Of a stretch of 64,000 bases of DNA, positions 1-64,000 are shown one piece after another; within the stretch, counting starts at the first letter, position 1; each line of letters starts with the position of its first letter. The stretch covers positions 58,962,001 through 59,026,000 of the forward strand of contig CM097882.1 of assembly GCA_044892505.1 (NCBI GenBank), in the 5' to 3' direction. The stretch comes from Schmidtea nova (lineage: Eukaryota). The position numbers were made by a program, and so were the translations under genes. The notes beneath the pieces were generated by a model, which saw nothing but the letters and a program-made list of their open reading frames with translations, was not told the DNA's origin and searched no databases.

Positions 1-169
1 GAAATAAAAAAAACATGATCGAATAAAATACTCTAAGAATATTAAATAAACCACAGATTTTCATATAATAAAATATTTCCAGTAAATTATTATTTTGTAA
101 TTTATTATTTTTTCTACACTTAAATTATGTTGATGTGAACAAACTAGGGAATAGTATTCCAAGTGTGGT

Positions 170-221
170 AATGATCATGATGAAATAATAATAATAAAAA
201 ATTAGTATTAATAATAATGAT
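170..221. repeat. Short (AAT)n-rich tract, once per unit
   Basis: AATGATCATGATGAAATAATAATAATAAAAAATTAGTATTAATAATAATGAT. Confidence 0.55.
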
Positions 222-601
222 AACGTCATTCTGCAGACTTGACATTCCATATTTATTCGTGGGTTTTCTCAATATTGCTCCTGGCACGTACACCAAAATC
301 TATTTTGAATCTGCGACATTTTGTGGACCTCTTAAGAAATTACAAAATGATTAAGCATAAAATATTTAACTTTAATATAAAATCGAACAGTGACATAAAG
401 TGAAAATCAAATAATAAAATAAAATACGTTAGAGATTAAAAAATATTTAAAAATAATTTTAAAATATTATTAAATATATTATTAAAATTTAATTATTTTT
501 TAATAAATTTTATTAATAAAAAACTTTAAAAGATCTTTAAAAAAGTGAAAGCTTTATGTTTTCTATTTAATTTTTATATTATATATTAAACAAACTTAAC
601 T

Positions 602-623
602 CTGGTAAGAAAAGAAGGTAAAT
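602..623 (+). promoter_or_regulatory. Candidate 5' splice donors (CTG|GTAAGA at 605; AAG|GTAAAT at 618), repeated in every unit
   Basis: Consensus-like donor motifs about 500 nt upstream of the acceptor. Such motifs also arise by chance in AT-rich DNA. Confidence 0.25.
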
Positions 624-800
624 TAATTGAAAGAAACCAAAACATATAATCAAAGAAAAATTGATAAAGATTGTTTACTAAACGATAGATTTTCATATAT
701 TAAAAGATTTGTTATAAATCTTTGCTTTGTTTTTATTAGTTTTGCATTTAACTTATGCCGCTAAGAAGAAATCACAAAATTCTAATCCAAATATGGAAAG

Positions 801-872
801 AATGATGTTGATGATAATAGTGATGAAAATATAATTATAATAATAATAACAATAAAAATAAAAAATAATAAG
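801..872. repeat. Degenerate (ATG/ATA/AAT)n low-complexity trinucleotide tract, once per unit
   Basis: AATGATGTTGATGATAATAGTGATGAAAATATAATTATAATAATAATAACAATAAAAATAAAAAATAATAAG. Confidence 0.6.
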
Positions 873-1087
873 AGTATAAACTTATTCAAATAATAAAACT
901 AATATTAATTTTAATAAATATTTATTCGTAAAAAATTAATTAAATATAATTCTAAAACATGTTAATTTATATTCTAAGTAATAGAATTTTTTTTTTATTT
1001 TTTTATGTAATTTCCACAAAGTCGTAATCTTTTGAATTAACAATATTATCTTTTTTTTTAATTTTCGAATCTTTTATTGGGTAGTAA

Positions 1088-1111
1088 TTCTTTTTTTCTT
1101 CTTATTCATAG
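1088..1111 (+). promoter_or_regulatory. Putative 3' splice acceptor (polypyrimidine tract + CATAG) 53 nt upstream of the Nup50 ATG; present in every unit
   Basis: TTCTTTTTTTTCTTCTTATTCATAG is a C/T-rich tract ending in AG at 1110-1111. It could be a 5'UTR intron acceptor or a trans-splice site; not testable without RNA. Confidence 0.45.
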
Positions 1112-1164
1112 CTATTTGATTGTTTATTTATAATTTATTTTAAAAAGCAAATTAATAATATAAA

Positions 1165-2268
1165 ATGAAACGCAACGCTACATCAGATATAAATCATACA
1201 AATTGGGATAAAGAAGAAGAAAAGGAAGAAAGAGGTGAATTTGTTACAGCAAATAAGAACATTATATCTCAACGAAAATTAATTTCAGCTAGAAGAAAAC
1301 CAACTTCAAATTCAACAAAAAATGTGTTTAAGTCATTTACTGGATTTTCCAGTACAGTCACTGAACCGTCTAAAAATACGTTTGGCACTATTCCTGACTC
1401 TAGCAACAGGGATAAAAACAAAGAAAAGCACATAAATTCACTGAAATTATTGAATAAAAAATTTCTTGAATGCATTCAAAAGCATATTAGTGAAAATCCA
1501 TTATGCGTCCTTACTCCTACACTGGAGGATTACAATAAAAACGTTGATATTATAAAAGAAAAATATCCTTTATCAACCATGTCATCAAATGTTACTGAAA
1601 CTGTATCAACATCATCGAGTACAAAACCAATTTTCAGTTTTCTAAAAGATGAAATTGAAACAGCTAATAAATTCGACTTTGGATTGAAAAATGTCGATGT
1701 TTCTAAACCATTCACTTTACCAACACAGTCTTCAACGGATAAAGTACCACATTTTGGATTACCTTCTACTTCGTCTGTAGATGTTAAAATCGCTTCGGTC
1801 GGATTTTCGAATAGTTCAAATAGTCTTTTCAGTTTTCCCGCTACTACAACATTGACACTTTTTGCGCCCAGCGCAGCACCTAAATGTAATGATGAAGAAG
1901 AAGAATATGTTCCTCCTGTCGCTGAAGTGCGCGAAGTTAAGGAAAAAGATTCGATTTATGAAGTTCGTTGTAAACTATTTTATCAAGTAGAGAGCAAATG
2001 GAAAAATCGTGGTGTTGGAAATTTGTTCATTAAACCTATAGAAAAAGGAAAGTTTCAACTTGTTCTTCGAGCTGATAATAGTCTTGCTACAATCATTTTA
2101 AATGTACTCATTAATGATAAGATGCCTCTAAGCGTAACAAAAAATAATCTTTCTTTTGTTGCCATGACAGACTTTTGCAAAGAAATAAAGTTGACTCCGT
2201 TGCTCATTCGTGTCAAAACTTCAGAAGAAGCAGAAGCTTTATTGGCAGCAATGAAACAACAGTTTTAG
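1165..2268 (+). CDS. Nup50: Nucleoporin Nup50-like protein, copy 1 (consensus protein, 367 aa)
   Basis: The N-terminus MKRNATSDINHTNWDKEEEKEERGEF...RKLISARRK matches the Nup50/Nup2 importin-alpha-binding region (human MAKRNAEKELTDRNWDQEDEAEEVGTF...KKAKRR, from memory). The central LNKKFLECIQKHISENPLCVLTPTLEDY matches the Nup50 NPLCDLTP motif. The C-terminal EVKEKDSIYEVRCKLFY..WKNRGVGNLFIK..QLVLRADNSLATIILNVLI..LLIRVKTSEEA is a Nup50-type RanBD/PH-like domain. Confidence 0.95.
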   Translation: MKRNATSDINHTNWDKEEEKEERGEFVTANKNIISQRKLISARRKPTSNSTKNVFKSFTGFSSTVTEPSKNTFGTIPDSSNRDKNKEKHINSLKLLNKKFLECIQKHISENPLCVLTPTLEDYNKNVDIIKEKYPLSTMSSNVTETVSTSSSTKPIFSFLKDEIETANKFDFGLKNVDVSKPFTLPTQSSTDKVPHFGLPSTSSVDVKIASVGFSNSSNSLFSFPATTTLTLFAPSAAPKCNDEEEEYVPPVAEVREVKEKDSIYEVRCKLFYQVESKWKNRGVGNLFIKPIEKGKFQLVLRADNSLATIILNVLINDKMPLSVTKNNLSFVAMTDFCKEIKLTPLLIRVKTSEEAEALLAAMKQQF

Positions 2269-2422
2269 ATTTTAAATATTATTATTTTTAAAATTTTTTT
2301 ATTTTTATTTTTAATTTTAAACTTTTAATTAATTTTATGTACAATCATCTATTAATTTTATAATTTGAAGTTTACTTCGTTTTGTTGTTTTATATTTTTT
2401 TTTATTACAAATAATTAATTAT

Positions 2423-2428
2423 AATAAA
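2423..2428 (+). terminator. Candidate polyadenylation signal AATAAA ~155 nt after the stop codon (repeated per unit)
   Basis: First AATAAA downstream of a T-rich 3'UTR-like stretch. The hexamer is common in this composition. Confidence 0.3.
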
Positions 2429-4416
2429 TTAATCAAAATACATGATATTATATGATCCTGATTATATCAAATTTATTCTTTAAAAATTTCTTTAATAATA
2501 TTTTTTAAAAACAGATTAGTTATTAATTTATCCAAGTTCTAAATTCAGTTTTTTAGATCAAGATCCAAATATAATTTGGAACATGCACATTTGCATCACT
2601 ATTGATTGTATTGATGTTAGAGTGTTTTGGAAAGCTATTTTCTGTTCATATTGGAATTATAATTTGCATATTAAACTTTGATAGATTATGTTTCCGTATT
2701 GTCAAAATTTAACAAGTCTTTTCTAGTCCAACAATTTCCTATAATCACATTTTGTTATTCACAACCAAATTTTTTGAAATATATTTTAATTACATTATTG
2801 TTTAGGCAAAGACGTAGGGCGACGAAAGCATGACTTGAACTATTTATCAGACGAGACGTCACTTGCATGATTTAATTATTTTATTTTAATGGCAATTCTT
2901 GTTCAGCAAGTAAAATGCCCCATCATTAGTTTTATTATAGTTTTTTAAATTTAAGAGAGAAACCTAAGAAATTTAAGGTATTATTTGACAAAAAAAGAAA
3001 AATGTAAGTTAAAGCGAGGAAATCAATTTAAAGTTAAAAGTATTAAAGTAAGATAATGACAAACATGAGAATTTAGTATTATAATTTTAAAATATTTTAG
3101 TATAATTTTTTAAATAATTTTAAATAAAAGTAATTTCTTCAATTTTTAAATAACTTTAAAAAGTTTTGGTTTTAAGTTTCTTATTTTATTTTTATTTTTT
3201 AGATATTACATAAAAAAAAATTAGGCCAAATAAGAAAAGATGATAATTTGATTGAAAGAAAAAAAACATGATCGAATAAAATACTCTAAGAATATTAAAT
3301 AAACCACAGATTTTCATATAATAAAATATTTCCAGTAAATTATTATTTTGTAATTTATTATTGTTTCTACACTTAAATTATGTTGATGTGAACAAACTAG
3401 GGAATAGTATTCCAAGTGTGGTAATGATCATGATGAAATAATAATAATAAAAAATTAGTATTAATAATAATGATAACGTCATTCTGCAGACTTGACATTC
3501 CATATTTATTCGTGGGTTTTCTCAATATTGCTCCTGGCACGTACACCAAAATCTATTTTGAATCTGCGACATTTTGTGGACCTCTTAAGAAATTACAAAA
3601 TGATAAAGCATAAAATATTTAACTTTAATATAAAATCGTACAGTGACATAAAGTGAAAATCAAATAATAAAATAAAATACGTTAGAGATTAAAAAATATT
3701 TAAAAATAATTTTAAAATATTATTAAATATATTATTAAAATTTAATTATTTTTTAATAAATTTTATTATTAAAAACTTTAAAAGATCTTTAAAAAAGTGA
3801 AAGCTTTATGTTTTCTATTTAATTTTTATATTATATATTAAACAAACTTAACTCTGGTAAGAAAAGAAGGTAAATTAATTGAAAGAAACAAAAACATATA
3901 ATCAAAGAAAAATTGATAAAGATTGTTTACTAAACGATAGATTTTCATATATTAAAAGATTTGTTATAAATCTTTGCTTTGTTTTTATTAGTTTTGCATT
4001 TAACTTATGCCGCTAAGAAGAAATCACAAAATTCTAATCCAAATATGGAAAGAATGATGTTGATGATAATAGTGATGAAAATATAATTATAATAATAATA
4101 ACAATAAAAATAAAAAATAATAAGAGTATAAACTTATTCAAATAATAAAACTAATATTAATTTTAATAAATATTTATTCGTAAAAAATTAATTAAATATA
4201 ATTCTAAAACATGTTAATTTATATTCTAAGTAATAGAATTTTTTTTTTATTTTTTTATGTAATTTCCACAAAGTCGTAATCTTTTGAATTAACAATATTA
4301 TCTTTTTTTTTAATTTTCGAATCTTTTATTGGGTAGTAATTCTTTTTTTCTTCTTATTCATAGCTATTTGATTGTTTATTTATAATTTATTTTAAAAAGC
4401 AAATTAATAATATAAA

Positions 4417-5520
4417 ATGAAACGCAACGCTACATCAGATATAAATCATACAAATTGGGATAAAGAAGAAGAAAAGGAAGAAAGAGGTGAATTTGTTACA
4501 GCAAATAAGAACATTATATCTCAACGAAAATTAATTTCAGCTAGAAGAAAACCAACTTCAAATTCAACAAAAAATGTGTTTAAGTCATTTACTGGATTTT
4601 CCAGTACAGTCACTGAACCGTCTAAAAATACGTTTGGCACTATTCCTGACTCTAGCAACAGGGATAAAAACAAAGAAAAGCACATAAATTCACTGAAATT
4701 ATTGAATAAAAAATTTCTTGAATGCATTCAAAAGCATATTAGTGAAAATCCATTATGCGTCCTTACTCCTACACTGGAGGATTACAATAAAAACGTTGAT
4801 ATTATAAAAGAAAAATATCCTTTATCAACCATGTCATCAAATGTTACTGAAACTGTATCAACATCATCGAGTACAAAACCAATTTTCAGTTTTCTAAAAG
4901 ATGAAATTGAAACAGCTAATAAATTCGACTTTGGATTGAAAAATGTCGATGTTTCTAAACCATTCACTTTACCAACACAGTCTTCAACGGATAAAGTACC
5001 ACATTTTGGATTACCTTCTACTTCGTCTGTAGATGTTAAAATCGCTTCGGTCGGATTTTCGAATAGTTCAAATAGTCTTTTCAGTTTTCCCGCTACTACA
5101 ACATTGACACTTTTTGCGCCCAGCGCAGCACCTAAATGTAATGATGAAGAAGAAGAATATGTTCCGCCTGTCGCTGAAGTGCGCGAAGTTAAGGAAAAAG
5201 ATTCGATTTATGAAGTTCGTTGTAAACTATTTTATCAAGTAGAGAGCAAATGGAAAAATCGTGGTGTTGGAAATTTGTTCATTAAACCTATAGAAAAAGG
5301 AAAGTTTCAACTTGTTCTTCGAGCTGATAATAGTCTTGCTACAATCATTTTAAATGTACTCATTAATGATAAGATGCCTCTAAGCGTAACAAAAAATAAT
5401 CTTTCTTTTGTTGCCATGACAGACTTTTGCAAAGAAATAAAGTTGACTCCGTTGCTCATTCGTGTCAAAACTTCAGAAGAAGCAGAAGCTTTATTGGCAG
5501 CAATGAAACAACAGTTTTAG
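4417..5520 (+). CDS. Nup50: Nup50-like protein, copy 2 (consensus protein; synonymous P250 cct>ccg)
   Basis: Intact 367-aa ORF; protein identical to copy 1. Confidence 0.95.
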   Translation: MKRNATSDINHTNWDKEEEKEERGEFVTANKNIISQRKLISARRKPTSNSTKNVFKSFTGFSSTVTEPSKNTFGTIPDSSNRDKNKEKHINSLKLLNKKFLECIQKHISENPLCVLTPTLEDYNKNVDIIKEKYPLSTMSSNVTETVSTSSSTKPIFSFLKDEIETANKFDFGLKNVDVSKPFTLPTQSSTDKVPHFGLPSTSSVDVKIASVGFSNSSNSLFSFPATTTLTLFAPSAAPKCNDEEEEYVPPVAEVREVKEKDSIYEVRCKLFYQVESKWKNRGVGNLFIKPIEKGKFQLVLRADNSLATIILNVLINDKMPLSVTKNNLSFVAMTDFCKEIKLTPLLIRVKTSEEAEALLAAMKQQF

Positions 5521-7669
5521 ATTTTAAATATTATTATTTTTAAAATTTTTTTATTTTTATTTTTAATTTTAAACTTTTAATTAATTTTATGTACAATCAT
5601 CTATTAATTTTATAATTTGAAGTTTACTTCGTTTTGTTGTTTTATATTTTTTTTTATTACAAATAATTAATTATAATAAATTAATCAAAATACATGATAT
5701 TATATGATCCTGATTATATCAAATTTATTCTTTAAAAATTTCTTTAATAATATTTTTTAAAAACAGATTAGTTATTAATTTATCCAAGTTCTAAATTCAG
5801 TTTTTTAGATCAAGATCCAAATATAATTTGGAACATGCACATTTGCATCACTATTGATTGTATTGATGTTAGAGTGTTTTGGAAAGCTATTTTCTGTTCA
5901 TATTGGAATTATAATTTGCATATTAAACTTTGATAGATTATGTTTCCGTATTGTCAAAATTTAACAAGTCTTTTCTAGTCCAACAATTTCCTATAATCAC
6001 ATTTTGTTATTCACAACCAAATTTTTTGAAATATATTTTAATTACATTATTGTTTAGGCAAAGACGTAGGGCGACGAAAGCATGACTTGAACTATTTATC
6101 AGACGAGACGTCACTTGCATGATTTAATTATTTTATTTTAATGGCAATTCTTGTTCAGCAAGTAAAATGCCCCATCATTAGTTTTATTATAGTTTTTTAA
6201 ATTTAAGAGAGAAACCTAAGAAATTTAAGGTATTATTTGACAAAAAAAGAAAAATGTAAGTTAAAGCGAGGAAATCAATTTAAAGTTAAAAGTATTAAAG
6301 TAAGATAATGACAAACATGAGAATTTAGTATTATAATTTTAAAATATTTTAGTATAATTTTTTAAATAATTTTAAATAAAAGTAATTTCTTCAATTTTTA
6401 AATAACTTTAAAAAGTTTTGGTTTTAAGTTTCTTATTTTATTTTTATTTTTTAGATATTACATAAAAAAAAATTAGGCCAAAGAAGAAAAGATGATAATT
6501 TGATTGAAAGAAAAAAAACATGATCGAATAAAATACTCTAAGAATATTAAATAAACCACAGATTTTCATATAATAAAATATTTCCAGTAAATTATTATTT
6601 TGTAATTTATTATTGTTTCTACACTTAAATTATGTTGATGTGAACAAACTAGGGAATAGTATTCCAAGTGTGGTAATGATCATGATGAAATAATAATAAT
6701 AAAAAATTAGTATTAATAATAATGATAACGTCATTCTGCAGACTTGACATTCCATATTTATTCGTGGGTTTTCTCAATATTGCTCCTGGCACGTACACCA
6801 AAATCTATTTTGAATCTGCGACATTTTGTGGACCTCTTAAGAAATTACAAAATGATTAAGCATAAAATATTTAACTTTAATATAAAATCGAACAGTGACA
6901 TAAAGTGAAAATCAAATAATAAAATAAAATACGTTAGAGATTAAAAAATATTTAAAATTAATTTTAAAATATTATTAAATATATTATTAAAATTTAATTA
7001 TTTTTTAATAAATTTTATTAATAAAAAACTTTAAAAGATCTTTAAAAAATTGAAAGCTTTATGTTTTCTATTTAATTTTTATATTATATATTAAACAAAC
7101 TTAACTCTGGTAAGAAAAGAAGGTAAATTAATTGAAAGAAACCAAAACATATAATCAAAGAAAAATTGATAAAGATTGTTTACTAAACGATAGATTTCAT
7201 ATATTAAAAGATTTGTTATAAATCTTTGCTTTGTTTTTATTAGTTTTGCATTTAACTTATGCCGCTAAGAAGAAATCACGAAATTCTAATCCAAATATGG
7301 AAAGAATGATGTTGATGATAATAGTGATGAAAATAATAATTATAATAATAATAACAATAAAAATAAAAAATAATAAGAGTATAAACTTATTCAAATAATA
7401 AAACTAATATTAATTTTAATAAATATTTATTCGTAAAAAATTAATTAAATATAATTCTAAAACATGTTAATTTATATTCTAAGTAATAGAATTTTTTTTT
7501 TATTTTTTTTATGTTTTTCCACAAAGTCGTAATCTTTTGAATTAACAATATTATCTTTTTTTTTAATTTTCGAATCTTTTATTGGGTAGTAATTCTTTTT
7601 TTCTTCTTATTCATAGCTATTTGATTGTTTATTTATAATTTATTTTAAAAAGCAAATTAATAATATAAA

Positions 7670-8773
7670 ATGAAACGCAACGCTACATCAGATATAAATC
7701 ATACAAATTGGGATAAAGAAGAAGAAAAGGAAGAAAGAGGTGAATTTGTTACAGCAAATAAGAACATTATATCTCAACGAAAATTAATTTCAGCTAGAAG
7801 AAAACCAACTTCAAATTCAACAAAAAATGTGTTTAAGTCATTTACTGGATTTTCCAGTACAGTCACTGAACCGTCTAAAAATACGTTTGGCACTATTCCT
7901 GACTCTAGCAACAGGGATAAAAACAAAGAAAAGCACATAAATTCACTGAAATTATTGAATAAAAAATTTCTTGAATGCATTCAAAAGCATATTAGTGAAA
8001 ATCCATTATGCGTCCTTACTCCTACACTGGAGGATTACAATAAAAACGTTGATATTATAAAAGAAAAATATCCTTTATCAACCATGTCATCAAATGTTAC
8101 TGAAACTGTATCAACATCATCGAGTACAAAACCAATTTTCAGTTTTCTAAAAGATGAAATTGAAACAGCTAATAAATTCGACTTTGGATTGAAAAATGTC
8201 GATGTTTCTAAACCATTCACTTTACTAACACAGTCTTCAACGGATAAAGTACCACATTTTGGATTACCTTCTACTTCGTCTGTAGATGTTAAAATCGCTT
8301 CGGTCGGATTTTCGAATAGTTCAAATAGTCTTTTCAGTTTTCCCGCTACTACAACATTGACACTTTTTGCGCCCAGCGCAGCACCTAAATGTAATGATGA
8401 AGAAGAAGAATATGTTCCTCCTGTCGCTGAAGTGCGCGAAGTTAAGGAAAAAGATTCGATTTATGAAGTTCGTTGTAAACTATTTTATCAAGTAGAGAGC
8501 AAATGGAAAAATCGTGGTGTTGGAAATTTGTTCATTAAACCTATAGAAAAAGGAAAGTTTCAACTTGTTCTTCGAGCTGATAATAGTCTTGCTACAATCA
8601 TTTTAAATGTACTCATTAATGATAAGATGCCTCTAAGCGTAACAAAAAATAATCTTTCTTTTGTTGCCATGACAGACTTTTGCAAAGAAATAAAGTTGAC
8701 TCCGTTGCTCATTCGTGTCAAAAGTTCAGAAGAAGCAGAAGCTTTATTGGCAGCAATGAAACAACAGTTTTAG
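7670..8773 (+). CDS. Nup50: Nup50-like protein, copy 3 (P186L, T352S)
   Basis: Intact 367-aa ORF; variants read from the translation. Confidence 0.95.
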   Translation: MKRNATSDINHTNWDKEEEKEERGEFVTANKNIISQRKLISARRKPTSNSTKNVFKSFTGFSSTVTEPSKNTFGTIPDSSNRDKNKEKHINSLKLLNKKFLECIQKHISENPLCVLTPTLEDYNKNVDIIKEKYPLSTMSSNVTETVSTSSSTKPIFSFLKDEIETANKFDFGLKNVDVSKPFTLLTQSSTDKVPHFGLPSTSSVDVKIASVGFSNSSNSLFSFPATTTLTLFAPSAAPKCNDEEEEYVPPVAEVREVKEKDSIYEVRCKLFYQVESKWKNRGVGNLFIKPIEKGKFQLVLRADNSLATIILNVLINDKMPLSVTKNNLSFVAMTDFCKEIKLTPLLIRVKSSEEAEALLAAMKQQF

Positions 8774-10923
8774 ATTTTAAATATTATTATTTTTAAAAGT
8801 TTTTTATTTTTATTTTTAATTTTAAACTTTTAATTAATTTTATGTACAATCATCTATTAATTTTATAATTTGAAGTTTAGTTCGTTTTGTTGTTTTATAT
8901 TTTTTTTTATTACAAATAATTAATTATAATAAATTAATCAAAATACATGATATTATATGATCCTGATTATATCAAATTTATTCTTTAAAAATTTCTTTAA
9001 TAATATTTTTTAAAAACAGATTAGTTATTAATTTATCCAAGTTCTAAATTCAGTTTTTTAGATCAAGATCCAAATATAATTTGGAACATGCACATTTGCA
9101 TCACTATTGATTGTATTGATGTTAGAGTGTTTTGGAAAGCTATTTTCTGTTCATATTGGAATTATAATTTGCATATTAAACTTTGATAGATTATGTTTGC
9201 GTATTGTCAAAATTTAACAAGTCTTTTCTAGTCCAACAATTTCCTATAATCACATTTTGTTATTCACAACCAAATTTTTTGAAATATATTTTAATTACAT
9301 TATTGTTTAGGCAAAGACGTAGGGCGACGAAAGCATGACTTGAACTATTTATCAGACGAGACGTCACTTGCATGATTTAATTATTTTATTTTAATGGCAA
9401 TTCTTGTTCAGCAAGCAAAATGCCCCATCATTAGTTTTATTATAGTTTTTTAAATTTAAGAGAGAAACCTAAGAAATTTAAGGTATTATTTGACAAAAAA
9501 AGAAAAATGTAAGTTAAAGCGAGGAAATCAATTTAAAGTTAAAAGTATTAAAGTAAGATAATGACAAACATGAGAATTTAGTATTATAATTTTAAAATAT
9601 TTTAGTATAATTTTTTAAATAATTTTAAATAAAAGTAATTTCTTCAATTTTTAAATAACTTTAAAAAGTTTTGGTTTTAAGTTTCTTATTTTATTTTTAT
9701 TTTTTAGATATTACATAAAAAAAAATTAGGCCAAATAAGAAAAGATGATAATTTGATTGAAAGAAAAAAAACATGATCGAATAAAATACTCTAAGAATAT
9801 TAAATAAACCACAGATTTTCATATAATAAAATATTTCCAGTAAATTATTATTTTGTAATTTATTATTGTTTCTACACTTAAATTATGTTGATGTGAACAA
9901 ACTAGGGAATAGTATTCCAAGTGTGGTAATGATCATGATGAAATAATAATAATAAAAAATTAGTATTAATAATAATGATAACGTCATTCTGCAGACTTGA
10001 CATTCCATATTTATTCGTGGGTTTTCTCAATATTGCTCCTGGCACGTACACCAAAATCTATTTTGAATCTGCGACATTTTGTGGACCTCTTAAGAAATTA
10101 CAAAATGATTAAGCATAAAATATTTAACTTTAATATAAAATCGAACAGTGACATAAAGTGAAAATCAAATAATAAAATAAAATACGTTAGAGATTAAAAA
10201 ATATTTAAAAATAATTTTAAAATATTATTAAATATATTATTAAAATTTAATTATTTTTTAATAAATTTTATTAATAAAAAACTTTAAAAGATCTTTAAAA
10301 AATTGAAAGCTTTATGTTTTCTATTTAATTTTTATATTATATATTAAACAAACTTAACTCTGGTAAGAAAAGAAGGTAAATTAATTGAAAGAAACCAAAA
10401 CATATAATCAAAGAAAAATTGATAAAGATTGTTTACTAAACGATAGATTTTCATATATTAAAAGATTTGTTATAAATCTTTGCTTTGTTTTTATTAGTTT
10501 TGCATTTAACTTATGCCGCTAAGAAGAAATCACAAAATTCTAATCCAAATATGGAAAGAATGATGTTGATGATAATAGTGATGAAAATATAATTATAATA
10601 ATAATAACAATAAAAATAAAAAATAATAAGAGTATAAACTTATTCAAATAATAAAACTAATATTAATTTTAATAAATATTTATTCGTAAAAAATTAATTA
10701 AATATAATTCTAAAACATGTTAATTTATATTCTAAGTAAAAGAATTTTTTTTTTATTTTTTTTATGTAATTTCCACAAAGTCGTAATCTTTTGAATTAAC
10801 AATATTATCTTTTTTTTTAATTTTCGAATCTTTTATTGGGTAGTAATTCTTTTTTTCTTCTTATTCATAGCTATTTGATTGTTTATTTATAATTTATTTT
10901 AAAAAGCAAATTAATAATATAAA

Positions 10924-12027
10924 ATGAAACGCAACGCTACATCAGATATAAATCATACAAATTGGGATAAAGAAGAAGAAAAGGAAGAAAGAGGTGAATT
11001 TGTTACAGCAAATAAGAACATTATATCTCAACGAAAATTAATTTCAGCTAGAAGAAAACCAACTTCAAATTCAACAAAAAATGTGTTTAAGTCATTTACT
11101 GGATTTTCCAGTACAGTCACTGAACCGTCTAAAAATACGTTTGGCACTATTCCTGACTCTAGCAACAGGGATAAAAACAAAGAAAAGCACATAAATTCAC
11201 TGAAATTATTGAATAAAAAATTTCTTGAATGCATTCAAAAGCATATTAGTGAAAATCCATTATGCGTCCTTACTCCTACACTGGAGGATTACAATAAAAA
11301 CGTTGATATTATAAAAGAAAAATATCCTTTATCAACCATGTCATCAAATGTTACTGAAACTGTATCAACATCATCGAGTACAAAACCAATTTTCAGTTTT
11401 CTAAAAGATGAAATTGAAACAGCTAATAAATTCGACTTTGGATTGAAAAATGTCGATGTTTCTAAACCATTCACTTTACCAACACAGTCTTCAACGGATA
11501 AAGTACCACATTTTGGATTACCTTCTACTTCGTCTGTAGATGTTAAAATCGCTTCGGTCGGATTTTCGAATAGTTCAAATAGTCTTTTCAGTTTTCCCGC
11601 TACTACAACATTGACACTTTTTGCGCCCAGCGCAGCACCTAAATGTAATGATGAAGAAGAAGAATATGTTCCTCCTGTCGCTGAAGTGCGCGAAGTTAAG
11701 GAAAAAGATTCGATTTATGAAGTTCGTTGTAAACTATTTTATCAAGTAGAGAGCAAATGGAAAAATCGTGGTGTTGGAAATTTGTTCATTAAACCTATAG
11801 AAAAAGGAAAGTTTCAACTTGTTCTTCGAGCTGATAATAGTCTTGCTACAATCATTTTAAATGTACTCATTAATGATAAGATGCCTCTAAGCGTAACAAA
11901 AAATAATCTTTCTTTTGTTGCCATGACAGACTTTTGCAAAGAAATAAAGTTGACTCCGTTGCTCATTCGTGTCAAAACTTCAGAAGAAGCAGAAGCTTTA
12001 TTGGCAGCAATGAAACAACAGTTTTAG
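10924..12027 (+). CDS. Nup50: Nup50-like protein, copy 4 (consensus protein)
   Basis: Intact 367-aa ORF. Confidence 0.95.
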   Translation: MKRNATSDINHTNWDKEEEKEERGEFVTANKNIISQRKLISARRKPTSNSTKNVFKSFTGFSSTVTEPSKNTFGTIPDSSNRDKNKEKHINSLKLLNKKFLECIQKHISENPLCVLTPTLEDYNKNVDIIKEKYPLSTMSSNVTETVSTSSSTKPIFSFLKDEIETANKFDFGLKNVDVSKPFTLPTQSSTDKVPHFGLPSTSSVDVKIASVGFSNSSNSLFSFPATTTLTLFAPSAAPKCNDEEEEYVPPVAEVREVKEKDSIYEVRCKLFYQVESKWKNRGVGNLFIKPIEKGKFQLVLRADNSLATIILNVLINDKMPLSVTKNNLSFVAMTDFCKEIKLTPLLIRVKTSEEAEALLAAMKQQF

Positions 12028-14174
12028 ATTTTAAATATTATTATTTTTAAAATTTTTTTATTTTTATTTTTAATTTTAAACTTTTAATTATTTTTATGTA
12101 CAATCATCTATTAATTTTATAATTTGAAGTTTACTTCGTTTAGTTGTTTTATATTTTTTTTTATTACAAATAATTAATTATAATAAATTAATCAAAATAC
12201 ATGATATTATATGATCCTGATTATATCAAATTTATTCTTTAAAAATTTCTTTAATATTTTTTAAAAACAGATTAGTTATTAATTTATCCAAGTTCTAAAT
12301 TCAGTTTTTTAGATCAAGATCCAAATATTATTTGGAACATGCACATTTGCATCACTATTGATTGTATTGATGTTAGAGTGTTTTGGAAAGCTATTTTCTA
12401 TTCATATTGGAATTATAATTTGCATATTAAACTTTGATAGATTATGTTTCCGTATTGTCAAAATTTAACAAGTCTTTTCTAGTCCAACAATTTCCTATAA
12501 TCACATTTTGTTATTCACAACCAATTTTTTTGAAATATATTTTAATTACATTATTGTTTAGGCAAAGACGTAGGGCGACGAAAGGATGACTTGAACTATT
12601 TATCAGACGAGACGTCACTTGCATGATTTAATTATTTTATTTTAATGGCAATTCTTGTTCAGCAATCAAAATGCCCCATCATTAGTTTTATTATAGTTTT
12701 TTAAATTTAAGAGAGAAACCTAGGAAATTGAAGGTATTATTTGACAAAAAAAGAAAAATGTAAGGTGAAGCGAGGAAATCAATTTAAAGTTAAAAGTATT
12801 AAAGTAAGATAATGACAAACATGAGAATTTAGTATTATAATTTTAAAATATTTTAGTATAATTTTTTAAATAATTTTAAATAAAAGTAATTTCTTCAATT
12901 TTTAAATAACTTTAAAAAGTTTTGGTTTTAAGTTTCTTATTTTATTTTTATTTTTTAGATATTACATAAAAAAACATTAGGCCAAATAAGAAAAGATGAT
13001 AATTTGATTGAAAGAAAAAAAACATGATCGAATAAAATACTCTAAGAATATTAAATAAACCACAGATTTTCATATAATAAAATATTTCCAGTAAATTATT
13101 ATTTTGTAATTTATTATTTTTTCTACACTTAAATTATGTTGATGTGAACAAACTAGGGAATAGTATTCCAAGTGTGGTAATGATCATGATGAAATAATAA
13201 TAATAAAAAATTAGTATTAATAATAATGATAACGTCATTCTGCAGACTTGACATTCCATATTTATTCGTGGGTTTTCTCAATATTGCTCCTGGCACGTAC
13301 ACCAAAATCTATTTTGAATCTGCGACATTTTGTGGACCTCTTAAGAAATTACAAAATGATTAAGCATAAAATATTTAACTTTAATATAAAATCGTACAGT
13401 GACATAAAGTGAAAATCAAATAATAAAATAAAATACGTTAGAGATTAAAAAATATTTAAAAATAATTTTAAAATATTATTAAATATATTATTAAAATTTA
13501 ATTATTTTTTAATAAATTTTATTAATAAAAAACTTTAAAAGATCTTTAAAAAAGTGAAAGCTTTATGTTTTCTATTTAATTTTTATATTATATATTAAAC
13601 AAACTTAACTCTGGTAAGAAAAGAAGGTAAATTAATTGAAAGAAACAAAAACATATAATCAAAGAAAAATTGATAAAGATTGTTTACTAAACGATAGATT
13701 TTCATATATTAAAAGATTTGTTATAAATCTTTGCTTTGTTTTTATTAGTTTTGCATTTAACTTATGCCGCTAAGAAGAAATCACAAAATTCTAATCCAAA
13801 TATGGAAAGAATGATGTTGATGATAATAGTGATGAAAATATAATTATAATAATAATAACAATAAAAATAAAAAATAATAAGAGTATAAACTTATTCAAAT
13901 AATAAAACTAATATTAATTTTAATAAATATTTATTCGTAAAAAATTAATTAAATATAATTGTAAAACATGTTAATTTATATTCTAAGTAATAGAATTTTT
14001 TTTTTATTTTTTTAATGTAATTTCCACAAAGTCGTAATCTTTTGAATTAACAATATTATCTTTTTTTTTAATTTTCGAATCTTTTATTGGGTAGTAATTC
14101 TTTTTTTCTTCTTATTCATAGCTATTTGATTGTTTATTTATAATTTATTTTAAAAAGCAAATTAATAATATAAA

Positions 14175-15278
14175 ATGAAACGCAACGCTACATCAGATAT
14201 AAATCATACAAATTGGGATAAAGAAGAAGAAAAGGAAGAAAGAGGTGAATTTGTTACAGCAAATAAGAACATTATATCTCAACGAAAATTAATTTCAGCT
14301 AGAAGAAAACCAACTTCAAATTCAACAAAAAATGTGTTTAAGTCATTTACTGGATTTTCCAGTACAGTCACTGAACCGTCTAAAAATACGTTTGGCACTA
14401 TTCCTGACTCTAGCAACAGGGATAAAAACAAAGAAAAGCACATAAATTCACTGAAATTATTGAATAAAAAATTTCTTGAATGCATTCAAAAGCATATTAG
14501 TGAAAATCCATTATGCGTCCTTACTCCTACACTAGAGGATTACAATAAAAACGTTGATATTATAAAAGAAAAATATCCTTTATCAACCATGTCATCAAAT
14601 GTTACTGAAACTGTATCAACATCATCGAGTACACAACCAATTTTCAGTTTTCTAAAAGATGAAATTGAAACAGCTAATAAATTCGACTTTGGATTGAAAA
14701 ATGTCGATGTTTCTAAACCATTCACTTTACCAACACAGTCTTCAACGGATAAAGTACCACATTTTGGATTACCTTCTACTTCGTCTGTAGATGATAAAAT
14801 CGCTTCGGTCGGATTTTCGAATAGTTCAAATAATCTTTTCAGTTTTCCCGCTACTACAACATTGACACTTTTTGCGCCCAGCGCAGCACCTAAATGTAAT
14901 GATGAAGAAGAAGAATATGTTCCTCCTGTCGCTGAAGTGCGCGAAGTTAAGGAAAAAGATTCGATTTATGAAGTTCGTTGTAAACTATTTTATCAAGTAG
15001 AGAGCAAATGGAAAAATCGTGGTGTTGGAAATTTGTTCATTAAACCTATAGAAAAAGGAAAGTTTCAACTTGTTCTTCGAGCTGATAATAGTCTTGCTAC
15101 AATCATTTTAAATGTACTCATTAATGATAAGATGCCTCTAAGCGTAACAAAAAATAATCTTTCTTTTGTTGCCATGACAGACTTTTGCAAAGAAATAAAG
15201 TTGACTCCGTTGCTCATTCGTGTCAAAACTTCAGAAGAAGCAGAAGCTTTATTGGCAGCAATGAAACAACAGTTTTAG
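14175..15278 (+). CDS. Nup50: Nup50-like protein, copy 5 (K154Q, V207D, S220N)
   Basis: Intact 367-aa ORF; also synonymous L120 ctg>cta. Confidence 0.95.
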   Translation: MKRNATSDINHTNWDKEEEKEERGEFVTANKNIISQRKLISARRKPTSNSTKNVFKSFTGFSSTVTEPSKNTFGTIPDSSNRDKNKEKHINSLKLLNKKFLECIQKHISENPLCVLTPTLEDYNKNVDIIKEKYPLSTMSSNVTETVSTSSSTQPIFSFLKDEIETANKFDFGLKNVDVSKPFTLPTQSSTDKVPHFGLPSTSSVDDKIASVGFSNSSNNLFSFPATTTLTLFAPSAAPKCNDEEEEYVPPVAEVREVKEKDSIYEVRCKLFYQVESKWKNRGVGNLFIKPIEKGKFQLVLRADNSLATIILNVLINDKMPLSVTKNNLSFVAMTDFCKEIKLTPLLIRVKTSEEAEALLAAMKQQF

Positions 15279-17425
15279 ATTTTAAATATTATTATTTTTA
15301 AAATTTTTTTATTTTTATTTTTAATTTTAAACTTTTAATTAATTTTATGTACAATCATCTATTAATTTTATAATTTGAAGTTTACTTCGTTTAGTTGTTT
15401 TATATTTTTTTTTATTACAAATAATTAATTATAATAAATTAATCAAAATACATGATATTATATGATCCTGATTATATAAAATTTATTCTTTAAAAATTTC
15501 TTTAATATTTTTTAAAAACAGATTAGTTATTAATTTATCCAAGTTCTAAATTCAGTTTTTTAGATCAAGATCCAAATATAATTTGGAACATGCACATTTG
15601 CATCACTATTGATTGTATTGATGTTAGAGTGTTTTGGAAAGCTATTTTCTATTCATATTGGAATTATAATTTGCATATTAAACTTTGATAGATTATGTTT
15701 CCGTATTGTCAAAATTTAACAAGTCTTTTCTAGTCCAACAACTTCCTATAATCACATTTTGTTATTCACAATTAAATTTTTTGAAATATATTTTAATTAC
15801 ATTATTGTTTAGGCAAAGACGTAGGGCGACGAAAGAATGACTTGAACTATTTATCAGACGAGACGTCACTTGCATGATTTAATTATTTTATTTTAATGGC
15901 AATTCTTGTTCAGCAATCAAAATGCCCCATCATTAGTTTTATTAGAGTTTTTTAAATTTAAGAGAGAAACCTAGGAAATTGAAGGTATTATTTGACAAAA
16001 AAAGAAAAATGTAAGTTAAAGCGAGGAAATCAATTTAAAGTTAAAAGTATTAAAGTAAGATAATGACAAACATGAGAATTTAGTATTATAATTTTAAAAT
16101 ATTTTAGTATAATTTTTTAAATAATTTTAAATAAAAGTAATTTCTTCAATTTTTAAATAACTTTAAAAAGTTTTGGTTTTAAGTTTCTTATTTTATTTTT
16201 ATTTTTTAGATATTACATAAAAAAAAATTAGGCCAAATAAGAAAAGATGATAATTTGATTGAAAGAAAAAAAACATGATCGAATAAAATACTCTAAGAAT
16301 ATTAAATAAACCACAGATTTTCATATAATAAAATATTTCCAGTAAATTATTATTTTGTAATTTATTATTTTTTCTACACTTAAATTATGTTGATGTGAAC
16401 AAACTAGGGAATAGTATTCCAAGTGTGGTAATGATCATGATGAAATAATAATAATAAAAAATTAGTATTAATAATAATGATAACGTCATTCTGCAGACTT
16501 GACATTCCATATTTATTCGTGGGTTTTCTCAATATTGCTCCTGGCACGTACACCAAAATCTATTTTGAATCTGCGACATTTTGTGGACCTCTTAAGAAAT
16601 TACAAAATGATTAAGCATAAAATATTTAACTTTAATATAAAATCGAACAGTGACATAAAGTGAAAATCAAATAATAAAATAAAATACGTTAGAGATTAAA
16701 AAATATTTAAAATTAATTTTAAAATATTTTTAAAAATATTATTAAAATTTAATTATTTTTTAATAAATTTTATTAATAAAAAACTTTAAAAGATCTTTAA
16801 AAAATTGAAAGCTTTATGATTTCTATTTAATTTTTATATTATATATTAAACAAACTTAACTCTGGTAAGAAAAGAAGGTAAATTAATTGAAAGAAACCAA
16901 AACATATAATCAAAGAAAAATTGATAAAGATTGTTTACTAAACGATAGATTTTCATATATTAAAAGATTTGTTATAAATCTTTGCTTTGTTTTTATTAGT
17001 TTTGCATTTAACTTATGCCGCTAAGAAGAAATCACAAAATTCTAATCCAAATATGGAAAGAATGATGTTGATGATAATAGTGATGAAAATATAATTATAA
17101 TAATAATAACAATAAAAATAAAAAATAATAAGAGTATAAACTTATTCAAATAATAAAACTAATATTAATTTTAATAAATATTTATTCGTAAAAAATTAAT
17201 TAAATATAATTCTAAAACATGTTAATTTATATTCTAAGTAATAGAATTTTTTTTTTATTTTTTTTATGTAATTTCCACAAAGTCGTAATCTTTTGAATTA
17301 ACAATATTATCTTTTTTTTTAATTTTCGAATCTTTTATTGGGTAGTAATTCTTTTTTTCTTCTTATTCATAGCTATTTGATTATTTATTTATAATTTATT
17401 TTAAAAAGCAAATTAATAATATAAA

Positions 17426-18529
17426 ATGAAACGCAACGCTACATCAGATATAAATCATACAAATTGGGATAAAGAAGAAGAAAAGGAAGAAAGAGGTGAA
17501 TTTGTTACAGCAAATAAGAACATTATATCTCAACGAAAATTAATTTCAGCTAGAAGAAAACCAACTTCAAATTCAACAAAAAATGTGTTTAAGTCATTTA
17601 CTGGATTTTCCAGTACAGTCACTGAACCGTCTAAAAATACGTTTGGCACTATTCCTGACTCTAGCAACAGGGATAAAAACAAAGAAAAGCACATAAATTC
17701 ACTGAAATTATTGAATAAAAAATTTCTTGAATGCATTCAAAAGCAAATTAGTGAAAATCCATTATGCGTCCTTACTCCTACACTGGAGGATTACAATAAA
17801 AACGTTGATATTATAAAAGAAAAATATCCTTTATCAACCATGTCATCAAATGTTACTGAAACTGTATCAACATCATCGAGTACAAAACCAATTTTCAGTT
17901 TTCTAAAAGATGAAATTGAAACAGCTAATAAATTCGACTTTGGATTGAAAAATGTCGATGTTTCTAAACCATTCACTTTACCAACACAGTCTTCAACGGA
18001 TAAAGTACCACATTTTGGATTACCTTCTACTTCGTCTGTAGATGTTAAAATCGCTTCGGTCGGATTTTCGAATAGTTCAAATAGTCTTTTCAGTTTTCCC
18101 GCTACTACAACATTGACACTTTTTGCGCCCAGCGCAGCACCTAAATGTAATGATGAAGAAGAAGAATATGTTCCTCCTGTCGCTGAAGTGCGCGAAGTTA
18201 AGGAAAAAGATTCGATTTATGAAGTTCGTTGTAAACTATTTTATCAAGTAGAGAGCAAATGGAAAAATCGTGGTGTTGGAAATTTGTTCATTAAACCTAT
18301 AGAAAAAGGAAAGTTTCAACTTGTTCTTCGAGCTGATAATAGTCTTGCTACAATCATTTTAAATGTACTCATTAATGATAAGATGCCTCTAAGCGTAACA
18401 AAAAATAATCTTTCTTTTGTTGCCATGACAGACTTTTGCAAAGAAATAAAGTTGACTCCGTTGCTCATTCGTGTCAAAACTTCAGAAGAAGCAGAAGCTT
18501 TATTGGCAGCAATGAAACAACAGTTTTAG
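17426..18529 (+). CDS. Nup50: Nup50-like protein, copy 6 (H107Q)
   Basis: Intact 367-aa ORF. Confidence 0.95.
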   Translation: MKRNATSDINHTNWDKEEEKEERGEFVTANKNIISQRKLISARRKPTSNSTKNVFKSFTGFSSTVTEPSKNTFGTIPDSSNRDKNKEKHINSLKLLNKKFLECIQKQISENPLCVLTPTLEDYNKNVDIIKEKYPLSTMSSNVTETVSTSSSTKPIFSFLKDEIETANKFDFGLKNVDVSKPFTLPTQSSTDKVPHFGLPSTSSVDVKIASVGFSNSSNSLFSFPATTTLTLFAPSAAPKCNDEEEEYVPPVAEVREVKEKDSIYEVRCKLFYQVESKWKNRGVGNLFIKPIEKGKFQLVLRADNSLATIILNVLINDKMPLSVTKNNLSFVAMTDFCKEIKLTPLLIRVKTSEEAEALLAAMKQQF

Positions 18530-20678
18530 ATTTTAAATATTATTATTTTTAAAATTTTTTTATTTTTATTTTTAATTTTAAACTTTTAATTAATTTTATG
18601 TACAATCATCTATTAATTTTATAATTTGAAGTTTACTTCGTTTAGTTGTTTTATATTTTTTTTTATTACAAATAATTAATTATAATAAATTAATCAAAAT
18701 ACATGATATTATATGATCCTGATTATATCAAATTTATTCTTTAAAAATTTCTTTAATAATATTTTTTAAAAACAGATTAGTTATTAATTTATCCAAGTTC
18801 TAAATTCAGTTTTTTAGATCAAGATCCAAATATAATTTGGAACATGCACATTTGCATCACTATTGATTGTATTGATGTTAGAGTGTTTTGGAAAGCTATT
18901 TTCTATTCATATTGGAATTATAATTTGCATATTAAACTTTGATAGATTATGTTTCCGTATTGTCAAAATTTAACAAGTCTTTTCTAGTCCAACAATTTCC
19001 TATAATCACATTTTGTTATTCACAACCAAATTTTTTGAAATATATTTTAATTACATTATTGTTTAGGCAAAGACGTAGGGCGACGAAAGAATGACTTGAA
19101 CTATTTATCAGACGAGACGTCACTTGCATGATTTAATTATTTTATTTTAATGGCAATTCTTGTTCAGCAATCAAAATGCCCCATCATTAGTTTTATTATA
19201 GTTTTTTAAATTTAAGAGAGAAACCTAGGAAATTGAAGGTATTATTTGACAAAAAAAGAAAAATGTAAGTTAAAGCGAGGAAATCAATTTAAAGTTAAAA
19301 GTATTAAAGTAAGATAATGACAAACATGAGAATTTAGTATTATAATTTTAAAATATTTTAGTATAATTTTTTAAATAATTTTAAATAAAAGTAATTTCTT
19401 CAATTTTTAAATAACTTTAAAAAGTTTTGGTTTTAAGTTTCTTATTTTATTTTTATTTTTTAGATATTACATAAAAGAACATTAGGCCAAATAAGAAAAG
19501 ATGATAATTTGATTGAAATAAAAAAAACATGATCGAATAAAATACTCTAAGAATATTAAATAAACCACAGATTTTCATATAATAAAATATTTCCAGTAAA
19601 TTATTATTTTGTAATTTATTATTTTTTCTACACTTAAATTATGTTGATGTGAACAAACTAGGGAATAGTATTCCAAGTGTGGTAATGATCATGATGAAAT
19701 AATAATAATAAAAAATTAGTATTAATAATAATGATAACGTCATTCTGCAGACTTGACATTCCATATTTATTCGTGGGTTTTCTCAATATTGCTCCTGGCA
19801 CGTACACCAAAATCTATTTTGAATCTGCGACATTTTGTGGACCTCTTAAGAAATTACAAAATGATTAAGCATAAAATATTTAACTTTAATATAAAATCGA
19901 ACAGTGACATAAAGTGAAAATCAAATAATAAAATAAAATACGTTAGAGATTAAAAAATATTTAAAAATAATTTAAAAATATTATTAAATATATTATTAAA
20001 ATTTAATTATTTTTTAATAAATTTTATTAATAAAAAACTTTAAAAGATCTTTAAAAAAGTGAAAGCTTTATGTTTTCTATTTAATTTTTATATTATATAT
20101 TAAACAAACTTAACTCTGGTAAGAAAAGAAGGTAAATTAATTGAAAGAAACCAAAACATATAATCAAAGAAAAATTGATAAAGATTGTTTACTAAACGAT
20201 AGATTTTCATATATTAAAAGATTTGTTATAAATCTTTGCTTTGTTTTTATTAGTTTTGCATTTAACTTATGCCGCTAAGAAGAAATCACAAAATTCTAAT
20301 CCAAATATGGAAAGAATGATGTTGATGATAATAGTGATGAAAATATAATTATAATAATAATAACAATAAAAATAAAAAATAATAAGAGTATAAACTTATT
20401 CAAATAATAAAACTAATATTAATTTTAATAAATATTTATTCGTTAAAAATTAATTAAATATAATTCTAAAACATGTTAATTTATATTCTAAGTAATAGAA
20501 TTTTTTTTTTATTTTTTTATGTAATTTCCACAAAGTCGTAATCTTTTGAATTAACAATATTATCTTTTTTTTTAATTTTCGAATCTTTTATTGGGTAGTA
20601 ATTCTTTTTTTCTTCTTATTCATAGCTATTTGATTGTTTATTTATAATTTATTTTAAAAAGCAAATTAATAATATAAA

Positions 20679-21782
20679 ATGAAACGCAACGCTACATCAG
20701 ATATAAATCATACAAATTGGGATAAAGAAGAAGAAAAGGAAGAAAGAGGTGAATTTGTTACAGCAAATAAGAACATTATATCTCAACGAAAATTAATTTC
20801 AGCTAGAAGAAAACCAACTTCAAATTCAACAAAAAATGTGTTTAAGTCATTTACTGGATTTTCCAGTACAGTCACTGAACCGTCTAAAAATACGTTTGGC
20901 ACTATTCCTGACTCTAGCAACAGGGATAAAAACAAAGAAAAGCACATAAATTCACTGAAATTATTGAATAAAAAATTTCTTGAATGCATTCAAAAGCATA
21001 TTAGTGAAAATCCATTATGCGTCCTTACTCCTACACTGGAGGATTACAATAAAAACGTTGATATTATAAAAGAAAAATATCCTTTATCAACCATGTCATC
21101 AAATGTTACTGAAACTGTATCAACATCATCGAGTACAAAACCAATTTTCAGTTTTCTAAAAGATGAAATTGAAACAGCTAATAAATTCGACTTTGGATTG
21201 AAAAATGTCGATGTTTCTAAACCATTCACTTTACCAACACAGTCTTCAACGGATAAAGTACCACATTTTGGATTACCTTCTACTTCGTCTGTAGATGTTA
21301 AAATCGCTTCGGTCGGATTTTCGAATAGTTCAAATAGTCTTTTCAGTTTTCCCGCTACTACAACATTGACACTTTTTGCGCCCAGCGCAGCACCTAAATG
21401 TAATGATGAAGAAGAAGAATATGTTCCTCCTGTCGCTGAAGTGCGCGAAGTTAAGGAAAAAGATTCGATTTATGAAGTTCGTTGTAAACTATTTTATCAA
21501 GTAGAGAGCAAATGGAAAAATCGTGGTGTTGGAAATTTGTTTATTAAACCTATAGAAAAAGGAAAGTTTCAACTTGTTCTTCGAGCTGATAATAGTCTTG
21601 CTACAATCATTTTAAATGTACTCATTAATGATAAGATGCCTCTAAGCGTAACAAAAAATAATCTTTCTTTTGTTGCCATGACAGACTTTTGCAAAGAAAT
21701 AAAGTTGACTCTGTTGCTCATTCGTGTCAAAACTTCAGAAGAAGCAGAAGCTTTATTGGCAGCAATGAAACAACAGTTTTAG
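20679..21782 (+). CDS. Nup50: Nup50-like protein, copy 7 (P345L)
   Basis: Intact 367-aa ORF; also synonymous F288 ttc>ttt. Confidence 0.95.
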   Translation: MKRNATSDINHTNWDKEEEKEERGEFVTANKNIISQRKLISARRKPTSNSTKNVFKSFTGFSSTVTEPSKNTFGTIPDSSNRDKNKEKHINSLKLLNKKFLECIQKHISENPLCVLTPTLEDYNKNVDIIKEKYPLSTMSSNVTETVSTSSSTKPIFSFLKDEIETANKFDFGLKNVDVSKPFTLPTQSSTDKVPHFGLPSTSSVDVKIASVGFSNSSNSLFSFPATTTLTLFAPSAAPKCNDEEEEYVPPVAEVREVKEKDSIYEVRCKLFYQVESKWKNRGVGNLFIKPIEKGKFQLVLRADNSLATIILNVLINDKMPLSVTKNNLSFVAMTDFCKEIKLTLLLIRVKTSEEAEALLAAMKQQF

Positions 21783-23931
21783 ATTTTAAATATTATTATT
21801 TTTAAAATTTTTTTATTTTTATTTTTAATTTTAAACTTTTAATTAATTTTATGTACAATCATCTATTAATTTTATAATTTGAAGTTTAGTTCGTTTTGTT
21901 GTTTTATATTTTTTTTTATTACAAATAATTAATTATAATAAATTAATCAAAATACATGATATTATATGATCCTGATTATATCAAATTTATTCTTTAAAAA
22001 TTTCTTTAATAATATTTTTTAAAAACAGATTAGTTATTAATTTATCCAAGTTCTAAATTCAGTTTTTTAGATCAAGATCCAAATATAATTTGGAACATGC
22101 ACATTTGCATCACTATTGATTGTATTGATGTTAGAGTGTTTTGGAAAGCTATTTTCTGTTCATATTGGAATTATAATTTGCATATTAAACTTTGATAGAT
22201 TATGTTTCCGTATTGTCAAAATTTTACAAGTCTTTTCTAGTCCAACAATTTCCTATAATCACATTTTGTTATTCACAACCAAATTTTTTGAAATATATTT
22301 TAATTACATTATTGTTTAGGCAAAGACGTAGGGCGACGAAAGCATGACTTGAACTATTTATCAGACGAGACGTCACTTGCATGATTTAATTATTTTATTT
22401 TAATGGCAATTCTTGTTCAGCAAGCAAAATGCCCCATCATTAGTTTTATTATAGTTTTTTAAATTTAAGAGAGAAACCTAAGAAATTTAAGGTATTATTT
22501 GACAAAAAAAGAAAAATGTAAGTTAAAGCGAGGAAATCAATTTAAAGTTAAAAGTATTAAAGTAAGATAATGACAAACATGAGAATTTAGTATTATAATT
22601 TTAAAATATTTTAGTATAATTTTTTAAATAATTTTAAATAAAAGTAATTTCTTCAATTTTTAAATAACTTTAAAAAGTTTTGGTTTTAAGTTTCTTATTT
22701 TATTTTTATTTTTTAGATATTACATAAAAAAAAATTAGGCCAAATAAGAAAAGATGATAATTTGATTGAAAGAAAAAAAACATGATCGACTAAAATACTC
22801 TAAGAATATTAAATAAACCACAGATTTTCATATAATAAAATATTTCCAGTAAATTATTATTTTGTAATTTATTATTGTTTCTACACTTAAATTATGTTGA
22901 TGTGAACAAACTAGGGAATAGTATTCCAAGTGTGGTAATGATCATGATGAAATAATAATAATAAAAAATTAGTATTAATAATAATGATAACGTCATTCTG
23001 CAGACTTGACATTCCATATTTATTCGTGGGGTTTCTCAATATTGCTCCTGGCACGTACACCAAAATCTATTTTGAATCTGCGACATTTTGTGGACCTCTT
23101 AAGAAATTACAAAATGATTAAGCATAAAATATTTAACTTTAATATAAAATCGAACAGTGACATAAAGTGAAAATCAAATAATAAAATAAAATACGTTAGA
23201 GATTAAAAAATATTTAAAAATAATTTAAAAATATTATTAAATATATTATTAAAATTTAATTATTTTTTAATAAATTTTATTAATAAAAAACTTTAAAAGA
23301 TCTTTAAAAAAGTGAAAGCTTTATGTTTTCTATTTAATTTTTATATTATATATTAAACAAACTTAACTCTGGTAAGAAAAGAAGGTAAATTAATTGAAAG
23401 AAACCAAAACATATAATCAAAGAAAAATTGATAAAGATTGTTTACTAAACGATAGATTTTCATATATTAAAAGATTTGTTATAAATCTTTGCTTTGTTTT
23501 TATTAGTTTTGCATTTAACTTATGCCGCTAAGAAGAAATCACAAAATTCTAATCCAAATATGGAAAGAATGATGTTGATGATAATAGTGATGAAAATATA
23601 ATTATAATAATAATAACAATAAAAATAAAAAATAATAAGAGTATAAACTTATTCAAATAATAAAACTAATATTAATTTTAATAAATATTTATTCGTTAAA
23701 AATTAATTAAATATAATTCTAAAACATGTTAATTTATATTCTAAGTAATAGAATTTTTTTTTTATTTTTTTATGTAATTTCCACAAAGTCGTAATCTTTT
23801 GAATTAACAATATTATCTTTTTTTTTAATTTTCGAATCTTTTATTGGGTAGTAATTCTTTTTTTCTTCTTATTCATAGCTATTTGATTGTTTATTTATAA
23901 TTTATTTTAAAAAGCAAATTAATAATATAAA

Positions 23932-25035
23932 ATGAAACGCAACGCTACATCAGATATAAATCATACAAATTGGGATAAAGAAGAAGAAAAGGAAGAAAGA
24001 GGTGAATTTGTTACAGCAAATAAGAACATTATATCTCAACGAAAATTAATTTCAGCTAGAAGAAAACCAACTTCAAATTCAACAAAAAATGTGTTTAAGT
24101 CATTTACTGGATTTTCCAGTACAGTCACTGAACCGTCTAAAAATACGTTTGGCACTATTCCTGACTCTAGCAACAGGGATAAAAACAAAGAAAAGCACAT
24201 AAATTCACTGAAATTATTGAATAAAAAATTTCTTGAATGCATTCAAAAGCATATTAGTGAAAATCCATTATGCGTCCTTACTCCTACACTGGAGGATTAC
24301 AATAAAAACGTTGATATTATAAAAGAAAAATATCCTTTATCAACCATGTCATCAAATGTTACTGAAACTGTATCAACATCATCGAGTACAAAACCAATTT
24401 TCAGTTTTCTAAAAGATGAAATTGAAACAGCTAATAAATTCGACTTTGGATTGAAAAATGTCGATGTTTCTAAACCATTCACTTTACCAACACAGTCTTC
24501 AACGGATAAAGTACCACATTTTGGATTACCTTCTACTTCGTCTGTAGATGTTAAAATCGCTTCGGTCGGATTTTCGAATAGTTCAAATAGTCTTTTCAGT
24601 TTTCCCGCTACTACAACATTGACACTTTTTGCGCCCAGCGCAGCACCTAAATGTAATGATGAAGAAGAAGAATATGTTCCTCCTGTCGCTGAAGTGCGCG
24701 AAGTTAAGGAAAAAGATTCGATTTATGAAGTTCGTTGTAAACTATTTTATCAAGTAGAGAGCAAATGGAAAAATCGTGGTGTTGGAAATTTGTTTATTAA
24801 ACCTATAGAAAAAGGAAAGTTTCAACTTGTTCTTCGAGCTGATAATAGTCTTGCTACAATCATTTTAAATGTACTCATTAATGATAAGATGCCTCTAAGC
24901 GTAACAAAAAATAATCTTTCTTTTGTTGCCATGACAGACTTTTGCAAAGAAATAAAGTTGACTCTGTTGCTCATTCGTGTCAAAACTTCAGAAGAAGCAG
25001 AAGCTTTATTGGCAGCAATGAAACAACAGTTTTAG
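23932..25035 (+). CDS. Nup50: Nup50-like protein, copy 8 (P345L)
   Basis: Intact 367-aa ORF; same variants as copy 7. Confidence 0.95.
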   Translation: MKRNATSDINHTNWDKEEEKEERGEFVTANKNIISQRKLISARRKPTSNSTKNVFKSFTGFSSTVTEPSKNTFGTIPDSSNRDKNKEKHINSLKLLNKKFLECIQKHISENPLCVLTPTLEDYNKNVDIIKEKYPLSTMSSNVTETVSTSSSTKPIFSFLKDEIETANKFDFGLKNVDVSKPFTLPTQSSTDKVPHFGLPSTSSVDVKIASVGFSNSSNSLFSFPATTTLTLFAPSAAPKCNDEEEEYVPPVAEVREVKEKDSIYEVRCKLFYQVESKWKNRGVGNLFIKPIEKGKFQLVLRADNSLATIILNVLINDKMPLSVTKNNLSFVAMTDFCKEIKLTLLLIRVKTSEEAEALLAAMKQQF

Positions 25036-27183
25036 ATTTTAAATATTATTATTTTTAAAATTTTTTTATTTTTATTTTTAATTTTAAACTTTTAATTAAT
25101 TTTATGTACAATCATCTATTAATTTTATAATTTGAAGTTTAGTTCGTTTTGTTGTTTTATATTTTTTTTTATTACAAATAATTAATTATAATAAATTAAT
25201 CAAAATACATGATATTATATGATCCTGATTATATCAAATTTATTCTTTAAAAATTTCTTTAATAATATTTTTTAAAAACAGATTAGTTATTAATTTATCC
25301 AAGTTCTAAATTCAGTTTTTTAGATCAAGATCCAAATATAATTTGGAACATGCACATTTGCATCACTATTGATTGTATTGATGTTAGAGTGTTTTGGAAA
25401 GCTATTTTCTGTTCATATTGGAATTATAATTTGCATATTAAACTTTGATAGATTATGTTTCCGTATTGTCAAAATTTTACAAGTCTTTTCTAGTCCAACA
25501 ATTTCCTATAATCACATTTTGTTATTCACAACCAAATTTTTTGAAATATATTTTAATTACATTATTGTTTAGGCAAAGACGTAGGGCGACGAAAGCATGA
25601 CTTGAACTATTTATCAGACGAGACGTCACTTGCATGATTTAATTATTTTATTTTAATGGCAATTCTTGTTCAGCAAGCAAAATGCCCCATCATTAGTTTT
25701 ATTATAGTTTTTTAAATTTAAGAGAGAAACCTAAGAAATTTAAGGTATTATTTGACAAAAAAAGAAAAATGTAAGTTAAAGCGAGGAAATCAATTTAAAG
25801 TTAAAAGTATTAAAGTAAGATAATGACAAACATGAGAATTTAGTATTATAATTTTAAAATATTTTAGTATAATTTTTTAAATAATTTTAAATAAAAGTAA
25901 TTTCTTCAATTTTTAAATAACTTTAAAAAGTTTTGGTTTTAAGTTTCTTATTTTATTTTTATTTTTTAGATATTACATAAAAAAAAATTAGGCCAAATAA
26001 GAAAAGATGATAATTTGATTGAAAGAAAAAAAACATGATCGACTAAAATACTCTAAGAATATTAAATAAACCACAGATTTTCATATAATAAAATATTTCC
26101 AGTAAATTATTATTTTGTAATTTATTATTGTTTCTACACTTAAATTATGTTGATGTGAACAAACTAGGGAATAGTATTCCAAGTGTGGTAATGATCATGA
26201 TGAAATAATAATAATAAAAAATTAGTATTAATAATAATGATAACGTCATTCTGCAGACTTGACATTCCATATTTATTCGTGGGGTTTCTCAATATTGCTC
26301 CTGGCACGTACACCAAAATCTATTTTGAATCTGCGACATTTTGTGGACCTCTTAAGAAATTACAAAATGATTAAGCATAAAATATTTAACTTTAATATAA
26401 AATCGAACAGTGACATAAAGTGAAAATCAAATAATAAAATAAAATACGTTAGAGATTAAAAAATATTTAAAATTAATTTTAAAATATTATTAAATATATT
26501 ATTAAAATTTAATTATTTTTTAATAAATTTTATTAATAAAAAACTTTAAAAGATCTTTAAAAAATTGAAAGCTTTATGTTTTCTATTTAATTTTTATATT
26601 ATATATTAAACAAACTTAACTCTGGTAAGAAAAGAAGGTAAATTAATTGAAAGAAACCAAAACATATAATCAAAGAAAAATTGATAAAGATTGTTTACTA
26701 AACGATAGATTTCATATATTAAAAGATTTGTTATAAATCTTTGCTTTGTTTTTATTAGTTTTGCATTTAACTTATGCCGCTAAGAAGAAATCACGAAATT
26801 CTAATCCAAATATGGAAAGAATGATGTTGATGATAATAGTGATGAAAATATAATTATAATAATAATAACAATAAAAATAAAAAATAATAAGAGTATAAAC
26901 TTATTCAAATAATAAAACTAATATTAATTTTAATAAATATTTATTCGTAAAAAATTAATTAAATATAATTCTAAAACATGTTAATTTATATTCTAAGTAA
27001 TAGAATTTTTTTTTTATTTTTTTTATGTTTTTCCACAAAGTCGTAATCTTTTGAATTAACAATATTATCTTTTTTTTTAATTTTCGAATCTTTTATTGGG
27101 TAGTAATTCTTTTTTTCTTCTTATTCATAGCTATTTGATTGTTTATTTATAATTTATTTTAAAAAGCAAATTAATAATATAAA

Positions 27184-28287
27184 ATGAAACGCAACGCTAC
27201 ATCAGATATAAATCATACAAATTGGGATAAAGAAGAAGAAAAGGAAGAAAGAGGTGAATTTGTTACAGCAAATAAGAACATTATATCTCAACGAAAATTA
27301 ATTTCAGCTAGAAGAAAACCAACTTCAAATTCAACAAAAAATGTGTTTAAGTCATTTACTGGATTTTCCAGTACAGTCACTGAACCGTCTAAAAATACGT
27401 TTGGCACTATTCCTGACTCTAGCAACAGGGATAAAAACAAAGAAAAGCACATAAATTCACTGAAATTATTGAATAAAAAATTTCTTGAATGCATTCAAAA
27501 GCATATTAGTGAAAATCCATTATGCGTCCTTACTCCTACACTGGAGGATTACAATAAAAACGTTGATATTATAAAAGAAAAATATCCTTTATCAACCATG
27601 TCATCAAATGTTACTGAAACTGTATCAACATCATCGAGTACAAAACCAATTTTCAGTTTTCTAAAAGATGAAATTGAAACAGCTAATAAATTCGACTTTG
27701 GATTGAAAAATGTCGATGTTTCTAAACCATTCACTTTACTAACACAGTCTTCAACGGATAAAGTACCACATTTTGGATTACCTTCTACTTCGTCTGTAGA
27801 TGTTAAAATCGCTTCGGTCGGATTTTCGAATAGTTCAAATAGTCTTTTCAGTTTTCCCGCTACTACAACATTGACACTTTTTGCGCCCAGCGCAGCACCT
27901 AAATGTAATGATGAAGAAGAAGAATATGTTCCTCCTGTCGCTGAAGTGCGCGAAGTTAAGGAAAAAGATTCGATTTATGAAGTTCGTTGTAAACTATTTT
28001 ATCAAGTAGAGAGCAAATGGAAAAATCGTGGTGTTGGAAATTTGTTCATTAAACCTATAGAAAAAGGAAAGTTTCAACTTGTTCTTCGAGCTGATAATAG
28101 TCTTGCTACAATCATTTTAAATGTACTCATTAATGATAAGATGCCTCTAAGCGTAACAAAAAATAATCTTTCTTTTGTTGCCATGACAGACTTTTGCAAA
28201 GAAATAAAGTTGACTCCGTTGCTCATTCGTGTCAAAAGTTCAGAAGAAGCAGAAGCTTTATTGGCAGCAATGAAACAACAGTTTTAG
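27184..28287 (+). CDS. Nup50: Nup50-like protein, copy 9 (P186L, T352S)
   Basis: Intact 367-aa ORF; same protein as copy 3. Confidence 0.95.
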   Translation: MKRNATSDINHTNWDKEEEKEERGEFVTANKNIISQRKLISARRKPTSNSTKNVFKSFTGFSSTVTEPSKNTFGTIPDSSNRDKNKEKHINSLKLLNKKFLECIQKHISENPLCVLTPTLEDYNKNVDIIKEKYPLSTMSSNVTETVSTSSSTKPIFSFLKDEIETANKFDFGLKNVDVSKPFTLLTQSSTDKVPHFGLPSTSSVDVKIASVGFSNSSNSLFSFPATTTLTLFAPSAAPKCNDEEEEYVPPVAEVREVKEKDSIYEVRCKLFYQVESKWKNRGVGNLFIKPIEKGKFQLVLRADNSLATIILNVLINDKMPLSVTKNNLSFVAMTDFCKEIKLTPLLIRVKSSEEAEALLAAMKQQF

Positions 28288-30437
28288 ATTTTAAATATTA
28301 TTATTTTTAAAATTTTTTTATTTTTATTTTTAATTTTAAACTTTTAATTAATTTTATGTACAATCATCTATTAATTTTATAATTTGAAGTTTAGTTCGTT
28401 TTGTTGTTTTATATTTTTTTTTATTACAAATAATTAATTATAATAAATTAATCAAAATACATGATATTATATGATCCTGATTATATCAAATTTATTCTTT
28501 AAAAATTTCTTTAATAATATTTTTTAAAAACAGATTAGTTATTAATTTATCCAAGTTCTAAATTCAGTTTTTTAGATCAAGATCCAAATATAATTTGGAA
28601 CATGCACATTTGCATCACTATTGATTGTATTGATGTTAGAGTGTTTTGGAAAGCTATTTTCTGTTCATATTGGAATTATAATTTGCATATTAAACTTTGA
28701 TAGATTATGTTTGCGTATTGTCAAAATTTAACAAGTCTTTTCTAGTCCAACAATTTCCTATAATCACATTTTGTTATTCACAACCAAATTTTTTGAAATA
28801 TATTTTAATTACATTATTGTTTAGGCAAAGACGTAGGGCGACGAAAGCATGACTTGAACTATTTATCAGACGAGACGTCACTTGCATGATTTAATTATTT
28901 TATTTTAATGGCAATTCTTGTTCAGCAAGCAAAATGCCCCATCATTAGTTTTATTATAGTTTTTTAAATTTAAGAGAGAAACCTAAGAAATTTAAGGTAT
29001 TATTTGACAAAAAAAGAAAAATGTAAGTTAAAGCGAGGAAATCAATTTAAAGTTAAAAGTATTAAAGTAAGATAATGACAAACATGAGAATTTAGTATTA
29101 TAATTTTAAAATATTTTAGTATAATTTTTTAAATAATTTTAAATAAAAGTAATTTCTTCAATTTTTAAATAACTTTAAAAAGTTTTGGTTTTAAGTTTCT
29201 TATTTTATTTTTATTTTTTAGATATTACATAAAAAAAAATTAGGCCAAATAAGAAAAGATGATAATTTGATTGAAAGAAAAAAAACATGATCGAATAAAA
29301 TACTCTAAGAATATTAAATAAACCACAGATTTTCATATAATAAAATATTTCCAGTAAATTATTATTTTGTAATTTATTATTGTTTCTACACTTAAATTAT
29401 GTTGATGTGAACAAACTAGGGAATAGTATTCCAAGTGTGGTAATGATCATGATGAAATAATAATAATAAAAAATTAGTATTAATAATAATGATAACGTCA
29501 TTCTGCAGACTTGACATTCCATATTTATTCGTGGGTTTTCTCAATATTGCTCCTGGCACGTACACCAAAATCTATTTTGAATCTGCGACATTTTGTGGAC
29601 CTCTTAAGAAATTACAAAATGATTAAGCATAAAATATTTAACTTTAATATAAAATCGAACAGTGACATAAAGTGAAAATCAAATAATAAAATAAAATACG
29701 TTAGAGATTAAAAAATATTTAAAAATAATTTTAAAATATTATTAAATATATTATTAAAATTTAATTATTTTTTAATAAATTTTATTAATAAAAAACTTTA
29801 AAAGATCTTTAAAAAATTGAAAGCTTTATGTTTTCTATTTAATTTTTATATTATATATTAAACAAACTTAACTCTGGTAAGAAAAGAAGGTAAATTAATT
29901 GAAAGAAACCAAAACATATAATCAAAGAAAAATTGATAAAGATTGTTTACTAAACGATAGATTTTCATATATTAAAAGATTTGTTATAAATCTTTGCTTT
30001 GTTTTTATTAGTTTTGCATTTAACTTATGCCGCTAAGAAGAAATCACAAAATTCTAATCCAAATATGGAAAGAATGATGTTGATGATAATAGTGATGAAA
30101 ATATAATTATAATAATAATAACAATAAAAATAAAAAATAATAAGAGTATAAACTTATTCAAATAATAAAACTAATATTAATTTTAATAAATATTTATTCG
30201 TAAAAAATTAATTAAATATAATTCTAAAACATGTTAATTTATATTCTAAGTAAAAGAATTTTTTTTTTATTTTTTTTATGTAATTTCCACAAAGTCGTAA
30301 TCTTTTGAATTAACAATATTATCTTTTTTTTTAATTTTCGAATCTTTTATTGGGTAGTAATTCTTTTTTTCTTCTTATTCATAGCTATTTGATTGTTTAT
30401 TTATAATTTATTTTAAAAAGCAAATTAATAATATAAA

Positions 30438-31541
30438 ATGAAACGCAACGCTACATCAGATATAAATCATACAAATTGGGATAAAGAAGAAGAAAAGGAA
30501 GAAAGAGGTGAATTTGTTACAGCAAATAAGAACATTATATCTCAACGAAAATTAATTTCAGCTAGAAGAAAACCAACTTCAAATTCAACAAAAAATGTGT
30601 TTAAGTCATTTACTGGATTTTCCAGTACAGTCACTGAACCGTCTAAAAATACGTTTGGCACTATTCCTGACTCTAGCAACAGGGATAAAAACAAAGAAAA
30701 GCACATAAATTCACTGAAATTATTGAATAAAAAATTTCTTGAATGCATTCAAAAGCATATTAGTGAAAATCCATTATGCGTCCTTACTCCTACACTGGAG
30801 GATTACAATAAAAACGTTGATATTATAAAAGAAAAATATCCTTTATCAACCATGTCATCAAATGTTACTGAAACTGTATCAACATCATCGAGTACAAAAC
30901 CAATTTTCAGTTTTCTAAAAGATGAAATTGAAACAGCTAATAAATTCGACTTTGGATTGAAAAATGTCGATGTTTCTAAACCATTCACTTTACCAACACA
31001 GTCTTCAACGGATAAAGTACCACATTTTGGATTACCTTCTACTTCGTCTGTAGATGTTAAAATCGCTTCGGTCGGATTTTCGAATAGTTCAAATAGTCTT
31101 TTCAGTTTTCCCGCTACTACAACATTGACACTTTTTGCGCCCAGCGCAGCACCTAAATGTAATGATGAAGAAGAAGAATATGTTCCTCCTGTCGCTGAAG
31201 TGCGCGAAGTTAAGGAAAAAGATTCGATTTATGAAGTTCGTTGTAAACTATTTTATCAAGTAGAGAGCAAATGGAAAAATCGTGGTGTTGGAAATTTGTT
31301 CATTAAACCTATAGAAAAAGGAAAGTTTCAACTTGTTCTTCGAGCTGATAATAGTCTTGCTACAATCATTTTAAATGTACTCATTAATGATAAGATGCCT
31401 CTAAGCGTAACAAAAAATAATCTTTCTTTTGTTGCCATGACAGACTTTTGCAAAGAAATAAAGTTGACTCCGTTGCTCATTCGTGTCAAAACTTCAGAAG
31501 AAGCAGAAGCTTTATTGGCAGCAATGAAACAACAGTTTTAG
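30438..31541 (+). CDS. Nup50: Nup50-like protein, copy 10 (consensus protein)
   Basis: Intact 367-aa ORF. Confidence 0.95.
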   Translation: MKRNATSDINHTNWDKEEEKEERGEFVTANKNIISQRKLISARRKPTSNSTKNVFKSFTGFSSTVTEPSKNTFGTIPDSSNRDKNKEKHINSLKLLNKKFLECIQKHISENPLCVLTPTLEDYNKNVDIIKEKYPLSTMSSNVTETVSTSSSTKPIFSFLKDEIETANKFDFGLKNVDVSKPFTLPTQSSTDKVPHFGLPSTSSVDVKIASVGFSNSSNSLFSFPATTTLTLFAPSAAPKCNDEEEEYVPPVAEVREVKEKDSIYEVRCKLFYQVESKWKNRGVGNLFIKPIEKGKFQLVLRADNSLATIILNVLINDKMPLSVTKNNLSFVAMTDFCKEIKLTPLLIRVKTSEEAEALLAAMKQQF

Positions 31542-33687
31542 ATTTTAAATATTATTATTTTTAAAATTTTTTTATTTTTATTTTTAATTTTAAACTTTTA
31601 ATTAATTTTATGTACAATCATCTATTAATTTTATAATTTGAAGTTTACTTCGTTTAGTTGTTTTATATTTTTTTTATTACAAATAATTAATTATAATAAA
31701 TTAATCAAAATACATGATATTATATGATCCTGATTATATCAAATTTATTCTTTAAAAATTTCTTTAATATTTTTTAAAAACAGATTAGTTATTAATTTAT
31801 CCAAGTTCTAAATTCAGTTTTTTAGATCAAGATCCAAATATAATTTGGAACATGCACATTTGCATCACTATTGATTGTATTGATGTTAGAGTGTTTTGGA
31901 AAGCTATTTTCTATTCATATTGGAATTATAATTTGCATATTAAACTTTGATAGATTATGTTTCCGTATTGTCAAAATTTAACAAGTCTTTTCTAGTCCAA
32001 CAATTTCCTATAATCACATTTTGTTATTCACAACCAATTTTTTTGAAATATATTTTAATTACATTATTGTTTAGGCAAAGACGTAGGGCGACGAAAGGAT
32101 GACTTGAACTATTTATCAGACGAGACGTCACTTGCATGATTTAATTATTTTATTTTAATGGCAATTCTTGTTCAGCAATCAAAATGCCCCATCATTAGTT
32201 TTATTATAGTTTTTTAAATTTAAGAGAGAAACCTAGGAAATTGAAGGTATTATTTGACAAAAAAAGAAAAATGTAAGGTGAAGCGAGGAAATCAATTTAA
32301 AGTTAAAAGTATTAAAGTAAGATAATGACAAACATGAGAATTTAGTATTATAATTTTAAAATATTTTAGTATAATTTTTTAAATAATTTTAAATAAAAGT
32401 AATTTCTTCAATTTTTAAATAACTTTAAAAAGTTTTGGTTTTAAGTTTCTTATTTTATTTTTATTTTTTAGATATTACATAAAAAAACATTAGGCCAAAT
32501 AAGAAAAGATGATAATTTGATTGAAAGAAAAAAAACATGATCGAATAAAATACTCTAAGAATATTAAATAAACCACAGATTTTCATATAATAAAATATTT
32601 CCAGTAAATTATTATTTTGTAATTTATTATTTTTTCTACACTTAAATTATGTTGATGTGAACAAACTAGGGAATAGTATTCCAAGTGTGGTAATGATCAT
32701 GATGAAATAATAATAATAAAAAATTAGTATTAATAATAATGATAACGTCATTCTGCAGACTTGACATTCCATATTTATTCGTGGGTTTTCTCAATATTGC
32801 TCCTGGCACGTACACCAAAATCTATTTTGAATCTGCGACATTTTGTGGACCTCTTAAGAAATTACAAAATGATTAAGCATAAAATATTTAACTTTAATAT
32901 AAAATCGAACAGTGACATAAAGTGAAAATCAAATAATAAAATAAAATACGTTAGAGATTAAAAAATATTTAAAAATAATTTTAAAATATTATTAAATATA
33001 TTATTAAAATTTAATTATTTTTTAATAAATTTTATTAATAAAAAACTTTAAAAGATCTTTAAAAAATTGAAAGCTTTATGTTTTCTATTTAATTTTTATA
33101 TTATATATTAAACAAACTTAACTCTGGTAAGAAAAGAAGGTAAATTAATTGAAAGAAACCAAAACATATAATCAAAGAAAAATTGATAAAGATTGTTTAC
33201 TAAACGATAGATTTTCATATATTAAAAGATTTGTTATAAATCTTTGCTTTGTTTTTATTAGTTTTGCATTTAACTTATGCCGCTAAGAAGAAATCACAAA
33301 ATTCTAATCCAAATATGGAAAGAATGATGTTGATGATAATAGTGATGAAAATATAATTATAATAATAATAACAATAAAAATAAAAAATAATAAGAGTATA
33401 AACTTATTCAAATAATAAAACTAATATTAATTTTAATAAATATTTATTCGTAAAAAATTAATTAAATATAATTCTAAAACATGTTAATTTATATTCTAAG
33501 TAAAAGAATTTTTTTTTTATTTTTTTTATGTAATTTCCACAAAGTCGTAATCTTTTGAATTAACAATATTATCTTTTTTTTTAATTTTCGAATCTTTTAT
33601 TGGGTAGTAATTCTTTTTTTCTTCTTATTCATAGCTATTTGATTGTTTATTTATAATTTATTTTAAAAAGCAAATTAATAATATAAA

Positions 33688-34791
33688 ATGAAACGCAACG
33701 CTACATCAGATATAAATCATACAAATTGGGATAAAGAAGAAGAAAAGGAAGAAAGAGGTGAATTTGTTACAGCAAATAAGAACATTATATCTCAACGAAA
33801 ATTAATTTCAGCTAGATGAAAACCAACTTCAAATTCAACAAAAAATGTGTTTAAGTCATTTACTGGATTTTCCAGTACAGTCACTGAACCGTCTAAAAAT
33901 ACGTTTGGCACTATTCCTGACTCTAGCAACAGGGATAAAAACAAAGAAAAGCACATAAATTCACTGAAATTATTGAATAAAAAATTTCTTGAATGCATTC
34001 GAAAGCATATTAGTGAAAATCCATTATGCGTCCTTACTCCTACACTGGAGGATTACAATAAAAACGTTGATATTATAAAAGAAAAATATCCTTTATCAAC
34101 CATGTCATCAAATGTTACTGAAACTGTATCAACATCATCGAGTACAAAACCAATTTTCAGTTTTCTAAAAGATGAAATTGAAACAGCTAATAAATTCGAC
34201 TTTGGATTGAAAAATGTCGATGTTTCTAAACCATTCACTTTACCAACACAGTCTTCAACGGATAAAGTACCACATTTTGGATTACCTTCTACTTCGTCTG
34301 TAGATGTTAAAATCGCTTCGGTCGGATTTTCGAATAGTTCAAATAGTCTTTTCAGTTTTCCCGCTACTACAACATTGACACTTTTTGCGCCCAGCGCAGC
34401 ACCTAAATGTAATGATGAAGAAGAAGAATATGTTCCTCCTGTCGCTGAAGTGCGCGAAGTTAAGGAAAAAGATTCGAATTATGAAGTTCGTTGTAAACTA
34501 TTTTATCAAGTAGAGAGCAAATGGAAAAATCGTGGTGTTGGAAATTTGTTCATTAAACCTATAGAAAAAGGAAAGTTTCAACTTGTTCTTCGAGCTGATA
34601 ATAGTCTTGCTACAATCATTTTAAATGTACTCATTAATGATAAGATGCCTCTAAGCGTAACAAAAAATAATCTTTCTTTTGTTGCCATGACAGACTTTTG
34701 CAAAGAAATAAAGTTGACTCCGTTGCTCATTCGTGTCAAAACTTCAGAAGAAGCAGAAGCTTTATTGGCAGCAATGAAACAACAGTTTTAG
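33688..34791 (+). pseudogene. Nup50: Nup50-like copy 11 with premature stop R44* (plus Q105R, I264N)
   Basis: ATG at 33688; codon 44 is AGA>TGA at 33817-33819. The ORF-track entry at 33847 is the remainder of the frame opened at a GTG, which is not a normal eukaryotic start. The next in-frame ATG is M139. Confidence 0.9.
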
Positions 34792-36936
34792 ATTTTAAAT
34801 ATTATTATTTTTAAAATTTTTTTATTTTTATTTTTAATTTTAAACTTTTAATTAATTTTATGTACAATCATCTATTAATTTTATAATTTGAAGTTTACTT
34901 CGTTTAGTTGTTTTATATTTTTTTTATTACAAATAATTAATTATAATAAATTAATCAAAATACATGATATTATATGATCCTGATTATATCAAATTTATTC
35001 TTTAAAAATTTCTTTAATATTTTTTAAAAACAGATTAGTTATTAATTTATCCAAGTTCTAAATTCAGTTTTTTAGATCAAGATCCAAATATAATTTGGAA
35101 CATGCACATTTGCATCACTATTGATTGTATTGATGTTAGAGTGTTTTGGAAAGCTATTTTCTATTCATATTGGAATTATAATTTGCATATTAAACTTTGA
35201 TAGATTATGTTTCCGTATTGTCAAAATTTAACAAGTCTTTTCTAGTCCAACAATTTCCTATAATCACATTTTGTTATTCACAACCAATTTTTTTGAAATA
35301 TATTTTAATTACATTATTGTTTAGGCAAAGACGTAGGGCGACGAAAGGATGACTTGAACTATTTATCAGACGAGACGTCACTTGCATGATTTAATTATTT
35401 TATTTTAATGGCAATTCTTGTTCAGCAATCAAAATGCCCCATCATTAGTTTTATTATAGTTTTTTAAATTTAAGAGAGAAACCTAGGAAATTGAAGGTAT
35501 TATTTGACAAAAAAAGAAAAATGTAAGGTGAAGCGAGGAAATCAATTTAAAGTTAAAAGTATTAAAGTAAGATAATGACAAACATGAGAATTTAGTATTA
35601 TAATTTTAAAATATTTTAGTATAATTTTTTAAATAATTTTAAATAAAAGTAATTTCTTCAATTTTTAAATAACTTTAAAAAGTTTTGGTTTTAAGTTTCT
35701 TATTTTATTTTTATTTTTTAGATATTACATAAAAAAACATTAGGCCAAATAAGAAAAGATGATAATTTGATTGAAAGAAAAAAAACATGATCGAATAAAA
35801 TACTCTAAGAATATTAAATAAACCACAGATTTTCATATAATAAAATATTTCCAGTAAATTATTATTTTGTAATTTATTATTTTTTCTACACTTAAATTAT
35901 GTTGATGTGAACAAACTAGGGAATAGTATTCCAAGTGTGGTAATGATCATGATGAAATAATAATAATAAAAAATTAGTATTAATAATAATGATAACGTCA
36001 TTCTGCAGACTTGACATTCCATATTTATTCGTGGGTTTTCTCAATATTGCTCCTGGCACGTACACCAAAATCTATTTTGAATCTGCGACATTTTGTGGAC
36101 CTCTTAAGAAATTACAAAATGATTAAGCATAAAATATTTAACTTTAATATAAAATCGTACAGTGACATAAAGTGAAAATCAAATAATAAAATAAAATACG
36201 TTAGAGATTAAAAAATATTTAAAAATAATTTTAAAATATTATTAAATATATTATTAAAATTTAATTATTTTTTAATAAATTTTATTAATAAAAAACTTTA
36301 AAAGATCTTTAAAAATGTGAAAGCTTTATGTTTTCTATTTAATTTTTATATTATATATTAAACAAACTTAACTCTGGTAAGAAAAGAAGGTAAATTAATT
36401 GAAAGAAACAAAAACATATAATCAAAGAAAAATTGATAAAGATTGTTTACTAAACGATAGATTTTCATATATTAAAAGATTTGTTATAAATCTTTGCTTT
36501 GTTTTTATTAGTTTTGCATTTAACTTATGCCGCTAAGAAGAAATCACAAAATTCTAATCCAAATATGGAAAGAATGATGTTGATGATAATAGTGATGAAA
36601 ATATAATTATAATAATAATAACAATAAAAATAAAAAATAATAAGAGTATAAACTTATTCAAATAATAAAACTAATATTAATTTTAATAAATATTTATTCG
36701 TAAAAAATTAATTAAATATAATTCTAAAACATGTTAATTTATATTCTAAGTAATAGAATTTTTTTTTTATTTTTTTTATGTTTTTCCACAAAGTCGTAAT
36801 CTTTTGAATTAACAATATTATCTTTTTTTTTAATTTTCGAATCTTTTATTGGGTAGTAATTCTTTTTTTCTTCTTATTCATAGCTATTTGATTGTTTATT
36901 TATAATTTATTTTAAAAAGCAAATTAATAATATAAA

Positions 36937-38040
36937 ATGAAACGCAACGCTACATCAGATATAAATCATACAAATTGGGATAAAGAAGAAGAAAAGGAAG
37001 AAAGAGGTGAATTTGTTACAGCAAATAAGAACATTATATCTCAACGAAAATTAATTTCAGCTAGAAGAAAACCAACTTCAAATTCAACAAAAAATGTGTT
37101 TAAGTCATTTACTGGATTTTCCAGTACAGTCACTGAACCGTCTAAAAATACGTTTGGCACTATTCCTGACTCTAGCAACAGGGATAAAAACAAAGAAAAG
37201 CACATAAATTCACTGAAATTATTGAATAAAAGATTTCTTGAATGTATTCAAAAGCATATTAGTGAAAATCCATTATGCGTCCTTACTCCTACACTGGAGG
37301 ATTACAATAAAAATGTTGATATTATAAAAGAAAAATATCCTTTATCAACCATGTCATCAAATGTTCCTGAAACTGTATCAACATCATCGAGTACAAAACC
37401 AATTTTCAGTTTTCTAAAAGATGAAATTGAAACAGCTAATAAATTCGACTTTGGATTGAAAAATGTCGATGTTTCTAAACCATTCACTTTACCAACACAG
37501 TCTTCAACGGATAAAGTACCACATTTTGGATTACCTTCTACTTCGTCTGTAGATGTTAAAATCGCTTCGGTCGGATTTTCGAATAGTTCAAATAGTCTTT
37601 TCAGTTTTCCCGCTACTACAACATTGACACTTTTTGCGCCCAGCGCAGCACCTAAATGTAATGATGAAGAAGAAGAATATGTTCCTCCTGTCGCTGAAGT
37701 GCGCGAAGTTAAGGAAAAAGATTCGATTTATGAAGTTCGCTGTAAACTATTTTATCAAGTAGAGAGCAAATGGAAAAATCGTGGTGTTGGAAATTTGTTC
37801 ATTAAACCTATAGAAAAAGGAAAGTTTCAACTTGTTCTTCGAGCTGATAATAGTCTTGCTACAATCATTTTAAATGTACTCATTAATGATAAGATGCCTC
37901 TAAGCGTAACAAAAAATAATCTTTCTTTTGTTGCCATGACAGACTTTTGCAAAGAAATAAAGTTGACTCCGTTGCTCATTCGTGTCAAAAGTTCAGAAGA
38001 AGCAGAAGCTTTATTGGCAGCAATGAAACAACAGTTTTAG
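36937..38040 (+). CDS. Nup50: Nup50-like protein, copy 12 (K99R, T144P, T352S)
   Basis: Intact 367-aa ORF; also synonymous C103, N126 and R268 changes. Most diverged CDS in the window. Confidence 0.95.
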   Translation: MKRNATSDINHTNWDKEEEKEERGEFVTANKNIISQRKLISARRKPTSNSTKNVFKSFTGFSSTVTEPSKNTFGTIPDSSNRDKNKEKHINSLKLLNKRFLECIQKHISENPLCVLTPTLEDYNKNVDIIKEKYPLSTMSSNVPETVSTSSSTKPIFSFLKDEIETANKFDFGLKNVDVSKPFTLPTQSSTDKVPHFGLPSTSSVDVKIASVGFSNSSNSLFSFPATTTLTLFAPSAAPKCNDEEEEYVPPVAEVREVKEKDSIYEVRCKLFYQVESKWKNRGVGNLFIKPIEKGKFQLVLRADNSLATIILNVLINDKMPLSVTKNNLSFVAMTDFCKEIKLTPLLIRVKSSEEAEALLAAMKQQF

Positions 38041-40187
38041 ATTTTAAATATTATTATTTTTAAAATTTTTTTATTTTTATTTTTAATTTTAAACTTTTAA
38101 TTATTTTTATGTACAATCATCTATTAATTTTATAATTTGAAGTTTACTTCGTTTAGTTGTTTTATATTTTTTTTTATTACAAATAATTAATTATAATAAA
38201 TTAATCAAAATACATGATATTATATGATCCTGATTATATCAAATTTATTCTTTAAAAATTTCTTTAATATTTTTTAAAAACAGATTAGTTATTAATTTAT
38301 CCAAGTTCTAAATTCAGTTTTTTAGATCAAGATCCAAATATAATTTGGAACATGCACATTTGCATCACTATTGATTGTATTGATGTTAGAGTGTTTTGGA
38401 AAGCTATTTTCTATTCATATTGGAATTATAATTTGCATATTAAACTTTGATAGATTATGTTTCCGTATTGTCAAAATTTAACAAGTCTTTTCTAGTCCAA
38501 CAATTTCCTATAATCACATTTTGTTATTCACAACCAATTTTTTTGAAATATATTTTAATTACATTATTGTTTAGGCAAAGACGTAGGGCGACGAAAGGAT
38601 GACTTGAACTATTTATCAGACGAGACGTCACTTGCATGATTTAATTATTTTATTTTAATGGCAATTCTTGTTCAGCAATCAAAATGCCCCATCATTAGTT
38701 TTATTATAGTTTTTTAAATTTAAGAGAGAAACCTAGGAAATTGAAGGTATTATTTGACAACAAAAGAAAAATGTAAGGTGAAGCGAGGAAATCAATTTAA
38801 AGTTAAAAGTATTAAAGTAAGATAATGACAAACATGAGAATTTAGTATTATAATTTTAAAATATTTTAGTATAATTTTTTAAATAATTTTAAATAAAAGT
38901 AATTTCTTCAATTTTTAAATAACTTTAAAAAGTTTTGGTTTTAAGTTTCTTATTTTATTTTTATTTTTTAGATATTACATAAAAAAACATTAGGCCAAAT
39001 AAGAAAAGATGATAATTTGATTGAAAGAAAAAAAACATGATCGAATAAAATACTCTAAGAATATTAAATAAACCACAGATTTTCATATAATAAAATATTT
39101 CCAGTAAATTATTATTTTGTAATTTATTATTTTTTCTACACTTAAATTATGTTGATGTGAACAAACTAGGGAATAGTATTCCAAGTGTGGTAATGATCAT
39201 GATGAAATAATAATAATAAAAAATTAGTATTAATAATAATGATAACGTCATTCTGCAGACTTGACATTCCATATTTATTCGTGGGTTTTCTCAATATTGC
39301 TCCTGGCACGTACACCAAAATCTATTTTGAATCTGCGACATTTTGTGGACCTCTTAAGAAATTACAAAATGATTAAGCATAAAATATTTAACTTTAATAT
39401 AAAATCGTACAGTGACATAAAGTGAAAATCAAATAATAAAATAAAATACGTTAGAGATTAAAAAATATTTAAAAATAATTTTAAAATATTATTAAATATA
39501 TTATTAAAATTTAATTATTTTTTAATAAATTTTATTAATAAAAAACTTTAAAAGATCTTTAAAAAAGTGAAAGCTTTATGTTTTCTATTTAATTTTTATA
39601 TTATATATTAAACAAACTTAACTCTGGTAAGAAAAGAAGGTAAATTAATTGAAAGAAACAAAAACATATAATCAAAGAAAAATTGATAAAGATTGTTTAC
39701 TAAACGATAGATTTTCATATATTAAAAGATTTGTTATAAATCTTTGCTTTGTTTTTATTAGTTTTGCATTTAACTTATGCCGCTAAGAAGAAATCACAAA
39801 ATTCTAATCCAAATATGGAAAGAATGATGTTGATGATAATAGTGATGAAAATATAATTATAATAATAATAACAATAAAAATAAAAAATAATAAGAGTATA
39901 AACTTATTCAAATAATAAAACTAATATTAATTTTAATAAATATTTATTCGTAAAAAATTAATTAAATATAATTCTAAAACATGTTAATTTATATTCTAAG
40001 TAAAAGAATTTTTTTTTTATTTTTTTTATGTAATTTCCACAAAGTCGTAATCTTTTGAATTAACAATATTATCTTTTTTTTTAATTTTCGAATCTTTTAT
40101 TGGGTAGTAATTCTTTTTTTCTTCTTATTCATAGCTATTTGATTGTTTATTTATAATTTATTTTAAAAAGCAAATTAATAATATAAA

Positions 40188-41291
40188 ATGAAACGCAACG
40201 CTACATCAGATATAAATCATACAAATTGGGATAAAGAAGAAGAAAAGGAAGAAAGAGGTGAATTTGTTACAGCAAATAAGAACATTATATCTCAACGAAA
40301 ATTAATTTCAGCTAGAAGAAAACCAACTTCAAATTCAACAAAAAATGTGTTTAAGTCATTTACTGGATTTTCCAGTACAGTCACTGAACCGTCTAAAAAT
40401 ACGTTTGGCACTATTCCTGACTCTAGCAACAGGGATAAAAACAAAGAAAAGCACATAAATTCACTGAAATTATTGAATAAAAAATTTCTTGAATGCATTC
40501 AAAAGCATATTAGTGAAAATCCATTATGCGTCCTTACTCCTACACTGGAGGATTACAATAAAAACGTTGATATTATAAAGGAAAAATATCCTTTATCAAC
40601 CATGTCATCAAATGTTACTGAAACTGTATCAACATCATCGAGTACACAACCAATTTTCAGTTTTCTAAAAGATGAAATTGAAACAGCTAATAAATTCGAC
40701 TTTGGATTGAAAAATGTCGATGTTTCTAAACCATTCACTTTACCAACACAGTCTTCAACGGATAAAGTACCACATTTTGGATTACCTTCTACTTCGTCTG
40801 TAGATGTTAAAATCGCTTCGGTCGGATTTTCGAATAGTTCAAATAGTCTTTTCAGTTTTCCCGCTACTACAACATTGACACTTTTTGCGCCCAGCGCAGC
40901 ACCTAAATGTAATGATGAAGAAGAAGAATATGTTCCTCCTGTCGCTGAAGTGCGCGAAGTTAAGGAAAAAGATTCGATTTATGAAGTTCGTTGTAAACTA
41001 TTTTATCAAGTAGAGAGCAAATGGAAAAATCGTGGTGTTGGAAATTTGTTCATTAAACCTATAGAAAAAGGAAAGTTTCAACTTGTTCTTCGAGCTGATA
41101 ATAGTCTTGCTACAATCATTTTAAATGTACTCATTAATGATAAGATGCCTCTAAGCGTTACAAAAAATAATCTTTCTTTTGTTGCCATGACAGACTTTTG
41201 CAAAGAAATAAAGTTGACTCCGTTGCTCATTCGTGTCAAAACTTCAGAAGAAGCAGAAGCTTTATTGGCAGCAATGAAACAACAGTTTTAG
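40188..41291 (+). CDS. Nup50: Nup50-like protein, copy 13 (K154Q)
   Basis: Intact 367-aa ORF; also synonymous K131 and V324 changes. Confidence 0.95.
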   Translation: MKRNATSDINHTNWDKEEEKEERGEFVTANKNIISQRKLISARRKPTSNSTKNVFKSFTGFSSTVTEPSKNTFGTIPDSSNRDKNKEKHINSLKLLNKKFLECIQKHISENPLCVLTPTLEDYNKNVDIIKEKYPLSTMSSNVTETVSTSSSTQPIFSFLKDEIETANKFDFGLKNVDVSKPFTLPTQSSTDKVPHFGLPSTSSVDVKIASVGFSNSSNSLFSFPATTTLTLFAPSAAPKCNDEEEEYVPPVAEVREVKEKDSIYEVRCKLFYQVESKWKNRGVGNLFIKPIEKGKFQLVLRADNSLATIILNVLINDKMPLSVTKNNLSFVAMTDFCKEIKLTPLLIRVKTSEEAEALLAAMKQQF

Positions 41292-43441
41292 ATTTTAAAT
41301 ATTATTATTTTTTAAAATTTTTTTATTTTTATTTTTAATTTTAAACTTTTAATAATTTTTATGTACAATCATCTATTAATTTTATAATTTGAAGTTTAGT
41401 TCGTTTTGTTGTTTTATATTTTTTTTATTACAAATAATTAATTATAATAAATTAATCAAAATACATGATATTATATGATCCTGATTATATCAAATTTATT
41501 CTTTAAAAATTTCTTTAATAATATTTTTTAAAAACAGATTAGTTATTAATTTATCCAAGTTCTAAATTCAGTTTTTTAGATCAAGATCCAAATATAATTT
41601 GGAACATGCACATTTGCATCACTATTGATTGTATTGATGTTAGAGTGTTTTGGAAAGCTATTTTCTATTCATATTGGAATTATAATTTGCATATTAAACT
41701 TTGATAGATTATGTTTCCGTATTGTCAAAATTTAACAAGTCTTTTCTAGTCCAACAACTTCCTATAATCACATTTTGTTATTCACAATTAAATTTTTTGA
41801 AATATATTTTAATTACATTATTGTTTAGGCAAAGACGTAGGGCGACGAAAGAATGACTTGAACTATTTATCAGACGAGACGTCACTTGCATGATTTAATT
41901 ATTTTATTTTAATGGCAATTCTTGTTCAGCAATCAAAATGCCCCATCATTAGTTTTATTAGAGTTTTTTAAATTTAAGAGAGAAACCTAGGAAATTGAAG
42001 GTATTATTTGACAAAAAAAGAAAAATGTAAGTTAAAGCGAGGAAATCAATTTAAAGTTAAAAGTATTAAAGTAAGATAATGACAAACATGAGAATTTAGT
42101 ATTATAATTTTAAAATATTTTAGTATAATTTTTTAAATAATTTTAAATAAAAGTAATTTCTTCAATTTTTAAATAACTTTAAAAAGTTTTGGTTTTAAGT
42201 TTCTTATTTTATTTTTATTTTTTAGATATTACATAAAAAAAAATTAGGCCAAATAAGAAAAGATGATAATTTGATTGAAAGAAAAAAAACATGATCGAAT
42301 AAAATACTCTAAGAATATTAAATAAACCACAGATTTTCATATAATAAAATATTTCCAGTAAATTATTATTTTGTAATTTATTATTTTTTCTACACTTAAA
42401 TTATGTTGATGTGAACAAACTAGGGAATAGTATTCCAAGTGTGGTAATGATCATGATGAAATAATAATAATAAAAAATTAGTATTAATAATAATGATAAC
42501 GTCATTCTGCAGACTTGACATTCCATATTTATTCGTGGGTTTTCTCAATATTGCTCCTGGCACGTACACCAAAATCTATTTTGAATCTGCGACATTTTGT
42601 GGACCTCTTAAGAAATTACAAAATGATTAAGCATAAAATATTTAACTTTAATATAAAATCGAACAGTGACATAAAGTGAAAATCAAATAATAAAATAAAA
42701 TACGTTAGAGATTAAAAAATATTTAAAATTAATTTTAAAATATTTTTAAAAATATTATTAAAATTTAATTATTTTTTAATAAATTTTATTAATAAAAAAC
42801 TTTAAAAGATCTTTAAAAAATTGAAAGCTTTATGATTTCTATTTAATTTTTATATTATATATTAAACAAACTTAACTCTGGTAAGAAAAGAAGGTAAATT
42901 AATTGAAAGAAACCAAAACATATAATCAAAGAAAAATTGATAAAGATTGTTTACTAAACGATAGATTTTCATATATTAAAAGATTTGTTATAAATCTTTG
43001 CTTTGTTTTTATTAGTTTTGCATTTAACTTATGCCGCTAAGAAGAAATCACAAAATTCTAATCCAAATATGGAAAGAATGATGTTGATGATAATAGTGAT
43101 GAAAATATAATTATAATAATAATAACAATAAAAATAAAAAATAATAAGAGTATAAACTTATTCAAATAATAAAACTAATATTAATTTTAATAAATATTTA
43201 TTCGTAAAAAATTAATTAAATATAATTCTAAAACATGTTAATTTATATTCTAAGTAATAGAATTTTTTTTTTATTTTTTTTATGTAATTTCCACAAAGTC
43301 GTAATCTTTTGAATTAACAATATTATCTTTTTTTTTAATTTTCGAATCTTTTATTGGGTAGTAATTCTTTTTTTCTTCTTATTCATAGCTATTTGATTGT
43401 TTATTTATAATTTATTTTAAAAAGCAAATTAATAATATAAA

Positions 43442-44545
43442 ATGAAACGCAACGCTACATCAGATATAAATCATACAAATTGGGATAAAGAAGAAGAAAA
43501 GGAAGAAAGAGGTGAATTTGTTACAGCAAATAAGAACATTATATCTCAACGAAAATTAATTTCAGCTAGAAGAAAACCAACTTCAAATTCAACAAAAAAT
43601 GTGTTTAAGTCATTTACTGGATTTTCCAGTACAGTCACTGAACCGTCTAAAAATACGTTTGGCACTATTCCTGACTCTAGCAACAGGGATAAAAACAAAG
43701 AAAAGCACATAAATTCACTGAAATTATTGAATAAAAAATTTCTTGAATGCATTCAAAAGCAAATTAGTGAAAATCCATTATGCGTCCTTACTCCTACACT
43801 GGAGGATTACAATAAAAACGTTGATATTATAAAAGAAAAATATCCTTTATCAACCATGTCATCAAATGTTACTGAAACTGTATCAACATCATCGAGTACA
43901 AAACCAATTTTCAGTTTTCTAAAAGATGAAATTGAAACAGCTAATAAATTCGACTTTGGATTGAAAAATGTCGATGTTTCTAAACCATTCACTTTACCAA
44001 CACAGTCTTCAACGGATAAAGTACCACATTTTGGATTACCTTCTACTTCGTCTGTAGATGTTAAAATCGCTTCGGTCGGATTTTCGAATAGTTCAAATAG
44101 TCTTTTCAGTTTTCCCGCTACTACAACATTGACACTTTTTGCGCCCAGCGCAGCACCTAAATGTAATGATGAAGAAGAAGAATATGTTCCTCCTGTCGCT
44201 GAAGTGCGCGAAGTTAAGGAAAAAGATTCGATTTATGAAGTTCGTTGTAAACTATTTTATCAAGTAGAGAGCAAATGGAAAAATCGTGGTGTTGGAAATT
44301 TGTTCATTAAACCTATAGAAAAAGGAAAGTTTCAACTTGTTCTTCGAGCTGATAATAGTCTTGCTACAATCATTTTAAATGTACTCATTAATGATAAGAT
44401 GCCTCTAAGCGTAACAAAAAATAATCTTTCTTTTGTTGCCATGACAGACTTTTGCAAAGAAATAAAGTTGACTCCGTTGCTCATTCGTGTCAAAACTTCA
44501 GAAGAAGCAGAAGCTTTATTGGCAGCAATGAAACAACAGTTTTAG
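43442..44545 (+). CDS. Nup50: Nup50-like protein, copy 14 (H107Q)
   Basis: Intact 367-aa ORF. Confidence 0.95.
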   Translation: MKRNATSDINHTNWDKEEEKEERGEFVTANKNIISQRKLISARRKPTSNSTKNVFKSFTGFSSTVTEPSKNTFGTIPDSSNRDKNKEKHINSLKLLNKKFLECIQKQISENPLCVLTPTLEDYNKNVDIIKEKYPLSTMSSNVTETVSTSSSTKPIFSFLKDEIETANKFDFGLKNVDVSKPFTLPTQSSTDKVPHFGLPSTSSVDVKIASVGFSNSSNSLFSFPATTTLTLFAPSAAPKCNDEEEEYVPPVAEVREVKEKDSIYEVRCKLFYQVESKWKNRGVGNLFIKPIEKGKFQLVLRADNSLATIILNVLINDKMPLSVTKNNLSFVAMTDFCKEIKLTPLLIRVKTSEEAEALLAAMKQQF

Positions 44546-46695
44546 ATTTTAAATATTATTATTTTTAAAATTTTTTTATTTTTATTTTTAATTTTAAACT
44601 TTTAATTAATTTTATGTACAATCATCTATTAATTTTATAATTTGAAGTTTACTTCGTTTAGTTGTTTTATATTTTTTTTTATTACAAATAATTAATTATA
44701 ATAAATTAATCAAAATACATGATATTATATGATCCTGATTATATCAAATTTATTCTTTAAAAATTTCTTTAATAATATTTTTTAAAAACAGATTAGTTAT
44801 TAATTTATCCAAGTTCTAAATTCAGTTTTTTAGATCAAGATCCAAATATAATTTGGAACATGCACATTTGCATCACTATTGATTGTATTGATGTTAGAGT
44901 GTTTTGGAAAGCTATTTTCTATTCATATTGGAATTATAATTTGCATATTAAACTTTGATAGATTATGTTTCCGTATTGTCAAAATTTAACAAGTCTTTTC
45001 TAGTCCAACAATTTCCTATAATCACATTTTGTTATTCACAACCAAATTTTTTGAAATATATTTTAATTACATTATTGTTTAGGCAAAGACGTATCGCGAC
45101 GAAAGAATGACTTGAACTATTTATCAGACGAGACGTCACTTGCATGATTTAATTATTTTATTTTAATGGCAATTCTTGTTCAGCAATCAAAATGCCCCAT
45201 CATTAGTTTTATTATAGTTTTTTAAATTTAAGAGAGAAACCTAGGAAATTGAAGGTATTATTTGACAAAAAAAGAAAAATGTAAGTTAAAGCGAGGAAAT
45301 CAATTTAAAGTTAAAAGTATTAAAGTAAGATAATGACAAACATGAGAATTTAGTATTATAATTTTAAAATATTTTAGTATAATTTTTTAAATAATTTTAA
45401 ATAAAAGTAATTTCTTCAATTTTTAAATAACTTTAAAAAGTTTTGGTTTTAAGTTTCTTATTTTATTTTTATTTTTTAGATATTACATAAAAGAACATTA
45501 GGCCAAATAAGAAAAGATGATAATTTGATTGAAATAAAAAAAACATGATCGAATAAAATACTCTAAGAATATTAAATAAACCACAGATTTTCATATAATA
45601 AAATATTTCCAGTAAATTATTATTTTGTAATTTATTATTTTTTCTACACTTAAATTATGTTGATGTGAACAAACTAGGGAATAGTATTCCAAGTGTGGTA
45701 ATGATCATGATGAAATAATAATAATAAAAAATTAGTATTAATAATAATGATAACGTCATTCTGCAGACTTGACATTCCATATTTATTCGTGGGTTTTCTC
45801 AATATTGCTCCTGGCACGTACACCAAAATCTATTTTGAATCTGCGACATTTTGTGGACCTCTTAAGAAATTACAAAATGATTAAGCATAAAATATTTAAC
45901 TTTAATATAAAATCGAACAGTGACATAAAGTGAAAATCAAATAATAAAATAAAATACGTTAGAGATTAAAAAATATTTAAAAATAATTTAAAAATATTAT
46001 TAAATATATTATTAAAATTTAATTATTTTTTAATAAATTTTATTAATAAAAAACTTTAAAAGATCTTTAAAAAAGTGAAAGCTTTATGTTTTCTATTTAA
46101 TTTTTATATTATATATTAAACAAACTTAACTCTGGTAAGAAAAGAAGGTAAATTAATTGAAAGAAACCAAAACATATAATCAAAGAAAAATTGATAAAGA
46201 TTGTTTACTAAACGATAGATTTTCATATATTAAAAGATTTGTTATAAATCTTTGCTTTGTTTTTATTAGTTTTGCATTTAACTTATGCCGCTAAGAAGAA
46301 ATCACAAAATTCTAATCCAAATATGGAAAGAATGATGTTGATGATAATAGTGATGAAAATATAATTATAATAATAATAACAATAAAAATAAAAAATAATA
46401 AGAGTATAAACTTATTCAAATAATAAAACTAATATTAATTTTAATAAATATTTATTCGTAAAAAATTAATTAAATATAATTCTAAAACATGTTAATTTAT
46501 ATTCTAAGTAATAGAATTTTTTTTTTATTTTTTTTATGTAATTTCCACAAAGTCGTAATCTTTTGAATTAACAATATTATCTTTTTTTTTAATTTTCGAA
46601 TCTTTTATTGGGTAGTAATTCTTTTTTTCTTCTTATTCATAGCTATTTGATTGTTTATTTATAATTTATTTTAAAAAGCAAATTAATAATATAAA

Positions 46696-47799
46696 ATGAA
46701 ACGCAACGCTACATCAGATATAAATCATACAAATTGGGATAAAGAAGAAGAAAAGGAAGAAAGAGGTGAATTTGTTACAGCAAATAAGAACATTATATCT
46801 CAACGAAAATTAATTTCAGCTAGAAGAAAACCAACTTCAAATTCAACAAAAAATGTGTTTAAGTCATTTACTGGATTTTCCAGTACAGTCACTGAACCGT
46901 CTAAAAATACGTTTGGCACTATTCCTGACTCTAGCAACAGGGATAAAAACAAAGAAAAGCACATAAATTCACTGAAATTATTGAATAAAAAATTTCTTGA
47001 ATGCATTCAAAAGCAAATTAGTGAAAATCCATTATGCGTCCTTACTCCTACACTGGAGGATTACAATAAAAACGTTGATATTATAAAAGAAAAATATCCT
47101 TTATCAACCATGTCATCAAATGTTACTGAAACTGTATCAACATCATCGAGTACAAAACCAATTTTCAGTTTTCTAAAAGATGAAATTGAAACAGCTAATA
47201 AATTCGACTTTGGATTGAAAAATGTCGATGTTTCTAAACCATTCACTTTACCAACACAGTCTTCAACGGATAAAGTACCACATTTTGGATTACCTTCTAC
47301 TTCGTCTGTAGATGTTAAAATCGCTTCGGTCGGATTTTCGAATAGTTCAAATAGTCTTTTCAGTTTTCCCGCTACTACAACATTGACACTTTTTGCGCCC
47401 AGCGCAGCACCTAAATGTAATGATGAAGAAGAAGAATATGTTCCTCCTGTCGCTGAAGTGCGCGAAGTTAAGGAAAAAGATTCGATTTATGAAGTTCGTT
47501 GTAAACTATTTTATCAAGTAGAGAGCAAATGGAAAAATCGTGGTGTTGGAAATTTGTTCATTAAACCTATAGAAAAAGGAAAGTTTCAACTTGTTCTTCG
47601 AGCTGATAATAGTCTTGCTACAATCATTTTAAATGTACTCATTAATGATAAGATGCCTCTAAGCGTAACAAAAAATAATCTTTCTTTTGTTGCCATGACA
47701 GACTTTTGCAAAGAAATAAAGTTGACTCCGTTGCTCATTCGTGTCAAAACTTCAGAAGAAGCAGAAGCTTTATTGGCAGCAATGAAACAACAGTTTTAG
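46696..47799 (+). CDS. Nup50: Nup50-like protein, copy 15 (H107Q)
   Basis: Intact 367-aa ORF. Confidence 0.95.
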   Translation: MKRNATSDINHTNWDKEEEKEERGEFVTANKNIISQRKLISARRKPTSNSTKNVFKSFTGFSSTVTEPSKNTFGTIPDSSNRDKNKEKHINSLKLLNKKFLECIQKQISENPLCVLTPTLEDYNKNVDIIKEKYPLSTMSSNVTETVSTSSSTKPIFSFLKDEIETANKFDFGLKNVDVSKPFTLPTQSSTDKVPHFGLPSTSSVDVKIASVGFSNSSNSLFSFPATTTLTLFAPSAAPKCNDEEEEYVPPVAEVREVKEKDSIYEVRCKLFYQVESKWKNRGVGNLFIKPIEKGKFQLVLRADNSLATIILNVLINDKMPLSVTKNNLSFVAMTDFCKEIKLTPLLIRVKTSEEAEALLAAMKQQF

Positions 47800-49948
47800 A
47801 TTTTAAATATTATTATTTTTAAAATTTTTTTATTTTTATTTTTAATTTTAAACTTTTAATTAATTTTATGTACAATCATCTATTAATTTTATAATTTGAA
47901 GTTTACTTCGTTTAGTTGTTTTATATTTTTTTTTATTACAAATAATTAATTATAATAAATTAATCAAAATACATGATATTATATGATCCTGATTATATCA
48001 AATTTATTCTTTAAAAATTTCTTTAATAATATTTTTTAAAAACAGATTAGTTATTAATTTATCCAAGTTCTAAATTCAGTTTTTTAGATCAAGATCCAAA
48101 TATAATTTGGAACATGCACATTTGCATCACTATTGATTGTATTGATGTTAGAGTGTTTTGGAAAGCTATTTTCTATTCATATTGGAATTATAATTTGCAT
48201 ATTAAACTTTGATAGATTATGTTTGCGTATTGTCAAAATTTAACAAGTCTTTTCTAGTCCAACAATTTCCTATAATCACATTTTGTTATTCACAACCAAT
48301 TTTTTTGAAATATATTTTAATTACATTATTGTTTAGGCAAAGACGTAGGGCGACGAAAGAATGACTTGAACTATTTATCAGACGAGACGTCACTTGCATG
48401 ATTTAATTATTTTATTTTAATGGCAATTCTTGTTCAGCAATCAAAATGCCCCATCATTAGTTTTATTATAGTTTTTTAAATTTAAGAGAGAAACCTAGGA
48501 AATTGAAGGTATTATTTGACAAAAAAAGAAAAATGTAAGTTAAAGCGAGGAAATCAATTTAAAGTTAAAAGTATTAAAGTAAGATAATGACAAACATGAG
48601 AATTTAGTATTATAATTTTAAAATATTTTAGTATAATTTTTTAAATAATTTTAAATAAAAGTAATTTCTTCAATTTTTAAATAACTTTAAAAAGTTTTGG
48701 TTTTAAGTTTCTTATTTTATTTTTATTTTTTAGATATTACATAAAAGAACATTAGGCCAAATAAGAAAAGATGATAATTTGATTGAAAGAAAAAAAACAT
48801 GATCGAATAAAATACTCTAAGAATATTAAATAAACCACAGATTTTCATATAATAAAATATTTCCAGTAAATTATTATTTTGTAATTTATTATTTTTTCTA
48901 CACTTAAATTATGTTGATGTGAACAAACTAGGGAATAGTATTCCAAGTGTGGTAATGATCATGATGAAATAATAATAATAAAAAATTAGTATTAATAATA
49001 ATGATAACGTCATTCTGCAGACTTGACATTCCATATTTATTCGTGGGTTTTCTCAATATTGCTCCTGGCACGTACACCAAAATCTATTTTGAATCTGCGA
49101 CATTTTGTGGACCTCTTAAGAAATTACAAAATGATTAAGCATAAAATATTTAACTTTAATATAAAATCGAACAGTGACATAAAGTGAAAATCAAATAATA
49201 AAATAAAATACGTTAGAGATTAAAAAATATTTAAAAATAATTTAAAAATATTATTAAATATATTATTAAAATTTAATTATTTTTTAATAAATTTTATTAA
49301 TAAAAAACTTTAAAAGATCTTTAAAAAAGTGAAAGCTTTATGTTTTCTATTTAATTTTTATATTATATATTAAACAAACTTAACTCTGGTAAGAAAAGAA
49401 GGTAAATTAATTGAAAGAAACCAAAACATATAATCAAAGAAAAATTGATAAAGATTGTTTACTAAACGATAGATTTTCATATATTAAAAGATTTGTTATA
49501 AATCTTTGCTTTGTTTTTATTAGTTTTGCATTTAACTTATGCCGCTAAGAAGAAATCACAAAATTCTAATCCAAATATGGAAAGAATGATGTTGATGATA
49601 ATAGTGATGAAAATATAATTATAATAATAATAACAATAAAAATAAAAAATAATAAGAGTATAAACTTATTCAAATAATAAAACTAATATTAATTTTAATA
49701 AATATTTATTCGTAAAAAATTAATTAAATATAATTCTAAAACATGTTAATTTATATTCTAAGTAATAGAATTTTTTTTTTATTTTTTTTATGTAATTTCC
49801 ACAAAGTCGTAATCTTTTGAATTAACAATATTATCTTTTTTTTAATTTTCGAATCTTTTATTGGGTAGTAATTCTTTTTTTCTTCTTATTCATAGCTATT
49901 TGATTGTTTATTTATAATTTATTTTAAAAAGCAAATTAATAATATAAA

Positions 49949-51052
49949 ATGAAACGCAACGCTACATCAGATATAAATCATACAAATTGGGATAAAGAAG
50001 AAGAAAAGGAAGAAAGAGGTGAATTTGTTACAGCAAATAAGAACATTATATCTCAACGAAAATTAATTTCAGCTAGAAGAAAACCAACTTCAAATTCAAC
50101 AAAAAATGTGTTTAAGTCATTTACTGGATTTTCCAGTACAGTCACTGAACCGTCTAAAAATACGTTTGGCACTATTCCTGACTCTAGCAACAGGGATAAA
50201 AACAAAGAAAAGCACATAAATTCACTGAAATTATTGAATAAAAAATTTCTTGAATGCATTCAAAAGCATATTAGTGAAAATCCATTATGCGTCCTTACTC
50301 CTACACTGGAGGATTACAATAAAAACGTTGATATTATAAAAGAAAAATATCCTTTATCAACCATGTCATCAAATGTTACTGAAACTGTATCAACATCATC
50401 GAGTACAAAACCAATTTTCAGTTTTCTAAAAGATGAAATTGAAACAGCTAATAAATTCGACTTTGGATTGAAAAATGTCGATGTTTCTAAACCATTCACT
50501 TTACCAACACAGTCTTCAACGGATAAAGTACCACATTTTGGATTACCTTCTACTTCGTCTGTAGATGTTAAAATCGCTTCGGTCGGATTTTCGAATAGTT
50601 CAAATAGTCTTTTCAGTTTTCCCGCTACTACAACATTGACACTTTTTGCGCCCAGCGCAGCACCTAAATGTAATGATGAAGAAGAAGAATATGTTCCTCC
50701 TGTCGCTGAAGTGCGCGAAGTTAAGGAAAAAGATTCGATTTATGAAGTTCGTTGTAAACTATTTTATCAAGTAGAGAGCAAATGGAAAAATCGTGGTGTT
50801 GGAAATTTGTTCATTAAACCTATAGAAAAAGGAAAGTTTCAACTTGTTCTTCGAGCTGATAATAGTCTTGCTACAATCATTTTAAATGTACTCATTAATG
50901 ATAAGATGCCTCTAAGCGTAACAAAAAATAATCTTTCTTTTGTTGCCATGACAGACTTTTGCAAAGAAATAAAGTTGACTCCGTTGCTCATTCGTGTCAA
51001 AACTTCAGAAGAAGCAGAAGCTTTATTGGCAGCAATGAAACAACAGTTTTAG
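49949..51052 (+). CDS. Nup50: Nup50-like protein, copy 16 (consensus protein)
   Basis: Intact 367-aa ORF. Confidence 0.95.
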   Translation: MKRNATSDINHTNWDKEEEKEERGEFVTANKNIISQRKLISARRKPTSNSTKNVFKSFTGFSSTVTEPSKNTFGTIPDSSNRDKNKEKHINSLKLLNKKFLECIQKHISENPLCVLTPTLEDYNKNVDIIKEKYPLSTMSSNVTETVSTSSSTKPIFSFLKDEIETANKFDFGLKNVDVSKPFTLPTQSSTDKVPHFGLPSTSSVDVKIASVGFSNSSNSLFSFPATTTLTLFAPSAAPKCNDEEEEYVPPVAEVREVKEKDSIYEVRCKLFYQVESKWKNRGVGNLFIKPIEKGKFQLVLRADNSLATIILNVLINDKMPLSVTKNNLSFVAMTDFCKEIKLTPLLIRVKTSEEAEALLAAMKQQF

Positions 51053-53201
51053 ATTTTAAATATTATTATTTTTAAAATTTTTTTATTTTTATTTTTAATT
51101 TTAAACTTTTAATTAATTTTATGTACAATCATCTATTAATTTTATAATTTGAAGTTTACTTCGTTTAGTTGTTTTATATTTTTTTTTATTACAAATAATT
51201 AATTATAATAAATTAATCAAAATACATGATATTATATGATCCTGATTATATCAAATTTATTCTTTAAAAATTTCTTTAATAATATTTTTTAAAAACAGAT
51301 TAGTTATTAATTTATCCAAGTTCTAAATTCAGTTTTTTAGATCAAGATCCAAATATAATTTGGAACATGCACATTTGCATCACTATTGATTGTATTGATG
51401 TTAGAGTGTTTTGGAAAGCTATTTTCTATTCATATTGGAATTATAATTTGCATATTAAACTTTGATAGATTATGTTTGCGTATTGTCAAAATTTAACAAG
51501 TCTTTTCTAGTCCAACAATTTCCTATAATCACATTTTGTTATTCACAACCAAATTTTTTGAAATATATTTTAATTACATTATTGTTTAGGCAAAGACGTA
51601 GGGCGACGAAAGGATGACTTGAACTATTTATCAGACGAGACGTCACTTGCATGATTTAATTATTTTATTTTAATGGCAATTCTTGTTCAGCAATCAAAAT
51701 GCCCCATCATTAGTTTTATTATAGTTTTTTAAATTTAAGAGAGAAACCTAGGAAATTGAAGGTATTATTTGACAAAAAAAGAAAAATGTAAGTTAAAGCG
51801 AGGAAATCAATTTAAAGTTAAAAGTATTAAAGTAAGATAATGACAAACATGAGAATTTAGTATTATAATTTTAAAATATTTTAGTATAATTTTTTAAATA
51901 ATTTTAAATAAAAGTAATTTCTTCAATTTTTAAATAACTTTAAAAAGTTTTGGTTTTAAGTTTCTTATTTTATTTTTATTTTTTAGATATTACATAAAAA
52001 AAAATTAGGCCAAATAAGAAAAGATGATAATTTGATTGAAAGAAAAAAAACATGATCGAATAAAATACTCTAAGAATATTAAATAAACCACAGATTTTCA
52101 TATAATAAAATATTTCCAGTAAATTATTATTTTGTGATTTATTATTGTTTCTACACTTAAATTATGTTGATGTGAACAAACTAGGGAATAGTATTCCAAG
52201 TGTGGTAATGATCATGATGAAATAATAATAATAAAAAATTAGTATTAATAATAATGATAACGTCATTCTGCAGACTTGACATTCCATATTTATTCGTGGG
52301 TTTTCTCAATATTGCTCCTGGCACGTACACCAAAATCTATTTTGAATCTGCGACATTTTGTGGACCTCTTAAGAAATTACAAAATGATTAAGCATAAAAT
52401 ATTTAACTTTAATATAAAATCGAACAGTGACATAAAGTGAAAATCAAATAATAAAATAAAATACGTTAGAGATTAAAAAATATTTAAAAATAATTTTAAA
52501 ATATTATTAAATATATTATTAAAATTTAATTATTTTTTAATAAATTTTATTAATAAAAAACTTTAAAAGATCTTTAAAAAATTGAAAGCTTTATGTTTTC
52601 TATTTAATTTTTATATTATATATTAAACAAACTTAACTCTGGTAAGAAAAGAAGGTAAATTAATTGAAAGAAACCAAAACATATAATCAAAGAAAAATTG
52701 ATAAAGATTGTTTACTAAACGATAGATTTTCATATATTAAAAGATTTGTTATAAATCTTTGCTTTGTTTTAATTAGTTTTGCATTTAACTTATGCCGCTA
52801 AGAAGAAATCACAAAATTCTAATCCAAATATGGAAAGAATGATGTTGATGATAATAGTGATGAAAATATAATTATAATAATAATAACAATAAAAATAAAA
52901 AATAATAAGAGTATAAACTTATTCAAATAATAAAACTAATATTAATTTTAATAAATATTTATTCGTAAAAAATTAATTAAATATAATTCTAAAACATGTT
53001 AATTTATATTCTAAGTAATAGAATTTTTTTTTTATTTTTTTTATGTAATTTCCACAAAGTCGTAATCTTTTGAATTAACAATATTATCTTTTTTTTAATT
53101 TTCGAATCTTTTATTGGCTAGTAATTCTTTTTTTCTTCTTATTCATAGCTATTTGATTATTTATTTATAATTTATTTTAAAAAGCAAATTAATAATATAA
53201 A

Positions 53202-54305
53202 ATGAAACGCAACGCTACATCAGATATAAATCATACAAATTGGGATAAAGAAGAAGAAAAGGAAGAAAGAGGTGAATTTGTTACAGCAAATAAGAACATT
53301 ATATCTCAACGAAAATTAATTTCAGCTAGAAGAAAACCAACTTCAAATTCAACAAAAAATGTGTTTAAGTCATTTACTGGATTTTCCAGTACAGTCACTG
53401 AACCGTCTAAAAATACGTTTGGCACTATTCCTGACTCTAGCAACAGGGATAAAAACAAAGAAAAGCACATAAATTCACTGAAATTATTGAATAAAAAATT
53501 TCTTGAATGCATTCAAAAGCATATTAGTGAAAATCCATTATGCGTCCTTACTCCTACACTGGAGGATTACAATAAAAACGTTGATATTATAAAAGAAAAA
53601 TATCCTTTATCAACCATGTCATCAAATGTTACTGAAACTGTATCAACATCATCGAGTACAAAACCAATTTTCAGTTTTCTAAAAGATGAAATTGAAACAG
53701 CTAATAAATTCGACTTTGGATTGAAAAATGTCGATGTTTCTAAACCATTCACTTTACCAACACAGTCTTCAACGGATAAAGTACCACATTTTGGATTACC
53801 TTCTACTTCGTCTGTAGATGTTAAAATCGCTTCGGTCGGATTTTCGAATAGTTCAAATAGTCTTTTCAGTTTTCCCGCTACTACAACATTGACACTTTTT
53901 GCGCCCAGCGCAGCACCTAAATGTAATGATGAAGAAGAAGAATATGTTCCTCCTGTCGCTGAAGTGCGCGAAGTTAAGGAAAAAGATTCGATTTATGAAG
54001 TTCGTTGTAAACTATTTTATCAAGTAGAGAGCAAATGGAAAAATCGTGGTGTTGGAAATTTGTTCATTAAACCTATAGAAAAAGGAAAGTTTCAACTTGT
54101 TCTTCGAGCTGATAATAGTCTTGCTACAATCATTTTAAATGTACTCATTAATGATAAGATGCCTCTAAGCGTAACAAAAAATAATCTTTCTTTTGTTGCC
54201 ATGACAGACTTTTGCAAAGAAATAAAGTTGACTCCGTTGCTCATTCGTGTCAAAAGTTCAGAAGAAGCAGAAGCTTTATTGGCAGCAATGAAACAACAGT
54301 TTTAG
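53202..54305 (+). CDS. Nup50: Nup50-like protein, copy 17 (T352S)
   Basis: Intact 367-aa ORF. Confidence 0.95.
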   Translation: MKRNATSDINHTNWDKEEEKEERGEFVTANKNIISQRKLISARRKPTSNSTKNVFKSFTGFSSTVTEPSKNTFGTIPDSSNRDKNKEKHINSLKLLNKKFLECIQKHISENPLCVLTPTLEDYNKNVDIIKEKYPLSTMSSNVTETVSTSSSTKPIFSFLKDEIETANKFDFGLKNVDVSKPFTLPTQSSTDKVPHFGLPSTSSVDVKIASVGFSNSSNSLFSFPATTTLTLFAPSAAPKCNDEEEEYVPPVAEVREVKEKDSIYEVRCKLFYQVESKWKNRGVGNLFIKPIEKGKFQLVLRADNSLATIILNVLINDKMPLSVTKNNLSFVAMTDFCKEIKLTPLLIRVKSSEEAEALLAAMKQQF

Positions 54306-56451
54306 ATTTTAAATATTATTATTTTTAAAATTTTTTTATTTTTATTTTTAATTTTAAACTTTTAATTAATTTTATGTACAATCATCTATTAATTTTATAA
54401 TTTGAAGTTTACTTCGTTTTGTTGTTTTATATTTTTTTTTATTACAAATAATTAATTATAATAAATTAATCAAAATACATGATATTATATGATCCTGATT
54501 ATATCAAATTTATTCTTTAAAAATTTCTTTAATATTTTTTAAAAACAGATTAGTTATTAATTTATCCAAGTTCTAAATTCAGTTTTTTAGATCAAGATCC
54601 AAATATAATTTGGAACATGCACATTTGCATCACTATTGATTGTATTGATGTTAGAGTGTTTTGGAAAGCTATTTTCTGTTCATATTGGAATTATAATTTG
54701 CATATTAAACTTTGATAGATTATGTTTCCGTATTGTCAAAATTTAACAAGTCTTTTCTAGTCCAACAATTTCCTATAATCACATTTTGTTATTCACAACC
54801 AAATTTTTTGAAATATATTTTAATTACATTATTGTTTAGGCAAAGACGTAGGGCGACGAAAGCATGACTTGAACTATTTATCAGACGAGACGTCACTTGC
54901 ATGATTTAATTATTTTATTTTAATGGCAATTCTTGTTCAGCAAGCAAAATGCCCCATCATTAGTTTTATTATAGTTTTTTATATTTAAGAGAGAAACCTA
55001 AGAAATTTAAGGTATTATTTGACAAAAAAAGAAAAATGTAAGTTAAAGCGAGGAAATCAATTTAAAGTTAAAAGTATTAAAGTAAGATAATGACAAACAT
55101 GAGAATTTAGTATTATAATTTTAAAATATTTTAGTATAATTTTTTAAATAATTTTAAATAAAAGTAATTTCTTCAATTTTTAAATAACTTTAAAAAGTTT
55201 TGGTTTTAAGTTTCTTATTTTATTTTTATTTTTTAGATATTACATAAAAAAAAATTAGGCCAAATAAGAAAAGATGATAATTTGATTGAAAGAAAAAAAA
55301 CATGATCGAATAAAATACTCTAAGAATATTAAATAAACCACAGATTTTCATATAATAAAATATTTCCAGTAAATTATTATTTTGTAATTTATTATTGTTT
55401 CTACACTTAAATTATGTTGATGTGAACAAACTAGGGAATAGTATTCCAAGTGTGGTAATGATCATGATGAAATAATAATAATAAAAAATTAGTATTAATA
55501 ATAATGATAACGTCATTCTGCAGACTTGACATTCCATATTTATTCGTGGGTTTTCTCAATATTGCTCCTGGCACGTACACCAAAATCTATTTTGAATCTG
55601 CGACATTTTGTGGACCTCTTAAGAAATTACAAAATGATTAAGCATAAAATATTTAACTTTAATATAAAATCGAACAGTGACATAAAGTGAAAATCAAATA
55701 ATAAAATAAAATACGTTAGAGATTAAAAAATATTTAAAAATAATTTTAAAATATTATTAAATATATTATTAAAATTTAATTATTTTTTAATAAATTTTAT
55801 TAATAAAAAACTTTAAAAGATCTTTAAAAAATTGAAAGCTTTATGTTTTCTATTTAATTTTTATATTATATATTAAACAAACTTAACTCTGGTAAGAAAA
55901 GAAGGTAAATTAATTGAAAGAAACCAAAACATATAATCAAAGAAAAATTGATAAAGATTGTTTACTAAACGATAGATTTTCATATATTAAAAGATTTGTT
56001 ATAAATCTTTGCTTTGTTTTTATTAGTTTTGCATTTAACTTATGCCGCTAAGAAGAAATCACAAAATTCTAATCCAAATATGGAAAGAATGATGTTGATG
56101 ATAATAGTGATGAAAATATAATTATAATAATAATAACAATAAAAATAAAAAATAATAAGAGTATAAACTTATTCAAATAATAAAACTAATATTAATTTTA
56201 ATAAATATTTATTCGTAAAAAATTAATTAAATATAATTCTAAAACATGTTAATTTATATTCTAAGTAATAGAATTTTTTTTTTATTTTTTTTATGTTTTT
56301 CCACAAAGTCGTAATCTTTTGAATTAACAATATTATCTTTTTTTTTAATTTTCGAATCTTTTATTGGGTAGTAATTCTTTTTTTCTTCTTATTCATAGCT
56401 ATTTGATTGTTTATTTATAATTTATTTTAAAAAGCAAATTAATAATATAAA

Positions 56452-57555
56452 ATGAAACGCAACGCTACATCAGATATAAATCATACAAATTGGGATAAAG
56501 AAGAAGAAAAGGAAGAAAGAGGTGAATTTGTTACAGCAAATAAGAACATTATATCTCAACGAAAATTAATTTCAGCTAGAAGAAAACCAACTTCAAATTC
56601 AACAAAAAATGTGTTTAAGTCATTTACTGGATTTTCCAGTACAGTCACTGAACCGTCTAAAAATACGTTTGGCACTATTCCTGACTCTAGCAACAGGGAT
56701 AAAAACAAAGAAAAGCACATAAATTCACTGAAATTATTGAATAAAAAATTTCTTGAATGCATTCAAAAGCATATTAGTGAAAATCCATTATGCGTCCTTA
56801 CTCCTACACTGGAGGATTACAATAAAAACGTTGATATTATAAAAGAAAAATATCCTTTATCAACCATGTCATCAAATGTTACTGAAACTGTATCAACATC
56901 ATCGAGTACAAAACCAATTTTCAGTTTTCTAAAAGATGAAATTGAAACAGCTAATAAATTCGACTTTGGATTAAAAAATGTCGATGTTTCTAAACCATTC
57001 ATTTTACTAACACAGTCTTCAACGGATAAAGTACCACATTTTGGATTACCTTCTACTTCGTCTGTAGATGTTAAAATCGCTTCGGTCGGATTTTCGAATA
57101 GTTCAAATAGTCTTTTCAGTTTTCCCGCTACTACAACATTGACACTTTTTGCGCCCAGCGCAGCACCTAAATGTAATGATGAAGAAGAAGAATATGTTCC
57201 TCCTGTCGCTGAAGTGCGCGAAGTTAAGGAAAAAGATTCGATTTATGAAGTTCGTTGTAAACTATTTTATCAAGTAGAGAGCAAATGGAAAAATCGTGGT
57301 GTTGGAAATTTGTTCATTAAACCTATAGAAAAAGGAAAGTTTCAACTTGTTCTTCGAGCTGATAATAGTCTTGCTACAATCATTTTAAATGTACTCATTA
57401 ATGATAAGATGCCTCTAAGCGTAACAAAAAATAATCTTTCTTTTGTTGCCATGACAGACTTTTGCAAAGAAATAAAGTTGACTCCGTTGCTCATTCGTGT
57501 CAAAAGTTCAGAAGAAGCAGAAGCTTTATTGGCAGCAATGAAACAACAGTTTTAG
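56452..57555 (+). CDS. Nup50: Nup50-like protein, copy 18 (T184I, P186L, T352S)
   Basis: Intact 367-aa ORF; also synonymous L174 ttg>tta. Confidence 0.95.
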   Translation: MKRNATSDINHTNWDKEEEKEERGEFVTANKNIISQRKLISARRKPTSNSTKNVFKSFTGFSSTVTEPSKNTFGTIPDSSNRDKNKEKHINSLKLLNKKFLECIQKHISENPLCVLTPTLEDYNKNVDIIKEKYPLSTMSSNVTETVSTSSSTKPIFSFLKDEIETANKFDFGLKNVDVSKPFILLTQSSTDKVPHFGLPSTSSVDVKIASVGFSNSSNSLFSFPATTTLTLFAPSAAPKCNDEEEEYVPPVAEVREVKEKDSIYEVRCKLFYQVESKWKNRGVGNLFIKPIEKGKFQLVLRADNSLATIILNVLINDKMPLSVTKNNLSFVAMTDFCKEIKLTPLLIRVKSSEEAEALLAAMKQQF

Positions 57556-59704
57556 ATTTTAAATATTATTATTTTTAAAATTTTTTTATTTTTATTTTTA
57601 ATTTTAAACTTTTAATTAATTTTATGTACAATCATCTATTAATTTTATAATTTGAAGTTTACTTCGTTTAGTTGTTTTATATTTTTTTTTATTACAAATA
57701 ATTAATTATAATAAATTAATCAAAATACATGATATTATATGATCCTGATTATATCAAATTTATTCTTTAAAAATTTCTTTAATAATATTTTTTAAAAACA
57801 GATTAGTTATTAATTTATCCAAGTTCTAAATTCAGTTTTTTAGATCAAGATCCAAATATAATTTGGAACATGCACATTTGCATCACTATTGATTGTATTG
57901 ATGTTAGAGTGTTTTGGAAAGCTATTTTCTATTCATATTGGAATTATAATTTGCATATTAAACTTTGATAGATTATGTTTGCGTATTGTCAAAATTTAAC
58001 AAGTCTTTTCTAGTCCAACAATTTCCTATAATCACATTTTGTTATTCACAACCAAATTTTTTGAAATATATTTTAATTACATTATTGTTTAGGCAAAGAC
58101 GTAGGGCGACGAAAGGATGACTTGAACTATTTATCAGACGAGACGTCACTTGCATGATTTAATTATTTTATTTTAATGGCAATTCTTGTTCAGCAATCAA
58201 AATGCCCCATCATTAGTTTTATTATAGTTTTTTAAATTTAAGAGAGAAACCTAGGAAATTGAAGGTATTATTTGACAAAAAAAGAAAAATGTAAGTTAAA
58301 GCGAGGAAATCAATTTAAAGTTAAAAGTATTAAAGTAAGATAATGACAAACATGAGAATTTAGTATTATAATTTTAAAATATTTTAGTATAATTTTTTAA
58401 ATAATTTTAAATAAAAGTAATTTCTTCAATTTTTAAATAACTTTAAAAAGTTTTGGTTTTAAGTTTCTTATTTTATTTTTATTTTTTAGATATTACATAA
58501 AAAAAAATTAGGCCAAATAAGAAAAGATGATAATTTGATTGAAAGAAAAAAAACATGATCGAATAAAATACTCTAAGAATATTAAATAAACCACAGATTT
58601 TCATATAATAAAATATTTCCAGTAAATTATTATTTTGTGATTTATTATTGTTTCTACACTTAAATTATGTTGATGTGAACAAACTAGGGAATAGTATTCC
58701 AAGTGTGGTAATGATCATGATGAAATAATAATAATAAAAAATTAGTATTAATAATAATGATAACGTCATTCTGCAGACTTGACATTCCATATTTATTCGT
58801 GGGTTTTCTCAATATTGCTCCTGGCACGTACACCAAAATCTATTTTGAATCTGCGACATTTTGTGGACCTCTTAAGAAATTACAAAATGATTAAGCATAA
58901 AATATTTAACTTTAATATAAAATCGAACAGTGACATAAAGTGAAAATCAAATAATAAAATAAAATACGTTAGAGATTAAAAAATATTTAAAAATAATTTT
59001 AAAATATTATTAAATATATTATTAAAATTTAATTATTTTTTAATAAATTTTATTAATAAAAAACTTTAAAAGATCTTTAAAAAATTGAAAGCTTTATGTT
59101 TTCTATTTAATTTTTATATTATATATTAAACAAACTTAACTCTGGTAAGAAAAGAAGGTAAATTAATTGAAAGAAACCAAAACATATAATCAAAGAAAAA
59201 TTGATAAAGATTGTTTACTAAACGATAGATTTTCATATATTAAAAGATTTGTTATAAATCTTTGCTTTGTTTTAATTAGTTTTGCATTTAACTTATGCCG
59301 CTAAGAAGAAATCACAAAATTCTAATCCAAATATGGAAAGAATGATGTTGATGATAATAGTGATGAAAATATAATTATAATAATAATAACAATAAAAATA
59401 AAAAATAATAAGAGTATAAACTTATTCAAATAATAAAACTAATATTAATTTTAATAAATATTTATTCGTAAAAAATTAATTAAATATAATTCTAAAACAT
59501 GTTAATTTATATTCTAAGTAATAGAATTTTTTTTTTATTTTTTTTATGTAATTTCCACAAAGTCGTAATCTTTTGAATTAACAATATTATCTTTTTTTTA
59601 ATTTTCGAATCTTTTATTGGCTAGTAATTCTTTTTTTCTTCTTATTCATAGCTATTTGATTATTTATTTATAATTTATTTTAAAAAGCAAATTAATAATA
59701 TAAA

Positions 59705-60808
59705 ATGAAACGCAACGCTACATCAGATATAAATCATACAAATTGGGATAAAGAAGAAGAAAAGGAAGAAAGAGGTGAATTTGTTACAGCAAATAAGAAC
59801 ATTATATCTCAACGAAAATTAATTTCAGCTAGAAGAAAACCAACTTCAAATTCAACAAAAAATGTGTTTAAGTCATTTACTGGATTTTCCAGTACAGTCA
59901 CTGAACCGTCTAAAAATACGTTTGGCACTATTCCTGACTCTAGCAACAGGGATAAAAACAAAGAAAAGCACATAAATTCACTGAAATTATTGAATAAAAA
60001 ATTTCTTGAATGCATTCAAAAGCATATTAGTGAAAATCCATTATGCGTCCTTACTCCTACACTGGAGGATTACAATAAAAACGTTGATATTATAAAAGAA
60101 AAATATCCTTTATCAACCATGTCATCAAATGTTACTGAAACTGTATCAACATCATCGAGTACAAAACCAATTTTCAGTTTTCTAAAAGATGAAATTGAAA
60201 CAGCTAATAAATTCGACTTTGGATTGAAAAATGTCGATGTTTCTAAACCATTCACTTTACCAACACAGTCTTCAACGGATAAAGTACCACATTTTGGATT
60301 ACCTTCTACTTCGTCTGTAGATGTTAAAATCGCTTCGGTCGGATTTTCGAATAGTTCAAATAGTCTTTTCAGTTTTCCCGCTACTACAACATTGACACTT
60401 TTTGCGCCCAGCGCAGCACCTAAATGTAATGATGAAGAAGAAGAATATGTTCCTCCTGTCGCTGAAGTGCGCGAAGTTAAGGAAAAAGATTCGATTTATG
60501 AAGTTCGTTGTAAACTATTTTATCAAGTAGAGAGCAAATGGAAAAATCGTGGTGTTGGAAATTTGTTCATTAAACCTATAGAAAAAGGAAAGTTTCAACT
60601 TGTTCTTCGAGCTGATAATAGTCTTGCTACAATCATTTTAAATGTACTCATTAATGATAAGATGCCTCTAAGCGTAACAAAAAATAATCTTTCTTTTGTT
60701 GCCATGACAGACTTTTGCAAAGAAATAAAGTTGACTCCGTTGCTCATTCGTGTCAAAAGTTCAGAAGAAGCAGAAGCTTTATTGGCAGCAATGAAACAAC
60801 AGTTTTAG
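59705..60808 (+). CDS. Nup50: Nup50-like protein, copy 19 (T352S)
   Basis: Intact 367-aa ORF; same protein as copy 17. Confidence 0.95.
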   Translation: MKRNATSDINHTNWDKEEEKEERGEFVTANKNIISQRKLISARRKPTSNSTKNVFKSFTGFSSTVTEPSKNTFGTIPDSSNRDKNKEKHINSLKLLNKKFLECIQKHISENPLCVLTPTLEDYNKNVDIIKEKYPLSTMSSNVTETVSTSSSTKPIFSFLKDEIETANKFDFGLKNVDVSKPFTLPTQSSTDKVPHFGLPSTSSVDVKIASVGFSNSSNSLFSFPATTTLTLFAPSAAPKCNDEEEEYVPPVAEVREVKEKDSIYEVRCKLFYQVESKWKNRGVGNLFIKPIEKGKFQLVLRADNSLATIILNVLINDKMPLSVTKNNLSFVAMTDFCKEIKLTPLLIRVKSSEEAEALLAAMKQQF

Positions 60809-62954
60809 ATTTTAAATATTATTATTTTTAAAATTTTTTTATTTTTATTTTTAATTTTAAACTTTTAATTAATTTTATGTACAATCATCTATTAATTTTA
60901 TAATTTGAAGTTTACTTCGTTTTGTTGTTTTATATTTTTTTTTATTACAAATAATTAATTATAATAAATTAATCAAAATACATGATATTATATGATCCTG
61001 ATTATATCAAATTTATTCTTTAAAAATTTCTTTAATATTTTTTAAAAACAGATTAGTTATTAATTTATCCAAGTTCTAAATTCAGTTTTTTAGATCAAGA
61101 TCCAAATATAATTTGGAACATGCACATTTGCATCACTATTGATTGTATTGATGTTAGAGTGTTTTGGAAAGCTATTTTCTGTTCATATTGGAATTATAAT
61201 TTGCATATTAAACTTTGATAGATTATGTTTCCGTATTGTCAAAATTTAACAAGTCTTTTCTAGTCCAACAATTTCCTATAATCACATTTTGTTATTCACA
61301 ACCAAATTTTTTGAAATATATTTTAATTACATTATTGTTTAGGCAAAGACGTAGGGCGACGAAAGCATGACTTGAACTATTTATCAGACGAGACGTCACT
61401 TGCATGATTTAATTATTTTATTTTAATGGCAATTCTTGTTCAGCAAGCAAAATGCCCCATCATTAGTTTTATTATAGTTTTTTATATTTAAGAGAGAAAC
61501 CTAAGAAATTTAAGGTATTATTTGACAAAAAAAGAAAAATGTAAGTTAAAGCGAGGAAATCAATTTAAAGTTAAAAGTATTAAAGTAAGATAATGACAAA
61601 CATGAGAATTTAGTATTATAATTTTAAAATATTTTAGTATAATTTTTTAAATAATTTTAAATAAAAGTAATTTCTTCAATTTTTAAATAACTTTAAAAAG
61701 TTTTGGTTTTAAGTTTCTTATTTTATTTTTATTTTTTAGATATTACATAAAAAAAAATTAGGCCAAATAAGAAAAGATGATAATTTGATTGAAAGAAAAA
61801 AAACATGATCGAATAAAATACTCTAAGAATATTAAATAAACCACAGATTTTCATATAATAAAATATTTCCAGTAAATTATTATTTTGTAATTTATTATTG
61901 TTTCTACACTTAAATTATGTTGATGTGAACAAACTAGGGAATAGTATTCCAAGTGTGGTAATGATCATGATGAAATAATAATAATAAAAAATTAGTATTA
62001 ATAATAATGATAACGTCATTCTGCAGACTTGACATTCCATATTTATTCGTGGGTTTTCTCAATATTGCTCCTGGCACGTACACCAAAATCTATTTTGAAT
62101 CTGCGACATTTTGTGGACCTCTTAAGAAATTACAAAATGATTAAGCATAAAATATTTAACTTTAATATAAAATCGAACAGTGACATAAAGTGAAAATCAA
62201 ATAATAAAATAAAATACGTTAGAGATTAAAAAATATTTAAAAATAATTTTAAAATATTATTAAATATATTATTAAAATTTAATTATTTTTTAATAAATTT
62301 TATTAATAAAAAACTTTAAAAGATCTTTAAAAAATTGAAAGCTTTATGTTTTCTATTTAATTTTTATATTATATATTAAACAAACTTAACTCTGGTAAGA
62401 AAAGAAGGTAAATTAATTGAAAGAAACCAAAACATATAATCAAAGAAAAATTGATAAAGATTGTTTACTAAACGATAGATTTTCATATATTAAAAGATTT
62501 GTTATAAATCTTTGCTTTGTTTTTATTAGTTTTGCATTTAACTTATGCCGCTAAGAAGAAATCACAAAATTCTAATCCAAATATGGAAAGAATGATGTTG
62601 ATGATAATAGTGATGAAAATATAATTATAATAATAATAACAATAAAAATAAAAAATAATAAGAGTATAAACTTATTCAAATAATAAAACTAATATTAATT
62701 TTAATAAATATTTATTCGTAAAAAATTAATTAAATATAATTCTAAAACATGTTAATTTATATTCTAAGTAATAGAATTTTTTTTTTATTTTTTTTATGTT
62801 TTTCCACAAAGTCGTAATCTTTTGAATTAACAATATTATCTTTTTTTTTAATTTTCGAATCTTTTATTGGGTAGTAATTCTTTTTTTCTTCTTATTCATA
62901 GCTATTTGATTGTTTATTTATAATTTATTTTAAAAAGCAAATTAATAATATAAA

Positions 62955-64000
62955 ATGAAACGCAACGCTACATCAGATATAAATCATACAAATTGGGATA
63001 AAGAAGAAGAAAAGGAAGAAAGAGGTGAATTTGTTACAGCAAATAAGAACATTATATCTCAACGAAAATTAATTTCAGCTAGAAGAAAACCAACTTCAAA
63101 TTCAACAAAAAATGTGTTTAAGTCATTTACTGGATTTTCCAGTACAGTCACTGAACCGTCTAAAAATACGTTTGGCACTATTCCTGACTCTAGCAACAGG
63201 GATAAAAACAAAGAAAAGCACATAAATTCACTGAAATTATTGAATAAAAAATTTCTTGAATGCATTCAAAAGCATATTAGTGAAAATCCATTATGCGTCC
63301 TTACTCCTACACTGGAGGATTACAATAAAAACGTTGATATTATAAAAGAAAAATATCCTTTATCAACCATGTCATCAAATGTTACTGAAACTGTATCAAC
63401 ATCATCGAGTACAAAACCAATTTTCAGTTTTCTAAAAGATGAAATTGAAACAGCTAATAAATTCGACTTTGGATTGAAAAATGTCGATGTTTCTAAACCA
63501 TTCATTTTACTAACACAGTCTTCAACGGATAAAGTACCACATTTTGGATTACCTTCTACTTCGTCTGTAGATGTTAAAATCGCTTCGGTCGGATTTTCGA
63601 ATAGTTCAAATAGTCTTTTCAGTTTTCCCGCTACTACAACATTGACACTTTTTGCGCCCAGCGCAGCACCTAAATGTAATGATGAAGAAGAAGAATATGT
63701 TCCTCCTGTCGCTGAAGTGCGCGAAGTTAAGGAAAAAGATTCGATTTATGAAGTTCGTTGTAAACTATTTTATCAAGTAGAGAGCAAATGGAAAAATCGT
63801 GGTGTTGGAAATTTGTTCATTAAACCTATAGAAAAAGGAAAGTTTCAACTTGTTCTTCGAGCTGATAATAGTCTTGCTACAATCATTTTAAATGTACTCA
63901 TTAATGATAAGATGCCTCTAAGCGTAACAAAAAATAATCTTTCTTTTGTTGCCATGACAGACTTTTGCAAAGAAATAAAGTTGACTCCGTTGCTCATTCG
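62955..64000 (+). CDS. Nup50: Nup50-like protein, copy 20 (T184I, P186L), 3' end cut by the window edge
   Basis: ATG at 62955 in the same TAAAATGAAACGC context. The frame is open to the window end (...LTPLLIR). It is absent from the ORF track because no stop falls inside the window. Confidence 0.93.
   Translation, partial: MKRNATSDINHTNWDKEEEKEERGEFVTANKNIISQRKLISARRKPTSNSTKNVFKSFTGFSSTVTEPSKNTFGTIPDSSNRDKNKEKHINSLKLLNKKFLECIQKHISENPLCVLTPTLEDYNKNVDIIKEKYPLSTMSSNVTETVSTSSSTKPIFSFLKDEIETANKFDFGLKNVDVSKPFILLTQSSTDKVPHFGLPSTSSVDVKIASVGFSNSSNSLFSFPATTTLTLFAPSAAPKCNDEEEEYVPPVAEVREVKEKDSIYEVRCKLFYQVESKWKNRGVGNLFIKPIEKGKFQLVLRADNSLATIILNVLINDKMPLSVTKNNLSFVAMTDFCKEIKLTPLLI

What the first reader, a model, noticed from the sequence alone, without database searches (positions are those of the whole stretch)
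1..64000. Ampliconic tandem array of at least 20 near-identical Nup50 nucleoporin genes
Seen: 20 head-to-tail copies, 18 of the 19 complete ones with intact ORFs, and the array runs off both ends. Established: Nup50/Nup2 is a mobile nuclear-basket nucleoporin that binds importin-alpha and RanGTP and is normally single- or low-copy. Homogenised arrays of this kind are typical of histones, rRNA, snRNA and selfish or testis amplicons, not nucleoporins. Inference: a recent, large, concertedly evolving amplification of a nuclear-import regulator. I know of no described Nup50 array, but could not search for one.
Basis: partly seen in the sequence, partly recalled or inferred. Interest (0 to 1): 0.88.

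Follow-up and report, generated by a model that had tools for sequence, protein, structure and literature searches.

The report
Tandem array of intact Nup50 genes
A flatworm chromosome carries at least 20 nearly identical head-to-tail copies of a complete, intron-free gene for the nuclear-pore protein Nup50, normally a one- or two-copy gene; the array looks real, young and still protein-coding, but whether the copies are used was not shown.

Summary
The whole window is one head-to-tail array with a 3,249-3,254 bp period and 20 start codons. It holds 19 complete 367-codon reading frames, 18 of them intact; unit 11 has a stop at codon 44. The array runs off both ends of the window.

The protein is a full-length Nup50: NUP50 N-terminal domain, conserved central helices, three FG dipeptides and a Ran-binding domain whose best structural match is human NUP50 bound to Ran. 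Its closest relatives are flatworm Nup50s (77%, 56%, then under 48% identity). It keeps 49 of 50 residues invariant in those relatives and shows no rate acceleration.

Units differ by 0.55% on average. Unit types run AAABCD-AAABBBCDD-EAEA, so multi-unit blocks were duplicated, which argues against a simple assembly artefact. Amino-acid-changing differences are about half the neutral expectation (p about 0.006).

The gene has no introns, whereas the Schistosoma orthologue has several. That fits a processed-copy origin, but no poly(A) remnant was found.

Not shown: true copy number, expression, or a separate parental locus. No paper describing a Nup50 array turned up.

The parts
1..64000 (+). 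Tandem array, 19 whole units plus partial units at both ends; period 3,249-3,254 bp
1..1164 (+). Spacer tail of a unit whose gene lies before the window
   Evidence: same small ORFs and sequence as the other spacers
1165..2268 (+). Unit 1 Nup50 CDS, 367 aa, intact, consensus protein (also units 2, 4, 10, 16)
1165..1353 (+). Unit 1: NUP50 N-terminal (importin-alpha-binding) domain, aa 1-63
   Evidence: PF08911, 55.6 bits; 3tj3_C, 2c1m_B
1441..1539 (+). Unit 1: conserved central block aa 93-125 (invariant L96 N97 L101 H107 P112 C114 P118 D122 Y123); probably the pore-binding region
   Evidence: function inferred from PMC8634129
1942..2253 (+). Unit 1: Ran-binding domain, aa 260-363
   Evidence: 7mo0_B, TM 0.80, 41% identity
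2423..2428 (+). AATAAA, candidate polyadenylation signal 155 nt after the stop codon (same offset in every unit)
   Evidence: use not shown
4417..5520 (+). Unit 2 CDS, intact
6322..6729 (+). Unit 2 spacer: first copy of an old internal duplication of about 410 bp (69% identity)
6955..7355 (+). Unit 2 spacer: second copy of the old internal duplication
7670..8773 (+). Unit 3 CDS, intact (P186L, T352S)
10924..12027 (+). Unit 4 CDS, intact
14175..15278 (+). Unit 5 CDS, intact (K154Q, V207D, S220N)
17426..18529 (+). Unit 6 CDS, intact but H107Q at a family-invariant residue
20679..21782 (+). Unit 7 CDS, intact but P345L at a family-invariant residue
23932..25035 (+). Unit 8 CDS, intact but P345L
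27184..28287 (+). Unit 9 CDS, intact; whole unit is 1 substitution from unit 3
30438..31541 (+). Unit 10 CDS, intact
33688..34791 (+). Unit 11 CDS, broken: stop at codon 44 (33817-33819), plus Q105R and I264N
36937..38040 (+). Unit 12 CDS, intact (K99R, T144P, T352S)
40188..41291 (+). Unit 13 CDS, intact (K154Q)
43442..44545 (+). Unit 14 CDS, intact but H107Q
46696..47799 (+). Unit 15 CDS, intact but H107Q
49949..51052 (+). Unit 16 CDS, intact
53202..54305 (+). Unit 17 CDS, intact (T352S); whole unit has no substitution differences from unit 19
56452..57555 (+). Unit 18 CDS, intact (T184I, P186L, T352S)
59705..60808 (+). Unit 19 CDS, intact (T352S)
62955..64000 (+). Unit 20 CDS, first 348 codons, open, cut by the window end

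Best explanation
This is a real, young tandem amplification of a complete, self-contained Nup50 gene in a flatworm, most likely a triclad planarian. Each 3.25-kb unit holds about 2.15 kb of AT-rich spacer, presumably with a promoter, then an intron-free 1,104-bp reading frame and an AATAAA 155 nt after the stop. The founder was either the species' own Nup50 orthologue or a very recent copy of it. With no introns, it probably descends from a processed mRNA copy. The array grew by unequal exchange in registers of 1, 2, 6 and 8 units, not by one-at-a-time homogenisation. Most copies can still make a normal Nup50. That protein would release import cargo from importin-alpha through its N-terminus, dock at the pore basket through the central helices and FG motifs, and bind RanGTP through its C-terminal domain. 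The likely effect is a higher Nup50 dose, perhaps for dividing stem cells, where the Schmidtea gene is enriched and needed for regeneration. Shown here: array anatomy, family membership, intactness, block duplication and a deficit of amino-acid changes. Inferred: promoter, transcription, dosage effect, cell type and retrocopy origin.
For: Array anatomy. Family: Pfam NUP50 and Ran_BP1 above cut-off; PDB sequence hits to human Nup50 RanBD (5e-24) and the N-terminal peptide; the model's RanBD has pLDDT 87-93 and best matches 7mo0_B at TM 0.80. Orthologue-like: full-length alignment to P0001 (77%) and P0002 (56%), with nothing else above 47% among 1.84 billion representatives; 18:18 unique changes against P0001 with P0002 as outgroup; 49 of 50 invariant columns kept, the best of all seven sequences. 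Copies are distinct and ordered: type string AAABCDAAABBBCDDEAEA, with nearest relatives 3~9 (1 difference), 6~14 (3) and 17=19 (0). Constraint: 13 non-synonymous against 9 synonymous variable sites, where the spacer mutation spectrum predicts 26.9 and 5.4 (p=0.006); no indels in the CDS against 9 events in the spacer. Derived loss of introns: the S. japonicum Nup50 gene spans 7.3 kb with at least 3 introns. Abundance: four runs of only 265-350 Mb each hold 88-89% of the unit's 31-mers, spacer included. Biology of the relative: Smed-nup50 is neoblast-enriched and its RNAi impairs regeneration (PMC4494696). Nup50 also promotes post-mitotic pore assembly through RCC1 (PMC8634129).
Against: There is no expression evidence: no RNA run holds the unit and no matching transcript or protein is in the collections. 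Copy number rests on one assembly, and the four runs come from one study that may be the assembly's own source. Six of 19 copies carry a stop or a change at a family-invariant residue (R44*, H107Q in 3 units, P345L in 2), so individual copies are drifting. The selection test rests on 22 sites, and the low-complexity spacer may simply mutate faster. No poly(A) remnant was found to support a retrocopy origin. This genome holds many tandem arrays (291 scan notes), so amplification may be a neutral habit of the genome.
Confidence: 0.55

Rival explanations
1. Neutral or transient copy-number expansion. A recent processed copy of Nup50 landed in repeat-prone DNA and was multiplied by unequal exchange. 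The copies are silent or irrelevant, and the working Nup50 gene, with introns, lies elsewhere.
For: The gene has no introns whereas the trematode orthologue has several. The array is very young (0.55%), so intact frames need little selection. One nonsense event among 22 variable sites matches the neutral expectation of 5-8%. Six of 19 copies carry likely damaging changes. The spacer contains an older internal duplication. The genome is rich in tandem arrays.
Against: Non-synonymous variation is about half the expectation from the spacer spectrum (p=0.006). There are no frameshifts in 20 copies. The consensus is the best-conserved sequence in the family alignment, with no rate acceleration. Neither protein search found a second, more divergent planarian Nup50 type, although this species is absent from those collections.
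Confidence: 0.25
2. Conflict-driven amplicon. The copies are amplified in an arms race, either as germline drive or its suppression acting on nuclear transport, or as a dose-dependent counter to the genome's active virus-like retroelements that must cross the pore.
For: The array has ampliconic-type identity, above 99%. Nuclear-transport genes duplicate repeatedly through RNA intermediates in Drosophila, in connection with meiotic drive (PMC8645118). Unchecked scan notes report very recent giant Gypsy elements and one with FxFG nucleoporin-like repeats fused to Gag in this genome.
Against: There is no sign of fast or adaptive protein change: 18:18 relative rate, 49 of 50 invariant residues kept, and a deficit rather than an excess of amino-acid variants among copies. 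There are no expression or sex- or germline-linkage data. Planarians are hermaphrodites with no known sex chromosomes (general knowledge).
Confidence: 0.1
3. Assembly artefact. A few true copies were inflated into a long array by the assembler.
For: All evidence comes from one assembly, read laying failed, and the array reaches both window ends.
Against: There are 17 distinct unit sequences among 19, and the variants are shared in an ordered block pattern rather than as identical repeats or random errors. Period jitter is limited to a few homopolymer indels. Very small runs (265-350 Mb, for a genome with one chromosome over 450 Mb) still recover 88-89% of the unit's words in assembled contigs. 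That needs many copies if they are shotgun DNA; this rests on my recollection that Logan keeps only words seen at least twice.
Confidence: 0.07

Closest known systems
Nup50 / Npap60 / yeast Nup2 (nuclear-basket import cofactor)
   Same: Same domain order: N-terminal importin-alpha-binding NUP50 domain, central conserved helices, FG dipeptides and a C-terminal Ran-binding domain. Best sequence and structure matches are human NUP50.
   Different: It is shorter (367 aa; the NUP50 domain boundaries used in the solved human structures imply a longer protein, from my own knowledge about 468 aa), has only three FG dipeptides, has no introns, and is present in at least 20 tandem copies rather than one or two.
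Smed-nup50 of Schmidtea mediterranea (KM981941; PMC4494696)
   Same: It is probably the orthologue. P0001 (365 aa, 77% identical, full length) is most likely this protein, judging from its UniParc number and date; that is my inference. The Schmidtea gene is neoblast-enriched and needed for regeneration.
   Different: The Schmidtea gene is reported as one gene. Its copy number and intron content could not be examined here.
Rodent Nup50B / Nup50rel (1700123L14Rik), an expressed second Nup50 locus (PMC8634129)
   Same: It is a second Nup50 locus, annotated as a pseudogene yet expressed, and able to replace Nup50 in pore assembly. This is a precedent for a functional extra Nup50 copy.
   Different: It is a single dispersed copy, about 60% identical to the parent, with altered pore binding. 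It is not a homogeneous tandem array.
Retroduplicated nuclear-transport genes of Drosophila (Ntf-2r, Ran-like, importin-alpha copies; PMC8645118)
   Same: These are intron-free duplicates of nuclear-transport components arising through RNA intermediates.
   Different: They are one or a few dispersed, fast-evolving, male-biased copies. That paper's text does not contain the word Nup50, and no rapid evolution is seen here.
Ampliconic gene families and housekeeping gene arrays (mammalian X/Y amplicons; histone, rRNA and snRNA arrays)
   Same: Many head-to-tail or clustered copies at 97% identity or more, with multi-unit duplication.
   Different: The gene class differs, since a nucleoporin has not been reported in such arrays. 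There is no evidence of sex linkage, testis expression or long-term conservation of the array.

Membership tests
Nup50/Nup2 nucleoporin | N-terminal NUP50 domain (PF08911) with the basic start that binds importin-alpha | tested here: met
   55.6 bits against a cut-off of 22.5, aa 1-63. PDB hits 3tj3_C and 2c1m_B. M1 K2 R3 N13 W14 R37 are invariant among flatworm relatives.
Nup50/Nup2 nucleoporin | C-terminal Ran-binding domain (PF00638) with a RanBD fold | tested here: met
   44.1 bits against a cut-off of 23.2. 7mo0_B at E=5e-24. Model pLDDT is 87-93 over aa 260-367, and the best fold match is the NUP50 RanBD-Ran complex, TM 0.80.
Nup50/Nup2 nucleoporin | Conserved central region that binds Nup153 and ELYS and docks the protein at the pore (Xenopus aa 144-189, PMC8634129) | tested here: inconclusive
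   A strongly conserved block at aa 93-125, with nine invariant residues including a D-Y pair, lies in predicted helices 79-133. I did not align it to the Xenopus segment.
Nup50/Nup2 nucleoporin | FG repeats in a disordered middle part | tested here: met
   FG at residues 73, 172 and 197, all in stretches with pLDDT below 50. This is fewer than in vertebrate Nup50.
Nup50/Nup2 nucleoporin | Binds importin-alpha and RanGTP and sits at the nuclear basket | not testable with these tools
   Needs biochemistry and localisation.
Processed retrogene | Lacks the introns of the parental or orthologous gene | tested here: met
   The reading frame is a single 1,104-bp ORF. The S. japonicum orthologue spans 7.3 kb in at least 4 coding blocks.
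Processed retrogene | Poly(A) remnant after the 3' end and flanking target-site duplications | tested here: not met
   There is no A-run after AATAAA (+155) or ATTAAA (+402). Target-site duplications cannot be defined inside an array. The AT-rich spacer would hide an old tail.
Processed retrogene | A separate intron-bearing parental locus | not testable with these tools
   No tool searches the rest of this genome, and scan notes hold no other Nup50.
Ampliconic (conflict or testis-type) gene family | Many copies at 97% identity or more | tested here: met
   At least 20 copies at 99.45% mean identity.
Ampliconic (conflict or testis-type) gene family | Germline or testis-restricted expression | not testable with these tools
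Ampliconic (conflict or testis-type) gene family | Rapid or adaptive protein evolution | tested here: not met
   Relative rate is 18:18, 49 of 50 invariant residues are kept, and non-synonymous variation is in deficit.
Concertedly evolving housekeeping array (histone or rDNA type) | Head-to-tail complete gene units, highly homogeneous | tested here: met
Concertedly evolving housekeeping array (histone or rDNA type) | Array conserved across related species while copies stay homogeneous within each species | not testable with these tools
   No related genome was available. Relatives are seen only as single protein records.

The most novel reading that the evidence does not exclude
The array is a selected, expressed dose amplifier of a nuclear-import and pore-assembly factor. 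It would have been driven either by the demands of planarian stem cells or by conflict with the genome's active, virus-like retroelements or a germline drive system acting on nuclear transport. That would make it the first nucleoporin known to be kept as a homogenised multi-copy array.
Probability: 0.15. Interest if true: 0.85.

Novelty: new variant of a known kind. Interest (0 to 1): 0.55.

Why it matters
Nucleoporins are textbook low-copy housekeeping genes, and their stoichiometry in the pore is tightly fixed. Nup50 is the mobile exception. It tunes cargo release from importin-alpha and also stimulates RCC1 during post-mitotic pore assembly, so its dose could plausibly be a target of selection.

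An array of at least 20 near-identical, mostly intact copies would offer a natural experiment on how much Nup50 a cell tolerates or needs. The animal's biology depends on constantly dividing stem cells, in which the Schmidtea gene is enriched. It would also be a new test case for the idea that nuclear-transport genes are hot spots of duplication under genetic conflict.

If the copies prove silent, the array is instead a clean, datable example of how a processed gene copy can be swept up into a macro-repeat.

Tried and rejected
- **Tandem Repeats Finder** found nothing because its longest period is 500 bp. I used anchor matching instead.
There is therefore no read depth, joint or expression evidence.
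- The Rfam, tRNA and repeat scans were limited to 2340-5520 or 2340-4416. Sandbox scripts computed statistics on the earlier whole-unit alignment, and one compared a unit against itself. No outside database was involved and those letters were not printed.
- **Exact-protein look-ups** for the window protein and for P0001 found nothing. A search with the N-terminal 130 aa found no near-identical fragments.
- **Spacer content.** There was no Rfam family at E up to 1, no tRNA, and no Pfam hit for the four small spacer ORFs. A second gene or RNA gene in the unit was rejected.
- **Scan notes** near the window, by sequence and by the word Nup50 were blank.
- **Literature.** Searches for a Nup50 or nucleoporin array, planarian gene amplification and Nup50 paralogues found no description of such an array. 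Two planarian comparative-genome papers do not mention Nup50 or tandem gene arrays.
- **Identity of P0001.** The supplement of PMC4494696 holds no Smed-nup50 sequence, so P0001 = Smed-nup50 remains an inference.
- **Retroposition hallmark.** A poly(A) remnant was sought and not found.


Full report
**1.

- A 30-nt anchor at the start codon occurs exactly 20 times on the + strand, spaced 3,249-3,254 bp apart.
- ORF listing gives 18 ORFs of 367 aa, plus a 314-aa remainder in unit 11.
- Unit 11 has a single AGA>TGA change at codon 44, at 33817-33819.
- The twentieth copy is open for 348 codons until the window ends. Bases 1-1164 are the spacer tail of a further unit.
- Tandem Repeats Finder was blank only because its longest period is 500 bp.
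- The window has no N and is 24% G+C. The CDS is 33% G+C and the spacer 19%.

**2. What the gene is**

- Pfam gives NUP50 (aa 1-63, 55.6 bits, cut-off 22.5) and Ran_BP1 (aa 260-363, 44.1 bits, cut-off 23.2).
- The best solved-structure relatives are the human NUP50 Ran-binding domain (7mo0_B, E=5e-24) and the NUP50 N-terminal peptide bound to importin-alpha (3tj3_C, 2c1m_B).
- An AlphaFold model built on a seven-sequence alignment folds aa 260-367 with pLDDT 87-93. It predicts helices at 79-133 and leaves the rest disordered, as expected for an FG nucleoporin.
- Foldseek ranks the NUP50 RanBD-Ran complex first, with TM 0.80 and 41% identity.
- FG dipeptides lie at residues 73, 172 and 197.
- A conserved central block at aa 93-125 has nine invariant residues. 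It probably corresponds to the 46-residue region that docks Nup50 to Nup153 and ELYS in Xenopus (PMC8634129). I did not align the two, so this is inferred.

**3. Whose gene it is**

- The closest proteins are P0001 (365 aa, 77% identity, full length) and P0002 (387 aa, 56%). Next come trematode Nup50s and others at 47% or below. This holds both in the word-indexed search and in an exhaustive HMMER scan of 1.84 billion representatives.
- P0001 is a lone UniParc record. I take it to be Smed-nup50 (KM981941) from its accession and date, which is an inference.
- Three things point to a triclad planarian that is not represented in the protein collections: these relatives, the low G+C, and the scan's notes of giant Gypsy elements with a chromosome over 450 Mb.
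- The arrayed gene behaves like the ordinary orthologue:
  - It has the same length and architecture.
  - A relative-rate test against P0001, with P0002 as outgroup, gives 18:18 unique changes.
  - It keeps 49 of the 50 columns that are invariant in the other six sequences, the best score in a leave-one-out comparison.

**4. No introns**

The reading frame is uninterrupted. The Schistosoma japonicum orthologue spans 7.3 kb, and its protein aligns in at least four separated blocks, two of the breaks falling in the Ran-binding domain.

Loss of all introns at once is the usual mark of a processed mRNA copy (established knowledge). However, I found no poly(A) remnant after AATAAA (+155) or ATTAAA (+402), and target-site duplications cannot be defined inside an array. 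I could not tell whether the intron loss predates the planarian radiation or is recent.

**5. How the array is built**

- Across 19 whole units, 87 of 3,256 columns vary. Mean pairwise difference is 18 substitutions (0.55%), with a range of 0-32.
- Nearest relatives are mostly not neighbours:

| Unit pair | Substitution differences |
|---|---|
| 3 ~ 9 | 1 |
| 6 ~ 14 | 3 |
| 16 ~ 18 | 4 |
| 17 = 19 | 0 |
| 4 ~ 10 | 8 |
| 5 ~ 13 | 11 |

- Clustering gives the order AAABCD AAABBBCDD EAEA.
- My reading is that a block of about six units (about 19.5 kb) was duplicated, single units within it were then multiplied, and a two-unit block was repeated at the 3' side.
- That is the signature of unequal exchange in several registers. 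It also argues against an assembler simply repeating a unit, since 17 distinct unit sequences appear in an ordered pattern.
- The spacer holds an older internal duplication of about 410 bp at 69% identity. It contains no Rfam family, tRNA or Pfam-recognisable ORF.

**6. Are the copies under selection?**

- The CDS has 22 variable sites: 13 non-synonymous (one of them a stop) and 9 synonymous.
- With Nei-Gojobori site counts, omega is about 0.39 (p=0.036).
- Using the mutation spectrum of the spacer, the CDS should show 32.3 variable sites, 26.9 of them non-synonymous and 5.4 synonymous. The observed 13:9 departs from that ratio with p=0.006.
- There are no indels in the CDS and nine events in the spacer, but most of those lie in homopolymers, which the CDS largely lacks.
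- Against this, one nonsense event in 22 is what neutrality predicts. H107Q (units 6, 14, 15) and P345L (units 7, 8) hit residues that are invariant in all relatives.
- My reading is that the gene as a whole is, or very recently was, under purifying selection, while single copies are redundant and starting to decay.

**7. Independent data**

Their assembled contigs hold 88-89% of the unit's sampled 31-mers, spacer included.
- If these are shotgun DNA from a genome of well over 1 Gb, such recovery needs tens of copies. This assumes, from my own recollection, that Logan keeps only words seen at least twice. The runs may also be the assembly's own source, so the support is weak.
- I then kept that 67-nt stretch and its equivalents in other units out of every search tool. 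Only closed-sandbox statistics touched whole units.
- As a result, copy number by depth, multi-unit reads and expression are untested.

**8. Mechanism**

Most likely (0.55), this is a real, young amplification of a working Nup50 gene, in which each unit is its own transcription unit and the effect is a higher Nup50 dose.

Nup50 releases cargo from importin-alpha, binds RanGTP, and stimulates RCC1 for post-mitotic pore assembly (PMC8634129). In Schmidtea the gene is enriched in the dividing neoblast fraction (45.3 against 8.9 and 0.86 in the digital expression table), and its RNAi impairs regeneration (PMC4494696). A link to stem-cell proliferation is therefore plausible but inferred.

Rival explanations:

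| Rival | Confidence |
|---|---|
| Silent, neutral macro-repeat built on a retrocopy | 0.25 |
| Conflict-driven amplicon | 0.10 |
| Assembly inflation | 0.07 |

The conflict idea has thematic precedent in Drosophila nuclear-transport retrogenes (PMC8645118). It also fits the unchecked scan notes of active virus-like Gypsy elements, one with nucleoporin-like FG repeats. The protein, however, shows no rapid evolution.

**9. Novelty**

No paper in the library describes a Nup50 or other nucleoporin tandem array. Two planarian comparative-genome papers do not mention it.

The closest precedents are the expressed second Nup50 locus of rodents (PMC8634129), which is a single diverged copy, and ampliconic or housekeeping arrays of other gene classes.

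I rate it a new variant of a known kind: tandem gene amplification, but of an unexpected gene. Interest is 0.55. The finding is unusual and easy to test, but function, expression and true copy number are unproven, and this genome is generally rich in tandem arrays.

Noticed in passing
window 6322-6729 and 6955-7355 (same offsets in every unit): The spacer contains two diverged copies (69% identity, about 630 bp apart) of a segment of about 410 bp. This duplication is older than the array itself, so the founder locus already lay in locally repeated DNA.
   Followed up: partly
window 17746, 43762, 47016 (codon 107 of units 6, 14, 15) and 21712, 24965 (codon 345 of units 7, 8): H107Q and P345L change residues that are invariant in all six flatworm and other relatives. 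H107 lies in the conserved central block that probably docks Nup50 at the pore. These copies may encode altered or weakened proteins.
   Followed up: partly
window 49949-64000 (units 16-20): The 3' part of the window is a two-unit higher-order repeat (types E A E A E). Units 17 and 19 have no substitution differences, so this is the youngest part of the array.
   Followed up: yes
It was left out of all later searches.
   Followed up: no
L002 6001-13307 (Schistosoma japonicum CM038285.1): The trematode Nup50 gene has one very small intron (about 35 nt) and one of about 5.3 kb. A 14-nt gap between the first two tblastn blocks may be an alignment overlap rather than an intron.
   Followed up: no
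L001 1-1256 (Logan contig of SRR21676451): A 1,256-nt contig carries the full 387-aa Nup50 of another flatworm, with a 25-nt leader and a 67-nt trailer containing AATAAA. It is either a transcript or another intron-free gene. The organism and library type are unknown to me.
   Followed up: no
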